A DNA stretch of 64,000 bases from an uncultured virus (IMG/VR IMGVR_UViG_3300030294_000815). Taxonomy: Duplodnaviria > Heunggongvirae > Uroviricota > Caudoviricetes. Shown here piece after piece: positions 1 through 64,000 of this stretch; position 1 is the stretch's first letter; every line of letters starts with the position of its first letter. Where the stretch lies: IMG/VR virus record IMGVR_UViG_3300030294_000815; one strand, written 5' to 3'. The notes beneath the pieces are model-generated. The model saw only the letters and a program-made list of their open reading frames with translations. It searched no databases and was not told the DNA's origin. The translations under genes were made by a program, and so were the position numbers.

Positions 1-160
1 TTACCTCTGAAAAACTATTCCTTCATCCAAAAACAGTAAGGTATAGAATCGATAAAATTAAAAACCTAATCAACATAGATCTTACAAACCCTGAAGACTT
101 ACTTCAAATACAAATAGCTGCCAGACTATTTAAACTAATTGACGGAAGGAAAACAAATGA

Positions 161-1021
161 ATGACCGATCCTGAAATTTTTAGTTGCATAACAAAAGAAA
201 ATATTCATCTGCATGCAACCTTGTATAGAGCAAAACGCAACAGAAAAAACCTAACGATCTTATATTTTCATGGCGGTGGACTTCTCTATGGAATAAGCAC
301 CGACTTACCAGAAAATTATATAAATGAATTTTTAAATTCAGGCTATAATTTTTTAACGTTAGATTATCCCTTAGCACCAGAAACAAAACTCCACCTAATT
401 TTGAAATCCACTTTTGAATTACTTTCCTTCTATCTGAAAAATTTCAATACGATATTTTCACTAGAAAGTAACTCATATGTACTAATGGGAAGATCTGCCG
501 GCGCATATATCTGCTTTATGATGTATGATCGGCTAATAAAAAGTAAAGCCTTACTGCCAAAAGCAATCATCAGCCTGTATGGATACGCAAGACTTGACGA
601 AGTTGAATTTAGCACACCAAGCAAATATTATAAAAAGTTAGCTATTATACCTGATGAAAGCATAAAAAAAATTATTTCGGATCAGCCTGTAACATATGGG
701 CCAATGAATTTGAGATTTTGCCTTTATATAAAAGCCAGACAAGAGGGAACATGGATACGACAGCTCTGTGGAACAGATGCCCCCGAAAAATACTCCTTAT
801 CGGATGAAGCGCTTAAGATGTTCCCCCCGACAATATTAGCAGCTGCAACACTCGACCCAGATGTGCCATATAGAATATCAAAGACGCTATCAAAACGAAT
901 TCCAAATGCACACCTCATAACAATCTACCAAGACATCCACGACTTTGATAGAGATATCAACAATGCCTCTGGCAAAGCAACCTATAAAGAAATAATTAAC
1001 TGGCTAGAAAATAAAAGATAA
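161..1021 (+). CDS. alpha/beta hydrolase (esterase/lipase, HSL-like)
   Basis: HGGG oxyanion motif, GRSAG nucleophile elbow, D..HDF catalytic residues. Confidence 0.85.
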   Translation: MTDPEIFSCITKENIHLHATLYRAKRNRKNLTILYFHGGGLLYGISTDLPENYINEFLNSGYNFLTLDYPLAPETKLHLILKSTFELLSFYLKNFNTIFSLESNSYVLMGRSAGAYICFMMYDRLIKSKALLPKAIISLYGYARLDEVEFSTPSKYYKKLAIIPDESIKKIISDQPVTYGPMNLRFCLYIKARQEGTWIRQLCGTDAPEKYSLSDEALKMFPPTILAAATLDPDVPYRISKTLSKRIPNAHLITIYQDIHDFDRDINNASGKATYKEIINWLENKR

Positions 1022-1036
1022 TTACTCTTTTAAAGC

Positions 1037-1075
1037 AAAAAAACCGTTTAAACCTTTGGTTTAAACGGTTTTTTT
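1037..1075 (+). terminator. intrinsic terminator
   Basis: AAAAAAACCGTTTAAACC-TTT-GGTTTAAACGGTTTTTTT perfect hairpin after the hydrolase. Confidence 0.8.
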
Positions 1076-1267
1076 GACAAATCATTCGCAAATAATAGAT
1101 CTCATTATCGTTTGGCAACTATTTATTTGTTTAAAACAGACAAAGATAGTCAGACAAATTATCCTGTATGGATGATGAAAAAAAAGAAAAAGAGAAGTAC
1201 AATTGAATAGAAATCTATTACACGTAAAATACAGAACGTAATTTGAATGATAGTAGAATGAAAAGGA

Positions 1268-2359
1268 GTGTTATTTTCTATGAGTAATCAGGAAATGGTA
1301 TTACTAACGAAGGAAGAATTGCACCAGTTAATTAAGAGTAAGGTAATGAAAGCAGGACTACCGGAAGATCACGCACAGGAATTAGCCAATCACTTAAGCT
1401 ATGCAGATAGTCGAGGGGTTCATTCTCACGGATCCGTGCGTGTGGAATACTATTCGGAACGCATAGCAAAGGGAGGCAGTAATATAAACCCCAACTTCTC
1501 CTTTAAGAAAACCGGCCCTTGCACTGGTATCTACGAAGGAGATAATGCCATCGGGATGGTTGTGGCAAAAAATGGTATGCTCGAGGCTATAAAAATGGCA
1601 AAAGAAAATGGTATTGGTTTTGTTGGCATGCGTGAATTGGGCCATTGCGGTACCCTTTCCTATTTTTTAAGAATGGCTACCGCAGAAAATATGATCGGTA
1701 TGTCTATGTGCCAGTCCGACCCTATGGTAGTTCCATATGGATCGGCAGAACCCTACTTTGGAACAAATCCAATTGGCTTTGCCGTTCCCTGTGCTGGTCG
1801 CGCTCCCATTGTGTTTGATATGGCAACAACCGTAGGCGCTTGGGGAAAAATTTTGGATTCCAGAGCCCGAAATAAAGCTATTCCAGAAAACTGGGCCGTG
1901 GACAAGGAAGGTCAGCCTACAACTGACCCATTTGCTGTTGCTGGTCTTTTGGCCATCGCTGGTTCAAAGGGATATGGCTTAATGATGATGGTCGATATTT
2001 TATGTGGTTCTCTTTTAGGCATACCATCTGGAAAACATGTAAGTTCCATGTACGCTGATCTTTCTGCGGGACGTAATCTAGGACAGGTTCATTTAGTAAT
2101 AAATCCGGATTATTTTACCTCGCTAGATACCTTTAAAAATAACGTACGCAAAATGGTAGATGAGCTTCATGAGCTCAAACCTGCTAATGGTTTTGATAAA
2201 GTGTTAGTCCCTGGCGAATCTTCTGAAAAAAAAGCAAAAGACTATGAACGCCATGGTATCCCAATTGTAAAAGAAATTTATGATTATCTTATCAGTGATG
2301 ACATCCATTACAATCGTTACGAAGGAAAAAGTGCTTTTGCTTCCGATACATTAGATTAA
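1268..2359 (+). CDS. allD: ureidoglycolate dehydrogenase (Ldh_2 family oxidoreductase)
   Basis: ADSRGVHSHG, HCGTLSYF, GTNPIGFAVP, FDMATT and KGYGLMMMVDIL motifs typical of AllD/Ldh_2. Confidence 0.85.
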   Translation: MLFSMSNQEMVLLTKEELHQLIKSKVMKAGLPEDHAQELANHLSYADSRGVHSHGSVRVEYYSERIAKGGSNINPNFSFKKTGPCTGIYEGDNAIGMVVAKNGMLEAIKMAKENGIGFVGMRELGHCGTLSYFLRMATAENMIGMSMCQSDPMVVPYGSAEPYFGTNPIGFAVPCAGRAPIVFDMATTVGAWGKILDSRARNKAIPENWAVDKEGQPTTDPFAVAGLLAIAGSKGYGLMMMVDILCGSLLGIPSGKHVSSMYADLSAGRNLGQVHLVINPDYFTSLDTFKNNVRKMVDELHELKPANGFDKVLVPGESSEKKAKDYERHGIPIVKEIYDYLISDDIHYNRYEGKSAFASDTLD

Positions 2360-2404
2360 ACAGAAAAAATTTCACAATACTTGTGGTTGTAGACTGCAAT
2401 AAGC

Positions 2405-2450
2405 AAAAAAACCTCCTATCATAAAAATAATTTTGATAGGAGGTTTTTTT
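2405..2450. terminator. bidirectional intrinsic terminator
   Basis: AAAAAACCTCCTATCA...TGATAGGAGGTTTTTTT between convergent genes. Confidence 0.75.
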
Positions 2451-2553
2451 GACTCTATAAGTAGAAATTGCATTATATTTAGGAGCTGAAATCTATGCTA
2501 AAAAAGATGGCTCGCCTGCATTTGCAAACGAACCATCTTTTCTTTCGTAATTC

Positions 2554-3210
2554 TTAATCACATTTTCGCAAAAATGCTTCTATTTCCTTTTCCAATAACA
2601 AAAACACCTTGGCCAAAAGATAGCCATCCGCGGTCGCGTGGTTCAATCGCACACTTACAGGCATCCTAAGACGCCCTTTTTCCTCGCGATATCTACCCCA
2701 GTTCACGATGGGCAGAAAATAAAGGTAACCATCTGGCAGTTCCACATTCAGTGAATCATAGGACAGCCAAGAGATATATGAGGCATCGAACCAATTTGGA
2801 TGGTTTGCCATATCAAGACTATATTCCCGTGATTCTTTTGCCCGTACAATATCTGACATACAACTTTCGTAAAAATTCTGATATTCGGGGAAATATTCCG
2901 TATACACGGGCGTACAGGTTTCCGTATCCTCATGAAAAATATACTGGGTTGGATTGATCTTATCATAAACGATGACCTGCCCTGTTTCATACAAATACCC
3001 CAATCGGTAATCCTCCCGCGAATTCAGTACCTTCGCGAGAATATACAAAAAATCAATATAAAACTTGCTTCCTTTTTGTTTTGAATAAGCAACAAGTTCT
3101 GTCACATCCAACCGACTACTGATAGACACCGAACACTTACAATCCTCGGAAAAATGCTGAAATACACCACATCGATAGTATTTATCCATATCCATTATTT
3201 TATAATTCAT
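2554..3210 (-). CDS. chloramphenicol acetyltransferase (CatA-like) family protein
   Basis: 218 aa, SYISWLSY and catalytic NHATADGY motifs. Confidence 0.85.
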   Translation of the reverse strand: MNYKIMDMDKYYRCGVFQHFSEDCKCSVSISSRLDVTELVAYSKQKGSKFYIDFLYILAKVLNSREDYRLGYLYETGQVIVYDKINPTQYIFHEDTETCTPVYTEYFPEYQNFYESCMSDIVRAKESREYSLDMANHPNWFDASYISWLSYDSLNVELPDGYLYFLPIVNWGRYREEKGRLRMPVSVRLNHATADGYLLAKVFLLLEKEIEAFLRKCD

Positions 3211-3389
3211 TTTTTCAGCCTTCTTTACTTAAAAATTTATCATTAATTTTTAAAAGTAAAACCGGCATAATAGACGACTATTTTAATGCTTCATACAACC
3301 ATCGTCTGGTTTAACCGGCTTTGCATGAAGCATTTACAATGCATAAAATCATAAGCTATCCCATCCTTTTGTTGAATCATAGACAAAAT

Positions 3390-3809
3390 TCAATGTCCAC
3401 GATGCTTTTCCTTGCGTTTTTCTTCGTGCAATAAAAAACGTCGTTCCTGCTCCGCTTCCCGCCGCTCACGATTTATCGCTTTCTGCGACCGTTTCCCCGC
3501 TTCTTGCTGAAGGTTCAGCGCCTGCTGTGCCTTCGTACCAATCCCTTGCTGATTCACACTTCGCTTAATTTTACGTTGCAGCCGCTTAGGATTGATGTTT
3601 CGGACAAGCGGCTTTTCTTGGTACAGTATCGGACTAAAATATAATAATTGGCCGTTCTTTTGTAAAAACTCATATACTTCATAATCTTTCGGCTCCGCAC
3701 AAAATGTAATCTTGCAAACCGAATAAGCACTTCCCATCTGGCGTTCATAAAGACCTACCCAAAATGGTTCTTCAAAAAAAATAGTTAACTTTGCCATGGC
3801 TTCTTCCAT
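3390..3809 (-). CDS. yjdF: YjdF family protein (DUF2992)
   Basis: LTIFFEEPFWVG, AEPKDYEV, NPKRLQR, GTKAQQAL and K.KHRGH motifs. Confidence 0.9.
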   Translation of the reverse strand: MEEAMAKLTIFFEEPFWVGLYERQMGSAYSVCKITFCAEPKDYEVYEFLQKNGQLLYFSPILYQEKPLVRNINPKRLQRKIKRSVNQQGIGTKAQQALNLQQEAGKRSQKAINRERREAEQERRFLLHEEKRKEKHRGH

Positions 3810-3842
3810 ATAACCATGCCTCCTTTAAAATTTCACTTCGTA

Positions 3843-3925
3843 AAGAACGGACAACCAAAGGAGGCAGGTTACTGACAGCAAGCGCTGTGCCCGGACTACC
3901 GACCGGGGCTGTGTTTTTATCTTTA
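3843..3925 (-). ncRNA. yjdF riboswitch
   Basis: Minus strand reads AAAGATAAAAACACAGCCCCGGTCGGTAGTCCGGGC...AGTAACCTGCCTCCTTTGGTTGTCCGTTCTT, directly upstream of yjdF; resembles the yjdF RNA motif. Confidence 0.85.
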
Positions 3926-4084
3926 CAGTTTCTATCTTACCTCAATGTTTTCTTATTCGTCAAGACTACAGACTATTACATATAATTTCATTTTCAACAT
4001 ATGGAAACTATAGCCCATCGTAACGCGCTTCATGCATCATAGACATTTATAATAGAACCACAAACAAAAAAGGCTCCGCAATTA

Positions 4085-4146
4085 GCGAAGCCTTGAATTT
4101 ACTGGTGGGATTAACAGAATTCGAATCTGTGACCTCTTCGATGTCA
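4085..4146 (-). repeat. att-site copy 1 containing the 3' half of tRNA-Val(GAC) (4103-4146)
   Basis: 62 bp identical to 10201-10262; minus strand TGACATCGAAGAGGTCACAGATTCGAATTCTGTTAATCCCACCA = part of the anticodon arm, T-arm and CCA. Confidence 0.85.
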
Positions 4147-4328
4147 GCAGGAATATTGTGTAAATAAGATTTGAATACAACAGCTCATAGAGGCTTGATA
4201 TCACTGCTTTCGGGGGCTTTTATATATTATTATACTGGATTTAAGAATATTGCTATTTTTAAACTCCCTACAATCCCAATAAAGTGAGGTAGCAACACTT
4301 AAGCAACATAAAATTAATATTTTGTATT

Positions 4329-4910
4329 TTAGATCTTTTTAAATGATTCTATTAAGCTTTCCATTTCTTTGCTCATTGTATCACAATATTGTATAGGAAC
4401 ATTTGTAGTAAACATTGACCAACTATACCCACCGTCCATAAAGATAATATAAAAAGATTTTACATTATTGTTCATTATTATTTTTTTCTCTGATACTTCA
4501 AACCAAATTACTTTATGCGTTCCAATATCTTTTATAACCCCTTCCGTTTCGCCGTTTTTTTCCAAGTCCGGCAAACAATTAGATATTATATTCTGAAGTT
4601 TATCGTTTGATACTTCATTAAAAGATTTATAAGTTGAATTTACGATCTTTCCTTTAATATTGATACTTAGCATTATAGGTAACCCATTACAAGTTAAAGG
4701 TGATTTTTTAAATAAAGTAATCAATTCTCCAGTTTGTGGTGTTATAACAAGCCATCCTCTGGGAGGAGCCATTTGACAATGAAAGGCCTCATTTTCATAT
4801 AAATGGTATGGCTTCAACTCTAGTTCATCAACTGCAAATACATGCTTTTCTCCTAGTAAACATGATCCAAAGATAAAAAAGGCTATAAGTATTTTTAATG
4901 TTCTAATCAT
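4329..4910 (-). CDS. secreted hypothetical protein
   Basis: N-terminal signal-like hydrophobic segment; GGAG RBS. Confidence 0.6.
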   Translation of the reverse strand: MIRTLKILIAFFIFGSCLLGEKHVFAVDELELKPYHLYENEAFHCQMAPPRGWLVITPQTGELITLFKKSPLTCNGLPIMLSINIKGKIVNSTYKSFNEVSNDKLQNIISNCLPDLEKNGETEGVIKDIGTHKVIWFEVSEKKIIMNNNVKSFYIIFMDGGYSWSMFTTNVPIQYCDTMSKEMESLIESFKKI

Positions 4911-5364
4911 TATTAACTCCCTATAAATTAATCGTCATTACATCATTTTACATCTATTAAATAAATTTCCTTTATTAAACACAAATCATGCTAGAATTAG
5001 ATTCTAATTGGCCTTTCCCCGCGCGGTTAGACACCGAAAACAAAAGGAATCTCTCAATTTCGTAAAAATGCGTGATTTTTCGACACGTTCAAGCCAGTCA
5101 AGCTTGCTGGTGGCTTGAACTAGCAACCGCCTGATACGCTCTATGGAAATTTTCCCCCGGAGTATTCAATATTAATTACCGATGCCATAATAGAGATAAC
5201 GTTTGAACACAGATAAAATTATATTTATTTGTTGATGAAAGATAAACGCGTAACAGTTTCTTTCCACCTAGTTGCTTTACGGTTTACCCATAAGCACATA
5301 AAAAAGGCCCCGCCCCTGCATTACACAAAAGTTGAGACCATTTTGCAAAGTTACCAATAACATG

Positions 5365-8172
5365 CTAATCGATTACTTCATTTATACTAATCTCGCCCGA
5401 CTTTTTAATAATATTTTCCAACATTTTAATTAACTTCTCCCTTTCACCACTTTCGTTAGTAGCTATTCTGAGAATTGGTAAATTTATTGTTCTCAATATT
5501 TTGTCTTTCAAGGCATCTCTGCTCAGTTGTTTTTCATTATTATGATGATATGCATGACCATCAACCTCTACAACTAAAATTGCCTCTTTGTCCAGCTTGT
5601 TAAAAATTAAGAAATCAACATGTGTCCAAGGATTTTGCACGAACGTTCTTTCTTCTTGATTTAATACATTATAATCCTTAACTATAGAATTTAATGGTAT
5701 ATGAATAACACATTTAAATGAACCAAATTCAGCAATAGCCAGAACATCCTCAATCACGCTATACATGAGATTTTCTGATTTATACTTAGAAATATTTTTA
5801 CTTGAATTCATCACTTTTAAAAGTTTATGAGAATACTCACTATACATTAAATCAAAGACTGATATCTTTTCACTTTCTATTATCGATTCCCCTAATGAAT
5901 TATATTCTATATATCTAATCAAATCACCGATATTAGTCCCATGTTGTTTAAATAATCTATTTGATGTAACCACTATAAGTTCTTTTACACTACGAGAGAC
6001 AGCCACATTGATTAAGTTTGCATCATCAACAAATGAATTTATATCATTTACTACCGTCGAAAATATAATAGTATCTTTTTCTCTACCTTGATATTTATGT
6101 ATAGTATCAATTTCTATTTGGGGATATGTAATACGATTTGCGGTTTCATTAACTTGGCTTCTGTAAGGACATATAATCCCGACTCCACTACAATCTTGAT
6201 ACTGGTCTTTATATGCATCAAGAATTTCATCTTTAATAACTTCGATCTGGCGCAAATTATACCAACCTTTTCCATTATCACCGTTCCCTTTACGTGCATG
6301 ATTACCTAGTGCTGTTTTGTAAATTTTTAAAGGTATATCATTGGGTTTTTCTCCTGTCATGATTATCAATTGATTATTATAAAATTTTTCATTGCAGAAT
6401 CCTATTATCTTAGGGTGGCATCTATAATGTTCACTTAGTAACGTCTTTGGCAAATCAGCTTTGTATAAACTGATCAACGATTTTATAATGCTCTGCTTGC
6501 TATAATTATATGATTCTTCAATATTACTTTCATAGAATATTTCATTACTTATCTTTTCTATCTGTGACGTGACAATTTGTGGAAGTTGTTTTACATCACC
6601 AACAATAACAACATTTTTACAACAAGCTAAAGCTAATGACGCTGTTACTAAATCCACTTGGGATGCCTCATCTATAATTAGATAATCAAATAAATAATTC
6701 TCTTGTATGGAATTCATTATGGAATTAGTTGTACTTAATATTACTGGGAAATCCCCGATAAAGTCTTGAAATTTATATTTGAAATTATCAGCATTATAAA
6801 CCGCCCTTGTCTCATTTGAATATTTTTTATATAAAGCCGCTTTAAATAATTTCTTGGAATCCTCCGTATACTGCTCCATGAGTTCATTGCAATTTTTGCT
6901 TTCTAAATTTACTTGCAGGGAATCAATTTGCTGTTTTCTTTCCTCAATAGCGCTTGCATAGTAATCACTTTTTAGAGAATTAATTATATCTTGTTGGTTT
7001 TCATTAAAATATTCAAACTTATGAATGCCATATTTTATAAATAAATATGCTTTCATTATTAAATTAAAATTATTATTGACTAACATTTGTTCTTCGCAAT
7101 AAGTAATAAAATCTAAAATTGATTCACTAGACCATTTTTTATGAAAAGAAATTCTACAAACCGGAATATATAGATTTTTAAAATTATTTTTGAAATGCCT
7201 CTGTTCCACTTCAAGTTTTGAAAGTTCTTCTCTTAATTTTGATATTTTATTTTTATCTTCAAGTAAGATATCTAAATCATTAGAAACACTTCCCAGTTGT
7301 TCAGCTATTTTATTTATTTGTTCATTCTCTACAGCCCAATCCTTTATTTCCGGAACATTTGTTTGTTTTTCTAAAAAAAACTCCTTTTGATTCTTTACGT
7401 TACCTAATAAAGCTGTGATAAAACCATACCCATCTTTTACAAGTTTCTCCTGGACATTTGATGTTGCAGAATTATTACCTGCTACAATAGCAACAGTTTC
7501 TCCTTTAGCTACAATATTAGCAATAATATTTAAGATTGTTTGTGTCTTACCAGTTCCAGGAGGGCCTTCTATGATACTAATCTTTCTTTCCAACGCAGTC
7601 TTTACTGCTTGTTTTTGACTTAAATTAAAGCCAAATGGAAATATAAGGATATCTTTAATACTCGTCATGGTAATTTTATCGCGTGACAAATATGTCGTTA
7701 AGACACTATTTTCATTAATCTTAATAATTTTTTCATATTGCTTCAACAATACATCGCAAAAAGCACTATCGCCATTTACATGAGCAGATACTTTTTTCAA
7801 ATAATCAAAAATAGCCTTAGGTTGCTTCCGATTAAGACATGAATTCTGATAAGATATTTTCGACTTATGATACGTTTTCGCTCTTTGTTTATCATCTATT
7901 ATTTTAATGTATTCACCAAAGCCAAGTACTGAAAAAGGATTACTGATTGGAAATCCTTCAACACATATAATTACCTGATCAAAATTAATTTTTTTTGGAT
8001 TTTTCAATATAATTACTTTAGATGAATTATATTTGTAAGTTTTTTCATTTAAATAAGTGACTGCTACTTTATTTTTTTCATAAGAGCTCAGATCAATTAT
8101 TTCAGCAGTCTTATCTTCGAATTCTTGAGTTTTATTATTTCTTATTAAAATTAATTTTGTAAAAATATCCAT
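5365..8172 (-). CDS. SF1 (Upf1/DNA2-like) helicase with C-terminal DUF2726/Vsr-like nuclease
   Basis: GPPGTGKT, IIDEASQ, GDVKQL, EHYRCHP, YQGREKD and NVAVSR motifs; C-terminal HVDF..VEVDG..H...RD..KD. Confidence 0.85.
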   Translation of the reverse strand: MDIFTKLILIRNNKTQEFEDKTAEIIDLSSYEKNKVAVTYLNEKTYKYNSSKVIILKNPKKINFDQVIICVEGFPISNPFSVLGFGEYIKIIDDKQRAKTYHKSKISYQNSCLNRKQPKAIFDYLKKVSAHVNGDSAFCDVLLKQYEKIIKINENSVLTTYLSRDKITMTSIKDILIFPFGFNLSQKQAVKTALERKISIIEGPPGTGKTQTILNIIANIVAKGETVAIVAGNNSATSNVQEKLVKDGYGFITALLGNVKNQKEFFLEKQTNVPEIKDWAVENEQINKIAEQLGSVSNDLDILLEDKNKISKLREELSKLEVEQRHFKNNFKNLYIPVCRISFHKKWSSESILDFITYCEEQMLVNNNFNLIMKAYLFIKYGIHKFEYFNENQQDIINSLKSDYYASAIEERKQQIDSLQVNLESKNCNELMEQYTEDSKKLFKAALYKKYSNETRAVYNADNFKYKFQDFIGDFPVILSTTNSIMNSIQENYLFDYLIIDEASQVDLVTASLALACCKNVVIVGDVKQLPQIVTSQIEKISNEIFYESNIEESYNYSKQSIIKSLISLYKADLPKTLLSEHYRCHPKIIGFCNEKFYNNQLIIMTGEKPNDIPLKIYKTALGNHARKGNGDNGKGWYNLRQIEVIKDEILDAYKDQYQDCSGVGIICPYRSQVNETANRITYPQIEIDTIHKYQGREKDTIIFSTVVNDINSFVDDANLINVAVSRSVKELIVVTSNRLFKQHGTNIGDLIRYIEYNSLGESIIESEKISVFDLMYSEYSHKLLKVMNSSKNISKYKSENLMYSVIEDVLAIAEFGSFKCVIHIPLNSIVKDYNVLNQEERTFVQNPWTHVDFLIFNKLDKEAILVVEVDGHAYHHNNEKQLSRDALKDKILRTINLPILRIATNESGEREKLIKMLENIIKKSGEISINEVID

Positions 8173-8272
8173 GAAATTCTCCTTGGAATCCGCTATTAAT
8201 CGGGCTTAATATTTTAAGATTGTTGAATCATATTCTCGAAAAGATTCAACAATCTTAAATTCATTCATTAAA

Positions 8273-8537
8273 TCACGCCACCCCCAACGCCTTAAATACA
8301 GCATCCTCAGGTGACTGAAAAAATATCAAATGGAAATTACCCATAAGTTCAGTCGGTACCATTGCCATATCAACCGTTGATGTAATAGGCAACAATACTT
8401 TCTTTGCGCCACTATCGAGGCAAACCTGCAGCACATTGGCAAGTTCTTCAACCTTAATAATGCTGCCCCCGATACTCAAATCCCCTAGTATCGCCAGGCT
8501 GCTCAGTACAGGTTTATGCATGGCAGCAGAGCATAGT
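8273..8537 (-). pseudogene. brxL: C-terminal fragment of BREX Lon-like protein BrxL
   Basis: LCSAAMHKPVLSSLAILGDLSIGG...DSGAKKVLLP...PEDAVFKALGV resembles the BrxL C-terminus; only ~85 codons remain. Confidence 0.75.
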
Positions 8538-8539
8538 TT

Positions 8540-9631
8540 TTACTCGCACACAAAATTACCAATCGCCTTTCTGCAAGTGGCCGCCGCTGGTGAAAGTCCA
8601 ATTTCTTTACTGTTTTCACGCACCTTGTCCAACGATTCCTGGACAAACTCTTTCAGATCATCATCCGTTATATCGTCCATTGCTTTAATATAAATTTCTT
8701 CTGCTAAATTATATTGACCAAGTTTACTTAAAATATTGGCAGCTATAATAAGTGACTCCCCATTGAGGCCCTTTGACAGTGCTATCATTATATTTTCTTC
8801 CGCTTGATCATCTTCACCCAATTCCATTAAGTCATAGGCTCTTATTCTTAATTCTTCAGCCGTCTGAACTGGGGGCTTAATCGCCCGCTGTCGCCACACT
8901 TTAGCTGCTTCCTTAAAAAAGCTAACTAACTGAGATGGGGATTCATTTACACTCAACATTATAGGCAGAAAGCTACATACTTGAGCTAGTTTATGTAGTG
9001 CGGTAGCACTTGATGGGTAACCTAACCGCTCATCAGTAATCATAAGCATAGAGGTAGAACCAACGGTCTCACCATCCCTATGCATCAGCATAAGTCTTTT
9101 TAATAGTTCTTCAATTGTCGCAGTATCTTGATAAGATTTCCTATTAAAAGCCATCGATAATATAACACATAAGAGAGAATCACAACTTAGCTGGGAATAT
9201 TCGATCGGATCATGAGCTGACGATCGTAGCCCTTGGAAATTCTTATCAAAAAACATTTCTTTCACAAATAAATCTTTCTTCTCCGACTGTGAAAGCTTGG
9301 TTTCGAAATTATCATAGGTCTTTATTCTTTCATTCAAAGCACCTCTTCTAGAATAGACAAAGTCCTGTTTATGCACTAACCACGAATCAATATTTTGAAC
9401 TTGAATAGTAGTTATCTTCCCATGCTTATATGCAATCAGGCGCTCATCAATAATGTGATAACTCCAACTCTCGGAATCTCGCTCTTCATTCTTAATAGCA
9501 AATCCGATTGGTAACAGATCGTTCCTCATACCAAAACTCACAGCCAGAGGTGCTATCCCTAGATAATCCGCTGCTATTTTACAAGTAATTTTTCGGAAAC
9601 GCCTTATATCATCATCAGTTTAGTTGCCCAC
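8540..9631 (-). pseudogene. N-terminal HTH/excisionase-like plus C-terminal TPR protein, with an early in-frame stop
   Basis: RBS + GTG at 9631, TAA at codon 4, then a continuous frame (AADYLGIAP...LPIGFAIK) into ORF 8540..9541; TPR-like helices at the C-terminus. Confidence 0.5.
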
Positions 9632-10200
9632 GTTTTCACCCCCTCGAATTCCAGTACCAAGTTCATTGAACCTATCTTCCGTTTCCTGACACCAATTTAC
9701 ATCATAAATAAATTATAGCATAAATTATAGGAATTTTTGCTAATAAAGTAAGCTAGTCAAGGTAATTACACCTCAACCAGCTTACTTTTTCACTATTTAA
9801 ATTCATATTCAGTATTAAACTTATCGTGCTTCAGCTAATTCAGCTATATACATAAAGTCCTTTCTTATCGCTAATCCTCACCACCGTCAGTACCCACTAT
9901 CCAGTCAATCCCTTCTACTGTCATATCACCGTAATCATGCAAAACGCATAATATCAGCTTGTAAAAACTCCATATAATCCATACACTCTCTCCTGCTTAA
10001 CATATTCATTATTTGTATTATATCCCCTAAAATTCAATAACTATGCAGATGAGTATTTTTAAATATTAATTTAACTTTTGCTACCATATCACTATTTTTA
10101 TATTTTCATTGCCATGTCTTTGTTGCTATTGACACTAGTTTTAAACTAACTGTCACTAAAAATGTCACTAGTTGACATAAAAAAAAGGCCCGCATAACCT

Positions 10201-10264
10201 GCGAAGCCTTGAATTTACTGGTGGGATTAACAGAATTCGAATCTGTGACCTCTTCGATGTCAAC
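10201..10264 (-). repeat. att-site copy 2 (prophage boundary), 3' half of tRNA-Val(GAC) at 10219-10264
   Basis: GTTGACATCGAAGAGGTCACAGATTCGAATTCTGTTAATCCCACCA; tRNA similarity ends just past the anticodon loop. Confidence 0.85.
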
Positions 10265-10367
10265 TAGTCGCTATGGGTATTTTGTAGCAAATTAATCTTC
10301 TACAGTAGTCGCTCAGAGCCTTACAGGTAGCCACTTGTAAGGCTCTTTCTATTTTATCAGCGTTCAC

Positions 10368-10396
10368 CACAAAGTAGAATTTTCAACACAAAGTAG
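10368..10396. promoter_or_regulatory. putative integrase arm-type sites
   Basis: CACAAAGTAG direct repeat at 10368-10377 and 10387-10396, ~100 bp inside the att core. Confidence 0.45.
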
Positions 10397-10603
10397 CACA
10401 TGCCGTTTGCCATTGCAAACATTATTACTTAAGTTCAAACAGAATTGCATGAACCTAATCCGACCCTACCAAAAGTGTAAACCACATAAAATTAATATGT
10501 AAAATTATGGAACGTAAATAGTCTGAAAATTAAGCTACACGCATATATTTAAAGATAACAGACTTAAAACGAATCTCGATCTAGTCGATTTATTTTATCA
10601 CAA

Positions 10604-11157
10604 GGCTGAATATGACGAAATACGGAACTCTCTTTTTCTGTAAAATAAAATGCAAAATATTTACATTGTAAATCTATGTTAAACTTACAATTATTTCAAA
10701 AAATAATTCAATACTGTCTACATAAAATTAAACAGCCTACAAAACGCTACTACAGGAATATATTGTCAATACAGAGTAAATCAGAGAAAAGGAAGGTTCC
10801 CCGCAAGTATTTAAGAGCAAAATCTAGCCGATTTATTTTGCTACAAGGCTGAATATGAACGAATACAGCGATATTTGGTAAGCCATTTTTCCCATGGATT
10901 CACTTTAAAAATGCACCTCACAGTACTAGCACTTTTTATTTTGTTGTCCAAGAAAAAAAGCTGTTCCAAGCTCCCGTGATTTTTTTCGGTGCGTGTGGGA
11001 AAAAATAACTACAGCAACTAAACTAGATAAACAAGTTAAAGCAAATAGAATCGTAACTAAAGTATAATAGTATTATACTTATATAGTATATATATAATAT
11101 ATTATTAATAATAGTTATATATATTATATATAGTTATATATCTTTATCTTTTAAATA
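10604..11157 (+). repeat. origin-like element L (diverged inverted repeat of 36682-37260)
   Basis: Colinear conserved blocks, an internal GGCTGAATATGA duplicate and a terminal AT-rich tract. Confidence 0.75.
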
Positions 11158-11177
11158 AAGAGTTTCCATTTAGTTCC

Positions 11178-11219
11178 AAAAAAGAAGCTACGAAGAATTA
11201 ACCTCGTAGCTTCTTTTTT
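11178..11219 (-). terminator. terminator of the late/lysis operon
   Basis: AAAAAGAAGCTACGA...TCGTAGCTTCTTTTT. Confidence 0.75.
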
Positions 11220-11220
11220 A

Positions 11221-11475
11221 TTATTTTTTAAGCTTTGCTAACTGTGCTACAATCTGCGTTGATGCTTTTGCAGCTTCTAAAGATACGGCCAAAATATATA
11301 CTGTATCCCGGAACTGCACCCAGCTTGATTTTGTTGTAGCAATTTCTTCGGTCCATGCTGCAATCTTTTTCTGCACTGCTGTAGATAAGGCATCGGTCGC
11401 ACTGCCACTTGCTAAATCAATAATTGTGTTTGTCACCGTTGTAAGTGTGCTTGTATCTGTAGTCGTGTCGCTCAT
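11221..11475 (-). CDS. small lysis-module protein
   Basis: GGAGG RBS; last gene of the late operon. Confidence 0.65.
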   Translation of the reverse strand: MSDTTTDTSTLTTVTNTIIDLASGSATDALSTAVQKKIAAWTEEIATTKSSWVQFRDTVYILAVSLEAAKASTQIVAQLAKLKK

Positions 11476-11490
11476 AATAAATTCCTCCTA

Positions 11491-11745
11491 TTATTTTGTG
11501 ATTAATGGAATAAGTACATAGACCATGTTGAAAAGTCCGCTTACGGCTGCCGCTGAAATAACAGTTGCCACGGGAACCGAAACCCCGTGATTGACTAACA
11601 GATTTTTGTTAAAGTCAATCAGTGTCGTTTTGATTTTCTCGATAGTTGAAGGCGCGCTCACTACAGCCTCGGTTTGTTGCTGTAGAATTGTCGCTTTCAA
11701 TTGGTCCGGTGTCATTGCGTTTAACTGTTCTTGTGTGTAAATCAT
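11491..11745 (-). CDS. small membrane protein of the lysis module
   Basis: C-terminal hydrophobic segment; start overlaps the upstream stop. Confidence 0.65.
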   Translation of the reverse strand: MIYTQEQLNAMTPDQLKATILQQQTEAVVSAPSTIEKIKTTLIDFNKNLLVNHGVSVPVATVISAAAVSGLFNMVYVLIPLITK

Positions 11746-12305
11746 TCGAAAACTCCCTTTCTTATTCGTTCGGTTATATCTATTGCATGGAATGTATTAA
11801 CGAGTTCTTTGTACAATCTCTCAGGGGTTATAGACCCCGCTTTTAGACCGGGTAATACATTTATACCCATTGCTCGTAAAATCCTCGCAGAAGCCTCGCT
11901 ACAGTCCATAGTTAAGGCTGTGTCGGGAACACTGAACCCCGTCAATTCATAAATTCCACCTTCAATGCAATCAACATAGCCATAGATCGTTCCGCGTAAT
12001 TTCCATGCTAGTTGTACACCATCCTCATAGTTTTGTACGTCAATTTGTACAAATTTTGCACATACGTCTGCCTGCCATTTGTTTACGTCGTGGTCCCAAA
12101 ACCCCGGATACCTGTCACCGTCTTTATTTGTTCCCTCAGCTTCCCACGTTCGCAGATTGCCCTTTTTATCGGGCAGGATAGAGAATGCATGGCTTATATT
12201 ATCCGCAAGAGCATTAGAAGCTGTTTCAATCACACCATCGACAAACGTAAACCCGCCAACGAAACCGAATATCGCTTTCGCCATACTTAAGCCCCTTTTC
12301 GCCAT
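11742..12305 (-). CDS. permuted papain-like (YiiX/YebB-type NlpC/P60) amidase
   Basis: N-terminal SHAF..TWEA, C-terminal DCSE and ITP..L motifs. Confidence 0.55.
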   Translation of the reverse strand: MAKRGLSMAKAIFGFVGGFTFVDGVIETASNALADNISHAFSILPDKKGNLRTWEAEGTNKDGDRYPGFWDHDVNKWQADVCAKFVQIDVQNYEDGVQLAWKLRGTIYGYVDCIEGGIYELTGFSVPDTALTMDCSEASARILRAMGINVLPGLKAGSITPERLYKELVNTFHAIDITERIRKGVFE

Positions 12306-12847
12306 TTGATCTGATAGAAAATACCTTTACCACGAACTGTATGACCACCCTCGCCGTCAGCTAGCCCTGGCATGACCCATAAGTCCCACCGTGTTTCGGG
12401 GTCTCCTGAGCCTAAACCGTAGCCGTCAATGTTAGCTGCTTCTGCGTGCGTCAAGAAAAAGTCTGTCGTTAATTCTCGCTCGAATACGTTGCCAAGAACA
12501 GCTACAGCCTGTGCCATCGATTCGACCTGTAAAGCTGTAGGTGGAAATTCGCCTAAATCATTTTCAGTAGCATTGAGACAAGCTGCAAATGCAAGCCCGA
12601 TCGCACCTGAATTTCTATGCCAAGTATGTTCCAAAAGATCAGCAAAACTGTTGATATCAGTGAAATAGCGGCCCTGATCGTCAATGTTAATGTGGTAATC
12701 GCTGAAAAACTGATTATACCTGCCGGCTGACCAGTGGCCGTAAACCATTACCGGTCTGTCATGTTCCGCGGCTGCGCTTTCTACAGCTTCTTTGCTATCA
12801 AGTGCCATTTGCTTAATTTCCGCTAATGTTATTTGTCTAAATCCCAT
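12287..12847 (-). CDS. endolysin, N-acetylmuramoyl-L-alanine amidase (Amidase_2-like)
   Basis: HWSAG, YHINID..G, HTWHRNS..IG and THAE motifs. Confidence 0.8.
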   Translation of the reverse strand: MGFRQITLAEIKQMALDSKEAVESAAAEHDRPVMVYGHWSAGRYNQFFSDYHINIDDQGRYFTDINSFADLLEHTWHRNSGAIGLAFAACLNATENDLGEFPPTALQVESMAQAVAVLGNVFERELTTDFFLTHAEAANIDGYGLGSGDPETRWDLWVMPGLADGEGGHTVRGKGIFYQIKWRKGA

Positions 12848-12862
12848 AAAATCATACCCTTT

Positions 12863-13204
12863 CTACGTCATATTTAATTTGTGCTTAATGTCTTCAATAT
12901 CGCCATGAGTTCCCTTTAAATCACCCCGTATACGAATGAGTTCCTCCTGAATGGCTGTAGCTTTTTCGTCATGCTTTATCATTGTATCCGCTTGTAGTTT
13001 GATGGCTTCTTGTACCGTTGTGAGGGCCTTTGTGCTATTATCTACAGCCTGCTTAAGCTCCGCAAGTAAAACACAGAGCTTTTCGAGAATGGGAGGCAAT
13101 TTCCTAATTAAGTAAATCGCCCCCCATACCACGACTACCGATATAAGCGCCTGAATGGGAATGGATACGGCTTGCTGTGTTGTGAGCCATGTTGTACTAT
13201 CCAT
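12863..13204 (-). CDS. putative holin
   Basis: Single N-terminal TM helix plus coiled coil, immediately upstream of the endolysin. Confidence 0.55.
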   Translation of the reverse strand: MDSTTWLTTQQAVSIPIQALISVVVVWGAIYLIRKLPPILEKLCVLLAELKQAVDNSTKALTTVQEAIKLQADTMIKHDEKATAIQEELIRIRGDLKGTHGDIEDIKHKLNMT

Positions 13205-13219
13205 AAAATCCTCCTTTGT

Positions 13220-14608
13220 TTATAGCGCTTCCATCTTGAATGAATACACGTCCATACCGACCAACTTGCCGTGTAAGTAACTTGTATTACCGAAATTAGG
13301 GTTTATCCCGACGCCTGCATGCGTAGGTGTGATGTAAGAGTCAGACGCTTCGCTGTATATGTCTGTCCAAAAGTCGCCTGTATTACTTACGGCCCATGTA
13401 CGCGTAGTTCCGTTATCGGTAATGCGCAACCAAAAATTTAGGTTAGCAAATACGGCTACGCCCGAAACACCATTCCAAGTGTCGTCATCAGAAAAGTAGT
13501 TTTTGTTAAAACCAACGCCGTTATCGTTGCCTAGCCAAATTGCAGATGATTTTCCTGAAACGCTATCCCGAATAATTACGCCCATCATGCCCCATTGTTC
13601 CAAAGGTGTAAATCGTCTGATTCTAGTAGTTAATTGCCAACCGCCCGGCCCTCTTGTGATAGGCTTTAACGCATAGCTTAAAACATTAGTGTTTGAGGAC
13701 GTGCCTATGCCAACGATTCTAATGCCGTTTTCAGTGTTTGAGATGTAGCCGCCCGTAGGTTCTTTTATTGTTGCGAAGTCAACTATTTGCGGTTTTGTGA
13801 AGGCCGCTTCCATTGATCCGCCGTTTAAGGTGTTGGGAAGATTAGGAAACACAATGCCTGCGAAAACTGTTCCTGTTCCTGAGTCTGTCGTTGTGGCAGT
13901 CAGTGTCACTGATGTTTTTTCAGAAAAGTTATCCTTAAAAGAAATAACAGAGTGATTTGTATATTGTGCATTGTTCATTTCCTGTATATTATCTCCACTT
14001 AGCACAGGCTTTGTTGTTCCGCCGTAGAAGGAAAACATACCTACTATAAGCCCCGAGGTAGCTACAGCCAAACTTTCAAAAGTCGTATCAAGTGTTCCAG
14101 ATACCACAAGAGTCGTAATGTCTTTTAGTATCGAATTGCGTTGTGTCGTAATGTCCCGTGGTAATCCTGCGACTTCAAATAACGCAACAGCGCCATTTAC
14201 ACTCGAATCAAAAGGAGTTGTTGTGTCGCCGTCCACCGCGAATCTGTATAACAATCTGATGTTATCTTTTGTTGCTGTAGGTGTTCCATTAAGATAAATC
14301 CATCCTGACGGCGAGGCATAACTACCTTCCCAATGTGCCACACAAGCAATTAGCATGTTTCCGGTAGTAGGCGCACTTGCTAATATGGGATTACTGTTAA
14401 CATCAGTGCTCATAGCATGCTGAACTACAGTAGGTGTGTAGGACGTTGAGGGATTGCTACTGCCCCCGCCGGAAGTAATATTTCTTATTTTTGTCGGATA
14501 TGTTGAAAAAGCGTCGGTGTCTGCAACCGGGACGCCTTTTGCGATAATTGCAGCCTTTAGGGCTGCTTTTGTGCTATTAAGTAGCGTAAGACTCGCAGCA
14601 ATACTCAA
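13220..14608 (-). CDS. tail fibre / receptor-binding protein
   Basis: N-terminal KAALKAAIIAKGV...YPTKI anchor motif and beta-rich domains; last tail gene. Confidence 0.65.
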   Translation of the reverse strand: MSIAASLTLLNSTKAALKAAIIAKGVPVADTDAFSTYPTKIRNITSGGGSSNPSTSYTPTVVQHAMSTDVNSNPILASAPTTGNMLIACVAHWEGSYASPSGWIYLNGTPTATKDNIRLLYRFAVDGDTTTPFDSSVNGAVALFEVAGLPRDITTQRNSILKDITTLVVSGTLDTTFESLAVATSGLIVGMFSFYGGTTKPVLSGDNIQEMNNAQYTNHSVISFKDNFSEKTSVTLTATTTDSGTGTVFAGIVFPNLPNTLNGGSMEAAFTKPQIVDFATIKEPTGGYISNTENGIRIVGIGTSSNTNVLSYALKPITRGPGGWQLTTRIRRFTPLEQWGMMGVIIRDSVSGKSSAIWLGNDNGVGFNKNYFSDDDTWNGVSGVAVFANLNFWLRITDNGTTRTWAVSNTGDFWTDIYSEASDSYITPTHAGVGINPNFGNTSYLHGKLVGMDVYSFKMEAL

Positions 14609-15748
14609 TTAACTCACCCCGTTTATTGTGTTTAATGCCGTTTGCAGATCAGCAATAATCGTTGAATTTTTCCAAGTCGCGGCAACAGCATCATAAATGA
14701 TAATGTCATTTGAGGACACTGTCGTTAGCGTTACAGGTAATGCCCCAATATCCGAAGGTGACAAAGCATCTGCCCCGCCTGCGGCATGTGTGCTTTTATG
14801 CGCTGTAGGTGTAAACGTTTCCGGCTTATCCGTCACATTAGCATAAGCTACCGAATCGGCTGACGCCGCACGATCTACTACACCGTTGCCGTTCGTGTCA
14901 TAGACTGATTTTAGCATGTCACCTGTGCCTGAACCGCTTGCTCCATCAGCTCCTTTTTGTGCAAGGACAAACCAGGTATTGTCGTCGGTTCCTGGCGTAA
15001 CACCTGTGCTAGCGACCAGTGCTAAATAAGATGTTCCGTTTAAAGTTACGGCATCATGTAAAACATAGTCTGTAGTCGCACTGTATGTTTTACGCCATTT
15101 TATACCCGGTGCCCCATCAGCGCCTGCTGTTCCCGTATCACCCTTAACGCCTGCCGTTCCGGTGTCGCCTTTATCGCCTTTATCGCCTTTCGCTCCTGTT
15201 GCACCCGCGGTTCCGGTGTCGCCTTTATCGCCTTTTGAACTTAATATACTCCATTTATTGCTATCAGTTCCCGGCGTAACACCTGTCGAAGCAGCTACAG
15301 CAATATATGCTGACCCTTCATAGTACACACCGTCAAACTCAACATACGCGGTCGCTGGGTTATAGGCATTTTTCCATGAAGTAATACCAGTTGAACTCGA
15401 ACCGCCGCTTCCTGACCATGTGATCCAAGCAGCATCATAATACTTGAAAACTTTAGCGGTTTTTTCCCAAACAAGAAGACCGCTGAAAGGCTGGTAAAAA
15501 GTCCAAGAGCCACCGATATATTGTGCTAAGTACGCGTCTTTTCCTGACCACGCCCCTGTGGCACCTGTCGCAATAATATACAGGCTTCCTTCGACAGGCG
15601 TAGTAGGTGGCGCAGTTAAAGCGGAATTTTCGGCCGCTGCCTGTAAAAGCGCATCTACTATCTTAAGGCTTTCGTTATGGGTTATTTCTTTTGACGCCTG
15701 TGCTTGTACTATATAAGGCATATTAAATCTAGGTGTTTCATCACTCAT
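14609..15748 (-). CDS. DUF2793 tail fibre with collagen-like and duplicated carbohydrate-binding-like repeats
   Basis: QAQASKEITHNE...ATGAWSG DUF2793 signature; (GDK/GDT/GAA)n; two ASTGVTPGTD..W repeats. Confidence 0.8.
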   Translation of the reverse strand: MSDETPRFNMPYIVQAQASKEITHNESLKIVDALLQAAAENSALTAPPTTPVEGSLYIIATGATGAWSGKDAYLAQYIGGSWTFYQPFSGLLVWEKTAKVFKYYDAAWITWSGSGGSSSTGITSWKNAYNPATAYVEFDGVYYEGSAYIAVAASTGVTPGTDSNKWSILSSKGDKGDTGTAGATGAKGDKGDKGDTGTAGVKGDTGTAGADGAPGIKWRKTYSATTDYVLHDAVTLNGTSYLALVASTGVTPGTDDNTWFVLAQKGADGASGSGTGDMLKSVYDTNGNGVVDRAASADSVAYANVTDKPETFTPTAHKSTHAAGGADALSPSDIGALPVTLTTVSSNDIIIYDAVAATWKNSTIIADLQTALNTINGVS

Positions 15749-17967
15749 AGTGTAACGTCCTTTCCATATCCTCTACCTCTTGTTTCGTTCATCTGATAAA
15801 TAACAAAGCGCACTGCACTTTGAACTGAACCAAAATCAGCAATCTGCTGTGCCTGTGTATACAATAAAGACGGCGTTGTCACAGCTACTGTTCTGACCGC
15901 AGTTCCGTTTCTATACACGTCGATCGAATATGCTTCGGTAGCTTCTCCTAAAGATGCATCTACGTAGTCATTCCATTCGCCCCCGGTTCTCGTTCGGCGT
16001 ATCCAGGAAACATTTAAGTCCCCGCTATCTCTTACGGCTTTTGCATGACAAGGTGCGAGACATTTACTCATGACGCCTTGTCCGGTAAAGTCTTTTTTGA
16101 CATAAGTATCTGCTGTTTCAACCTGTGTCTTAGGCCCGATTAAGTAGCTGTAGGACGTGTGCCAACTTGCAGCCGGTAATGTTATTCCCCCCAGCGTTCC
16201 TTCTGCCAGTAGCACGAATCGTTCGCCTGCAAGATGCTGCGAAATAGCACTCTCTGTACCGAACATACCTCTTATAAACTCGGTTAATTTGTACGTATTC
16301 CCGCTGACTAATAGAGCATTTTTAAACGAAACAATTTCGTTTCCAATAAGGGCTAAATTTGCGTTTTGTAAGAAATTAAGCTGTTCGATACTCGCCAATG
16401 TTCCCGCAATAAGGGTAACGTTTATGCTTGTAGTATGATCGAATAGCTGTGCAGATTCTTGAGCCATTTGTTCGGCTACCGTTCCCATTACAGCTTTTGG
16501 ATTGTTGTATACGACGAGATCGTACTCGTTGCCGTTATCTTTCGATTGGAAAACATTAGCACCAACATAAATATCCCCCGTTGTTGCAATATACACTGTG
16601 TTATCATCCGTTGTTTTTGTATCTCCCGGCAGTTTTGGTAAGTCCATAATTTCTGCTGTAACATCAGTTGGGACTGTAACAGTCTGTGCACTATTTGTGC
16701 TGTCTGCATATTTAGGGGCTATGGTATACATATCGGCCGTGACGACAACACATTCAACTTTGACTAGACCCGGATCACCGAAGGTTACTTTCTTTAAAAG
16801 AAACAGTACCTTAAGACCTGATGAAAAAGTAACTTCGATTTTATCGCCCGGTTTTAGATGTGCCCACTTGCTCGACAGTGTAGCCGAAAACGATCTTCCG
16901 CTTATCCACTGAGCATATAAAAGCGTATCTACTACAGCCTTTGCGTCTGCATCGTGTAGTGCAAAATTAGCCGTAACCGTAATATCATCTGTGCTAATGA
17001 CATTTCTACGTTTGGCAGTTATCGAACCTTGCTGGTAGTCATTTTCGTAGGATAAGAAATTGAGCGTTACACTACGCGGCATATCATAATCAGAGGGGTT
17101 ATTGAAGTTATACGGTTCATCGGAAGGTGTTGACTCAAAAGCACCTAAATCCTCATAAGGAACTGCATAAACATTCGAGAAATTACTTCGTTTTATAAAT
17201 TCAAGTACACCATCATTTTCACGACCGTCGAATATGAAATAGTTCTGTAGATTTTGTAGCTTTTCCCGTCCTGTCTGACTGGTATCGGTTTTAAATCCAA
17301 GAAGACTTACACTTTCAAGATCGCTGACAACCAATTGAGCCGCATCAATACCGTGTTCCATGCATACATCTGCCACAATATCAGATAGCTTCGTTACAGG
17401 TGTAAAAACTTCTATGGCTAAACTAGGAACACGATTTCCGTATGTGGTGATACTCATATTTTTAAAGACTATATAAGCTAAGCCGCGATGTGCTGGAACA
17501 TTGCCCGCGCCCTGTTTGGCTTCGATATAAGGATCAGGCATTTGCGTTTCATCACCCAAATACAGTGAATAGTCATACTGTGATATATCGATTAGATTTC
17601 CATCAGCCCACACCCGACCTATACCTGATATAGGACCACGGCAAATAGCCACAGCAAACGAGCACGAATATGTGTATGATGTGTATGTAGAACCACCGCC
17701 CTTGCCGCCGGATCGCTGTTTATTAGCATGTTCTACAAAGTGTGTTCCCCATATCAAGTTTGTTTCACAGCGTATACTGCCATAGCACTTAGGTATGGCT
17801 ACGCCTGCGCTTGACGACTGAATAGTTAAAGCTGATAATCGATCGCCTTGTACATTTGTCCCGAACCACTTGCTATCAAGATAATTGCCAAGTAAAGCGC
17901 CTGCTGCCATGAATACCCAATTCCAACCGTTAGCTGCCCCGATTGCTTGTATTGCCATTGTGGCCAT
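15745..17967 (-). CDS. GTA-like host-specificity / central tail protein (Phage-tail_3, megatron-like)
   Basis: SFAVAICRGPI..IGRVWADG, PAHRGLAYIVF, GNRVPSL and WIRRTR motifs; start taken at MATMA. Confidence 0.85.
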   Translation of the reverse strand: MATMAIQAIGAANGWNWVFMAAGALLGNYLDSKWFGTNVQGDRLSALTIQSSSAGVAIPKCYGSIRCETNLIWGTHFVEHANKQRSGGKGGGSTYTSYTYSCSFAVAICRGPISGIGRVWADGNLIDISQYDYSLYLGDETQMPDPYIEAKQGAGNVPAHRGLAYIVFKNMSITTYGNRVPSLAIEVFTPVTKLSDIVADVCMEHGIDAAQLVVSDLESVSLLGFKTDTSQTGREKLQNLQNYFIFDGRENDGVLEFIKRSNFSNVYAVPYEDLGAFESTPSDEPYNFNNPSDYDMPRSVTLNFLSYENDYQQGSITAKRRNVISTDDITVTANFALHDADAKAVVDTLLYAQWISGRSFSATLSSKWAHLKPGDKIEVTFSSGLKVLFLLKKVTFGDPGLVKVECVVVTADMYTIAPKYADSTNSAQTVTVPTDVTAEIMDLPKLPGDTKTTDDNTVYIATTGDIYVGANVFQSKDNGNEYDLVVYNNPKAVMGTVAEQMAQESAQLFDHTTSINVTLIAGTLASIEQLNFLQNANLALIGNEIVSFKNALLVSGNTYKLTEFIRGMFGTESAISQHLAGERFVLLAEGTLGGITLPAASWHTSYSYLIGPKTQVETADTYVKKDFTGQGVMSKCLAPCHAKAVRDSGDLNVSWIRRTRTGGEWNDYVDASLGEATEAYSIDVYRNGTAVRTVAVTTPSLLYTQAQQIADFGSVQSAVRFVIYQMNETRGRGYGKDVTL

Positions 17968-18416
17968 TAGTCCACCAACTCTCTGAACCTGAACGCAAAA
18001 CGAATTTGTTCCCGCCATTGTTTGGTGCCCTTGTAAGGCGAGTCAAATCGTGTTAATGCAACAATACCCGCGGTTTCCCACGAGTGAATAAACTCTGTAT
18101 TACTTATTTTTATGGCCATATGAAAAGCCGGACCTTTACCGAAGAAGAAAAGTAATACGTCGCCTTCCTTGGCATCGTCTACTTTTATTTCGTCCATGAC
18201 CTTTAAACATTCACCGTATAACCGTTCTTCTTCATGGTATAAAGGCCAGTGTCTTTGGTAATCTGTAGGGACGTCGAGTACGCCGCCTGTAACTTGTTTA
18301 TGCACACCGCGGATAAGGCCTACGCAATCACAAGCCACGTTTTCAACGCTGGCCTGGTGTTGCCATCGTAAGCCTAACCAGGATAACGCTGCCTTTACTA
18401 TTTCTTTTCGGTACAT
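17967..18416 (-). CDS. NlpC/P60 tail-tip peptidase (GTA-like)
   Basis: WLG..WQHQA..CDCVGLIRGV, GDVLLF, H...FIHS motifs. Confidence 0.85.
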   Translation of the reverse strand: MYRKEIVKAALSWLGLRWQHQASVENVACDCVGLIRGVHKQVTGGVLDVPTDYQRHWPLYHEEERLYGECLKVMDEIKVDDAKEGDVLLFFFGKGPAFHMAIKISNTEFIHSWETAGIVALTRFDSPYKGTKQWREQIRFAFRFRELVD

Positions 18417-18428
18417 AAACTTTTCCTC

Positions 18429-20741
18429 CTAACTGCGTTGTCTCGCATAAACCATTCGGCCTACGAAAGCCTCGTCTGTAACTACATTTGTGTCATTCAT
18501 GATAAACACACCGTTTGCATAGTTGGTAACGGCATAACGTGTAGCTTCCGAACTGCCAAACTGTAGCGTGCCTCCATCGAATAACCCTGAAGCATTTGTC
18601 AAATTTGTCGTGATAGTGTTGGCCACGCTGTCTACAGCCACTATAGTTCCCGCGACACCTATCGTATTAATGTCATCGCCCGTGTTTGTATACGTTATGT
18701 CCTCTGCAGTGGTATTCGACGGGATTACGTAACTTGTCATGTAGTCATTGCCGGGGATATACGGTTCTCCTCTAAAATGTAAAACATTATTATAGACGTT
18801 TTTGCATGTAGATAAGTTTCCGTCACAGCCTGACGTTATCTTCACAGCATCACCTACGTTTATAGGGAACATGGTAGGTACGGCCAAAGTGATAGTAACA
18901 GTAGCTGCTGCATTTTGCGTGGCTGACTTTATTTCGTAGCCTATATCTTTATTCTTACCGTTTATAAAGTAACAGTAGCCGTTTCCGTGATAAGTGTTAA
19001 GAGTAAAATCTGCGAGACTTATCGTGAACTCTTTATTTGTTAAAGTGACACCTGCTACATAACGTACGCCTTCGCTGCCCCACGTAACCCCTACACCTTG
19101 TTTAGATATAGCCGATATTGACGCCCACTTTGTATTGGCTAAGTAGCAATCAGTAAACGTACATTGACTAATAAATACTACATAAGGAAAACTTGTTCCA
19201 TCAAAAGAACAATTTGAAAAAGTGCATAATGAAAACGTCATTGTTTCAATACGCATACCATCAAAAATGCAGTTAATAAATGTACATCTTGTAAAATTCT
19301 GATTTGAAATGGAGTGTGCGCTAAAGTCTTTATTTCTGTACACGGTATCAGTTACAGGAACGTCCACATTTACGTTAATCTGTATCGGTGTCGTTTGCAG
19401 TACGGGTTTAGTAATCGTCACGGAAACACCATAGCTTACAGCGTTTCCGTGATAACTACCATTGGTGGCTCTGTACGTAGCTAATAGCCTTTCATTTTCG
19501 TCTGCGTCCGATCCTGGTGTATTACGATTTGTGCTACTTATAACCAGCTCAAGTTCTTTTGCCGAATTAATAAATCTAGTCCACCAATAGCCTTTCATTG
19601 TTGTCAGACTATCTATTTCGCAGTCCTTGAAAGTAATATAGTCAAGCGTATTAACGTTAAGAACACAGTTCGTTATTAAGCTGTTTTCTATTACAGCCGA
19701 ATTGATAATGTCGGCATAACTAGAAGGAACATTTGTTGTCGTGTCTACAAGAGCTGTAGTTCCGTCGTTCTTTTTATAACTAGTGTCGCACTTATTAAAA
19801 ATCTCCACATTGTCAAAGATACAGTTTTCTATCTTTCTTGTGTTAAAATACAAGCCTGCGTAATTTGCAGCATTTCGGGTTAACTTTGCTTTGTCCATCG
19901 TTGTACGTCTAAACAAACAGCTATCAAAGCCACCTTCTAAGAAATTAGTTTCTAGTGCGTTAAACGAGGCCTCTGTGAAGTCACAATTGCTGTAGTAACA
20001 GTCTTTAAAGGCTCGTCCAATTGTAGCATTACGCATATTACAATTTGTAAATGTGGCATCATTCAAAGGGTACTGTGGGTCAGTTACGTTTGCTAGTACC
20101 GATTCGCGCATATCACAGCCAATAAAGCTGTTAGCTGCTGACAAATTACCTGCTGTATTTAACACCGTTCCTTTAAAATCGCATTGTTTAAACGAAGCAC
20201 CTGCTATCTGCGTGCCGTCAAAAAAGGCGTTTGCGAAACTACAGCGTTCAAAAGAACTAATGTTGTTTATAGCGCAATCGTTATCCCCGAAACTGGCCCG
20301 GCACGTCTTTTGATATACTTTTGAAGTAGTTTGTTGTAGCCTAACGGTCAGTCCTTCGACGGTAGCTTTAAATAGCTGTTCCCCTGAATCTATAGCGCCT
20401 ATCGTTCCTGATCTCAAGATCAAAGCGTCATGCGTAGTATCTGCGTAATCTACAAGAAAAACGCTAACTTGTGCACCCGCATACAGCCCTGCTTTTATGT
20501 CGTCCGCCGTTATTAAATCCGAAGTAATAACGCCGCTCGCGTCTAAATTATCGGTAGATAAATCACTATTCCCGTCTACCGAAGTAGGCGAGAATCCTGT
20601 AGCTGCCGTATACGTTACACCTTTATAAGTTATGTCTTCGTCGTGACTAGTAAAGCCGAACGATGTGCCATTTTTCAAGACTAATCGCCAGCACCAAGCC
20701 GCCGTTACAACATCATTTTGTAGCCATCCGTAATCCTTCAT
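18429..20741 (-). CDS. DUF2163/BR0599 baseplate hub protein with a large pentapeptide-repeat insertion
   Basis: GFTSHD, CRASFGDNDC and GCDG...C...N.LHFRGEPYIPG motifs; F..C.F repeats in between. Confidence 0.85.
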   Translation of the reverse strand: MKDYGWLQNDVVTAAWCWRLVLKNGTSFGFTSHDEDITYKGVTYTAATGFSPTSVDGNSDLSTDNLDASGVITSDLITADDIKAGLYAGAQVSVFLVDYADTTHDALILRSGTIGAIDSGEQLFKATVEGLTVRLQQTTSKVYQKTCRASFGDNDCAINNISSFERCSFANAFFDGTQIAGASFKQCDFKGTVLNTAGNLSAANSFIGCDMRESVLANVTDPQYPLNDATFTNCNMRNATIGRAFKDCYYSNCDFTEASFNALETNFLEGGFDSCLFRRTTMDKAKLTRNAANYAGLYFNTRKIENCIFDNVEIFNKCDTSYKKNDGTTALVDTTTNVPSSYADIINSAVIENSLITNCVLNVNTLDYITFKDCEIDSLTTMKGYWWTRFINSAKELELVISSTNRNTPGSDADENERLLATYRATNGSYHGNAVSYGVSVTITKPVLQTTPIQINVNVDVPVTDTVYRNKDFSAHSISNQNFTRCTFINCIFDGMRIETMTFSLCTFSNCSFDGTSFPYVVFISQCTFTDCYLANTKWASISAISKQGVGVTWGSEGVRYVAGVTLTNKEFTISLADFTLNTYHGNGYCYFINGKNKDIGYEIKSATQNAAATVTITLAVPTMFPINVGDAVKITSGCDGNLSTCKNVYNNVLHFRGEPYIPGNDYMTSYVIPSNTTAEDITYTNTGDDINTIGVAGTIVAVDSVANTITTNLTNASGLFDGGTLQFGSSEATRYAVTNYANGVFIMNDTNVVTDEAFVGRMVYARQRS

Positions 20742-21994
20742 TTGATTCTAACCTCCACAAGATTTATACCCGTCCAGTTAAATTGTTCAAATACTTCGTA
20801 AGAGGCGGGCATGTCATCTGTATCGAAACGACAAGGAACGTCAAATTCAAAAGACGCTGTTATGTCGGCTATCGATGTGTAGTCAACAGTAATGGGTAAA
20901 ACCTGTTTGTAAGCAATCGTAGTTTGTAGACCTTTTAGTACAAAATCAATTGTCAGTGTTTGTCCGCCTGTAGGATAACTCGCAAAAGTTATAGTATTAG
21001 CTGTATAGTCTACGGTATACTGCGACGGATCAACTTTCGTTCCGTTCAAATAAACATTGTACAGTTTTCCGTCAGGTGCACCAGGGAAACTGTAAATTGT
21101 ATTATTTGACGATGTGACATTTACCTCAAAACCTGTAGAAGTTCCGGGAAGTTTATCGAAAGTCACTAAGCCCGTGGTTTGGTCGTAGGTAGCTGCCACG
21201 TCGTCAAAAAATGACACGGCTTTCTTCACAGTTATGCTGCCTAAAACATAGTTCTTTATTGTTCCTATGTTATACGACAATACTGCATCATCTGTCGTCC
21301 CAACTACTTGCGTTTTATTGCCCAGGGCTGTGCCGTCGTTATTTCTTATAACTACTGAGCCGTCCTCCGAAGATAGCGTATAAGCATATGCTGAAACATC
21401 TGTAACTTTTATTCCATCTACATAAACAGTAAGTATATTAGTTCCGTACTTAATAGGTTTACTCGATACATAAAACGTAGTCTTTGTTGAATCGGTATTC
21501 CCTAAACTTTCCCCAGTTATAAGCCCTACGTTTGCCGGAATTGTGACCGCGCCAGTGCTATAGTCAACCGTGACTCCTGTTAATTCTTCTGAGCCAAAGT
21601 ATACGTGCACAGTGTCTTTTACAGGCTTCGTTATAGTACGTTCTTCGGTGTAACCTGCGTCATCCGTGTAAGTTTTTTTAAGCTGTAGTGTCGTCGTAAC
21701 CCCGTCGGCTGCCTGAATCTTTTCGTGATCCGCTTTGAAATCAGTCCAATCTTTAAACCGAAAAGCGTACAACTTGCCACGACGCGCCCTGAAAAAAGCA
21801 AGAAGTTCGTTAAATTGCAGCCTATTTTTAACCGACTGGTCAACACTGTATTTGCACTGTCCGTGTTCCCATCGTCCAGTTCTTTGCTCCCAGCCACCCG
21901 GTAAAGAAACAATTCCTGTAGAAAAAGAAGGCCCCCCGGAAGCACCGGAAGCTATAGCCGGGGGAAACTGTACATCATGGAATATTATCGCCAT
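20738..21994 (-). CDS. DUF2460 distal tail protein with inserted domains
   Basis: FHDVQFP...GGPSFST, FFRARRG...FRFKDWTD, and C-terminal FEFDVPCRFDTD...LVEVR. Confidence 0.85.
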   Translation of the reverse strand: MAIIFHDVQFPPAIASGASGGPSFSTGIVSLPGGWEQRTGRWEHGQCKYSVDQSVKNRLQFNELLAFFRARRGKLYAFRFKDWTDFKADHEKIQAADGVTTTLQLKKTYTDDAGYTEERTITKPVKDTVHVYFGSEELTGVTVDYSTGAVTIPANVGLITGESLGNTDSTKTTFYVSSKPIKYGTNILTVYVDGIKVTDVSAYAYTLSSEDGSVVIRNNDGTALGNKTQVVGTTDDAVLSYNIGTIKNYVLGSITVKKAVSFFDDVAATYDQTTGLVTFDKLPGTSTGFEVNVTSSNNTIYSFPGAPDGKLYNVYLNGTKVDPSQYTVDYTANTITFASYPTGGQTLTIDFVLKGLQTTIAYKQVLPITVDYTSIADITASFEFDVPCRFDTDDMPASYEVFEQFNWTGINLVEVRIK

Positions 21995-24900
21995 TAAGTT
22001 AACTTCCTTCCTTTGTTTACTGCCCGCAAAGTATCTGCGGATAACTGGCTTTGTGATCTTTTAAAGCTTTCAGCGTTTGGCGTTTGAATATTATACGTAA
22101 CATGTGTCCCGCCGCCTGAGCCTGCTGAGTTTGGCGTGATCGTTCCGTTTGAACCTGGCGTAAATACTTCTTGTCCATGTTCCCCTACGATGTAAGAATT
22201 TCCACCAAATACCGGGCCACCGCCTGCACGATTACCACCGAATAACTTAGAAAACCAGTTTGACGATGTTGAGCCACCGCTACCCGTCGTATTAGAAAAT
22301 ATTGTTTTTTCTAGGGCTATTTTTACGTACATATTAAGAATATCTGTGCTTATATCAAGAATCATTGACTTTAAGGCTTTGCCTATTTTTTCTTGCCCTG
22401 TGACCAGTTTTGTGAAATGATTTGAAACTGACGTCTCGATACCGTCCCAACATTCTTTGTACATTTTTGCATAGTCCGCGGTATGCTGTTTAATTGTCTT
22501 GTACACTTGCGTAGACGCTTTCGTTAAATTGGAAGCGTCTATTTTGTCTTGTTGTTCTACAGTGCTTGCTTGATCCACGGTAGCGGCTTTGCCTTCCGGT
22601 GTAGTCTCTCCTACGCCTTTGATGTACTTGCTAATGTCAGCGGCTTGCTTACTTAAGATAGCCGAATTTGAGTTCATGGCTTGTTGCACGCTTAATTTAC
22701 CAAGTTTAACTAATGCATTATTATATGCAATATCCGCAGCGTACTCTTTTTCCATGTTTTTTAAATTGTCATCTACAGCCTTTTTGTCAGCATCGATTTT
22801 AACTTTATCCGCTGTAGCAACTGCTGCGGCAACCCGATTACTGATTGCAATTTCTGTTTCTCCTGCTTTACGCCAAGCTTCTTTTTCGTTTTCGAGTTTG
22901 CCTATTGTCAACTGATATTCAAGATCATTTATTTTTTTAGCTGCGTTGTAGGCAGAATCCGCTTGCTGTGTTTTATTTTTTTCGGCTTTCGCTGCCATTA
23001 AGTCTGTTTGAAGATCAAATTCTTTCCGTGATCTTTCAAGGGCTTCGGCTACTTTTTCCGGTGCCTTTTTAGCATACAAGTCTAAGATTGCTTGTTGATC
23101 GCTTGTGTCAACGCCTTCTGACGCGGCCTTATCTATTTCTTGCTGTGCCTTATCGACTTCTTTTCTAATCTTGGCGTATTCTTGCTCAGGTTTTGTTCCT
23201 ATAATAGCCTGCAATTTTTCTTCTAGAGAGTCGTAAAGCATTTCCATCTGTTTGAAGCCTTGCTCGTACTTTTGTTCCGAATTATCCTTTGGCCCTTTAC
23301 GTCCTTTTTTTTCCTTACCTCCGCTGCCGTCATCGTCCATAGCCCACGGCGTATGTGCGGCAATATCCGCGCGCCCTTGATCGGTTGCAACGCCAAGCCC
23401 TGTCATCTTTTTAAACGTGTCCATCAAACCCGCTGAACTCGACGAAACCTTAGCTGTTACAGTTGTCCAAGCATCTGATATTCCTGCACCTAATGCACTT
23501 CCTAGTCCTTGCAATGCCGTTCCTATCGGACCTAATTTTGCAACAATCCAGTTAAATAAACTTGAAAATGTTTCGGATACGGCTTTTGCCATTCTGTCCC
23601 ATATATCGGAAACAGCATTTGCTATTGAGGTAAATGCACCTGTAACCATGTTATATACACCCGGCAGATACGTTTGAAACCAATTTCCTAAACTGGCCAT
23701 AATACCTGTGACGGAATTACACAACCCTGTCCACAAGTTAGAGGCTGTAGAGCAGATCATATCCCAGTTCGCATACAACTCATACCCTACAGCAATTGCG
23801 GCACCAATGGCTGCTACTACAAGTAGTATCGGGCTTTCTATTACGGCCATTACTGCACCCAAAACCGTAGTAACCACTGTTGTAAGTCCTTCGACTGTCG
23901 TAAACAATGTAAGCGCTGTCGTTACGGCGTCCCATGCTACAGCCATTATACCGAGTGTTCCGGTCACTAATGTTATCACCCCGTCACATACGGCTGTAGC
24001 TACTGCCGCTACGGTGTTTGCTAGACTGAATCCGGCGATTGCCGCCGTCACAGCTACCCACGCACCCTCTGCAAGTGCCACGGTTCCTGTACAGACGGCA
24101 ATTATTCCGTCTACAATGCCCGTGCAGATTGCCGAAGTTACCGTGATAATGTTGTAGCCTTCCATGACCATATTTAAAGTTCCCATTACCAAGGCAAACC
24201 CGATAACAGTTCCCCTCACTAAAGCAACAACACCTTCATAGGCTGCCGTGGCTACTGCGCACACGCCTGTCCAAGCCGCTGAAATTGCGGCTCTGCTAGA
24301 GTAGATAGTCAAAGCTACTGTTACGCCAGCTATAGCCAATCCTAGCGCTCTGTTCCCGCTTTCAAATTCTTGATAGGCGAAAACTAAAACGCCGATAGCA
24401 GAAGCAGCCACTAGTGCATATCGCGCAAGACTCGCATACTGTAGCCCTGCTTTAGCTGAAAATACCAAACCTTGCACAACACCTTGTTCAGCTATCGCCG
24501 TTGTAACAAACCAAATCGCTGGACCAAGTAGCTTAGTAGCTGCAAGCCATGCCGACGTAACAACCGCCGATATTCCTGTAATAACATTGTATGCAAGAAC
24601 GGCCGCAGCCACGCCTTCTACAGCCATCTTTAAGTCTTTATTACCGTTTACAAATTCGACCGTCTGCTTAGTAAGTTTGACGATTACATCAGCCATTTTA
24701 ACAAAAGTATTTACGGCAATCAGTGCGACTGATCCGGCTTTCGTCAAAACTTCGATGAACGTATCAAACGTACCCGTTCCGCCCATCGAATCACTGATAA
24801 GTTGTTTGATCGACGTAAATACCATTTCGACTTTATCCCAGAACGCACTCAGTGCGTTATAAGCTTTAGCTAGTGACACTTGCCATTCAGGCGAAATCGT

Positions 24901-25908
24901 TGGTGTTTCTTTTGTATCGCGTAAACTTGCACCTTCGCCCTCTTTTTTCTGCGGGTTTGCCTCTAACAGTCCGGCGCCGCCCGCTGTCCGAAGTGTTCTC
25001 GCAAGTTGCGTCGTTTGTTCTACTATTTTATGAATAGCGTTAGAAATAGGCTGCTCGATAAGCTGTCCAATTGAACTGAATATCGTAACAGCCTGATCTT
25101 TTAAAGTGGCCCAAACGCCGATTAAAGTTTTAGCTTGCTTTTCCATCATGTTTGCAAACATAGGGTCTTTGGCCATACCGTCTAAAATAGCTTTCATAGC
25201 CTGCGCCCCTGTTACGCCCGTATCTTTTAAATGCGTGATCTGATTAGCCGTTAGCCCTAGTTCCTGTTGTAAATACTTCTGAGCGTTGATATGCCAAGAG
25301 TTCAGCTCTCGAATTTCTTTCATCGAAGCATGCGACTCAAGACCCATCTTGCCTATGGCCAATACTACGTGGTTCATGCCGTCCACGCTTAAGCCAAGAC
25401 CAGCTACGACATTCCCGATTGTTGTTAAATCAGGAATAACGTTTTTAGCAGCTACACCGAATCCAAGCAGCACGCCTGCGGCGTTTGTCAAATCTTTGTA
25501 CTGAAAATGAGATTCATCTGCTAACGTCTGCAAATCAGCCATCATCGTTTTTGCCGCCGCCATGCTCCCGATTATTGTTTCAAATCCGATCGCTGTTTGC
25601 TCTTGTTTTGCATTAAAACCGACCATCGTGTCTATAGCATCTTTCACAGCATCAGTCATTGTCTGAATCGCGGCGCCCATTGCTGTAAAATATATTGAGT
25701 TAATAGCAAACTTGGCTAAATTTCCAAGTCCTGCGCCTAAATTCATGATAGAACCGCTCGCTCTGTCCATTTTTTCGGCCATAGCGTCCGTCGAAGAAGC
25801 TGTAGAATCCATCGTAGTTGTCATTGTTTCTAAACGAGTAATGACGCCGTTGATGGCGTCAGTGGCTCGATCTTGTGCTGATATAAGAATTTGTACATCC
25901 GAAGCCAT
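21994..25908 (-). CDS. tape measure protein
   Basis: 1304 aa, Ala-rich and helical; C-terminal RAGGGPV...YIVGEHGQEVF motif. Confidence 0.9.
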   Translation of the reverse strand: MASDVQILISAQDRATDAINGVITRLETMTTTMDSTASSTDAMAEKMDRASGSIMNLGAGLGNLAKFAINSIYFTAMGAAIQTMTDAVKDAIDTMVGFNAKQEQTAIGFETIIGSMAAAKTMMADLQTLADESHFQYKDLTNAAGVLLGFGVAAKNVIPDLTTIGNVVAGLGLSVDGMNHVVLAIGKMGLESHASMKEIRELNSWHINAQKYLQQELGLTANQITHLKDTGVTGAQAMKAILDGMAKDPMFANMMEKQAKTLIGVWATLKDQAVTIFSSIGQLIEQPISNAIHKIVEQTTQLARTLRTAGGAGLLEANPQKKEGEGASLRDTKETPTISPEWQVSLAKAYNALSAFWDKVEMVFTSIKQLISDSMGGTGTFDTFIEVLTKAGSVALIAVNTFVKMADVIVKLTKQTVEFVNGNKDLKMAVEGVAAAVLAYNVITGISAVVTSAWLAATKLLGPAIWFVTTAIAEQGVVQGLVFSAKAGLQYASLARYALVAASAIGVLVFAYQEFESGNRALGLAIAGVTVALTIYSSRAAISAAWTGVCAVATAAYEGVVALVRGTVIGFALVMGTLNMVMEGYNIITVTSAICTGIVDGIIAVCTGTVALAEGAWVAVTAAIAGFSLANTVAAVATAVCDGVITLVTGTLGIMAVAWDAVTTALTLFTTVEGLTTVVTTVLGAVMAVIESPILLVVAAIGAAIAVGYELYANWDMICSTASNLWTGLCNSVTGIMASLGNWFQTYLPGVYNMVTGAFTSIANAVSDIWDRMAKAVSETFSSLFNWIVAKLGPIGTALQGLGSALGAGISDAWTTVTAKVSSSSAGLMDTFKKMTGLGVATDQGRADIAAHTPWAMDDDGSGGKEKKGRKGPKDNSEQKYEQGFKQMEMLYDSLEEKLQAIIGTKPEQEYAKIRKEVDKAQQEIDKAASEGVDTSDQQAILDLYAKKAPEKVAEALERSRKEFDLQTDLMAAKAEKNKTQQADSAYNAAKKINDLEYQLTIGKLENEKEAWRKAGETEIAISNRVAAAVATADKVKIDADKKAVDDNLKNMEKEYAADIAYNNALVKLGKLSVQQAMNSNSAILSKQAADISKYIKGVGETTPEGKAATVDQASTVEQQDKIDASNLTKASTQVYKTIKQHTADYAKMYKECWDGIETSVSNHFTKLVTGQEKIGKALKSMILDISTDILNMYVKIALEKTIFSNTTGSGGSTSSNWFSKLFGGNRAGGGPVFGGNSYIVGEHGQEVFTPGSNGTITPNSAGSGGGTHVTYNIQTPNAESFKRSQSQLSADTLRAVNKGRKLT

Positions 25909-25911
25909 GTA

Positions 25912-26265
25912 TTAACCTCCTTTCGAGTTCCTTTTTCTACACCAACTGTTTTCTAGTAGCCTTAACTTTGATAATAGTGAAGGTGTCATTTCTATGTCTA
26001 AAGTGTTTGCTACGCTATACACAGCGGTATAGTCGAGGCCTAGAAAGTATATACGGTCAGCGCCCGCTACAGTCCGCCATTGCGTGCTAACTGCGCCCCA
26101 TAAATCCCATATAGCATAATTAATCTCGTTTAAAACTGGTCTTTCAAGTTCACAGCCTTTGCAATCATTACGCCCTCTTTCTTTGTAACAGGGGTAATTA
26201 AGTTTTGCTTGCTCTTCACAGTAATCAGCTTTTCCGTCGTTGTACCAGTTCCAAACTTCAATTAG
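25912..26265 (-). CDS. tail assembly chaperone GT extension (DUF1799-like), -1 frame
   Basis: 118-codon open frame lacking a start near its 5' end: LIEVWNWY...TQWRTVAG...GLDYTAV; entered via slippery A AAA AAC. Confidence 0.75.
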   Translation of the reverse strand, partial: LIEVWNWYNDGKADYCEEQAKLNYPCYKERGRNDCKGCELERPVLNEINYAIWDLWGAVSTQWRTVAGADRIYFLGLDYTAVYSVANTLDIEMTPSLLSKLRLLENSWCRKRNSKGG

Positions 26266-26552
26266 TTTTTTGTTTCAGCGGCACCCTGTCCGTATGTCAT
26301 GGCGATAACTTCGGAAGCAAACTTGATAATTACATCATTGCCAACGCTATCAAAATTTACATTCGGATAAAAGTTATCAAGAATGTAATCGGAAAATTCA
26401 TCAACTGTAACTTTTTTATCTTTTATTGGGTACGTAGGATGAAAACCCGATTCGCGAAACTGTCTATTTTCTTTTCGCGTTAATGCCCGCGGCTTCACTA
26501 CATCTTCGTTGTATAAAATTTGATCTTGTACTTTTGCCAGTTCTTTTGCCAT
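26262..26552 (-). CDS. tail assembly chaperone (gpG-like)
   Basis: Between tail tube and tape measure; ends ETKN* at a slippery site. Confidence 0.8.
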   Translation of the reverse strand: MAKELAKVQDQILYNEDVVKPRALTRKENRQFRESGFHPTYPIKDKKVTVDEFSDYILDNFYPNVNFDSVGNDVIIKFASEVIAMTYGQGAAETKN

Positions 26553-26569
26553 TGATGTTGTCCCCTTTA

Positions 26570-27532
26570 TCAGTATTCTGCTACTTGATTATTTAATGTC
26601 ACTGCAACAATGCCGCCTTCGGCGTTGCTATTGTAAAATGCTTCCCAGGAAAGGTCTAATTCCACGCCGCCCGGACCCGTGATACCTGGATCGGCTCTTG
26701 AGAAATTGACTTCCGGAAACAAGAACGATAATGATTTTAACGGAGATATTGCCCAAACAATTTCCATACTTACCACTGTCTGATTAACACCGTAGTTTAA
26801 AAACGTAACGTCATTAAACAACGTTTTAAAACTACCTGAAGCCTGCGCCAAACCTTCCGCAATTTGACTGCGGTAGCCCAAATCACCAATTGTGTAACAT
26901 GTTTTATCAAGATTATTATTCAGTGTAAAATCACCTGATTTAATGACCCCTGTAGCTGCTGTCCCGTTGATCTTAATTGCACACTGAAACTGGTTCAGCT
27001 TATCCGTTTGCTTTACCGCTGTAGCTGCTGCATCATAAGGCGTTGTACCTACAGCACTTTTGCACCCTACGTAGTCAAGCTGTGCTTCTAACTCGGAATC
27101 ACCGCCGACGGAAATTTTCATCGTGTCAGCTTTACAGCCTTTGTAAAGGAAATACGTGCTGCCTACTAACTTTTCGATAAGCATAGATACAAGCGACGTA
27201 CCTACTTTAAACTCATGTGTGAAATCCGTTCCCGATACGCCTGCCGAGTTTGCTGTAGTTGTCGGATTGCCTATCATTGCTTTAAGCCAGTAACCGATTG
27301 ATTTTAAATCGACTGGCGTGGTAACTGTGCCTGATACGTCAATATTTCCGTAGGCCGCCTGAGAATCAGAACGCACCCCGGAAATAACTTTTGATTTGTT
27401 CAGATTTTGCTTTGAGTTTAACTGATTTGTGATAAACGGAAGCGTTTTACCTGCCACCGTTGTAGGGGCTACACCTAAAGCAGTTTCAAAGTCCACGGTA
27501 GTTTTGCCGTAGACGCCCATTGCTTGACCCAT
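26570..27532 (-). CDS. tail tube protein
   Basis: 320 aa; position; DFET..G, Y.GCK and P.ITGPGG motifs of Phage_tube_2-type tubes. Confidence 0.8.
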   Translation of the reverse strand: MGQAMGVYGKTTVDFETALGVAPTTVAGKTLPFITNQLNSKQNLNKSKVISGVRSDSQAAYGNIDVSGTVTTPVDLKSIGYWLKAMIGNPTTTANSAGVSGTDFTHEFKVGTSLVSMLIEKLVGSTYFLYKGCKADTMKISVGGDSELEAQLDYVGCKSAVGTTPYDAAATAVKQTDKLNQFQCAIKINGTAATGVIKSGDFTLNNNLDKTCYTIGDLGYRSQIAEGLAQASGSFKTLFNDVTFLNYGVNQTVVSMEIVWAISPLKSLSFLFPEVNFSRADPGITGPGGVELDLSWEAFYNSNAEGGIVAVTLNNQVAEY

Positions 27533-27547
27533 ATAGTAACCACTCCT

Positions 27548-28033
27548 TTAATATTCAAGTTCAACGCCCATCGTAATAGGTATTGAGATTGTGGCATCAA
27601 ATGTACCCGCGTACTGTGGAGCTATCGCGAATCCTGTTGACTTAACGTCTAACTGCGTAACCGGGTAATCAGGATTGGCTTCGGCCACCGCTGCAAAGAT
27701 TAATTGACCCATTTCGTCGGCTTCCGTCAGCCCGTCATAAAAGGTAACATCACCTTCGACTGTCGTATTCTCTTGCATTACTACCCACCCAACCGTTGGC
27801 GTATACGTATATACCGACTGATTCAGTCCTTCGGTTTTTGGCCCTGGTAGTAAAACAATATAAGGAAACAGTTCCGGTTCGTCCTCTGATGGAGGGTTTC
27901 GTAGATCAACGCCTACATAAATATGAGGTTTTCGACCATACTTAGCTAAACAGAAATCATTCAAAGGTGTGTCTGCCACGAGCACGTTTTTCCACTTTGT
28001 GATTATGTCGATCATTGGTAAAGTTGGTAACAT
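27548..28033 (-). CDS. putative tail terminator
   Basis: Synteny upstream of the tail tube. Confidence 0.55.
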   Translation of the reverse strand: MLPTLPMIDIITKWKNVLVADTPLNDFCLAKYGRKPHIYVGVDLRNPPSEDEPELFPYIVLLPGPKTEGLNQSVYTYTPTVGWVVMQENTTVEGDVTFYDGLTEADEMGQLIFAAVAEANPDYPVTQLDVKSTGFAIAPQYAGTFDATISIPITMGVELEY

Positions 28034-28045
28034 GCTGTTACCTCC

Positions 28046-28666
28046 TTAAAATTCTTTTAGCACTTTATACTGTCGTTTATTTCCTGAAGCGGATCGCGTC
28101 ACAGGACCTGACAATATATACTGTTTGAAAAGTCCCTCGAACTTCGCGGGGGCTTGCGCATCAATAATTCCTGACATAGGGCTTATAGTTGGTCGAGCAG
28201 GCGTTGAAATCTGTGTAGTGGACTTCGCAATACGTATTTTCAAGCCTAATTTAGCAAAAGAGGCGTCAAATGCACGCCTCATAGCCTCAGTCATCGGTCT
28301 TGAAAAACCTTCTTGCTGTTTTTCACCTAGATTTATAGAACTGCCTGACGTCCAGCCAACAACTACCGTCATTCCGCGAGAATTACTGTTTAAATAGTTG
28401 TATTTTATGGCTCTTTGTAACTTACCTAACGGAGGGTAATTCGACTTACCTCTTCCATCGAGTATTTGATCTAATGCACGCCTAAGAGGCTGCGGGTAGA
28501 ATTTCGCGTACTGCTCACCGCCAGGCGCTTGACTCGAAATTCCACCTTGAATCTGCTTCATAGCCCAATAACCAACTGATTTTAGAGCGCCCCTTGTTGC
28601 ATCAGGATATTTATCAATCATCATTTGCAGTAAAGGCGACGCTTCATCACGAATACTTATGCTCAT
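28046..28666 (-). CDS. neck/tail completion protein
   Basis: Basic protein with PARP motif; synteny. Confidence 0.55.
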   Translation of the reverse strand: MSISIRDEASPLLQMMIDKYPDATRGALKSVGYWAMKQIQGGISSQAPGGEQYAKFYPQPLRRALDQILDGRGKSNYPPLGKLQRAIKYNYLNSNSRGMTVVVGWTSGSSINLGEKQQEGFSRPMTEAMRRAFDASFAKLGLKIRIAKSTTQISTPARPTISPMSGIIDAQAPAKFEGLFKQYILSGPVTRSASGNKRQYKVLKEF

Positions 28667-28689
28667 AAAACTACTCCTTTAGCTACAAA

Positions 28690-29010
28690 TCATTTATAAA
28701 CTGATTCTTTACCCGTTACAGCTATCTTTTGCAGACCGCCTGCGTTTGATGCGACACGCGCGACGGTCCATTTAATTCCGTTATGCATGATTTTGTCACC
28801 GCCTATAGGCTTCGGCACATTAGCTACTAAAACCCAAAAGGCGGCGTCTGCCGAACTACCTTCGCGAGTAAACGTATTACCTTTTACATTATCTGCACCT
28901 ATCTCCGGGATGGCCAACATAGCCGTCCCGTTATAGGTGATCTGTTCTGCGCCTTCATCTTCGTTCATGACCATTAACACATCAGCAGCAATGTTGTCTT
29001 TGAGTGTCAT
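28690..29010 (-). CDS. head-tail joining protein (gpFII-like)
   Basis: Follows the major capsid gene; size and beta-rich pattern. Confidence 0.55.
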   Translation of the reverse strand: MTLKDNIAADVLMVMNEDEGAEQITYNGTAMLAIPEIGADNVKGNTFTREGSSADAAFWVLVANVPKPIGGDKIMHNGIKWTVARVASNAGGLQKIAVTGKESVYK

Positions 29011-30035
29011 TACAGCACTTTAGACACGAACATTGCATCAGGTAACGTGATCGCAGGCAAAGGCTTGCTCAAAAGCTGTAAAACTCTTGCCGAAGGTTTT
29101 TTGATCGTCCAAGATTTAGGAACACGCGACATTGCAAAGGAACCCTGTTCAACGTCGATAATGCAGCCATAGAACATTTTGAAGTTTACTAACGAAGAAC
29201 ACAGAATCAGAGTTCCGGCCGGAATCAGCGATTTTTCTACGCCATCCGTAGGATCGATAAAGTATTCTTCATAACTGTATAAATCTAGATTCAACTCGTT
29301 AATATGACCAATGAAGAATACGCCCGGCTGCGTTTGACGTGGGTCAATTGTACCGATGTTGATGTTTGTACGGTGCGTGTCAAGGTACTTAAGAACATTA
29401 ACATTTTTCATATAAGCATCGCCTACGTCAGAACTCATGAGACACACATTTGGCGCGAATCCGGACCCTTTGATAACAGCCCGTGTCTTGTTTTTCAAAT
29501 ACTGAATAGGATCACTTGCAGCATTACTCCATAAATCCGTGCCTGATAAAGTTTCCTTATTCGTCAACTGGTAATCGATTACAAAATTGTAACCATCACC
29601 AATAATAGGAATCTGACCTGTGCACATAGCCTGTGCACACATCCATTCTTCACGACGAGAAATCATGGTATCAAATTCGCCGAGTTTTCCACCAATCAAT
29701 TTAGCCATACGGGAATCGGGGGTTTGACCACTGTAAATATTTTCACCAGGCAAACGTTTCTGCAAATCTTTACCTGTGAAATTGTAATCAACACCTACAT
29801 TAGGTGGCGTAAATGAAACAGTCGAATAACCGATTGCATCTACTGTTTTGCTGCCTAAGCGAGGATGAATGAATGGTGCTACACGACGTGCGCCTTTGAC
29901 AATATCAATATCAACATTTTCTGTCATAGACGTTTGCACATCAGTGAAGAAGGTATCTCGTAAAAAGGTTCGTGCAGGTTTCATCATTTCTACAGCCTGC
30001 AAAAGGGTTCGTGTTTCAAAAGGATCAATTGCCAT
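29010..30035 (-). CDS. major capsid protein (lambda gpE-like)
   Basis: FLRDTFF, G.RRVAPF, RREEWMCAQA and S.PLP motifs. Confidence 0.9.
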   Translation of the reverse strand: MAIDPFETRTLLQAVEMMKPARTFLRDTFFTDVQTSMTENVDIDIVKGARRVAPFIHPRLGSKTVDAIGYSTVSFTPPNVGVDYNFTGKDLQKRLPGENIYSGQTPDSRMAKLIGGKLGEFDTMISRREEWMCAQAMCTGQIPIIGDGYNFVIDYQLTNKETLSGTDLWSNAASDPIQYLKNKTRAVIKGSGFAPNVCLMSSDVGDAYMKNVNVLKYLDTHRTNINIGTIDPRQTQPGVFFIGHINELNLDLYSYEEYFIDPTDGVEKSLIPAGTLILCSSLVNFKMFYGCIIDVEQGSFAMSRVPKSWTIKKPSARVLQLLSKPLPAITLPDAMFVSKVL

Positions 30036-30036
30036 A

Positions 30037-30423
30037 TTAGTAAGTACCTCCTACTGTTACGTTTGTGCCGAAGAAAATCCCGACGTCTTTTGCGGCCACT
30101 TTATGTGTCGCTGCGGTATCCGTACCGCCAAAGGTTAAAGCGGCACCGTTAAACTCGCCTGTGTAATAAACCGCAATAGGCGTATCACCTGCCGAAGCGT
30201 TCGTGTCTTCCGCGGCAATCGCAAAGATGTTCTGTGAACCGTCCGTGTTGGCCGAGTTCAAAAGTTTAAGCTTACCCGAAGCTGTCACAATCCCAAGGCA
30301 CGTACCTCTTACGACATTCTGACCGGATAATAAAATCCCCGGCGCTGTGACAATATCGGCAACATTTCCCGAAAATAAATTGTCATAGGTTAAAGACCCT
30401 AGACTCGACATTCCCTGACTCAT
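30037..30423 (-). CDS. head decoration protein (gpD-like)
   Basis: RGT.LG, DGSQ..AI, Y.TGEFN motifs. Confidence 0.85.
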   Translation of the reverse strand: MSQGMSSLGSLTYDNLFSGNVADIVTAPGILLSGQNVVRGTCLGIVTASGKLKLLNSANTDGSQNIFAIAAEDTNASAGDTPIAVYYTGEFNGAALTFGGTDTAATHKVAAKDVGIFFGTNVTVGGTY

Positions 30424-30424
30424 A

Positions 30425-31516
30425 TTACTGCACTCCTTTCAAACGGTTATTTGCTGCGGCGGCCATATCCGCGGCCATTTGTGCTCTTTCTGCGTCTTCT
30501 GCTGCACCTGCGTCCGGTACTGGTTCATTTTGAATCTGATTAACATTACCCGTGGCAACATCTGAGGCAATATTCTGTAAAACGCCTGCTCGAGCCACTT
30601 TGTCTGCACGAATAATCTGCATTGCTACAGCTTCCGCAGAAATCCCTGTGTCGTAACGTGCCGCATTTACAATAGCCTCGTTACCTGGCATTGCAATTTC
30701 GTCGATTGCTTTCATGCGGGCACGTTCATCTGTCTGCCCTGTCGCGTATACTGCCGCATATACGTCAGGATATTTTGCCTTCAACTCGTTAATATCCATA
30801 AATTCAACTTCCTTTACGTTTTTGATAGGCTCCGTCTGAACCTTCGGTACTACCTGCGGTTTTATAGCATTTGTTATAGGTGGTAAATGCTTATATAAAC
30901 TTGATTTGAAGGATACACCGTTAATAATCAGGTTTTCCTTATCAAGGCAGGCCGCGTAAGCTACTGTTTCATCGGTATCTGTTGCAAAGCCTTCGGCTAC
31001 AGCCGTAGTCGATGTATACCATGTTTCGGCGTCCATAATCTGTGAAATGGCATCTGTCGTCTTTCCACACTTCGCAGCGTAAATACCAATCATAGACTCT
31101 TTGATTGTGTCCAACGTATCCGCCACTTTCCGCAAATCGCCTGCACCATACACGCCCCTAGCAACTGTCGCCGGGTTATGAATCATCATCATACTTCCTG
31201 CGGGCATCGTAATCGTGTCGCCCGCCATAGCTATAATCGAAGCAATACTTGCCGCTAAACCGTCGATGTGCACGTTTACTGACGCTTGATGGCTTTTAAG
31301 CATGTTATAAATTGCCACACCTGCAAAAACATCACCGCCGCCAGAGTTTATGTGTACATTGATCGTATCTACGTCACCTAGATTTTTTAAATCGTCCGCA
31401 AACTGTTGTGGCGTAACCTCGTCACCCCACCAAGATTGACTCGAAATATCACCGTAAAGTTGCAAATCGGCACTATTTTCCGTTTGATTTATCACTTTCC
31501 AAAACTTTTGTGGCAT
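30425..31516 (-). CDS. ClpP-like head maturation protease/scaffold
   Basis: INSGGGDV, DGLAASIASII, MMIHNP and ETW motifs; start at MPQKFW after GAGG. Confidence 0.9.
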   Translation of the reverse strand: MPQKFWKVINQTENSADLQLYGDISSQSWWGDEVTPQQFADDLKNLGDVDTINVHINSGGGDVFAGVAIYNMLKSHQASVNVHIDGLAASIASIIAMAGDTITMPAGSMMMIHNPATVARGVYGAGDLRKVADTLDTIKESMIGIYAAKCGKTTDAISQIMDAETWYTSTTAVAEGFATDTDETVAYAACLDKENLIINGVSFKSSLYKHLPPITNAIKPQVVPKVQTEPIKNVKEVEFMDINELKAKYPDVYAAVYATGQTDERARMKAIDEIAMPGNEAIVNAARYDTGISAEAVAMQIIRADKVARAGVLQNIASDVATGNVNQIQNEPVPDAGAAEDAERAQMAADMAAAANNRLKGVQ

Positions 31517-33167
31517 CTTGTGTGCTACCTCCTTTCTCATTTGCGGGTGTTCCGTCTGCATTTTCATTTATATTCTTGTTATCTCTTATCGTTTCTGTTT
31601 CACTGTTTGCAGCAATCAGGTTACCTGCAACCATCATCTTTTCTTCTTTCACTCGTTGACGATAATTAGAATTGAAATCCGTTCCTGTTAATTCCATAGC
31701 TTCTTTTGATCTAGTTGAAAAACAGTTGTTGACACGTGTTACTGCTGCATTAACTTCCTTCACCGGATCAAGCTGACCACAAGCCGGCCCGTTCCATTCC
31801 GCACGACAATATGCTTTACGTATAAGTGGGTCAGTAAAATAACCTGGCGCGCTTACGCGGCCCTTTGCTACAGCCTCGGTCAACCATTCTTCGTATATCG
31901 GCTGACAGAAATCTGTAGCAACCCACGTGCGCTGCGTTTTAAACAACTTCCATGCCTCTAATATTGCGGCTCTTGACGCGCTATAAGAAGCTGTGAAATG
32001 CTTAATCAAAAGTTCCATAGGAATTTCGAGAGCGGACCCGATTTGCCGTAAAATTGCTGTAACAAACGGATCAAATGCAGCGTTAGGACGACCAGGGTTA
32101 ATCGTTTCGACTTTCTCTCCAGCACCTAACTCCACTACTGTTCCGTTTCCTAGTGCTATACCTGGATCAGAAGAAGGTGGCTCTGTTACCGTGCTACCTG
32201 GTGGTGCTCCGACGTCATATTCAAGATCACCTTGTTCGCCCGTAGCTAGATTTGGTGCGTCTGAGGTAATAGCCACCGTAAAAAATCCTGATATAACGGC
32301 TGCCATCAATTCAGCGTCCGTATAGCGGCCTAATTGCTTCAGTGATTCAATAACAGGAGCTAAAAACGGCACCCCTCTTCGCTGTCCAGGCCGCTCCAAG
32401 TCCATTAAATGAATCATGTTACGCCTGTTTGACTTTGCCCCGAAGGCCTCTACAGCAGTCCAGGTGTTCATACTTTGCATCATCAGGCTATTCGGATAGT
32501 ATTTGGCCACATGATAGCGAACTGGTGCTCCGTAGTTGTCGACCTCAATACCGGCCTGAAAATTGCCTAATTCCGGCTTTAAGTACGGATTACACACTCG
32601 ATCGGCCTCAATTAACTGAATTTTTAGGTCGTAAGGCTCGTTTTTACGCTTAATTGATGGTAAAAGGGCGAAAACATCACCACTCATGAGGGCTGAAAGG
32701 AACGCTAAACGTTGTAATTGACAAAAATTTGAGGTTCTAGCAGCGTCACACTCTTTACTTTCAGAGAATAACGCCCATTCTTTACTAACATTGTCTTCCC
32801 ATTTGTCAGCTTCTTCTTCTGTCATTTTCAAAGTTTCAATGTCAATATTCGGCTTAAGCTTTAAACCTGGACCGATTACGTTCGTTCGTGCTGTTTTCAG
32901 TGCACCTGTAGCTACTGGCGTTCCCATAAACAGGTTCCTACAGCGATTTCGTATCGTCGGCAGGTTCCATGTTATGTCTTCATCAGGAGAACTACTGGTT
33001 TCGTGCCAACCCTGCATGGACTTTTTCGTGTAACTGGCGCCATGTTGTGCATAACCTGAGTTCATAAAGCCCAATTGTATTTTTGCTTTTTCTCGGCGCA
33101 AAGCGCGTTCCGGTGCTATAAACGCAATTGCACGATCTAATATATTAGGCGGCTTTTGATTCATCAT
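31473..33167 (-). CDS. portal protein, lambda family
   Basis: RPGQRRGVP, SYSASRAA and DPVKEV motifs. Confidence 0.9.
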   Translation of the reverse strand: MMNQKPPNILDRAIAFIAPERALRREKAKIQLGFMNSGYAQHGASYTKKSMQGWHETSSSPDEDITWNLPTIRNRCRNLFMGTPVATGALKTARTNVIGPGLKLKPNIDIETLKMTEEEADKWEDNVSKEWALFSESKECDAARTSNFCQLQRLAFLSALMSGDVFALLPSIKRKNEPYDLKIQLIEADRVCNPYLKPELGNFQAGIEVDNYGAPVRYHVAKYYPNSLMMQSMNTWTAVEAFGAKSNRRNMIHLMDLERPGQRRGVPFLAPVIESLKQLGRYTDAELMAAVISGFFTVAITSDAPNLATGEQGDLEYDVGAPPGSTVTEPPSSDPGIALGNGTVVELGAGEKVETINPGRPNAAFDPFVTAILRQIGSALEIPMELLIKHFTASYSASRAAILEAWKLFKTQRTWVATDFCQPIYEEWLTEAVAKGRVSAPGYFTDPLIRKAYCRAEWNGPACGQLDPVKEVNAAVTRVNNCFSTRSKEAMELTGTDFNSNYRQRVKEEKMMVAGNLIAANSETETIRDNKNINENADGTPANEKGGSTQDATKVLESDKSNGK

Positions 33168-33406
33168 GTATCAATCGGAAAAAATCGTGAAAACATTTTC
33201 CTACCCCCTTGCGCGGTAGGTGTTAGACGCATAACCATGCGCTGCCAATATGCAATTTGCTGTTGCGTATACTTTGCATTTTCTCGCGTACACTGAAAGC
33301 CATTTGCCAGTTGGTATGACTTACCTGCGGCGACCTGTTCACTAGCTTTAAGCCACGCGGCTAACTGCGCCTGTGCCTGCTCTAATGTTATTCCTACATC
33401 GGCCAT
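33164..33406 (-). CDS. head-tail connector (gpW/DUF6148-like)
   Basis: Between terminase and portal; AQ..L.AW..A....G.SY motif. Confidence 0.75.
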   Translation of the reverse strand: MADVGITLEQAQAQLAAWLKASEQVAAGKSYQLANGFQCTRENAKYTQQQIAYWQRMVMRLTPTAQGGRKMFSRFFPIDT

Positions 33407-33424
33407 TAAATCGTCCTCCTTACG

Positions 33425-35416
33425 CTATATTCCTTCACTTAGAACGCGACGTTTATGCGTTCTGATCTGCGGTCTTGCTATCTGCGCATTTTGTGCTGCG
33501 GCTACACGTTGACGCGGTGCCTTTGACAATCTTTCTAAATCAGGATTAAGAATTTCCAAAGCTGCGGTAGCATAGGTCCGCAAATCGAGTGGTTCGTTAC
33601 GTGCTCCTGACGGCTTATACCATTCATACTTTAATTTCCCCTGTACATATTTAGCCCGTCGACGTTCTACCGTTAGACCTTTAAAATAAGCCATATCATA
33701 TCCCTTAACAGGTTGCTCATTTTCAGCCATAGGAAAAAAACAATGTCCCGGCAGCATTTCGTCATCAACTTTCAGACGAGCGGTTACCGTTTGTTTGCCT
33801 GTGTCCACGCCAATTGTAAAAAGTGAAACACCTTTACGATTCGATGTGGAAGGCTTACTGATAAGCGGCACGGCAGACCCGCCACTACTACCTTTAATGG
33901 CATATATCCTACGATATTCACGCGGCTTAACAAAATCGTAAACCTGTTCCGTGGCATGACCGCCGGAATCAATGCATGTACACGCGATACTGAGTGGCGT
34001 TCCGTCTTCGTAGCGCCATTGTCGCATAAGCCACTGGTCTAAATTCTTCCATACAGCAGGCAACTTCGTGTCACCTAAAATTACAACATACTCAATTCCC
34101 CAGCTTCTATAGTCCTTATCCCAGCCAACAAGTTCACATTCAAGCCTATTATCTTGTGTATCCACCGAGGCTGTTAAGACAAGCACTTCATCGTCTAAAC
34201 TAGCAGGGTAAACGCGGCGCCGGGTATTGTACAGCATTTCGTAATCAACTATTTCTGTGTCCTCGGACCACGTTTGCCCCAAAATTGTATTAATAAACGT
34301 CTTTAATTGGCTTTGATCTTTCTTAATGTTCAGCCAGTCGGTCGCAATCTCTGCCCAACTGTAAAAGCCTAAAGGCGCATATAATGTCGAAATATGGTAT
34401 CCACGGCGAAACTTATTTTCTTTTTCTGGACAGGTCATTCGCCATTGCCCTTTTTCCAGCATTTCGGTCTTGTGCCACTCTTCTATAATGGCGCCGCACT
34501 CAGGACAAAACATATGTGCCTGAGCAGGTAACTTGTTTCCGTTTTCATCGGGAATAACGAAATTGCACCATTCAAGTACATGCATGAACCCACATTCAGG
34601 ACACGGCACATAATATTTACGCTGATCGGTTTCCAAGTAGTCCTTTTCAATACGGGACTCTCCAGCTATTGTAGGCGTCGAAACTTTTAGAATCTTACGC
34701 CGTTTAAATGTCCTTGTACGAGCTACCGCGAGGTTTACCGGATCGCCTTCGCCTTCAACATCAAGCGGGTAAGCGTCTACTTCATCAAGAAATAGATACT
34801 TAACAGGCATTGACCGAAGTCCGGCAGCCGATTCGGAACCAGTTATAACGAGTAGCCCACCCGGGAATTCTTTACGCAGCGTTGTATTGCCGCTGTCACG
34901 CGTTCGCGGATCATTTAGTTTGTTTTTTATTACTTCACAATCTGCAATCATTGGTGCGATATTACGCTGTGAGTACTGCCTGGCCATATCCTTGGACGGT
35001 TGAACCATCAGCATAGGACCAGGTTCGTGATCTATTACATACCCTATCCAGTTGTTACCCGTTTCAGAACCGCCGACCTGCGCCGACTTCATGAATGAAA
35101 CGTTTTTAACGGGACTGGACGCGGATAGACAATCCATTATTTCTCGTAAATAAGGTGTACGGTCCGTGCGCCACGGGCCAGGTTCGGCAGCCGTGGCAGA
35201 CCGCAATATTCTGTTTTCATCGGACCATTCCGACAATGTTTGGTGCGTTGGAGGTGCCCAAACTTTGGTTATGTGGCCAAACAATCGAAGCGTTTTCCCC
35301 GCAACATCTGTGGACTTTAGCGCAGGTGCCTTCTTTACTTTGGCCACGGTCTTTGTCTTTTTTGTGGACTTTACAGCACTTTTACTTTTTGCATTAGTCG
35401 CCCGCAACGTCATCAC
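33425..35416 (-). CDS. terminase large subunit, lambda GpA family
   Basis: KSAQVGGSE, FLDEVD, STPT, CPECG, VDTQ..R, IDSGG and RNEPLD motifs. Confidence 0.95.
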   Translation of the reverse strand: MMTLRATNAKSKSAVKSTKKTKTVAKVKKAPALKSTDVAGKTLRLFGHITKVWAPPTHQTLSEWSDENRILRSATAAEPGPWRTDRTPYLREIMDCLSASSPVKNVSFMKSAQVGGSETGNNWIGYVIDHEPGPMLMVQPSKDMARQYSQRNIAPMIADCEVIKNKLNDPRTRDSGNTTLRKEFPGGLLVITGSESAAGLRSMPVKYLFLDEVDAYPLDVEGEGDPVNLAVARTRTFKRRKILKVSTPTIAGESRIEKDYLETDQRKYYVPCPECGFMHVLEWCNFVIPDENGNKLPAQAHMFCPECGAIIEEWHKTEMLEKGQWRMTCPEKENKFRRGYHISTLYAPLGFYSWAEIATDWLNIKKDQSQLKTFINTILGQTWSEDTEIVDYEMLYNTRRRVYPASLDDEVLVLTASVDTQDNRLECELVGWDKDYRSWGIEYVVILGDTKLPAVWKNLDQWLMRQWRYEDGTPLSIACTCIDSGGHATEQVYDFVKPREYRRIYAIKGSSGGSAVPLISKPSTSNRKGVSLFTIGVDTGKQTVTARLKVDDEMLPGHCFFPMAENEQPVKGYDMAYFKGLTVERRRAKYVQGKLKYEWYKPSGARNEPLDLRTYATAALEILNPDLERLSKAPRQRVAAAQNAQIARPQIRTHKRRVLSEGI

Positions 35417-35954
35417 CGACTTTTAACTCGGCGGTTGCGCGAGTAGCATAAACAGTACTGTCGTAGTCCGCTAAAGACTGTAACGCTAAGACTATCTCGG
35501 CCTCAATGATTGACTCAATATCATCTAAATCCTTCTTGCCGCATAGCTTAGGCCCTATTTTAGTTGGGATATCAAGTAATCTTGCCCGTGTTACAGCAAT
35601 CATGCCGCCGACAAGTACCTTAATATCCCCTGATTTGTGTAGTTCACCTTGCGCCACTTTCAATTTCAGTTCGGCTTGCTGCCGTTGGACACTCGTTAAC
35701 TTCGTTCGTTCTTCGTTATACGACGAATCCGGTGCAATGACTGTAGGGTTTCCACGGAGGCTGCCTTCGCCTGACCTAATGTATTTTATGTAGGCCTGAA
35801 CGGCATCGCCTAAATAATACTTCCCACGTCTGTACGTCGTGAGCACTTCCTCTGCTGCAAGCTGTCGAATTCTTCGATCTGTCAATCCTAAAAGTTCGGC
35901 AAGTTGCCCGGAACCCACTTCCTGCGTGCATAAAGATACATTTTGTACTGGCAT
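35394..35954 (-). CDS. terminase small subunit (Nu1-like)
   Basis: N-terminal wHTH (LAELLGLTDRRIRQL); directly upstream of GpA. Confidence 0.85.
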   Translation of the reverse strand: MPVQNVSLCTQEVGSGQLAELLGLTDRRIRQLAAEEVLTTYRRGKYYLGDAVQAYIKYIRSGEGSLRGNPTVIAPDSSYNEERTKLTSVQRQQAELKLKVAQGELHKSGDIKVLVGGMIAVTRARLLDIPTKIGPKLCGKKDLDDIESIIEAEIVLALQSLADYDSTVYATRATAELKVGDDVAGD

Positions 35955-36681
35955 AAGTAACCTCCTTTTTACATAATCTAGTAAACGAACACCTGGTCGT
36001 AGCGGAAATGGTCAAAAAAGTCTGGGTGCGCCCCTACCATGCGCTGCTCGCGACCCTTGCGGTTTTCGGGCGGCCACAGTACCTTAGTGTTTTTGTAGGG
36101 TACACAAGTGTTTTCATACAATAGACTTGTCAGAATCTTTTTAAATTGTACTCATTTATATTTATTCATCTATATGTATAATTATACACTTTTATTGCAT
36201 ATATGCAAGAGTTATTTGTTTTTATGCATAAAATAATGTAATGAAATAAGAGACCATAATCATCAACTCCTGTAAATACAGCGTTTATACATGTAATCAC
36301 CATTACAACGCCAGGCATATCTATGCATAAATAGTGCATACAGCACATGCAGGTGTTGCAACTCTACAGCCTTTAGCCTCTACTTTGGCTTTTGACCACG
36401 CATAAATATATACATCATCACTTCATTCGCTGTATGCTTGTGTAACACACACATATATAACAATGTATATAAACTATCACACAATAAGAAAAAGCCTCTC
36501 ATACGCGATTAAGGACGCATTGAGAAGCTTTATATTTATGTACGTGGCACACGTACATACTATATGTAGTTATCAAAAGAAATAGTATTAGATAAAAGCA
36601 CTATATATTGTGTTGTTATCTAAAGTTGCTGCATGATCGTGTACTATAGGCAAAACAAAATATGTAAATAAATGTAAACCT

Positions 36682-37260
36682 ATTTAAAAAAGATAAAGAT
36701 ATAATAGATATAACTATAATATATATATAATAATATAATATATAAGTAGTATATATATATATAGTATATACTATACTATACTATTCTTTCACTACGTTCT
36801 TAATTCGTTATTGCTCTTTTCGTTTTCTGTTCTGCTGTAATCTTGTTTTTTCCCACACACGCCGATTTTTTTCACCGCCCTTCGGAAAGTGTTTTTCTTT
36901 TGCCCGACAAAAATAAAAGTGCTCTCCCCCAGTGGTGCAAAATAAAAAAAATCCATGGGAAAAACAGCCTCCCGTATTCCGTGATATTTAGCCATTTAAA
37001 CGCATCTAGTAAAATAAATGCGCTAGATTCTGCTCGCTTACACTTTCGGGGAGCCTCTATTTACTCTGTATTGCTCCGTTTTGCCATTTATTAGAAAATA
37101 CCACAGGCTTAATTGCATCGTACAGCATATTTTCTAACTAATAGATACCGAAAACGTACTACTTCAATATTATGGTAAGTTTAGCAGTATTTTACATAAT
37201 ATTGTTTTACATAATTTCCCTGTAATAAATTGGAATACCCGTATTCAGTCATATTCAGCC
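36682..37260 (-). repeat. origin-like element R (diverged inverted repeat of 10604-11157)
   Basis: Reverse complement shares ordered blocks with element L, including the AT-rich tract. Confidence 0.75.
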
Positions 37261-37429
37261 GTTTAAAGAGTTAAGTCTGCATATCTCCGGCTTTCATATG
37301 CTTGAAATAGCTATAGATTGCATCGCTTTGCTAAATTATCAGACTATTGGCGTGATCTACCAGTACAGCCGCCCGTTTTACTACAGTGCGTATTTTTATA
37401 AATTGTACATTATTTTTATGTTTTCGGTA

Positions 37430-37458
37430 TTGACAACCTATTCCGATAGATGTAATAT
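37430..37458 (+). promoter_or_regulatory. sigma-A-type promoter of the rightward operon
   Basis: TTGACA-17 bp-TAATAT with an extended TG. Confidence 0.6.
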
Positions 37459-37591
37459 AAGTACAAGATCAATCAAAGCAAACGGCTAACGTAATGCGTT
37501 ACACTACAAACATGCTAGTTTGGGTAGTGTGACAAAAAATTTTAGCCTGGCATTGTACAAAATTGGACAAATAAAAAGGAGCGAATGAACA

Positions 37592-37777
37592 ATGAAAAAT
37601 TTAACAACTTTATTACTGGCGGTCGTTTTACTGGTACAGGCTCAATACATGGTGGACGGTAAACTTTACGTTGACTACGATCTAAACGGTGAATCTTATC
37701 AGGGCGTTTATTACGAAGACATGTTTGACGATCTAAACAGTGCGTTGTGTGAAGAAGCAGAAAGTCAGGTGCATTGA
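37592..37777 (+). CDS. small hypothetical protein
   Basis: AAGGAG RBS; first gene after the promoter. Confidence 0.6.
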   Translation: MKNLTTLLLAVVLLVQAQYMVDGKLYVDYDLNGESYQGVYYEDMFDDLNSALCEEAESQVH

Positions 37778-37986
37778 TGATTGAGGTTTTACTAGACTAC
37801 ACACTGGAACAGCGTTGGCGCGAATTGGAGGACGTTATCTTTAACGAAGACGAAAACGGCGAACTTGTTTTGCAGTCTAAATGGTATATCTTTGAAGTTG
37901 GTACGAGTCGAAATGATATATGGAAATGGTTTGACACTACACATTCAAAAGGTGTCGGTTGGCTGTCTAAAAATATTGATGTTTGA
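37774..37986 (+). CDS. hypothetical phage protein
   Basis: Overlapping start/stop; F..GT.R.DIW.WFD motif seen in small phage proteins. Confidence 0.65.
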   Translation: MMIEVLLDYTLEQRWRELEDVIFNEDENGELVLQSKWYIFEVGTSRNDIWKWFDTTHSKGVGWLSKNIDV

Positions 37987-38166
37987 CATTGTTAGACTGC
38001 TTTACGATTTTTGTAGCTGTAAAGTAGCCTAAAGAGTGCCAAAACTCTAACCGCCGTTTTGCCGTGGCGCGTGTGCCGTAACTCTTATAAAGGGAGGACA
38101 CGTACTTGTCACGGTTAACGGCATAAAAATTCAGTGTCTACGGACAATAAAGGAGCACGATTTATT

Positions 38167-38364
38167 ATGAAAAGAAATGACATTATTGCAGCTTTGCGTT
38201 TTGCCGGTTTTCATGCAGATAAAAAGAGTTTTACGCGTATTCTTATAGAAAATCGTATATCTACAGTTTGCGCCGAAAAGGCGTATGCTAGTGGCGTAAA
38301 ACTGAAATCAGAGGGTGCAAAGTGTTTGTGCCAGGATTGTATGAAAGCTGAGGTGCGAAGCTAA
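38167..38364 (+). CDS. hypothetical protein with C-terminal C.C..C
   Basis: AAGGAG RBS before ATG 38167. Confidence 0.6.
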   Translation: MKRNDIIAALRFAGFHADKKSFTRILIENRISTVCAEKAYASGVKLKSEGAKCLCQDCMKAEVRS

Positions 38365-38801
38365 TGTCAATACTAATTGTTGATGATAAGATTTTTGATA
38401 TTGTATTGTACAACCTTGGCAGGTATCAAGATTGTCCGTATTTTATGCCAATGGGCGCCGATTGCGAAACTACATTTAAGCGTTTACATGCCGCTATGCA
38501 TAAATCGTATGCAGAACGTTATAAAAACGCCAGCAGTGTTCCAAAGTACAAACCGTATGCAGCTTATTCAGCTATCAAGGAAATACCGCCGTTAATCAGT
38601 GTATGTCAATTGCTTAAGTACATGCAGTGTATCAACTATCAGATAGAAACGAACAAACCCACGTTTTACGAAAAGGACGCCATAAAACGTTTAAACGATT
38701 TAATTACACAGCTCAAAAACGGGATACTGCGTAGTATGCCCAACTATGAAAACGCTTTATGGACTGAAATTGTACAAAATAAGTCTAACGAGGTGATCTA
38801 A
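38364..38801 (+). CDS. hypothetical protein
   Basis: TAATG coupling. Confidence 0.65.
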   Translation: MSILIVDDKIFDIVLYNLGRYQDCPYFMPMGADCETTFKRLHAAMHKSYAERYKNASSVPKYKPYAAYSAIKEIPPLISVCQLLKYMQCINYQIETNKPTFYEKDAIKRLNDLITQLKNGILRSMPNYENALWTEIVQNKSNEVI

Positions 38802-39133
38802 TGTCTAAATTGTTATCAAAGAAATATTGCAATCTAACAGGTAGAATCAACGTGGAAACTTTGACCGCTCATTGTCAGGCGTATGCACTCAATGATAGCG
38901 CACTGTTTGAAGAGCTGCAAAGTGATCGTAAACCGAATGAGGTAGCGTGGAAAATCTGCCGGGATACTATGAACCGCTTTTTAAAATTCAAAGGCGCTGA
39001 CAGCATCACAGCAAGCGCACTCAAAGACTGGCTAGCAGAACATGGCAGAGGCTATGGAACTTTACAGCCACTTGAAAAATGGGTTATTGAAGAACGAAGG
39101 GAGTTTTTCTCAAATGGAAACACTTGTTGCTGA
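38801..39133 (+). CDS. hypothetical protein
   Basis: GAGGTG RBS, TAATG coupling. Confidence 0.65.
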   Translation: MSKLLSKKYCNLTGRINVETLTAHCQAYALNDSALFEELQSDRKPNEVAWKICRDTMNRFLKFKGADSITASALKDWLAEHGRGYGTLQPLEKWVIEERREFFSNGNTCC

Positions 39134-39455
39134 CGGCAGAACTTTGCAAAAACAATCGATCATGCAGGTACAAAGTGACATTAATCGTTATGGCACGTGG
39201 CACGGTATCCTTGTTGGGGATGATGTAGCGCAACGGAATTTTTTCGGTGGCTTCCCCTTAGCTTGCGAACAAACTTTTACGTCTCAAAAAGAGTTGTCCA
39301 AGGCTGTAGATTGCTTTGAATACTATCTGAATACGGAACAAGGAAAACGCTCATTTTATAAAATTATTGGAGGGCTGGGAAATGAAAGCATGTGTAAGCC
39401 TATTTGCGGGCTTGACGAAAACCGATGTGCCAAGAAGGCTCTACGTCGTGACTGA
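39042..39455 (+). CDS. hypothetical protein (start uncertain)
   Basis: Continues the operon. Confidence 0.5.
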   Translation: MAEAMELYSHLKNGLLKNEGSFSQMETLVADGRTLQKQSIMQVQSDINRYGTWHGILVGDDVAQRNFFGGFPLACEQTFTSQKELSKAVDCFEYYLNTEQGKRSFYKIIGGLGNESMCKPICGLDENRCAKKALRRD

Positions 39456-39624
39456 GGAAACCGAAGAGCGCCCGATTAAGGTCATCAAATGGACGCATGA
39501 ACCCCCTATTGACGAAATACCCGAAGGCGCGATATTTGCCGGGACTTATGATATTACGGTCAAAGCTTACAATCGCATTGTCAAAGACGCTACAGCAAGA
39601 GAGGTTTTATTTTATGCAGATTAA
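39367..39624 (+). CDS. hypothetical protein
   Basis: GGAGG RBS before the internal ATG; in operon. Confidence 0.5.
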   Translation: MEGWEMKACVSLFAGLTKTDVPRRLYVVTEETEERPIKVIKWTHEPPIDEIPEGAIFAGTYDITVKAYNRIVKDATAREVLFYAD

Positions 39625-39859
39625 AATAAACGTCGTACAATCTCCAGCTAACAATCAAAAACGCGGATTTTACAGCTACAAAGGCAAAAACAAGGCTAAA
39701 GGTGCTGGCTTTGTTGACTACTTACATCAAGCTTTGAAAGAAGGTTCTCAGCGTGAGCCTATTTGATGCACGTCTTTGGATTGCCAGCGGTTTATGCTGG
39801 TTCGGAATTATAAAATTTATAATATTTTGTGTAAATTATTGAAAAGAGGTATAATAAAT

Positions 39860-40135
39860 ATGAAATTTGAACATATGAATGCTAAGAAAGCCGACGTTAT
39901 TATAACGGGCTATTTGCCGGGTACAGGCAAAAACGCGCACATGGTTGGCAGTATTACGTTTTCCGACGAAACGGATCGCTCTGGAAGCTGTAGCGGTTTG
40001 ACAGACGAAGACAGAAAGTTTTTCACAGCTCTACAAAATAGATTGATCGGCAGAACAATCGAAATTTCGTATATGGAGAAAACAGAAAAAGCATACAGAC
40101 ACCCTGTTTTTGTATGCTTAAGGGAGGATAAATGA
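39860..40135 (+). CDS. stand-alone DNA ligase OB-fold-like domain
   Basis: AD..ITG..PG.GK...VGS...SGLTD.DR...IG..IEI.Y.E.T....RHPVF...REDK; AGAGG RBS. Confidence 0.7.
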   Translation: MKFEHMNAKKADVIITGYLPGTGKNAHMVGSITFSDETDRSGSCSGLTDEDRKFFTALQNRLIGRTIEISYMEKTEKAYRHPVFVCLREDK

Positions 40136-40139
40136 CATA

Positions 40140-40361
40140 TTGGAAAGTAAGAATCTAGGTGGCAGACCTTGCCTGTCAGACGAAAGAAAAAAGCCGCGTT
40201 TCTCATTCCGTGCAACAGATTTAGAAATGGCGGCAATCGAAAAAATGGCAGAAGTTCACAAAATATCGAAAAATGAAGTACTGCTCCGTGGCGTAGAGCG
40301 CATGTATTCAGAGTATTTTGACGCTGTAGAAAAAGAGCGCAATAATAGCGAAAAAATATAA
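40140..40361 (+). CDS. ribbon-helix-helix/CopG-like DNA-binding protein
   Basis: GGRP...K..FSFRAT..E...IE.MA....SKNEVL pattern. Confidence 0.65.
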   Translation: MESKNLGGRPCLSDERKKPRFSFRATDLEMAAIEKMAEVHKISKNEVLLRGVERMYSEYFDAVEKERNNSEKI

Positions 40362-40368
40362 TAAGTGC

Positions 40369-40397
40369 TTGACTATTGGTCACCAATGTTATATAAT
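40369..40397 (+). promoter_or_regulatory. sigma-A promoter with an operator palindrome in its spacer
   Basis: TTGACT-17 bp-TATAAT; spacer contains ATTGGT-C-ACCAAT. Confidence 0.75.
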
Positions 40398-40414
40398 TAG
40401 TTTATAGAAAGGAG

Positions 40415-40543
40415 GTGGTACTAGTTGATAAGCAAGATGTAGAATGGTTGATAACCGTATTGATTACAGTATTTCAAATATGGCTATCAACAAAAAAGAA
40501 AAGACCTCGAAAACGCTCGAATCCTGCAAAGAAAAAGCGTTAA
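40415..40543 (+). CDS. small hydrophobic/basic peptide, type I toxin-like (not in ORF track)
   Basis: VVLVDKQDVEWLITVLITVFQIWLSTKKKRPRKRSNPAKKKR; AAAGGAGGTG RBS; start codon uncertain. Confidence 0.55.
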   Translation: MVLVDKQDVEWLITVLITVFQIWLSTKKKRPRKRSNPAKKKR

Positions 40544-40605
40544 CGAAGTCAGTATGTAGGGGCTAACGCCCCTGCTTACTCAAATTATACTATATTTGAG
40601 GAGGC

Positions 40606-40788
40606 TTGGCAATTATGACGAACGAAAGATTGCTAGATAGTGCCTTTGTTTGCACGATATTAGCAGTAGCGATTTTGTTTGATTGGAATTGGACGATTAT
40701 AAAAGTTTTTATATCAGGTGGTTTGCTTGGCGTTTTAGCTACATTAAGATTTAAAAAGGAATGTGACAAATGGAAAAACGAGATTTAA
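40606..40788 (+). CDS. small two-TM membrane protein
   Basis: GAGGAGG RBS; hydrophobic segments. Confidence 0.6.
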   Translation: MAIMTNERLLDSAFVCTILAVAILFDWNWTIIKVFISGGLLGVLATLRFKKECDKWKNEI

Positions 40789-40973
40789 AAATATCGATTG
40801 CTAAACGTGGCGGAAATTCCAGTAAAAACGCAGTTGGCTACAGGCTTATATTGCCTACTGCGTGGGCAAAGGAAATGGGCATAGAATTAGATAGCCGAGA
40901 CGTGACAGCAACATTTGACAACGGAAAAATAACCATTGAAAAGATTGAAAAAGAAACTGACAAAATTAAATGA
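40770..40973 (+). CDS. AbrB/MazE/SpoVT-like DNA-binding protein
   Basis: RLILP..WAKEMGI....R.V...FD.GKI.IEK. Confidence 0.7.
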   Translation: MEKRDLKISIAKRGGNSSKNAVGYRLILPTAWAKEMGIELDSRDVTATFDNGKITIEKIEKETDKIK

Positions 40974-41003
40974 GCAGGAAACAATATAATAAACGTCTAA
41001 TAT

Positions 41004-41036
41004 AAAGAGCGTCGGAAATATATCCGGCGCTCTTTT
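41004..41036 (+). terminator. intrinsic terminator
   Basis: AAAGAGCGTCGGA...TCCGGCGCTCTTTT. Confidence 0.7.
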
Positions 41037-41067
41037 ATTGTTTTAAATAATTATCAGGAGGTTAATT

Positions 41068-41691
41068 ATGAAACGAATTTGCTTGATCGTAGCGAGTTTA
41101 ATTGTTTTGTTGTCGTCTACGGTATGCGCCGACGTAATACAAGACGCTCGCGCAATTGCTGACAAGGTTACTTTTATTTCAGACGACCCCACTACCTTTA
41201 CACTTGACGATAAACTTATTTTGACATTCACCGCCCCCGCTGTCATGCTGCAAGATCGTAGTTTTGATCTGACTTACTACAGCTTTAAGGACTCGAATCG
41301 GTTTACCAGTGCGCCGAGTCTCAATGGTGTTTACTGTACTATTAAAAACATCACCGACAAAGTAATAATTGTAAAATGGTCACAATCCGCGTTAACCGTT
41401 GGCAGTTTTTCAGGTATACCTTTACTTGGCGGTATGCCTTATACTAATGCTGGAAATCCTTCAGCTTTACCGGATACCGTTTTACTGCCTGGACAATCGG
41501 TAGACAAAAGCGTGTACGTGTCACGTGTTGAGTTTAACGACGGCTGGTGGATTATAGGCGAACCTATACCAAAAGCTGGAGGTTTAAAGTGTACTCTAGC
41601 TCTGCAAATTGTGGACAGCGAAGGCAAAACGCAGTATGTTAGTGCACAAACGCCATTAATTGGCGTGACACAGCCGAATAAAGTGCTATAA
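41068..41691 (+). CDS. secreted hypothetical protein (moron)
   Basis: Signal peptide; AGGAG RBS. Confidence 0.7.
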   Translation: MKRICLIVASLIVLLSSTVCADVIQDARAIADKVTFISDDPTTFTLDDKLILTFTAPAVMLQDRSFDLTYYSFKDSNRFTSAPSLNGVYCTIKNITDKVIIVKWSQSALTVGSFSGIPLLGGMPYTNAGNPSALPDTVLLPGQSVDKSVYVSRVEFNDGWWIIGEPIPKAGGLKCTLALQIVDSEGKTQYVSAQTPLIGVTQPNKVL

Positions 41692-41721
41692 TGTAATTTG
41701 TAACAAAATTCTATTAAAGGT

Positions 41722-42390
41722 GTGGATACTATGAAAAAGAAAGTTTTGTTAACTACAGCAATCGTTTTCGCAATTTCAGCCAATGTATTTGCTTCACCGC
41801 AAAAACTGGACTACACTCAAGCAAGTAATGCCGCCATTGATTTAGGCGCTGTAATTTCGCCAAAAATCGAAAATAACGACTTAAACAGTTTAGGTGTCAA
41901 GTTGGACGGTAAAACCTCTTTTTACGGGGCGGTTACGTATACGGGTGAGCATCAAGACGCAATACAGTATAAGTACACTGAGAATAAAGCGGACGGGTCA
42001 GTTACATACGGTGGGGTGACTGCAAGCGCGGACGGCAACGTCAAAGCCCAAGAAGTAAATTTCATATGCAAAATAAATGAAAATCTACTTGGATTCGTGG
42101 GCTATACAAACAATAAAGTTAGTATTGGCTCCTTAAATTCGACAACAAACGGCGCACAAATCGGTGTCACTGGAATGACTAAATTAGGCAAAAACGCAAA
42201 CGGTTGGTTAACGGCTGCCTATGGTCAAAAAATAACGTCTTATGAGGCTGGTGTTGGCGTTAGTCTCAACAAAAACACGGAATTAAACCTAGTGTACAAT
42301 GATACAAAGTATCGAAACTTTGAATACTCGTCAGAAAAGTTCAATGTTGAAGCAAAAGGCGCACGCGTCGGATTAACATTCGCGCTGTAA
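41722..42390 (+). CDS. outer-membrane beta-barrel-like protein (moron)
   Basis: Signal peptide, alternating amphipathic strands, C-terminal GARVGLTFAL strand. Confidence 0.7.
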   Translation: MDTMKKKVLLTTAIVFAISANVFASPQKLDYTQASNAAIDLGAVISPKIENNDLNSLGVKLDGKTSFYGAVTYTGEHQDAIQYKYTENKADGSVTYGGVTASADGNVKAQEVNFICKINENLLGFVGYTNNKVSIGSLNSTTNGAQIGVTGMTKLGKNANGWLTAAYGQKITSYEAGVGVSLNKNTELNLVYNDTKYRNFEYSSEKFNVEAKGARVGLTFAL

Positions 42391-42658
42391 AATATTTGTA
42401 AATGTGGATGTTTGCAAGGTTTACAGCCAAATTTTAACATATTGTGAATAAACATGTTTTCAAAACTATTCTGAATTGTTCCGATTTCAAGAATACGTAT
42501 ATACTTCGAATAGTCAGATTTCGGTTTTTGTCATAAAGTTGAGACCTCTGTTTTTATAACATATTTTAGCTCAAAAATTTTTTGGGCCAACTATTTGTAA
42601 CAGGCCTGGCATGTTTTTCCGGGCGGTTTTCTACAGCCATGGAAAAATAGCGAAAAAA

Positions 42659-42697
42659 TAAACCCGCGGTACTCATTACGAGTCGCGGGTTTATTTT
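42659..42697. terminator. bidirectional terminator
   Basis: TAAACCCGCG...CGCGGGTTTATTTT between convergent operons. Confidence 0.7.
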
Positions 42698-42709
42698 GTA
42701 TGTGCTGAA

Positions 42710-43234
42710 TTATTTGTACGGGTCAATGCAACCAAGCTTTGCTAGATCGTCGCAAAGAAATTTACTAAGTGTTGTAATACTTGTTATATAGTCTATCACA
42801 GGTTTCTGCTTGATATAAGGCACATTGTCGCCAGGAAATGCTTTTGACACATCTACAGCATTTGTCAGCGAAGTACTTCGAAAATCACGCAATTGTTTGT
42901 ACATAGATTCGGTTACGGTATTTAAAGCTTTTATTAAATCAGAGTCAACGTTTTCTTTACTCAGAGGCGTATACGTTTCGACGCCGTCTTTAACATTTAA
43001 CAAAAATTGTGGCCCTTGATCGTTTGCTGCGTCTTCTAAGGCTTTCTTTATTTCCTGCACCGAGCCTCTAGCCAGCACGTCAATTGTTTCGCCTATCGAT
43101 ATTTTTGTTATGCTACAAGAATATTTTGCATCGTTTGCTTCAATAGCGAAATTAACGCTGTTAGGGTTAACTATTTTTTCTCGGTTGTCAGGTCCTTTAA
43201 ACTCTGCAAATTTCAACATGTAATGTACCTCCAT
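42710..43234 (-). CDS. hypothetical protein
   Basis: GGAGG RBS before the internal ATG. Confidence 0.6.
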   Translation of the reverse strand: MEVHYMLKFAEFKGPDNREKIVNPNSVNFAIEANDAKYSCSITKISIGETIDVLARGSVQEIKKALEDAANDQGPQFLLNVKDGVETYTPLSKENVDSDLIKALNTVTESMYKQLRDFRSTSLTNAVDVSKAFPGDNVPYIKQKPVIDYITSITTLSKFLCDDLAKLGCIDPYK

Positions 43235-43295
43235 TTTTGTATTTAAGGCATGCTTTTTCCTAGGGAAAAGGAACTCCCTTTCCGGGAAAGGAGGG

Positions 43296-43523
43296 TTACC
43301 CTCCTATGGCCACAATAAATAATACATTTGTGTTTTGTTTTTTATTATCTATAAGAATTTTGAACGGCGTCTCAGCTTCTACGGTATAGTGTGACAGGCC
43401 TATGTTTCCCGGTGCCTTAGTAACTACGGGCACACGTTCAATGTGCTCCTGGTTCTCGCTGCGTTCTTCAATGACACTGAACTCGTGTACGGCTGTATCA
43501 ATATGAAAATCTGCTCTATACAT
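43296..43523 (-). CDS. hypothetical protein
   Basis: Coupled in the leftward operon. Confidence 0.5.
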   Translation of the reverse strand: MYRADFHIDTAVHEFSVIEERSENQEHIERVPVVTKAPGNIGLSHYTVEAETPFKILIDNKKQNTNVLFIVAIGG

Positions 43524-43684
43524 TAGGTTTCGCCTCCGGTCGGTCAGCGGGAGAATTGCACGGACCTTTTATAGTTTTACACGGCTTACCTTGATTGTTG
43601 CTGAACACCTGCGCGCAATTGCCACAAGTGTAACTGGCTACGGTGTTCTCTTTTTTGTTTTTAAATAAGTCTAAGGCCTCCGCG

Positions 43685-43942
43685 TTATTTTCCATCGATT
43701 TCCGCCTCCGGTTCGTCTTTTTCCAGCATGTCAAGATCGTAGTCAACGAAATACGGTTTGCCTACGCTGAAATGCACTGTAAGTGTTCCTTCTTCTTTAC
43801 CAATTACAAGCACGCCGTCATTAAATACTGTAAAGAATTCCTCACCATCGCCGAGTATAGCGTCCTCGCCGTATTCCTTCTTAAAAGCCGCTAATGCTAA
43901 GTTCATAGCCTCACTCGTAGTTTCCATCATGTCTCTAGCCAT
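43685..43942 (-). CDS. hypothetical acidic protein
   Basis: TAATG coupling. Confidence 0.6.
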   Translation of the reverse strand: MARDMMETTSEAMNLALAAFKKEYGEDAILGDGEEFFTVFNDGVLVIGKEEGTLTVHFSVGKPYFVDYDLDMLEKDEPEAEIDGK

Positions 43943-44163
43943 TACTTATTCCACCTTCTAATTATGCATTTTCTAAGTTTAAAACGATTATAAAACTTTC
44001 GTTCGTGACCCGATAACCCGCAAAACTCGCAATTGTACAAGCCGTTACCCGTTCTTGGATTTTCGTAGTACACTTCATCATTTCCGCACTTCGGGCAAAC
44101 TAACCAATCGGATTTTAGCCTAGTGCTGATAGCAGTCTGTTTTCTTATATAGCCGTCTGCCAT
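43942..44163 (-). CDS. zinc-ribbon protein
   Basis: CPKC...CEFC. Confidence 0.6.
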   Translation of the reverse strand: MADGYIRKQTAISTRLKSDWLVCPKCGNDEVYYENPRTGNGLYNCEFCGLSGHERKFYNRFKLRKCIIRRWNK

Positions 44164-44341
44164 TATTTAGTACCGCCCTTGCTTTTAAATTTGTGGAAGC
44201 CTGTGAGATAGCTGCAAGGTTTTCGTGTTTTTGGTGCACAATAGCCGCATTTATCATATTGCTGACAACTACGGCATACCTCACCGCCATTACCCGTTTT
44301 ATTAAATATCCGCATAGCTTCTTCACTGATTATATAAGCCA

Positions 44342-44617
44342 TCAATAACCTCTCCTTATAATTTTTACTTTTAACGTTTTCCGTCCAAATTTTATGCACT
44401 CTTTTTCACTGTACATAAAAAGATCAAGAATCGGACCTTCCATTGCGCCTCCGGTATCCTCTACCGTTCTTTGGCCAACGCCTTCAATTTCGATTAAGCT
44501 GCCTTTTGGAATTACCGAAAAATCGGCAGCTACCGTTTTGCCTTCGGTCGGCGTGGTCCCGGTAGCTGTTTTATTTCCGGTTGGTGAATAAGCTGTGACA
44601 ATGAAGCTTTCTACCAC
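44342..44617 (-). CDS. 3D-domain (MltA-like lytic transglycosylase) protein
   Basis: TAYS....TATG..VAAD..IP.GS...EDTGG...DLF; start uncertain (GTG 44617). Confidence 0.75.
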   Translation of the reverse strand: MVESFIVTAYSPTGNKTATGTTPTEGKTVAADFSVIPKGSLIEIEGVGQRTVEDTGGAMEGPILDLFMYSEKECIKFGRKTLKVKIIRRGY

Positions 44618-44919
44618 GTCAACGGCATGAGCAGGGCTATTGCTATTAGACCGCCGATCAGGAAAGACCCCATAATTGCCTTGTATACCGCTCCACGGGC
44701 TTTGGTTATTGTTATACGAAGCATTGTGTTTATTACGCGAAGGTCTTTTATATCCTGACGTAAACGGGAATTGACTCTCTGCAAATGAATATTTTGCTCG
44801 GTCGCGTGTGAAAGGTCCCCTATCATCGTCAATTCGTCGAAACGGGTATTGATTGGCCGCGATTTCTTGAATCTGCAATGTCGGCAAAACTCCTGGCGTT
44901 CTTGCTGTGTCATACCCAT
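44611..44919 (-). CDS. membrane-anchored hypothetical protein
   Basis: GGAGG RBS; coiled coil then C-terminal TM. Confidence 0.6.
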   Translation of the reverse strand: MGMTQQERQEFCRHCRFKKSRPINTRFDELTMIGDLSHATEQNIHLQRVNSRLRQDIKDLRVINTMLRITITKARGAVYKAIMGSFLIGGLIAIALLMPLTW

Positions 44920-45190
44920 ACAATAAACCTCCCATTATTAGTGAAGCTATTAAAATTGTCGTGCATCGAATAAGATCACTTCCTTAGTCAGCTAACACGT
45001 TCTTTCATGAGCCGTGCAGCGTATTTTGTAGCCTGTTTTAGACCGCATACTTCGTGTTCCATCGTAAATTGGCCACTACCTACAGCATTAAATCCTTTAG
45101 TCTTCGTAATGCTGTAATAGACGTCCGTGTTCAGGTAAACGGTCTTTCCTGCTTCTCTTTTGTATTTATTGTAGTAACCCGTTACAGTTA

Positions 45191-45553
45191 TCATTTGTAG
45201 TATCCTCTCGCTTCATTTTTTGCAATGACCTTTTGACGTACTGCGTTGCGCTCTATTTCAGTTAAGCCTATGTGATATAAAATCGTTTCGCAGACCATTT
45301 GTACATCTACAAGTTCCATAGCAAAACTTGACACATTATAGTGGCAATCCTCGGATACTTCGGCGTGAACTTCTTTGACTTCTTCGTCAAGTTTTGTTAA
45401 TAAGTCTTCAATCCAATCGCCAACAAACCGAATTGCGGGCCGTAGTTTAGAAGCACGATGTTCTTTTATTTCTTCTAATAATTCAGCTACTTCTTTCCAC
45501 CTATTACGGTCGATGTGTTTAAGCCAATCGTCGAGTTCTTTATCCGTTATCAT
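45191..45553 (-). CDS. MazG-like nucleotide pyrophosphohydrolase
   Basis: K..EE..E....E..D....ET...KN..RGYY. Confidence 0.65.
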   Translation of the reverse strand: MITDKELDDWLKHIDRNRWKEVAELLEEIKEHRASKLRPAIRFVGDWIEDLLTKLDEEVKEVHAEVSEDCHYNVSSFAMELVDVQMVCETILYHIGLTEIERNAVRQKVIAKNEARGYYK

Positions 45554-45718
45554 CTAACCACTCCTCTGACCAATTAATAAGTGCTACACCCATTGTGCCA
45601 AGTGCGCTAGAAACGTTTTTAGCACCCCATATTCCGTAGTGCGTCAATCGTATTAAGATATTATCATGCACGAAACACAGAACATGCACCACGGCTACCG
45701 TTAAAGCTACTCGCCACA

Positions 45719-46708
45719 TTATTTGCACGCCTCCATCATGTTACTGACGTAATCAATAACAGTACCTACGGTTTTCAATTCGTATTCTACAGCTTTCTTA
45801 CGTGCTTTTAAGAGCTGTAGAGTCGCGCTCAGTGTCGCTGAATCCGATACATGTACAACTGGTGTCTCTACGTTAACTATGGGAATAGCTTGCATTTCTT
45901 CGACAACAGGAACCGTTTCAGATTTCCAGTCTGTTGAAGTTAGTTTTTCCAGCTTGTCAAATGTGTTATTTAGCACATTTACGGCACCTTCGGTGGCCTG
46001 GCCTATCGCGCTGCATAATTCCGAGGCGCTAACTCCTGTAAAAATAGGCGCACGTCCGTTTAAGGCCGTTTTACCATCTTCGTCTACGTCTTTAAAAGTG
46101 GCTACCGCCCCTGCTGCTACAGGCTTATTTAAACCAAAGTTTCCGTTGTCTAGTACGTCTTTAAATTCGGTTTCAACTTTTATGCTTTCCGGCGATCTTT
46201 TAGCTGCCCTGTCAGGATATTCTTCTGATTTACTACGTTTTTTAGACAGCCTGTTATCAACAACCGGAATAAGTTTTTCGCACTCGTCTAAAGCTGCTTG
46301 CATTTTTATGCCGTTCTTTTCGACAAATAGTTCGCGTAAACCCCACGTATAAATCTTATTGAACACGGATCGCGGCGCCAGGCCAAACGCTTTACATAGC
46401 ATGGGCATTGTGTAGCCTGCTTCGAGACATTTACGAAAACGCTTATTGTCGGAATGACTGTCGTGAAACGGATTTTCTAGTGTCAAGTTTTCATTGTAGA
46501 GTGCTTGTGGGTCTTCTCCAGCATCAAGAAGCTGCGCAAAAGTAAGTTCCCTACGTTCTCTCGGCTTCGCGTCATCTTTAATGCCATACATAGCGCGCTC
46601 TTCCGGCGTAGCAACATGAACTTTTACTGCATTTCTAACTTCCCTTGTAGCGGCTTCTTTTTCCGCATCAGGGATTGGCGTTAAATGGTCGCCTCGGCTA
46701 TTCATCAT
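45719..46708 (-). CDS. hypothetical protein
   Basis: Long ORF in operon. Confidence 0.65.
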   Translation of the reverse strand: MMNSRGDHLTPIPDAEKEAATREVRNAVKVHVATPEERAMYGIKDDAKPRERRELTFAQLLDAGEDPQALYNENLTLENPFHDSHSDNKRFRKCLEAGYTMPMLCKAFGLAPRSVFNKIYTWGLRELFVEKNGIKMQAALDECEKLIPVVDNRLSKKRSKSEEYPDRAAKRSPESIKVETEFKDVLDNGNFGLNKPVAAGAVATFKDVDEDGKTALNGRAPIFTGVSASELCSAIGQATEGAVNVLNNTFDKLEKLTSTDWKSETVPVVEEMQAIPIVNVETPVVHVSDSATLSATLQLLKARKKAVEYELKTVGTVIDYVSNMMEACK

Positions 46709-47516
46709 CGTTATTGCCCCTATCTACAGCCTCATACAAAGCTTTTTGTATTAACGCATAGTTTGCAACGTCTCCAAGTCTTTCGGCTACCTCGTTGCCT
46801 GACAAGCCCGTCTGCGAGAGTGCTACAAGGTGCTTATCTTGTAAAACCTGCATAACAAGGAACATAGCTTCGTCAATTCCTATAGTAATACCGTGACGCT
46901 GCATAAAAGGCTGTACAATGCGTTCAGCGGTCTTTCTGAAATTAGCAAACGCATCATTTTGTTGGCCGTAATCCGCGTTTTTGTAATCGAACAACTTTGG
47001 AATTGCTTCGCAGCTCTTTGCGATTGAGACATGAAGCTGTGAACGGGATACGCGGCTAGCATTTGATCTTTCGAGACGGTTCATTACAGCTGCAAGCTCT
47101 TTTTCGCTGACAGGGTTTTTTGCCTCTTCTGCAATATGTTTAGCAAGGGGTACTGTCGGACTCGTTTTATCGCTATCCGGTTCAGCTTTTTCATAGCAAC
47201 TATGTTCTATGCTATTCAAGCATATAACGCACACAGCAGGTGTATCTCCGTGGTTAAAACCCGGGCTATCTGAATGCTTACATGTTACGCAACTCCAGTC
47301 ACTATCTCTTAATGATTCTTTCTTTACCCAGCCCATAGCGTTAGCCGTACTACGACAATTATTGCAAACAGAACCCGTGGTGCTTGCTCCATCAGCTCCT
47401 TGATAGCGGCATGTCGAGCAGTATTTTTTCTCTTCCAAGTTTTTGTCAACTCCTATTCCAAGTATTTGTTTTATCTCGTTAAAGGCTTTAACCACGCTAC
47501 AATCACCCATAAGCAA
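46698..47516 (-). CDS. Cys-rich protein with a C-terminal DUF1599-like (nucleotide modification-associated) domain
   Basis: CxxC repeats; KNADYG..DAFANF...DK...D.ANYA. Confidence 0.6.
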   Translation of the reverse strand: MLMGDCSVVKAFNEIKQILGIGVDKNLEEKKYCSTCRYQGADGASTTGSVCNNCRSTANAMGWVKKESLRDSDWSCVTCKHSDSPGFNHGDTPAVCVICLNSIEHSCYEKAEPDSDKTSPTVPLAKHIAEEAKNPVSEKELAAVMNRLERSNASRVSRSQLHVSIAKSCEAIPKLFDYKNADYGQQNDAFANFRKTAERIVQPFMQRHGITIGIDEAMFLVMQVLQDKHLVALSQTGLSGNEVAERLGDVANYALIQKALYEAVDRGNNDDE

Positions 47517-47805
47517 TACTCGCGTGATCTAGTAGCCAACACGCTAACTGTACGGCAATATAAAGACTAATACCCCATGACACACCGTTGACAATAGTTT
47601 TAATCAGCGGCTTTTTCGCTACTTTTAGTATTACGCGCAATTCGTCCATTGCTGTAGCATCAGGACTTTTCCAACAACTACCGTATTCGTCACACCTATT
47701 GCAAGGGTATTCAAAACCTTCGCGATCATTATAACGGCAACCGGGACACTTTCTTTCTATGGTTCCCGGTCTAGGCGGTCTGTCCGGTCGTAATTTTACT
47801 GTCAT
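47503..47805 (-). CDS. Cys-rich membrane-anchored hypothetical protein
   Basis: CPGC..PCNRC plus C-terminal TM. Confidence 0.55.
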   Translation of the reverse strand: MTVKLRPDRPPRPGTIERKCPGCRYNDREGFEYPCNRCDEYGSCWKSPDATAMDELRVILKVAKKPLIKTIVNGVSWGISLYIAVQLACWLLDHASIAYG

Positions 47806-50230
47806 TTTCTCTCTGCTCCTTCCATTTTTCGAATGATACTTTACTTCCCCAGCCTTCCGAACTAAAATCAGCTTCAGCTATAATCGGTACAGGGAAATCG
47901 GGTAACGGCGGCCGTTCCATGAGGGCTTTTACTGTTGTAGCGAAACGCTCTACAAATTCAACGTCATCGTCTAACAGTAAAATCATTTCGTCGTGTATCT
48001 GTGCGCAAAGTTCGGCTCGCTGCTGAAATTCAGGCGTTTTTGCAATTAGTTCATATACTTCGTTCTGCGCTCGTTTCATAATGTCAGCCGCACTTCCTTG
48101 AATCGGTGTGTTTGATGCACGTCTTTCGTCGCCTGCCTTAGCCTTGCGATCATAGCTATTGATGTTGGGAAGCATACGAATGTAACCGTAGATCGTCTGT
48201 ACGTAGCCTTGACCGCGAGCCTTAAGCGCAATTTTTTCTTGAAATTCCGGGATACGTGGAAATGTCGTCGTTACAGCTTTTATTAACTTGGCACATTCCG
48301 GCAAAGACTCGCGGATACCGAATTTCTTTTTAAGGTTTAAACGTAAAGCATATTCTGTGCCGCCGTAACTGATTAAGAAGTTAGGGGCTTTTGCTCTGTA
48401 CCTTTCGGCTTTGGTGACGTCTTCACGTTTCTTGCCTGTAATAGTAGCAGCCGTAGATCGATGCACGTCGCCATCGCCGGTAGTGAATACTTCGGTCATA
48501 TGCTCGTCACCCGAAGCCCACGCCATGAGCCGTAACTCGAATCCCGAAAAATCGATCAGGAACATGCATTTTCCTTTTGGCGTTTTGAAAAAGCTTCTAA
48601 TGCCGAATTGGTCGTTATCAGCCCGCGGAACGTTCTGTCCGTTCGGGTGAAACGAGTTCAGCCTCCCGGTTTCCGTCCACTGTGAATAGCTTGCGTGAAT
48701 TCTGCCTGTGATCGGGTTTACGAATTTCTGTCTGCCTACGATGTGACTTGAAAGCAATGTCGTGCATGTTTGAACTTTTTGAATCAGATCAAGAAGCAGT
48801 AAAGCGTCTTCCTTGTGCTCTAATTCAGGGCGCTCTGCTATTTCCTGCGTGAGAAGGTAACCTTCCATGTCCTTCTCCTCATTAAGGCTGTAGAGTTTTT
48901 TCTCGATCATAAATTTCATATCAATCAAAGCTTCAGCGTCAAGTGAAGGCTTTCCGGTTTTTTCTGATGTGGACGCAATAGGAACCTTTAAATAGTTGAA
49001 CAATAAATCTTGTACGGAAGCCGTTTTACCTGTCTTGCCCGGTTCAATTTTTAGACCGTACTTCGCACCAAGTTCAACCATTTGACGAATTGCGTCATCA
49101 CGTAACTTTACAGCTTCTTTGGCTTTCGAGTTTGCTATGTTGTTATCCCACGGCATACCGTAATATTCCATCATGCCAATAACACGCGTAAACGGCATTT
49201 CAATTGTGTGCAGCCATTCGTCGTACTTCGGTATTTGCGCTGCAATTTGCTTCCAGTAAAGGTAATGCTGCACCGCGTAGTCCGAATCTTCCGCGCTGTA
49301 GGAAAGTGCGTCGGGGTCATCCGCTGAAACTTCGTCGAAAAACTGAACGCCTTTTTCTTTCAACACTTCATCAAAGTGCGACATTTTTACGCCGAACGTT
49401 TCTCCTGTCATAGGCTTAAGCCCTTTGCCCTTTATAGGCATTTTAGGGTCTTGTATGCGTTCCGGTGCAGCAACTTGCAAACAACGAACCCACATGATAA
49501 GCGGGTCAGCTACAGGCATGCTAATATAAGCACCTTGTGATAAAGAGGTTTTTGTTTCAAACGACAAGTTTACAGCTATTTTCATGATCTTCGGATTACT
49601 GAAGAAGTGCTCTTTTAAAATTCCAAATACCGTGTTTCGTATTTTGTCAACCCCGCCTGTAAACGCGGGGTCACTTTGTCCGAACTGGTTTCGCCCTTGA
49701 TTACCGATAAAAATAACGCGGGCTTCGTTTGGCGTTGCCGATAACGATAACGTGCATATCGAATTTTTATGCGGGTCAAGCGGCGCTTTTAAAAAGTCAT
49801 CAGCCACAAAGTCGTCTAACACTTTCTCGCTTGCCTTTAACATACTTTGGGTTTCTTTTAAAACTTTCTGTGCTTCTTTTAAGCTGTGTTTATCGCCTAA
49901 GTTCGTTGCCACGGCTACAGCCTCAATCGCTGCATCTACTTCATTTTTACAAGCGTCTATGTCATACATAAACTCGTCCATTTTCGCCTGACACATTGTC
50001 CTATATTCATCGCTGATCGTTGTTTCGTAGTCAAAGCCGCAAAGCCCGGTTTCCTCGCAGCGTTTCAGGTAAGCAATTAACTCTTCTGAATTACGTATTG
50101 CTTTATAGTCTTTTACTTCCTGTGCTGGAACTTCGGGCCAATCAACATGGATACCGAAAGACGACTTCTTTTTCTTCGGCTTGATCTTGCTTGCGAGTGA
50201 ACTGCCGCCAAATAAACTACCTATGCCCAC
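47771..50230 (-). CDS. DNA polymerase family A with 3'-5' exonuclease
   Basis: FDYET (ExoI), TGRL, DFSGFELR (A), RYRAKAPNF..SYG (B) and QIHDE (C). Confidence 0.95.
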   Translation of the reverse strand: MGIGSLFGGSSLASKIKPKKKKSSFGIHVDWPEVPAQEVKDYKAIRNSEELIAYLKRCEETGLCGFDYETTISDEYRTMCQAKMDEFMYDIDACKNEVDAAIEAVAVATNLGDKHSLKEAQKVLKETQSMLKASEKVLDDFVADDFLKAPLDPHKNSICTLSLSATPNEARVIFIGNQGRNQFGQSDPAFTGGVDKIRNTVFGILKEHFFSNPKIMKIAVNLSFETKTSLSQGAYISMPVADPLIMWVRCLQVAAPERIQDPKMPIKGKGLKPMTGETFGVKMSHFDEVLKEKGVQFFDEVSADDPDALSYSAEDSDYAVQHYLYWKQIAAQIPKYDEWLHTIEMPFTRVIGMMEYYGMPWDNNIANSKAKEAVKLRDDAIRQMVELGAKYGLKIEPGKTGKTASVQDLLFNYLKVPIASTSEKTGKPSLDAEALIDMKFMIEKKLYSLNEEKDMEGYLLTQEIAERPELEHKEDALLLLDLIQKVQTCTTLLSSHIVGRQKFVNPITGRIHASYSQWTETGRLNSFHPNGQNVPRADNDQFGIRSFFKTPKGKCMFLIDFSGFELRLMAWASGDEHMTEVFTTGDGDVHRSTAATITGKKREDVTKAERYRAKAPNFLISYGGTEYALRLNLKKKFGIRESLPECAKLIKAVTTTFPRIPEFQEKIALKARGQGYVQTIYGYIRMLPNINSYDRKAKAGDERRASNTPIQGSAADIMKRAQNEVYELIAKTPEFQQRAELCAQIHDEMILLLDDDVEFVERFATTVKALMERPPLPDFPVPIIAEADFSSEGWGSKVSFEKWKEQRENDSKITTGQTA

Positions 50231-50245
50231 GCTATCGCTTCCTTT

Positions 50246-50548
50246 CTACAGCTTAATTCGTACAATGTCGTAAAAGTCGACGTCTGCCCTGACGGCAACA
50301 GACTCTTCGGCAACGGTGTAAGCATCTTCTAATGTCCAATAAATTCGCGCGTTACGAGCACAAGTTACAGTTTCTGGAACACATTTAACATAGTCATTAA
50401 AACAGTTAGTTTCCTGTTTTTCAGTTCCCTTGTAATAGCCCTGTACCGCATGCAAGGGTCTCATGTCAGGTCTTCCGTTTATCCTGATAACGAAGCCGTA
50501 CTCGTCGTCTTCGTCCACAAATTTTATATCACTCATAAACTTCTTCAA
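50246..50548 (-). CDS. hypothetical protein
   Basis: In operon. Confidence 0.55.
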   Translation of the reverse strand: MKKFMSDIKFVDEDDEYGFVIRINGRPDMRPLHAVQGYYKGTEKQETNCFNDYVKCVPETVTCARNARIYWTLEDAYTVAEESVAVRADVDFYDIVRIKL

Positions 50549-50723
50549 CTCCTCTCAGTGGCGGGATAACCCACGCTGTATGTCCACATTCAGGACAGCT
50601 TACCTCTGATGCTGTGAAAAACAACTGCGCATTAAACATGTGCGGTTCCCATATGACACGGGCGCCGCATATGCAAATGTGGCCTATAATAAGGCCATCT
50701 TTGCGTTTAATCAGTTCCACTGT

Positions 50724-51242
50724 TTAAAATCTCCATTTCAAAGCCTCCTGCGCTAAATAACTTGTGGCGTTAAGCACGCCAATAACCGCTAAAAGATACA
50801 ATACGCTAAAGGCTATAGCCCGAAACACTTGATACACAGTATTGCTTACAGGTAATCCGCGTTGCTTTCTATTACCTTCATATATGCAATAGGCCATTGT
50901 GTTAAGTGCGCCAAATAGTAGAGCGTAGTTAAACAGTCGGTCAGCGTAATAATTAAAACTTGCTGTATCGATCGAAAATGAAAATGTGACACCGTGAAAC
51001 CAAAGTTGCAGCATAGCCGCGTTGAAAAGTACACAACATTCAATAAACCCTACAGCGTATATGCACGCTTTAACCCACCGTTTTTTAAAAGTGTTGGATA
51101 CCGTTTTCCCGTGATTTAACCCCGTCATTATGACGGTATGTGCCACCATGACTAGCACGACTGCAATTAAAACGTAGATGCTCAATTCCACTAATACGCT
51201 GCTGTCATACACTAGTGTCAATAAATTAATATCAAGATTCAC
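50724..51242 (-). CDS. multi-pass membrane protein
   Basis: About four hydrophobic segments. Confidence 0.65.
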   Translation of the reverse strand: MNLDINLLTLVYDSSVLVELSIYVLIAVVLVMVAHTVIMTGLNHGKTVSNTFKKRWVKACIYAVGFIECCVLFNAAMLQLWFHGVTFSFSIDTASFNYYADRLFNYALLFGALNTMAYCIYEGNRKQRGLPVSNTVYQVFRAIAFSVLYLLAVIGVLNATSYLAQEALKWRF

Positions 51243-51481
51243 TTTTGTACCCCCTTTGCCACCTGCAAAAGCAAACGGCGTATTATTTTTGCGTTTTCAG
51301 TAACAAGGCGTTTGTGTGGTACTCTTTCTTTCCACTCAAACTCCTTTCCCCTATTTTCATCTGCCAGTTTTCCGTAGTAGTGGTCTTCATGCGCCCTATT
51401 GTAACGTTCTAATAGCACTTGCTCCTGCACTAACTCCATATACAAGTATTCGATTGTAGCAAATATCGGTATTGTTTCCAC
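51239..51481 (-). CDS. hypothetical protein
   Basis: Coupled to the primase-helicase gene. Confidence 0.55.
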   Translation of the reverse strand: METIPIFATIEYLYMELVQEQVLLERYNRAHEDHYYGKLADENRGKEFEWKERVPHKRLVTENAKIIRRLLLQVAKGVQK

Positions 51482-54400
51482 TCAATCGTCCTCCTCTTCA
51501 AACATGCCATCAGCAAAGCAGAAACTAATGTAACTGTTAAAAAGTGCCGTCTTCCGTAGCCCGGAACTCGTTTTCGTTATCATGTTTTGCCTTGTGAGCA
51601 ATGTCGTAATTGCTTTCGCCTGATCTTTATTAATGTTCATCATGTCCTCAACATCTTTTACAGCTAAATAACGTTGGCGTGCGAACAGTTGAATGAACTC
51701 TCTGTATGTTGTGTCCTCTTTGAGCACGTCAAGCTTACGCAGCACTTCCTGTAGCTTTTGGTAGCCTTTTTCGTTTAAGTTTTCTTCCTTCATAGAAAGC
51801 TGCGCAAGGAAGTTTAAGCCACAGCCGGGCGCATTGTAGCAAAGCTTTAAATACTCAAAAATGTACTGAACATGCCCGGGATACACGACAAGCTTTTCAC
51901 CTGTTTCGTCGACCGCATGCGTAAGAGCCGCAAGTGCCGCCGCAAGCCGTGCCACTTTGTTTCTTTCATCTGAGGGAGAAACTAAAGGTACCTCGTTTGC
52001 CTTCCCGTAAATCTTTGAAAGCTTCGTAGAAACGTTTAGAATTTCTTCTACAGATTCAGGACTGAAAACGCACTGTTCCGGGGTCCGGCTCCATGCATAA
52101 AGCATGTTATCTTTAAGAGCTGTAGAGGACACCGACGACGGGAAAATACCTAGAACTTTGTTGTAGTTTTCCGGGTCAACATCTGACATTCTCATGCCAA
52201 TAGCAAAATCAAAACGGCGAATATCTTCGTTATTAAAAATGTCTTTGAGGGCTTCTACGCCTTGTGAGTAGTCCGCAAGACGCTTACCCTTAGGAACATT
52301 ACCGGAAAGAATTGCACGCACCCTGCAAGGCGTCTCAGCCGTTACAGCTCTTTTAACTTCAAGCTTTCCTTCGGAACGTGCCATTGTCATTTCGCCGTAT
52401 TGATCTTTTTCTATCCCGGTTGCTTCGTCAATCCAAATGAGTTCCTTATCGGCAAGTGGCCACGCACCCCAAACAATGTACCAAGCGCCGCCCGGTCCGG
52501 ATTGCTCCATTTTGTAAGTTAACCCGGTTCGCGAAGTACTTTCAGCGTTTACCTTTGAACCAAGTCCCGTAAACCGTATCATTTTTTCGATTAAAGCCGA
52601 TTTACCTGTACCGGTATCGCCGAGAACCATCAACTCTAACCAGCCTCTTATTGGTAATGTGTCCCACGGAACCCGTAATCTGAGTAACGAATGTTGTACT
52701 AAAAGCACCCCTAAGAGTGCTTCATCACGTTCTACTATATGGGTCACATTATAGGTTAGGTCTTTACAGAGCTGTTGGACTTGCTTGTCGATTGCTCCCG
52801 GGCTATAATCGCCACGCCACCCATTTTCTTTACTTTCCGGTAAATTTCTCCCGGGAATAAATATGCCCAGTTCGGCTTTGATTTCATCGGTAAGACGAAA
52901 GCTTTCAACCACATCTTGCAGCGGTTTAGCACTCTTGAGCAGAATGGTTCCTTCCTGATTTTTCGGATGGGGATAAACCCAACCACAGATTTCGTAGTAT
53001 TTATTTTCATCAATATTCAACTCCCCAAGGCTGTAGATTCTGCGCAAAACGTACCTTCCGGCCTTTTCGTCTTGTTTTTCTTCGGTTTCTGCCATCGGTA
53101 TAACCAGCAATTCGTCTACGTTTACATTTTCTAAAACGTCCATATTAAACCGGGCGCAACTTGGAATTTCTGATATTGTGCGTAAAAGCGTTTGAATTTG
53201 TTCATCTGTGCTGCCTGTCATCTGAATGAGTTCCCTATTTTTCCCGCCTAGGTTTTTATAGCCTATATGCGTTGGAAGTTCAAACAAAGGACACGTTTTC
53301 TTTTTACAGGTTTTATAGCCCCAACAAACATACTCTATGCGCTTCGGGATAATGAAAGGCGTTTGTTTCTTCCCGGCTATCATGACACGAGTTTTGATCA
53401 ATTTTCCGTTTAAAGCTGCCTGTCCGGTTTCTGACAAATGATACGTCTTAATTTCTGCTTGTTCTTCCTTGTCCATGATGCACGGACAAAGTTCACCGGA
53501 GCACTTAACGCGGTCATAATCTTTTTGGCCAACAGTACGTTCACCATGCAGACTGCGTATAAATGCACACCCAAATCTGTACTCATTGTCCTTAGCAAAA
53601 ATGGCGCTGACTACAGAACGCGTGTTTGCAATACGTTGCTCTTTTTGGTAGCCGTTTGCTGCACTCGTGAAGCGTAATACCCAGTCTTCCAAAGTTGACA
53701 ATGTTTCTTCTTTTGTGTAATTTGCGTCTTTAAAAAAGCAAGCAAGCTGAACGGTAGCCGAATTGCGGTCGCCTTGTTTCTTCCAGCCATTTTTCAAAAG
53801 GTCTTCAACGCAAGCCGGGTACTGATCTTTATAAAAGCTGTAGTTTACGTTGTCATAACGCGGTGAAGTTGTTACAGCTATTTGCTCATATTCGGTTTGC
53901 TTGTCTTTGAAAAAGTATGCAGCTTTGGGACGCGCATTAATTGACGATATGTCTTCCGGGAATACATCACGTGGCGTACTTGCTATTGCCTTTATTTCTT
54001 CAAGTGATAAGGTATGCAGCTCTTTTAAAGTTAGCTGCGTTTTATACAGCTTTGTTTTTTCATGTACCGAGTTCGGCAATCGAATCATGCGCTTTATCGT
54101 ATAGACAACGAGGTCTAACGCAGTTAAAGTCAAACGATAAACGAGATAGCTTGCAACATGTTTCATGATCTTGTGCAGGTCGCCGCATGGTTCTATACCT
54201 AATGACTTCTCGTGCATAAAAACGTGAAAGCCTTTGGAACCCGAAAAAAATATCTTTATGTCCTGTTCTTTTACGTCAAGTTCATTCATGAAGAAATCGA
54301 CAACTTTCACAGCGTCTTCTTGACTCTTTGCAGGGTTCTCAGCATCGTCAAAGTCGAAATATAAAGGCGAGATAAAATTCTCGCCTTTAACTTCCATCGG

Positions 54401-54571
54401 GTTTGCAAATTTTTGAACTGTAGCAAATACACTAAAGTTCTTCGCTTCTTTTTGTTGATACTCAGAAACACGATCAATTTGTATCCGTTTCCAGCTCTTC
54501 CGGTGCTCGCCCTGTACACTATGCCAACATTCTACAAAAATGAAATCTTCGATTGTTACCTCTTTGGACAT
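51482..54571 (-). CDS. AEP primase-polymerase fused to an MCM-type helicase
   Basis: YFDFD, SGSKGFH and RLPNS (AEP); GDTGTGKS, SRTGLT, LAD...IDE, RAILSGN and RRFD (MCM). Confidence 0.9.
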   Translation of the reverse strand: MSKEVTIEDFIFVECWHSVQGEHRKSWKRIQIDRVSEYQQKEAKNFSVFATVQKFANPMEVKGENFISPLYFDFDDAENPAKSQEDAVKVVDFFMNELDVKEQDIKIFFSGSKGFHVFMHEKSLGIEPCGDLHKIMKHVASYLVYRLTLTALDLVVYTIKRMIRLPNSVHEKTKLYKTQLTLKELHTLSLEEIKAIASTPRDVFPEDISSINARPKAAYFFKDKQTEYEQIAVTTSPRYDNVNYSFYKDQYPACVEDLLKNGWKKQGDRNSATVQLACFFKDANYTKEETLSTLEDWVLRFTSAANGYQKEQRIANTRSVVSAIFAKDNEYRFGCAFIRSLHGERTVGQKDYDRVKCSGELCPCIMDKEEQAEIKTYHLSETGQAALNGKLIKTRVMIAGKKQTPFIIPKRIEYVCWGYKTCKKKTCPLFELPTHIGYKNLGGKNRELIQMTGSTDEQIQTLLRTISEIPSCARFNMDVLENVNVDELLVIPMAETEEKQDEKAGRYVLRRIYSLGELNIDENKYYEICGWVYPHPKNQEGTILLKSAKPLQDVVESFRLTDEIKAELGIFIPGRNLPESKENGWRGDYSPGAIDKQVQQLCKDLTYNVTHIVERDEALLGVLLVQHSLLRLRVPWDTLPIRGWLELMVLGDTGTGKSALIEKMIRFTGLGSKVNAESTSRTGLTYKMEQSGPGGAWYIVWGAWPLADKELIWIDEATGIEKDQYGEMTMARSEGKLEVKRAVTAETPCRVRAILSGNVPKGKRLADYSQGVEALKDIFNNEDIRRFDFAIGMRMSDVDPENYNKVLGIFPSSVSSTALKDNMLYAWSRTPEQCVFSPESVEEILNVSTKLSKIYGKANEVPLVSPSDERNKVARLAAALAALTHAVDETGEKLVVYPGHVQYIFEYLKLCYNAPGCGLNFLAQLSMKEENLNEKGYQKLQEVLRKLDVLKEDTTYREFIQLFARQRYLAVKDVEDMMNINKDQAKAITTLLTRQNMITKTSSGLRKTALFNSYISFCFADGMFEEEDD

Positions 54572-54589
54572 AGTGGAATCCTCCTAAAC

Positions 54590-55330
54590 TTATGCTTCGA
54601 TACCGAAATCTGCCGGGTTAAACATTGCTACAGCTTCAAATACATACGCGAGATACGTGTCACTGCCCGAGCCTTTTTCTTCTTTGTTTGTAATGCGTGT
54701 AATAACTGCATTAATGCCTGTATGTTTTGGAATACTTTTTGATTTGTCGCCTTTAAATAAACGTGAAGCATATTGCCCAAAGCTGTAAGCACCTGTTTGC
54801 GGAAAGAATAAAATGTAGATAGCCGGGTCTTCTTTGATTGAGTCAACGAGCACGGTATAAGCAGCGTAATTGATTTTAATGTCTACAATTGAATAACGTT
54901 CGGAAGCTCCTGGAACAGCTTCAAAGTATTCAGTGAGTTTTTGTGCAGCTTCTTCTTGTGTCTTTTCAGCAACAATAATTTGACCGTCTTCCGGTGAGCC
55001 TTTAACGCCCCACAACATATAGCGTGTTTCGCCTTTTGCTATAACCACATCGAGTGTATCCCCAAATTCAACGGTTTCATCATTACGGAGCACGAACACA
55101 CCTTTTTTGTTCATTTTCAAGGATTCGCCCATTCTCACAAAATCAAAATCCATGTCGGCATTTACAGCTTTGAAGGCTTCTTGTTCGGCTTTCATGATCT
55201 GCGCTACGTAACTTGTTGTCTGCGCCGGAGTTGCGACCACCTGATTATTTACTGTTGCTACCTCAGCTTTTGGTGCTGTGTTCGTACCCTCAGTTGTTGG
55301 TTTTACTACGGTTTCTTTTGCAATTGCCAT
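54590..55330 (-). CDS. putative single-stranded DNA-binding / recombination protein
   Basis: Position next to the primase-helicase; acidic C-terminus; strong AGGAGG RBS. Confidence 0.5.
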   Translation of the reverse strand: MAIAKETVVKPTTEGTNTAPKAEVATVNNQVVATPAQTTSYVAQIMKAEQEAFKAVNADMDFDFVRMGESLKMNKKGVFVLRNDETVEFGDTLDVVIAKGETRYMLWGVKGSPEDGQIIVAEKTQEEAAQKLTEYFEAVPGASERYSIVDIKINYAAYTVLVDSIKEDPAIYILFFPQTGAYSFGQYASRLFKGDKSKSIPKHTGINAVITRITNKEEKGSGSDTYLAYVFEAVAMFNPADFGIEA

Positions 55331-55379
55331 TTGTATAATTCCTCCTGTTTTGTACTTATTTTGTCTAATTCATAGGCAT

Positions 55380-55529
55380 ACGTGGTCCCGGGAGTCTAAC
55401 CCGGCACAAGTGCTCTTTATTGTTTTAAAAGAACGCCATAGGTTTATCACTTGTTACCCGCTTGCGACTACGGTGCGTGTTACTCCTGAATTTAATCAAA
55501 GGTCATATCCTCGCCACGCCGAACCACGT
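55380..55529 (-). ncRNA. tRNA-like cloverleaf RNA with expanded D-loop and variable arm
   Basis: Acceptor CGTGGTT/GACCACG, D-stem GCGTG/CACGC, T-arm CCGGG-TTAGACT-CCCGG. Confidence 0.6.
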
Positions 55530-55531
55530 CA

Positions 55532-56074
55532 TTACTTCTTATCAATAAAAGTAGCTGTAAGGTCAGCAATATGCAATTTAACAGCTAACGGATATTTGTC
55601 AAACGCTTGTGTTATAGCGTATTTTCCACTTGCCTCACTCGCGTCGCTAGTCCCCATATGCCAACGAATTGCGGCTGCCTCTTCATCTGTGACATTAAAG
55701 AATTTTGTTACAAGGTAAAGTGATTTTTCACCGTGACCCATCGGGAGTTGATCTTCTATAGCATAGTAAGGAACTTGCTGCCAATGTCCGTCTTCGTCTT
55801 TAACATTACGTGATGATATTATATAGAAATTTTCCTTACAAATATCATGCACAAGAGCAACAAATTGTGCTGATTCTGTCTGTTCCATATGCGACGCTAC
55901 AGCTAATGAGTGCGCGCATAAGCCTCCTTTTTCTGCACCGTGATACTTTGTTGAGGCAGGTGCTTCAAAGAAGTCTGTGCCTTCGAGCCATTGCATAAAC
56001 TTTTCGTTCATGCCATTACGGCTCAATTCGCTAATAAAACGGACACGATTAGCATAAATCTCTTTTTCTGTCAT
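55532..56074 (-). CDS. HD-domain phosphohydrolase
   Basis: APAS.KYH....GGL..HSL.V, HD.CK, GHGEKS, IRWHM and AD motifs. Confidence 0.9.
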   Translation of the reverse strand: MTEKEIYANRVRFISELSRNGMNEKFMQWLEGTDFFEAPASTKYHGAEKGGLCAHSLAVASHMEQTESAQFVALVHDICKENFYIISSRNVKDEDGHWQQVPYYAIEDQLPMGHGEKSLYLVTKFFNVTDEEAAAIRWHMGTSDASEASGKYAITQAFDKYPLAVKLHIADLTATFIDKK

Positions 56075-56289
56075 GCAGTAACCTTCTTCCCTCTTAGGCG
56101 ATCAAACTTCAATTTATTTTTGAAACATAATGCGCAGTAATATTCGCCTTCATAAGCGTACAACGTCACACCGTTAAACTTTCCTGTGGTATGTGCACCA
56201 CAAGCCGTGCATTTCTGCAATCCTCTAGCATTTGCGAAACGTTTCATCAATTTGCGCTGTTTGCCTGTTTCATTTTTAAACTTGTCCAT
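56071..56289 (-). CDS. zinc-finger hypothetical protein
   Basis: CTAC...CALC. Confidence 0.6.
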   Translation of the reverse strand: MDKFKNETGKQRKLMKRFANARGLQKCTACGAHTTGKFNGVTLYAYEGEYYCALCFKNKLKFDRLRGKKVTA

Positions 56290-56327
56290 TGCATTCTCCT
56301 TTTGTACATAATTTGTACAATTTATTT

Positions 56328-58013
56328 TTAATATTTAAGACCTTCGAGTAATTTACAAAGGTCTTCTTGCGTAGTTCGTTCTTTTTTAGGACATTTCAAA
56401 CCTAATCTTGTATAAACAGTTCTTCTTGACGAGTACTGTGATTTTAAAACACCGACTTTATAATCTACGTAATCCCACCAAGTGGCTATTTTATTAGGGT
56501 TTTTCGGGTCGCTTCGCATGATACGACCGATTGCCTGTTCTACTGAAGCACCATTTTTACCGCCGGCCGCGTCACCACGCTTCGGTGTTGTCAAATGTCC
56601 ATGCTGTAGAAAGGGAAGGTCTAAGCCCTCTTGTACAAGTTGTCCGGTGGCAATTAAAATATCAATACAACCTTTGTTTGCTCTATCCATAATATCTGCA
56701 CGTCGCACTTTTGAAATGTCCCATGCTTTGAATTCTTCCGCGGTATACTGACTCGCCCTGATTTTCCAGCGTCTTGCACTTTTATCGTACTTACATTCGA
56801 CAGCTTTTCCCATTTCGACAAGCTTTTTCGCCTCCTTTTCACTACTACATACAATCCAACTCAGTCGTTGCAGTGGACCATGTACTACAGCTATGCGCGG
56901 TACTTGTTTTCCTTTTTTTGTGTACTCTTCTCGTATACACTTTTCAAGTTTATGGCAATACGGCTTGCTATCTGCTATAACAAGCTGATAGCCTTTTTGC
57001 TCAGAAACCGTTTGAGCAATAAGTTCGGCTCGTTCATCGTCCGCAATTAGCTTGTCTAATAGTTCCCGGTAGTCAAGCTGCTCGCCGCCCGCATCGACTG
57101 AATTAATTGCATTTCGAATTGAGGCTTGTTCGTAACTAAATTCCGTAAAAATGAACCTAATTTCCGGCTTTACGAGTTTTCCTGTTTCGTATAAATCTGC
57201 ACGAGATAGCTCATAAAGTTTAGGTCCAACACCCATATACATATACATTTCAAGACCATCTTTACGGTCAGGCGTTGCCGTAAGTCCTACAACTCTACAC
57301 GCCTTTAGCTTACCTATTGTGTCTAAAAAAGACGTTGCAGGCAGGTGATGGCATTCATCTACAATAACAACACCTACTATCGCGTTAAGCTGTTCAATCA
57401 GATCAGGGCGCGATTGCAGTGTTTGCAACGAGGCTATGATAAGATTACCGTCGCCCCATGTACTTTTTCCACCGCCAAACATTCCAATTTCACCAATGTC
57501 AGGCATATACTGCTTTGCCCGATCAGCCGCTTGCTTCATGAGATCGATCGTATGCGTGAGCCAAAGAGCTGTAACGATACTGTCATGAATGATACGAAGT
57601 CCGATTAACGTTTTACCGCCCCCGGCTGGTGCCACTATGCAGCCACTATTCCAAATGCCGTACTCTACAGCCTTTAATTGTTGCTCACGCGGTTCGTAAC
57701 GCGGGTTCCATTTTCCGAAATTCGCACTACGGCCAAGTGTGACATCATCTGATTGACAGTATTTCATATCTTGATAGCCGTCTACAATAAGCTTCCATAG
57801 TCTGCCGTAGTAACCTCGTGGCAGGATGTATATGCCGCCCTCTTGACTGTATAGCTTTAACTTCGGGTCACAGCCCCATGTAGGCTGTCTACGCACTTTT
57901 CTTTTCTTATACTCAGGATTATCAATGGTCAAGTCTTTTGTGAACTGTAGCACGAGCGGAGCAGGCGCGCCACTGATTCTAATGTTATTCGATACAATTA
58001 CCTGCGTAGCCAT
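56328..58013 (-). CDS. SF2 DEAD/DEAH-box helicase
   Basis: PAGGGKT, DECHH, TATP.R.DG, EGLD and QAIGRIMR motifs. Confidence 0.9.
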   Translation of the reverse strand: MATQVIVSNNIRISGAPAPLVLQFTKDLTIDNPEYKKRKVRRQPTWGCDPKLKLYSQEGGIYILPRGYYGRLWKLIVDGYQDMKYCQSDDVTLGRSANFGKWNPRYEPREQQLKAVEYGIWNSGCIVAPAGGGKTLIGLRIIHDSIVTALWLTHTIDLMKQAADRAKQYMPDIGEIGMFGGGKSTWGDGNLIIASLQTLQSRPDLIEQLNAIVGVVIVDECHHLPATSFLDTIGKLKACRVVGLTATPDRKDGLEMYMYMGVGPKLYELSRADLYETGKLVKPEIRFIFTEFSYEQASIRNAINSVDAGGEQLDYRELLDKLIADDERAELIAQTVSEQKGYQLVIADSKPYCHKLEKCIREEYTKKGKQVPRIAVVHGPLQRLSWIVCSSEKEAKKLVEMGKAVECKYDKSARRWKIRASQYTAEEFKAWDISKVRRADIMDRANKGCIDILIATGQLVQEGLDLPFLQHGHLTTPKRGDAAGGKNGASVEQAIGRIMRSDPKNPNKIATWWDYVDYKVGVLKSQYSSRRTVYTRLGLKCPKKERTTQEDLCKLLEGLKY

Positions 58014-58543
58014 TCCCTCCCTTCGATGAATTTAACTAATGGCCGTAAGTCGTAAACATCGACTAAGAATTTCTCTTTCTCTTGGCAAGACGCTAACCGG
58101 GGTATTTCTACAGCCAGGCCTTCGTAAACCGCGTCGCTTATCTCCTTTATAGACAAGTACATTCGGTTTTTTCTTTCGCACAAGTTCAGAAACGTACTGA
58201 TTGCAATGGCATAAGCTGTATCGTAAGTGTCGTCTACAAAGGATACGAGCACCATTCCGAAGTTATTGCCGCCTGCGTGCATAAAATCAATCAAGCCGCC
58301 AAGTTGGTTCGTTCGTAAATCGGATATGCACAACATTCCGTCAGCCTTACGCTTTAATTCGTTTAACAAGCGGTCTTCACTAAGAAGCACTATTTCGTCG
58401 GCAGGTCGGCTACCGCAGTCATCAGATATTCGCATACGCCAGCAATCCGGGATAAGCCGCCAGCTTGCTTTTATTTCATTTTGAAAGGCTTCGCCTCTTG
58501 CACGTTTCTCGTACTGTGACTCGGAACTGTGACTCGTTCTCAT
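57998..58543 (-). CDS. RecU-like Holliday junction resolvase
   Basis: RG..FQ.E, R..D, PAD....ELK and Q motifs. Confidence 0.65.
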   Translation of the reverse strand: MRTSHSSESQYEKRARGEAFQNEIKASWRLIPDCWRMRISDDCGSRPADEIVLLSEDRLLNELKRKADGMLCISDLRTNQLGGLIDFMHAGGNNFGMVLVSFVDDTYDTAYAIAISTFLNLCERKNRMYLSIKEISDAVYEGLAVEIPRLASCQEKEKFLVDVYDLRPLVKFIEGREWLRR

Positions 58544-58890
58544 TTTTCAACAACTTCTTTATACCCTGATCTCCAGCCTTCGCTTAAGCACACCTTCGGC
58601 GCTTTCAGAGTTTTTTGAGCGTAAATTTCAACATCAGCATACCAGTCTAATTCCTTTTGGGCCTCCTCAATGATCTGTTTTGTCATTTCCTGACTACTAT
58701 CTGCACTAAGCTGTAATGTTGCAAGTAACGCCTTGCGTTTAGCTTCAAAGTCTTCTTTGTAATCTACAGGTTCTAAAGCTTCTAACGCAAGAACTTCTCC
58801 AGCTTGTTTTGCCGCCAATTTTTCAAGAACAACCTGTAATGGAACGCTAAACTCTGATTCATCAGGCATTGTGATTATTACATATTTCAT
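58540..58890 (-). CDS. hypothetical protein
   Basis: GGAGG RBS; in operon. Confidence 0.6.
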   Translation of the reverse strand: MKYVIITMPDESEFSVPLQVVLEKLAAKQAGEVLALEALEPVDYKEDFEAKRKALLATLQLSADSSQEMTKQIIEEAQKELDWYADVEIYAQKTLKAPKVCLSEGWRSGYKEVVEK

Positions 58891-58892
58891 AA

Positions 58893-59429
58893 TTATCGTC
58901 CTCCTAAAAATTCTAGTAACGCTGCTTGTAGCGTAGCTTTTTTCTGAGCGGATTCCGTAGCCAGTTTCAAGGCTTCTCTATCCGTTCTTTCCTGCTGTAT
59001 TTTTGCGTCAATTGCTTCTAGCTGACCCTCAACTCCAGCAAGTTCCGTGCGCTGTTTTGTCGTTTTAACCCGGCGGAACGCGTCGCGCTGTGTTTCATTT
59101 TTTAAAGTGACAAAATTAGGGTCTTCCATAATTGCCGACGCTTCAGCAAGTTTAATTTCTGTTTCCAGTTCCCGACGTCTTTTTAAAAGAGCGGGTTTTT
59201 CGTCGCCCTCATTACGAACTAACATAATTTCATTTGCTCCAACTTCAAGCATATCCATAGTATGTGTAAGACTTTCAACACTTAAAATATCGGCGTACTT
59301 AGCTGGAATTTCGCGAAATGCTACAGGTTTACGAAATTCTGCCACAGCTTCTTTAATAACATTGCTAAAACTTTCTACCACTGATTCTTCGCAGGCTAAT
59401 TCATTTGGTTTTCCTTCGTTTTTTAACAT
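58893..59429 (-). CDS. coiled-coil hypothetical protein
   Basis: In operon. Confidence 0.6.
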   Translation of the reverse strand: MLKNEGKPNELACEESVVESFSNVIKEAVAEFRKPVAFREIPAKYADILSVESLTHTMDMLEVGANEIMLVRNEGDEKPALLKRRRELETEIKLAEASAIMEDPNFVTLKNETQRDAFRRVKTTKQRTELAGVEGQLEAIDAKIQQERTDREALKLATESAQKKATLQAALLEFLGGR

Positions 59430-59539
59430 GTTTTAAATCCCCTTTTATATGTTGATCGTTGATCGTTAATATGTTGTTCCGAACGGTCGTGCAATCCACA
59501 CACACTCCGTTTATTGGTTATGATTCACGGGTAACACCT

Positions 59540-60100
59540 CTATTTGGTGTTTTCAGACATTTTCTGCATTGCTTTTAAAATCACTTCTAAAGGTGACATT
59601 TGGCTTTCTGCGCCCTTCCTAAGCACAGCCTTTATATCGTCCTTACTTATGGGTACACCTTCATTTAATGCAGCAAGGTACTTTTCATGATCTACGTGAA
59701 CTCCCTGCATCATAGCATCTTGAATAAGCTTAGAAGGATCAACTGCGTATTTATCGACCAACTGTTTTAAAGTGGCTCCGTTTTCAAAAGCGTTAGCGCC
59801 AACACGCATAGCCCCTAGTGCTGCCGTAGTGGATAATTTTGGCGTTCTTACGCTAACCTGTGCTCCCTCGCGACTCGTAGGAAAACCGCCTTCTTTTATC
59901 TTTCTTAGTTCTTCGGAAAACTGAACGGCCACAGCTACTTCAGCAGGCGTCATTGTTGCCAGGATAGCTGCCGTAAGTTCCAGTTTTTCTGCTCTCGTTG
60001 TTTCTGCGTCAACCTGCGCGCCGCCTTTGCACATATGTGCTAGAATAAATGTTCCTGTTTCTACTTCTTTCTTAGTTCTGTCATTTTTAGCTTTTAACAT
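59540..60100 (-). CDS. hypothetical protein
   Basis: Coupled to the nuclease gene. Confidence 0.6.
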   Translation of the reverse strand: MLKAKNDRTKKEVETGTFILAHMCKGGAQVDAETTRAEKLELTAAILATMTPAEVAVAVQFSEELRKIKEGGFPTSREGAQVSVRTPKLSTTAALGAMRVGANAFENGATLKQLVDKYAVDPSKLIQDAMMQGVHVDHEKYLAALNEGVPISKDDIKAVLRKGAESQMSPLEVILKAMQKMSENTK

Positions 60101-61065
60101 GCTTGCACACTCCCTATAAGTTCTAATGTTTTATCAATAACGTTTTGTTGTATTTTTTCCTGCTTCGAAATCTGATCGATAATATCAGGAATGTTTAACT
60201 TTACAGCCTTTCCATCTGCCTGTATTAAAGCTGTAAATTCTTCCATTGCATATTGCCGTTCTTGATTTTCTACGATCTTGCTACGGTCGAGCACTTCGTC
60301 GCCCGGTTTAGCACATTTAAGCGGTACTAAGCTTATTTCTTCCGCTGCTGTGTCAATAATGGCAACTTGAATTGTTCTGTCTATTTCTGCCTGACTTGCT
60401 GAAATTCGCATCAAGGCTCCTGGATTACAAAATAGTTTTCCATCGTGACGCTTAATGACGCCAAAACCCGTATGATCGTGACCTGATAAAATGATCTTTG
60501 CGTTTGTGTCCACATGGTACAAATTTGTTGAGCGCCCCTCATACGGTAATTCGTGATCTAAAAGCATGCCATGCACTACGAGAATATTTGTAAGCTGTTC
60601 ATACTCGCACATTTGGTAGCCGACTGGACTTGTGTCAATATCTGTTCTGTACGGATTAAACCCTACGTGAACTGTGTCATCCAAGCTATTCGGTTCCGGG
60701 TTATGCTTCCTAATATCCTGCGAAATCTGAATAACATGGAAGTTAGGCACGAGTAGTTCTAAAAGCTGTAGACTGGTTCGGCCAAAAGTATCAAGATTAT
60801 AACCATACACATCGTGATTACCTATCGTACAGTAAATCGGACAAGGCGCATCTTTAAACACCTTAGCAAATTCAAGCAGGGTACTGATTGCAACTTCCGG
60901 GCTATGAAAAATATCTCCCGGCTGTAAAATCGCTTCAACCTTGTTAACGGCTGCTATCTGCCAAACCTCGTAAAGCTTCAGCTTGCAGGCTTCTTTGTAA
61001 TCATCAATACGGTTTCTTGGATTGTTGCCGCGGATATGAATGTCACCCATGAATAGTAGCTTCAT
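60094..61065 (-). CDS. SbcD/Mre11-like metallophosphoesterase nuclease
   Basis: GDIH, GDIF, GNHD, VHG, SGHDH and NPGAL.R motifs. Confidence 0.9.
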   Translation of the reverse strand: MKLLFMGDIHIRGNNPRNRIDDYKEACKLKLYEVWQIAAVNKVEAILQPGDIFHSPEVAISTLLEFAKVFKDAPCPIYCTIGNHDVYGYNLDTFGRTSLQLLELLVPNFHVIQISQDIRKHNPEPNSLDDTVHVGFNPYRTDIDTSPVGYQMCEYEQLTNILVVHGMLLDHELPYEGRSTNLYHVDTNAKIILSGHDHTGFGVIKRHDGKLFCNPGALMRISASQAEIDRTIQVAIIDTAAEEISLVPLKCAKPGDEVLDRSKIVENQERQYAMEEFTALIQADGKAVKLNIPDIIDQISKQEKIQQNVIDKTLELIGSVQAC

Positions 61066-61331
61066 TTGATAATCAACTCACGTATTGCTATTTTTTCTAC
61101 ATCTTCAACGCCAATAACATGTTTGCATGTATCGCCTTTCTGATCTAAGCTTATGCATACTAATTTCAATGGGTCCACATGTTGCACTAAAGAAATAACG
61201 GCATCTTTGTAAGGAATATTGGCGCCTTTAACTTCATAATTTCTATACTCTGCATTTCTTCTAAGCATAAGTGCCTGCCCTATTTTTATATTTGAAACAT
61301 CAAACTGTAACGCCTGGATTGTTATTGCCAT
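61062..61331 (-). CDS. hypothetical protein
   Basis: In operon. Confidence 0.55.
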   Translation of the reverse strand: MAITIQALQFDVSNIKIGQALMLRRNAEYRNYEVKGANIPYKDAVISLVQHVDPLKLVCISLDQKGDTCKHVIGVEDVEKIAIRELIIK

Positions 61332-61650
61332 CGTATTTTACCTCCTTCGCAACAGTCGCAGCCTTTTTATCGCAGGGCAAATATACCGCCATTCGTTGAA
61401 CTATTACGTTACCGTCAATAGCGTCTTGCAATGCTACATACTGTTTGCCTTCAATAGTCATAAAAACAATTTGGTCAGCCGTGGTTTCTACAAAAAATGC
61501 TAACGCCGATTCACCTAATTTAATATCTACTAATGACCGACTTGTTAACTTATTGGCTACCGTTAATTCTTTAAGGTCACCCTTTTTCGCATATCCTTTG
61601 TTAAAACGTGGCGCGTTAATGATAATAGCCTGTTCTGATAATTCGCTCAT
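61300..61650 (-). CDS. hypothetical protein
   Basis: ATGA overlap. Confidence 0.55.
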   Translation of the reverse strand: MSELSEQAIIINAPRFNKGYAKKGDLKELTVANKLTSRSLVDIKLGESALAFFVETTADQIVFMTIEGKQYVALQDAIDGNVIVQRMAVYLPCDKKAATVAKEVKYDGNNNPGVTV

Positions 61651-62285
61651 ACTACTTTTACCTCCGATTTATTGTTATACGTTACGTGAAAACTTCTTTC
61701 GCCAACCGAAGCGAGTGTTTCGTTATGCGTGACAAGAATTATCTGCCTGTGAAATTTACCTGCATACTCTTTTAAGAAGAACGCTACATTTTGCGAATAC
61801 TCAGCCGAAATATGTTTGCCAACTTCATCTAAAAACAGAGCACCTTGCACGCCTTCCAGTTCTGCAATTGCCAGCCTTAAAGCAAGCGTAATTACGTCGA
61901 TTATCCCACCGCCATGACCGAAGTCCGGCTGTTCCAATTTCGTGATTACGTCATCGTTTTGCAGATAGTAGTCTACTTCGGGCCGGTTCGATCTTACTGT
62001 CAATTCAAGCCAAAACCTATAATTCGCGTCAAATACGACTGACAAAGCAGAAGTAACAATTTCCTCGATTTTTGTTTTAGCTTGCTTTCTTGCAAAATCA
62101 CTCGTCTTTTGAAGCAAGACTGTGACCTGTTCAAAAAGCTGTAAATCATCTTTCGTTTTGGCGAGTTCATCTACAGCCTTTTGAAGCTGCATTTCAAGAA
62201 TTCGTTTTTCGCCTAACTTTATATTCAAAACATTCGTTCTATTTTGAATTTCCCTTTTCAATGTTGCCGACTTATAAACATTCAT
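61647..62285 (-). CDS. SbcC/Rad50 C-terminal half (signature, Walker B)
   Basis: GHGGG, LRLA, LFLDE..KH.S and IILVTH motifs; start likely MNVYK. Confidence 0.85.
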   Translation of the reverse strand: MNVYKSATLKREIQNRTNVLNIKLGEKRILEMQLQKAVDELAKTKDDLQLFEQVTVLLQKTSDFARKQAKTKIEEIVTSALSVVFDANYRFWLELTVRSNRPEVDYYLQNDDVITKLEQPDFGHGGGIIDVITLALRLAIAELEGVQGALFLDEVGKHISAEYSQNVAFFLKEYAGKFHRQIILVTHNETLASVGERSFHVTYNNKSEVKVV

Positions 62286-62289
62286 ATCG

Positions 62290-62523
62290 TCACACTTCCG
62301 GGAGAAGTTTTTCGACTGTTGCCAAGTCTGCCGCAATCTGTGTTTCGAGTTCTTCAATCTTTGCCTCAATTGTCAAAGGCGTAACACCAAGTTCCTTCAT
62401 TTTGCTTTCGACTTCCACAAGAGCCTCTTGTGCGGCTGCTAGTTTTGTTTCAGCTACCGTCTTTGCCTGCTCCGCTACTTTTACTTTTTCTTCTAGTGCT
62501 AAAATCTTACTTGCTGTGTCCAT
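62290..62523 (-). CDS. small coiled-coil protein between the SbcC halves
   Basis: Heptad pattern; overlaps the stop of the N-half. Confidence 0.65.
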   Translation of the reverse strand: MDTASKILALEEKVKVAEQAKTVAETKLAAAQEALVEVESKMKELGVTPLTIEAKIEELETQIAADLATVEKLLPEV

Positions 62524-63916
62524 GACTATCCCCTTTCACGACTTGTTTGCACATCGGGCAAATATCTGTTTCTTTCCATAAATCAGCCAACTTTGTGGCG
62601 GCTTCCGTAAAACTGGCCGCTGCCGCATCATTTCGGCGCTTTGAAACAGTTACAAAGTTTTCTGTATCCGAGTATAGGCTGTTTATTTTGTAGAAGTGCT
62701 GTAGCAACTCCTGACGTTCCTTACACGCCACTAACTTTGCCTTGGCTTGTATTTGTATCAGCACCTTATCCAACGTGGCACTGTACTCGTCTGACAGCGA
62801 CAATAATCTACCGTACTCATTAAAAACGATTTGTAACTCACTACGATGACTTTCGGCTTCCGTTAATCGTAATAAGGCGGGTTTTACTCTTAAAAGGTCC
62901 AGGGCTGTGTCTAAACTGTTTTTCGCTTCGGCTTCTTGATCTTTCCTGACACTATAAATAACGGCCAACGTTTTTAGGTTTTGTTTTAATGTAGCACTAT
63001 CGCGCTGCCTTTTTAACATTTCGGCGGCTTCCTTGATACACTTTAACTCTCCTAGTAAACTTCTCTGATCCGTTATAATTACAGCTTGTTTTCTATACTG
63101 CTGTAGTAAGCTTGTTAATAACGAAATGTTTACAGCGCCACTTTTAGCCGTAGCCATGTACTGTTGCGCTTGACGTACTCCGGCAAAAGATAGAATAGCC
63201 TGTTCATATCTTTCTATACGCTCCTTTGATGTAGCGTGCACATCGGCGGCATTACGCAGTTCGGCTTGTTTAGCCCCGTTTAGTTCAACAACCTTCATCA
63301 TTTCTTCACATTCATCTAGCAATTGTTTTACAGTGTCTAGGTGTAAATAGTTCTGTAAAGCTGTAATTTTTTCGACCTGCTCTATTTTGTACTGTTTCTG
63401 CGTTGCCTGTAATGCGTGTGTACTTTTGGAAGCCTCTTTCATTGCAAGGTCGACTATTTCGGCGTTTGCCAGTTTGCCAAGAACTTTGGCTCCGGCACTT
63501 GGCGATTCACTAAGTAAAAATGGTGCATCTAATTGATATGCGAAATTTAGTACGTTTGCAAAATCGCCGAAAGTGCTCTTGTCAATTCCAAGTAATTGTT
63601 TAACCTCGTCAGGTACCTCAGCTTTCTCATATACGAAAGTTTCTAAGCCCCGGCTAATGCTGTATGAAGTTTTTGTTCCTTTTCGTAATTTTGTGATCGT
63701 AGCTTCGTCTGTAACGATTGTGACCTCGGCATACCCTACAGCCTTATTAACAAAACTGTCGCCTGACGGTTCACCTAATGCTACCCACTTGATCGCTCGA
63801 AGGATTGCTGATTTACCGGAGTCCGTAGCACCTGTTATGACATTTAACCCTGCACACAAGTCAAGGTGTGTGTCTACATGTGATTGGAACCCCGTAGCGC
63901 TAATTGATAGTATCAT
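62507..63916 (-). CDS. SbcC/Rad50 N-terminal half (Walker A, coiled coil, Zn hook)
   Basis: FQSH, GATDSGKSA, YQLD (Q-loop) and terminal CPMC. Confidence 0.9.
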   Translation of the reverse strand: MILSISATGFQSHVDTHLDLCAGLNVITGATDSGKSAILRAIKWVALGEPSGDSFVNKAVGYAEVTIVTDEATITKLRKGTKTSYSISRGLETFVYEKAEVPDEVKQLLGIDKSTFGDFANVLNFAYQLDAPFLLSESPSAGAKVLGKLANAEIVDLAMKEASKSTHALQATQKQYKIEQVEKITALQNYLHLDTVKQLLDECEEMMKVVELNGAKQAELRNAADVHATSKERIERYEQAILSFAGVRQAQQYMATAKSGAVNISLLTSLLQQYRKQAVIITDQRSLLGELKCIKEAAEMLKRQRDSATLKQNLKTLAVIYSVRKDQEAEAKNSLDTALDLLRVKPALLRLTEAESHRSELQIVFNEYGRLLSLSDEYSATLDKVLIQIQAKAKLVACKERQELLQHFYKINSLYSDTENFVTVSKRRNDAAAASFTEAATKLADLWKETDICPMCKQVVKGDSHGHSK

Positions 63917-64000
63917 TTAGTGCGTCTCCATTGATTTTTGATTTTTCGATTAGCTTATCAAGATCGCTTTGTTCAAACCGCATGTCGGAATTCGACGTGT

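Follow-up and report, generated by a model that had tools for sequence, protein, structure and literature searches.

The question raised by this locus is why the heptamer CTACAGC (GCTGTAG on the other strand) recurs along a prophage, and which protein might read it. In the window, the whole 64,000-nucleotide stretch that was analysed, we counted 71 exact matches (41 on the plus strand, 30 on the minus), against 5.17±2.42 (largest 12) in 100 dinucleotide shuffles, which bears out the roughly 10-fold over-representation claimed in the preliminary description. Its tally of at least 68 (about 40 plus, about 28 minus) was a slight undercount, and every coordinate that it listed carries the word. 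As it had also stated, the first 10 kb hold a single copy (7329); the other 70 lie at 11009-63742, within a prophage that is integrated at a tRNA gene of a peat-soil bacterium.

10263-64000, unstranded, visible part of the prophage (left boundary at the tRNA-3′ repeat; phage genes; 70 CTACAGC sites)
10179-10262, minus, attachment-site copy consisting of a partial tRNA 3′ end, at the left junction of the phage (direct repeat of 84 nt with 88% identity)

The second copy of this repeat is at 4063-4146, and a related strain, L019, carries a single copy. The prophage runs off the right edge of the window, with ~8 kb of phage beyond it.

Abundance and distribution of the word

The 70 prophage copies compare with 5.1, 7.8 and 15.8 expected under order-1, -2 and -3 Markov models, and CTACAGC is the top heptamer under all three. 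It ranks first among all heptamers (z 14.8), and the next-ranked words overlap it. The excess survives all the Markov and codon-preserving controls except the maximal-order Markov model, under which it is gone, absorbed by its own sub-words. The variant TTACAGC, likewise described as frequent, occurs 39 times against 9.2 expected. It had been allowed that the host might show the same density; the host chromosome, sampled for ~21 kb, has no copy in 21,411 non-redundant bases (Markov expectation 1.13). A neighbouring 6-kb island has one site, and four Bacillaceae chromosomes have 0.07-0.10 per kb.

Prophage sites are spread evenly, in a 40:30 (plus:minus) orientation, at about one per 0.76 kb with strands pooled (1.3 per kb), or one per 1.3 kb on the plus strand and one per 1.7 kb on the minus. 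Together with the T variant, the plus strand has 62 sites with a maximum gap of 2.7 kb (CV 0.76, P=0.015) and the minus strand 47 (CV 0.80, P=0.08). After 27252-27258 the minus strand has no exact site for 12 kb, which counts against the primase reading considered below; four GCTGTAA fall inside this gap. The terminase genes are the sole long stretch lacking a site (0 in 2.5 kb). Sites are listed with the strand of CTACAGC; TCTACAGCCTT is the optimum of the fuller form described below.

11009-11015, +, non-coding
11378-11384, -
11661-11667, +, inverted pair with 11679
11679-11685, -, inverted pair with 11661
12502-12508, +, inverted pair with 12534
12534-12540, -, inverted pair with 12502
12781-12787, +
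12954-12960, -
13042-13048, +
14062-14068, +
14274-14280, -
14802-14808, -
15295-15301, +
16147-16153, -
16932-16938, +
18632-18638, +
19753-19759, -
19989-19995, -
20239-20245, +
21682-21688, -
22773-22779, +, exact TCTACAGCCTT, inverted pair with 22811
22811-22817, -, inverted pair with 22773
23744-23750, -, inverted pair with 23787
23787-23793, +, inverted pair with 23744
23937-23943, +, inverted pair with 23993
23993-23999, -, inverted pair with 23937
24618-24624, +
25799-25805, -
27018-27024, -, inverted pair with 27049
27049-27055, +, inverted pair with 27018
27252-27258, -, final exact minus-strand site before the 12-kb gap
29990-29996, +
30625-30631, +
30997-31003, +
31868-31874, +
32450-32456, +
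32938-32944, +
33425-35954, -, terminase large (gpA type) and small subunit genes
36364-36370, +, non-coding, exact TCTACAGCCTT, upstream of the gene for the small terminase subunit in the presumed cos region
39303-39309, -, exact TCTACAGCCTT
39590-39596, +
39987-39993, -
40323-40329, -
41277-41283, +
41753-41759, +
42631-42637, +, non-coding
42853-42859, +
45080-45086, +
45787-45793, +, inverted pair with 45814
45814-45820, -, inverted pair with 45787
46724-46730, +
47651-47657, -
48887-48893, -, exact TCTACAGCCTT
49295-49301, -, relatives keep Tyr-Ser with other Ser codons
49915-49921, +
50246-50252, +
51050-51056, +
52119-52125, -
53030-53036, -, exact TCTACAGCCTT
53837-53843, -
54628-54634, +
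55897-55903, +
56603-56609, -
56885-56891, +, sole site kept in most ~60% relatives
57665-57671, +, exact TCTACAGCCTT
58108-58114, +
60765-60771, -, G005 has TTACAGC at this point of the alignment
62171-62177, +, exact TCTACAGCCTT
62698-62704, -
63100-63106, -
63736-63742, +, sole site of 16 alignable in common with G005

Selection on the DNA sequence

In the 68 CDS, which are our own longest-ORF calls without curated annotation, there are 66 sites, against 12.9±3.2 (max 23) in 300 synonymous-codon shuffles within genes and 8.4±2.8 (max 17) in 300 codon-order shuffles; the possibility, raised earlier, that a codon- or dicodon-preserving shuffle would abolish the enrichment is thus not borne out. 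Coding-strand CTACAGC occurs 10, 15 and 7 times in phases 0, 1 and 2 (1.16, 3.71 and 1.07 expected), GCTGTAG 32 times in phase 0 (6.65) and twice in phase 1 (0.17), and non-coding DNA (4,609 bases) has three sites against 0.36, so that enrichment is separate in each of five frame and orientation classes and in non-coding DNA. Every site lies wholly within our ORF calls but for the three previously named as non-coding (11009, 36364, 42631). Of the 140 Ala-Val pairs, 52 are written GCT-GTA; of 20 Leu-Gln+C contexts, 10 have CTA-CAG, although CTA makes up just 152 of 1321 Leu codons overall; and of 14 C+Tyr-Ser contexts, 7 have TAC-AGC.

Since shuffles that preserve codons and proteins do not remove the enrichment, selection at the DNA level is supported, and with it the phage-wide cis signal originally inferred, for which the ~21 kb of host and a related phage, G005, also argue. 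In G005, whose MCM is 66% identical to that of the prophage and which has the replication module alone in common with it, CTACAGC is the rank 1 heptamer under both nulls (31 against 6.5, Markov, and 12.8, synonymous). Only 1 of the 16 alignable prophage sites reappears unchanged in G005, whose aligned genes contain 14 sites not shared with the prophage; density rather than position is therefore selected. Among the ~60% relatives, about 1 in 20 sites is conserved. CTACAGC is very probably a phage-private DNA-level signal, held at high density by selection while individual sites come and go, through synonymous codon choice and amino-acid change alike.

The fuller form of the word is roughly HHN-YTACAGC-YTT and strand-asymmetric. 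Its optimum has 7 exact copies, and 22 at ≤1 mismatch against 0.81 expected. On the strand that reads CTACAGC, the flanking sequence is rich in T and poor in G whichever strand codes: where this strand is sense, T is 0.39 against 0.25 (p=3e-5) and G 0.13 against 0.24; where it is antisense, T is 0.43 against 0.32 and G 0.11 against 0.19. The T-rich 3′ flank is also seen at G005 and TTACAGC sites; the G-poor 5′ positions recur in G005 only, not in the variant. At ≤1 mismatch, five other MCM-primase phages have 10, 7, 6, 9 and 5 copies of the optimum (null 0.8-1.7), and four same-host control phages 2, 0, 2 and 1.

Candidate readers

As the word lies on both strands and in every reading frame, some protein must read it. 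The visible phage genes include a replication module.

47771-50230, minus, family A DNA polymerase
51482-54571, minus, AEP primase-MCM helicase fusion, 1029 aa (Pfam MCM and DNA_primase_S), leading candidate reader
54590-55330, minus, conserved 246-aa protein adjoining the primase-helicase (structure model and Foldseek)
56328-58013, minus, SF2 (ResIII/DEAD) helicase
57998-58543, minus, Holliday-junction resolvase-like protein (phrog_843)
60094-61065, minus, SbcD/Mre11-like nuclease
61647-63916, minus, SbcC/Rad50-like ATPase in two ORFs (62507-63916, 61647-62369)

The fusion is ~60% identical to the phBC6A51 protein (BcMCM). Its N-terminal model has an AEP fold, matching 41 PDB chains at E≤0.001 (PriS, LigD-Pol, RepB′ and PrimPols included), and then a helical region (~215-324); PriL/PriCT matches at residues 208-298 are below Pfam's cut-off. 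The 246-aa protein (model pLDDT 74) is probably a gp32-like ssDNA-binding protein, judging from a weak Foldseek match to T4 and RB69 gp32 cores (prob ~0.9, TM ~0.3); other matches are a phiC31 RDF chain (E 7e-4) and RPA/BRCA2 OB folds.

Four functions had been offered for the word: primase recognition, a Chi-like site, a self-mark, and packaging or nicking. A Chi-like site accumulated from the host is disfavoured because of the near balance of orientations (40:30), the even spread and the unenriched host (0 in ~21 kb). A search for a methyltransferase gene in the visible 53 kb of prophage found none. Recognition by a primase fits best of the four, and our best guess, a tentative one, is that the phage's own replisome reads the word through the AEP domain of the fusion. 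Several observations count against it. Sites in G005 are irregularly distributed (CV ~1, largest gap 18.7 kb) and denser in the first 34 kb, which contain 23 of 31. Replication loci of B. cereus-type relatives have no CTACAGC excess under the codon-aware null (2-3 against ~2.8); the primase of these relatives and that of enriched lineages are equally close to the prophage's (~60%). Whether related phages carry enriched heptamers of their own had been suggested as a check; some relatives do, but control phages without the module have private top words too (z up to 10.3). Across the whole panel of relatives, there are 152 CTACAGC against 105.5 under the codon-aware null, and an excess at 17 of the 28 loci. 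A further point against comes from a second enriched clade: here CTACAGC is one of many biased words, no higher than rank 43, 58 and 16 in G022, G027 and G028, and T-rich flanks around it are absent. The mapped primase pentamers of T7, used for comparison, are barely enriched in T7 (94 against 66, 141 against 84, 85 against 99), and hence provide no precedent for the accumulation of a primase word.

Under the primase proposal, the AEP domain would recognise CTACAGC on a single-stranded template or take it as a start signal there. In one speculative register, consistent with published BcMCM data, TCTACAGCCTT would be read 3′ to 5′, with the T at +3 as the cryptic base and the T at +2 as the template position where synthesis begins with a 5′-AG dinucleotide; the word would then be copied into the first ~10 nt of the primer. 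The BcMCM priming account places primase activity in residues 1-400, with starts at dA-dG, assayed in a pyrimidine-tract context, and names M13 and one oligonucleotide as the only templates (PMC3273815). AEP primase-polymerases described as reading defined words include those of pRN1 (GTG) and NrS-1 (TTTGGTTA and GTGR) (PMC8718748). In a T4-style recombination-dependent replisome forks could run both ways, so that either strand would be a lagging-strand template and sites would be needed on both. The module of the prophage and G005 resembles a replisome of this type, with a probable gp32-like SSB, the primase-helicase, PolA, another helicase, an Mre11/Rad50-like nuclease and a resolvase.

Host flank, integrated island and phage modules

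The window is a contig from a metagenome. Its positions 1-4062 are chromosomal, and the ureidoglycolate dehydrogenase encoded in this flank shares 86-87% identity with Sporomusa and Anaerosinus proteins, which marks the predicted host as a Sporomusaceae-type Negativicute. Metagenome runs that contain DNA of the window derive from peat, freshwater sediment and permafrost, and the chromosomal flank of this peat anaerobe also carries a gene of the CAT (chloramphenicol-acetyltransferase) family (2554-3210; Pfam CAT, E 1e-40). The flank ends at an 84-nt direct repeat, identified as a tRNA 3' fragment because its minus strand terminates in ...CCACCA; ARAGORN detected no intact tRNA within the window. 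Since a strain with 96% identity (locus L019) has a single copy of this repeat, the DNA between 4147 and 10178 is a separate integrated island and the phage starts at ~10263, from where it extends past the right edge of the window. The 6-kb island is bracketed by the two tRNA 3' fragments, an arrangement that looks like tandem integration at one tRNA site, and it is possibly a defence island.

Attachment repeat and genes of the island
4063-4146 and 10179-10262: 84-nt direct repeat, minus strand ending ...CCACCA
5365-8172: SF1 helicase of 935 aa with a C-terminal DUF2726/nuclease-like domain
8273-8521: Lon_C-like fragment
8540-9541: TPR-hinted protein

By its gene content the phage is a siphovirus. 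Its head module is lambda-type (gpA terminase, lambda-family portal, ClpP-type protease, gpD and gpE homologues), its tail genes are GTA-like, and its early module encodes PolA, an AEP primase-MCM helicase fusion (AEP-MCM), an SF2 helicase, a resolvase-like protein and SbcD- and SbcC-like proteins. Two further features were observed in the phage. A 45-nt direct repeat (10579-10623 and 10822-10866; 84% identical, 243 bp apart) lies in the mostly non-coding DNA that separates the attachment repeat from the first phage genes. The baseplate-hub/tail-assembly protein (18429-20741) has pentapeptide-repeat regions inserted between two end domains, which are phiJL001-Gp84-like at the N-terminus and BR0599-like at the C-terminus.

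Abundance, reading frame and sequence context of the heptamer

The preliminary description had claimed that the heptamer CTACAGC/GCTGTAG is over-represented throughout the prophage and that its variant TTACAGC is also frequent, and exact counting bears out both statements. The window contains 71 exact copies of the word (41 on the plus and 30 on the minus strand), compared with 5.2±2.4 in dinucleotide shuffles; 70 of these are located in the phage and one in the 6-kb island. CTACAGC is the top heptamer of the phage under order-1, order-2 and order-3 Markov models (70 copies versus 5.1, 7.8 and 15.8 expected), and a maximal-order model, which spreads the excess of the word over its own sub-words, does not refute this. 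TTACAGC occurs 39 times versus 9.2 expected, ATACAGC is enriched to a lesser extent (16 versus 6.9), CTATAGC and CTACAGT are present in 11 and 12 copies (5.6 and 5.2 expected), and GTACAGC and most other one-base variants are close to expectation, the only depleted variants being those that contain CTGCAG or CTAG. The observation on the word is robust.

Codon usage was controlled for with our own ORF calls (68 CDS, 49 kb). The 66 sites within these CDS compare with 12.9±3.2 when synonymous codons were shuffled within genes (maximum 23 in 300 shuffles) and with 8.4±2.8 when codon order was shuffled (maximum 17 in 300 shuffles). Under the synonymous null the word ranks first among all heptamers (64 versus 12.2, z 14.8), and the next-ranked words overlap CTACAGC. 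Five of the six frame and orientation classes lie several-fold above the null: coding-strand CTACAGC is found 10, 15 and 7 times in phases 0, 1 and 2 (1.16, 3.71 and 1.07 expected), and GCTGTAG 32 times in phase 0 (6.65 expected) and twice in phase 1 (0.17 expected), while a single copy (0.25 expected) falls in the sixth class, where the word would introduce an in-frame TAG stop. True non-coding DNA contains three sites versus 0.36 expected. At the level of codons, GCT-GTA accounts for 52 of the 140 Ala-Val pairs, CTA-CAG is used in 10 of 20 Leu-Gln contexts followed by C even though CTA is a minor leucine codon, and TAC-AGC in 7 of 14 Tyr-Ser contexts preceded by C. The excess is not a codon effect.

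Neither is the word a property of the host. Our host sample comprised upstream host DNA (L018, 9.84 kb new) and the related-strain locus L019 (20.9 kb), neither of which contains a copy. The non-redundant part of this small sample, 21,411 bases, has none against a Markov expectation of 1.13. Four Bacillaceae chromosomes that harbour related prophages contain 0.07-0.10 copies per kb, compared with 1.3 per kb in the phage, and their counts are near that of the reversed-word control, except for one B. cereus-group genome at 2.2 times the control. Loss of the excess under a codon-preserving shuffle, or an equal density in the host, had been named beforehand as findings that would speak against the claim; the enrichment stays under both shuffles, and the sampled host DNA, small as it is, has no copy at all.

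Density of the word is similar in all modules (1.43 per kb in the tail, 1.32 in the head, 1.19 in the middle block, 1.18 in the early genes and 1.17 in the replication genes) and higher in the 2-kb lysis region, which contains eight sites. The sole long stretch of the phage that lacks a site is formed by the terminase genes (33425-35954; none in 2.5 kb, ~3 expected), which could reflect recent acquisition of this module, or chance. Sites within CDS (67 of 70) are divided between sense (32) and antisense (35), and in both cases the CTACAGC strand is rich in T and poor in G over the three bases next to the word at each end (p 3e-5 to 2e-3). The same flank pattern is present in G005, a related 66-kb viral contig, and the TTACAGC variant likewise has a T-rich 3' side. 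The optimum of this extended motif, TCTACAGCCTT, occurs seven times exactly and 22 times with at most one mismatch, compared with 0.81 expected.

Spacing of the exact sites is near random overall (CV 0.91), with a CV of 0.78 on the plus strand, where 40 sites are separated by 1.3 kb on average; the 30 minus-strand sites have a mean spacing of 1.7 kb and leave one gap of 12 kb, which is filled by four copies of GCTGTAA. When the T variant is included, the plus strand has 62 sites with a maximum gap of 2.7 kb and a CV of 0.76 (P=0.015), and the minus strand 47 sites with a CV of 0.80 (P=0.08). A population test for purifying selection on the sites detected nine variant positions in 20 kb across four peat-metagenome runs, none of them at a word site, a number too small for statistical power.

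Two features of orientation were recognised post hoc. All seven pairs of sites no more than 60 bp apart are inverted (Monte Carlo P ~0.012), and orientation alternates over 11-27 kb, where 23 of 30 neighbouring pairs are opposite. For all neighbouring pairs the figures are 40 opposite and 29 the same, which is not significant.

Inverted site pairs no more than 60 bp apart
11661/11679
12502/12534
22773/22811
23744/23787
23937/23993
27018/27049
45787/45814

The word in related phages and the turnover of its sites

The replication module shares ~60% protein identity with the Bacillus phages phBC6A51, PHBA67-T and vB_BboS-125 and is 66% identical to that of G005, with which the window has only this module in common. 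In G005 the word again ranks first under both nulls (31 copies versus 6.5 and 12.8). Only one of 16 alignable window sites is identical in G005, whose aligned genes contain 14 other sites, and about one in 20 mapped window sites is conserved in the ~60% relatives, which at several sites retain the amino acids but use different codons; individual sites therefore turn over while their density is maintained. Single-protein scans of genome, viral and metagenome collections returned no closer relatives than G005 and an identical 5-kb fragment, and MCM homologues at 76% and 71% identity exist. Because the relatives of the structural module share no more than 50% identity and belong to Gram-negative hosts, they are uninformative.

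Among 23 further MCM-primase phage records from IMG/VR, raw counts (407 copies versus 40 of the reversed word) suggested a trait of the whole family, but most of the difference is gone under a codon-aware test of the replication loci, and no weight is put on the raw figures. Across 28 such loci the test gave 152 copies versus 105.5, with a real excess only in G005/L012, in loci L035, L040 and L041, and in vB_BboS-125, and no excess in the B. cereus-type loci or in L008, L011 and L034/L037. A quick tree places the enriched loci in a group formed by the window and G005 (100% support), a clade of L035, L040 and L041 (99%) and one single branch. The L035/L040/L041 clade and vB_BboS-125 have a moderate excess; in that clade the word is one among many biased words and lacks T-rich flanks, and host and primase lineage are confounded in this comparison. 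Four control phages of the B. cereus group without the module have 1, 6, 7 and 7 copies (z -0.8 to 1.3); the top words of these same controls reach z 4.8-10.3, which calibrates the statistic. With one mismatch allowed, the extended 11-mer occurs 37 times versus 6.2 in total in five MCM-primase relatives, 5-9 times above the Markov null, and five times versus 2.4 in the four controls.

The proposal that related MCM-primase phages might each have an enriched heptamer of their own held in part: several relatives do, for example GATCTTA in the contig G022, but the controls without the module do so as well. The top words of several relatives likewise cover both orientations and several frames, and others are plain dicodons.

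Heptamers enriched in other phages (observed versus expected)
G022 (L065-L067): GATCTTA, 63 versus 14.1
vB_BboS-125 (L003-L004): GTCGATA, 26 versus 3.4; CTGCAGC, 79 versus 24.5
L009 (Neobacillus contig locus): CGACGTA, 14 versus 1.7
L008 (replication locus of a relative): ACTGGAG, 17 versus 3.2
L060 (control phage TP21-L): GCGGGCC, 10 versus 0.8

GATCTTA, CTGCAGC, CGACGTA and ACTGGAG are not enriched in the window phage. Two derivations of the word were discarded: CTNCAGC as a family-wide motif is inconsistent across genomes, and an ancestral CTGCAGC displaced by PstI-type avoidance is at odds with the alignments, in which no mapped site corresponds to CTGCAGC in eight relatives. Loci L009 and L010, which lie ~62 kb apart on one 156-kb Neobacillus contig, have identical site positions and word statistics, so that this prophage region seems to be present twice.

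Candidate readers of the word and known systems

Searches of the literature for the word itself returned primer matches only, and publications on phage Chi and on over-represented phage oligonucleotides or heptamers described no phage-private, strand-symmetric heptamer. Over-represented genome words have led to machinery before, as with Chi and RecBCD, uptake sequences, and KOPS and FtsK. Since the word is private to the phage, absent from the sampled host DNA, strand-symmetric and independent of frame, its reader is probably encoded by the phage and distinct from the systems described so far.

The window and G005 have in common the genes for replication and recombination and a conserved 246-aa protein that adjoins the primase-helicase, and within this set the primase is the only enzyme with a precedent, as the AEP enzymes of pRN1 and NrS-1 are known to read template words. 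A model of the N-terminal 430 residues of the fusion shows an AEP primase core with a helical region (~215-324) behind it, and this model matches 41 PDB chains at E<=0.001, including PriS, LigD-Pol, RepB' and PrimPols; Pfam assigns DNA_primase_S to the fusion, with PriL/PriCT hits below threshold. A primase fold with a template-holding module is accordingly represented by the AEP fold model and the helical region, and the sites themselves are found on both strands, with lagging-strand spacing and a strand-specific context, those of G005 not being evenly spaced. Published work on BcMCM, the ~60% identical protein of phBC6A51, places primase activity in residues 1-400 with a preference for dNTPs and Mn, and describes initiation with dA-dG on a 3'-GTCC-5' site within T tracts, M13 and one oligonucleotide being the only templates assayed there (PMC3273815). 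For other AEP enzymes, the published words are GTG for pRN1 and GTGR or TTTGGTTA for NrS-1, the 8-mer of which later proved flexible (PMC8718748).

The model of the 246-aa protein (54590-55330; pLDDT 74) has a weak resemblance to SSBs of the gp32 type and to further ssDNA binders with an OB fold. In the PDB it matches best to chain 9teh_I (E 7e-4) from the excisive synapse of phiC31 integrase and RDF, and next best to gp32 cores, which hints at a link between gp32-like SSBs and the phiC31 recombination directionality factor.

We infer that the primase may read the word, that the T-rich context on one strand fits a template signal, and that a T4-like recombination-dependent replisome would account for sites on both strands. 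The AEP-MCM would need the ~11-nt template word TCTACAGCCTT to begin DNA chains, and this requirement would oblige the genome to keep a copy about once per kb on both strands. In related primase-helicase phages, private words of other sequence would co-evolve with the template-reading domain of the primase, and the word would act as a replication-level 'self' signal that also keeps host DNA from phage priming. That the phage lineage writes its own, AEP-MCM-dependent priming map, with co-evolving words in its relatives and a 'self' signal against host DNA, is a tentative proposal that we consider less likely than not. Against priming at the word are the close B. cereus homologues, whose replication modules have no excess, the uneven spacing of sites in G005, the 12-kb gap on the minus strand of the window, and the primase pentamers of T7, which are barely enriched in T7. 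As a positive control, T7 neither supports nor refutes priming.

Among the other explanations, we think it unlikely that the word is a 'self mark', the target of an asymmetric Type IIG, Type III or BREX-like or orphan methyltransferase or of a defence-related enzyme, with a high density favoured by the protection or labelling that modified sites give to phage DNA. The word is non-palindromic, and non-palindromic 6-7-mers with a CAG core are typical sites of N6-adenine enzymes of these classes. The phage is evidently under strong restriction pressure, since the palindromic hexamers CTGCAG, CAGCTG, CGTACG and TGATCA occur once each, AGATCT is absent, and the asymmetric pentamers CCAGA (7 versus 59 expected) and CATCC (17 versus 60) are avoided, which suggests pressure from several restriction systems. 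Cyanobacterial HIP1 is reported as an over-represented word linked with orphan methyltransferases (PMC4390886), and ~8 kb of the phage lie beyond the window. However, the 53 kb visible yielded no methyltransferase or modification gene among 68-70 phage ORFs searched with Pfam and PHROGs or among 18 unexplained ORFs searched with NCBIfam, restriction or modification targets are usually depleted rather than enriched in phages, and the sampled host DNA lacks the word. Nor are the deamination-type neighbours TTACAGC, CTATAGC and CTACAGT depleted, so there is no VSP-repair-like signature. It is similarly improbable that the word is the site of a phage-encoded dsDNA-binding protein, whether a stoperator-like silencer or repressor, a condensing or packaging aid, or a partition-like factor. 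An ~11-bp motif with asymmetric flanks fits a protein footprint, many small phage ORFs have no assigned function, and the close inverted pairs and the alternation over 11-27 kb could suit dimeric or looping binders. Yet nearly all sites lie in genes, on sense and antisense strands alike, the alternation was a post hoc observation and is not significant overall, and no sequence-specific dsDNA binder was recognisable among the shared genes or elsewhere in the 53 kb visible. Three small proteins found in the window and G005 alone (45191-45553, 55532-56074 and 58540-58890) are uncharacterised.

We give still less credence to a Chi-like signal that tames host AddAB/RecBCD or a phage Mre11/Rad50-type nuclease, in which the word would shield phage DNA in linear or rolling-circle form and favour replication that depends on recombination. 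Its density is comparable to that of Chi-rich lambdoid phages (1 per 1.86 kb in LLS) and it is the commonest k-mer of the genome, as is Chi in those phages (PMC12315714); sites turn over with density kept, and nuclease and resolvase genes are present in the phage. To the left of the presumed cos, the nearest seven sites (29990-36364) all have one orientation, a run that is not significant by a rough estimate. Against Chi, orientation over the phage is 40:30, whereas the published Chi-rich phages have 20:3 and 32:0 with sites clustered toward one end and are without recombination genes (PMC12315714). Density in the window phage is even across modules (1.2-1.4 per kb). It does encode recombination functions (SbcD-/SbcC-like proteins, a resolvase-like protein and a helicase), though these are not of the lambdoid SSAP/exonuclease type, and Mre11/Rad50-type nucleases are not known to have a Chi-like word. 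A host Chi is expected to be abundant in the host, where none was found in 21.4 kb (P ~0.01 at an E. coli-like 1 per 4.6 kb). Host abundance (in 21,411 bases), a single orientation, clustering at an end and the absence of recombination functions are thus all lacking. Least probable, to the point of being very unlikely, is a word that has no reader and arises as a side effect of biased codon pairs, of avoided restriction sites or of context-dependent mutation bias. Relatives and control phages often have a heptamer at z 5-13 over the codon null, a single transition separates CTACAG from CTGCAG, which is strongly avoided, CTGCAGC is abundant in vB_BboS-125, and one B. cereus-group chromosome has the word at 2.2 times the reversed control. 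Set against this, the excess extends to all frames, both strands and non-coding DNA, its flank signature is common to two phages, and control phages of the same host group are at codon expectation. In no relative does CTGCAGC stand opposite a mapped window site, the undepleted one-mismatch neighbours give no signature of conversion, and avoidance of ~15-30 palindromic sites cannot yield ~60 extra copies of one heptamer.

If the AEP-MCM primase reads the word, this would be the first example of an entire genome visibly shaped by the long template specificity of a primase, and since the homologous BcMCM has already been purified and assayed, the primase reading is directly testable. A modification or defence mark would be a rare instance of selection for, and not against, such sites in a phage. 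Either way, the word provides a simple sequence handle by which the phage lineage, and with it the reader, can be recognised in metagenomes.

Comparison with known systems reveals partial likenesses. As with Chi in the lambdoid phages LLS and MD8, which lack a Rec module, the word is the commonest k-mer, at ~1 per 1-2 kb, with density under selection, but the words of LLS and MD8 are the host Chi, host-abundant, nearly all in one orientation and end-clustered, in phages without recombination genes (PMC12315714). None of these features holds for the window word (host sample 21.4 kb). It resembles the Neisseria DUS, the Pasteurellaceae USS and cyanobacterial HIP1 in being genome-wide, in all frames and on both strands, with positional turnover; those are words of cellular genomes, whereas this one is confined to the phage (none in 21.4 kb of host DNA, one in the 6-kb island). 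Mycobacteriophage stoperators are many copies of an asymmetric ~13-bp word along a temperate genome, read by a phage protein, and are mostly intergenic and co-oriented with transcription; they share the many-copy asymmetric word, unlike them the window sites lie in CDS in 67 of 70 cases and in both orientations. T5-type nicks have their sites on one strand, the window word on both. The template words of AEP primases (pRN1 ORF904, NrS-1 and the 3'-GTCC-5' of BcMCM/PrimPol) offer a further likeness, as the phage encodes an AEP primase-helicase fusion and its word is strand-asymmetric, T-rich and G-poor on one strand, and spaced on both strands at the scale of Okazaki fragments. A 3'-TC-5' start, compatible with the dA-dG of BcMCM, is present on either strand of the word. 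The close homologues in B. cereus prophages differ in showing no excess in their replication modules, and no published primase is known to need a 7-11-nt word accumulated by its own genome. The word is kin to two known kinds, genome-wide functional words and the template words of primases.
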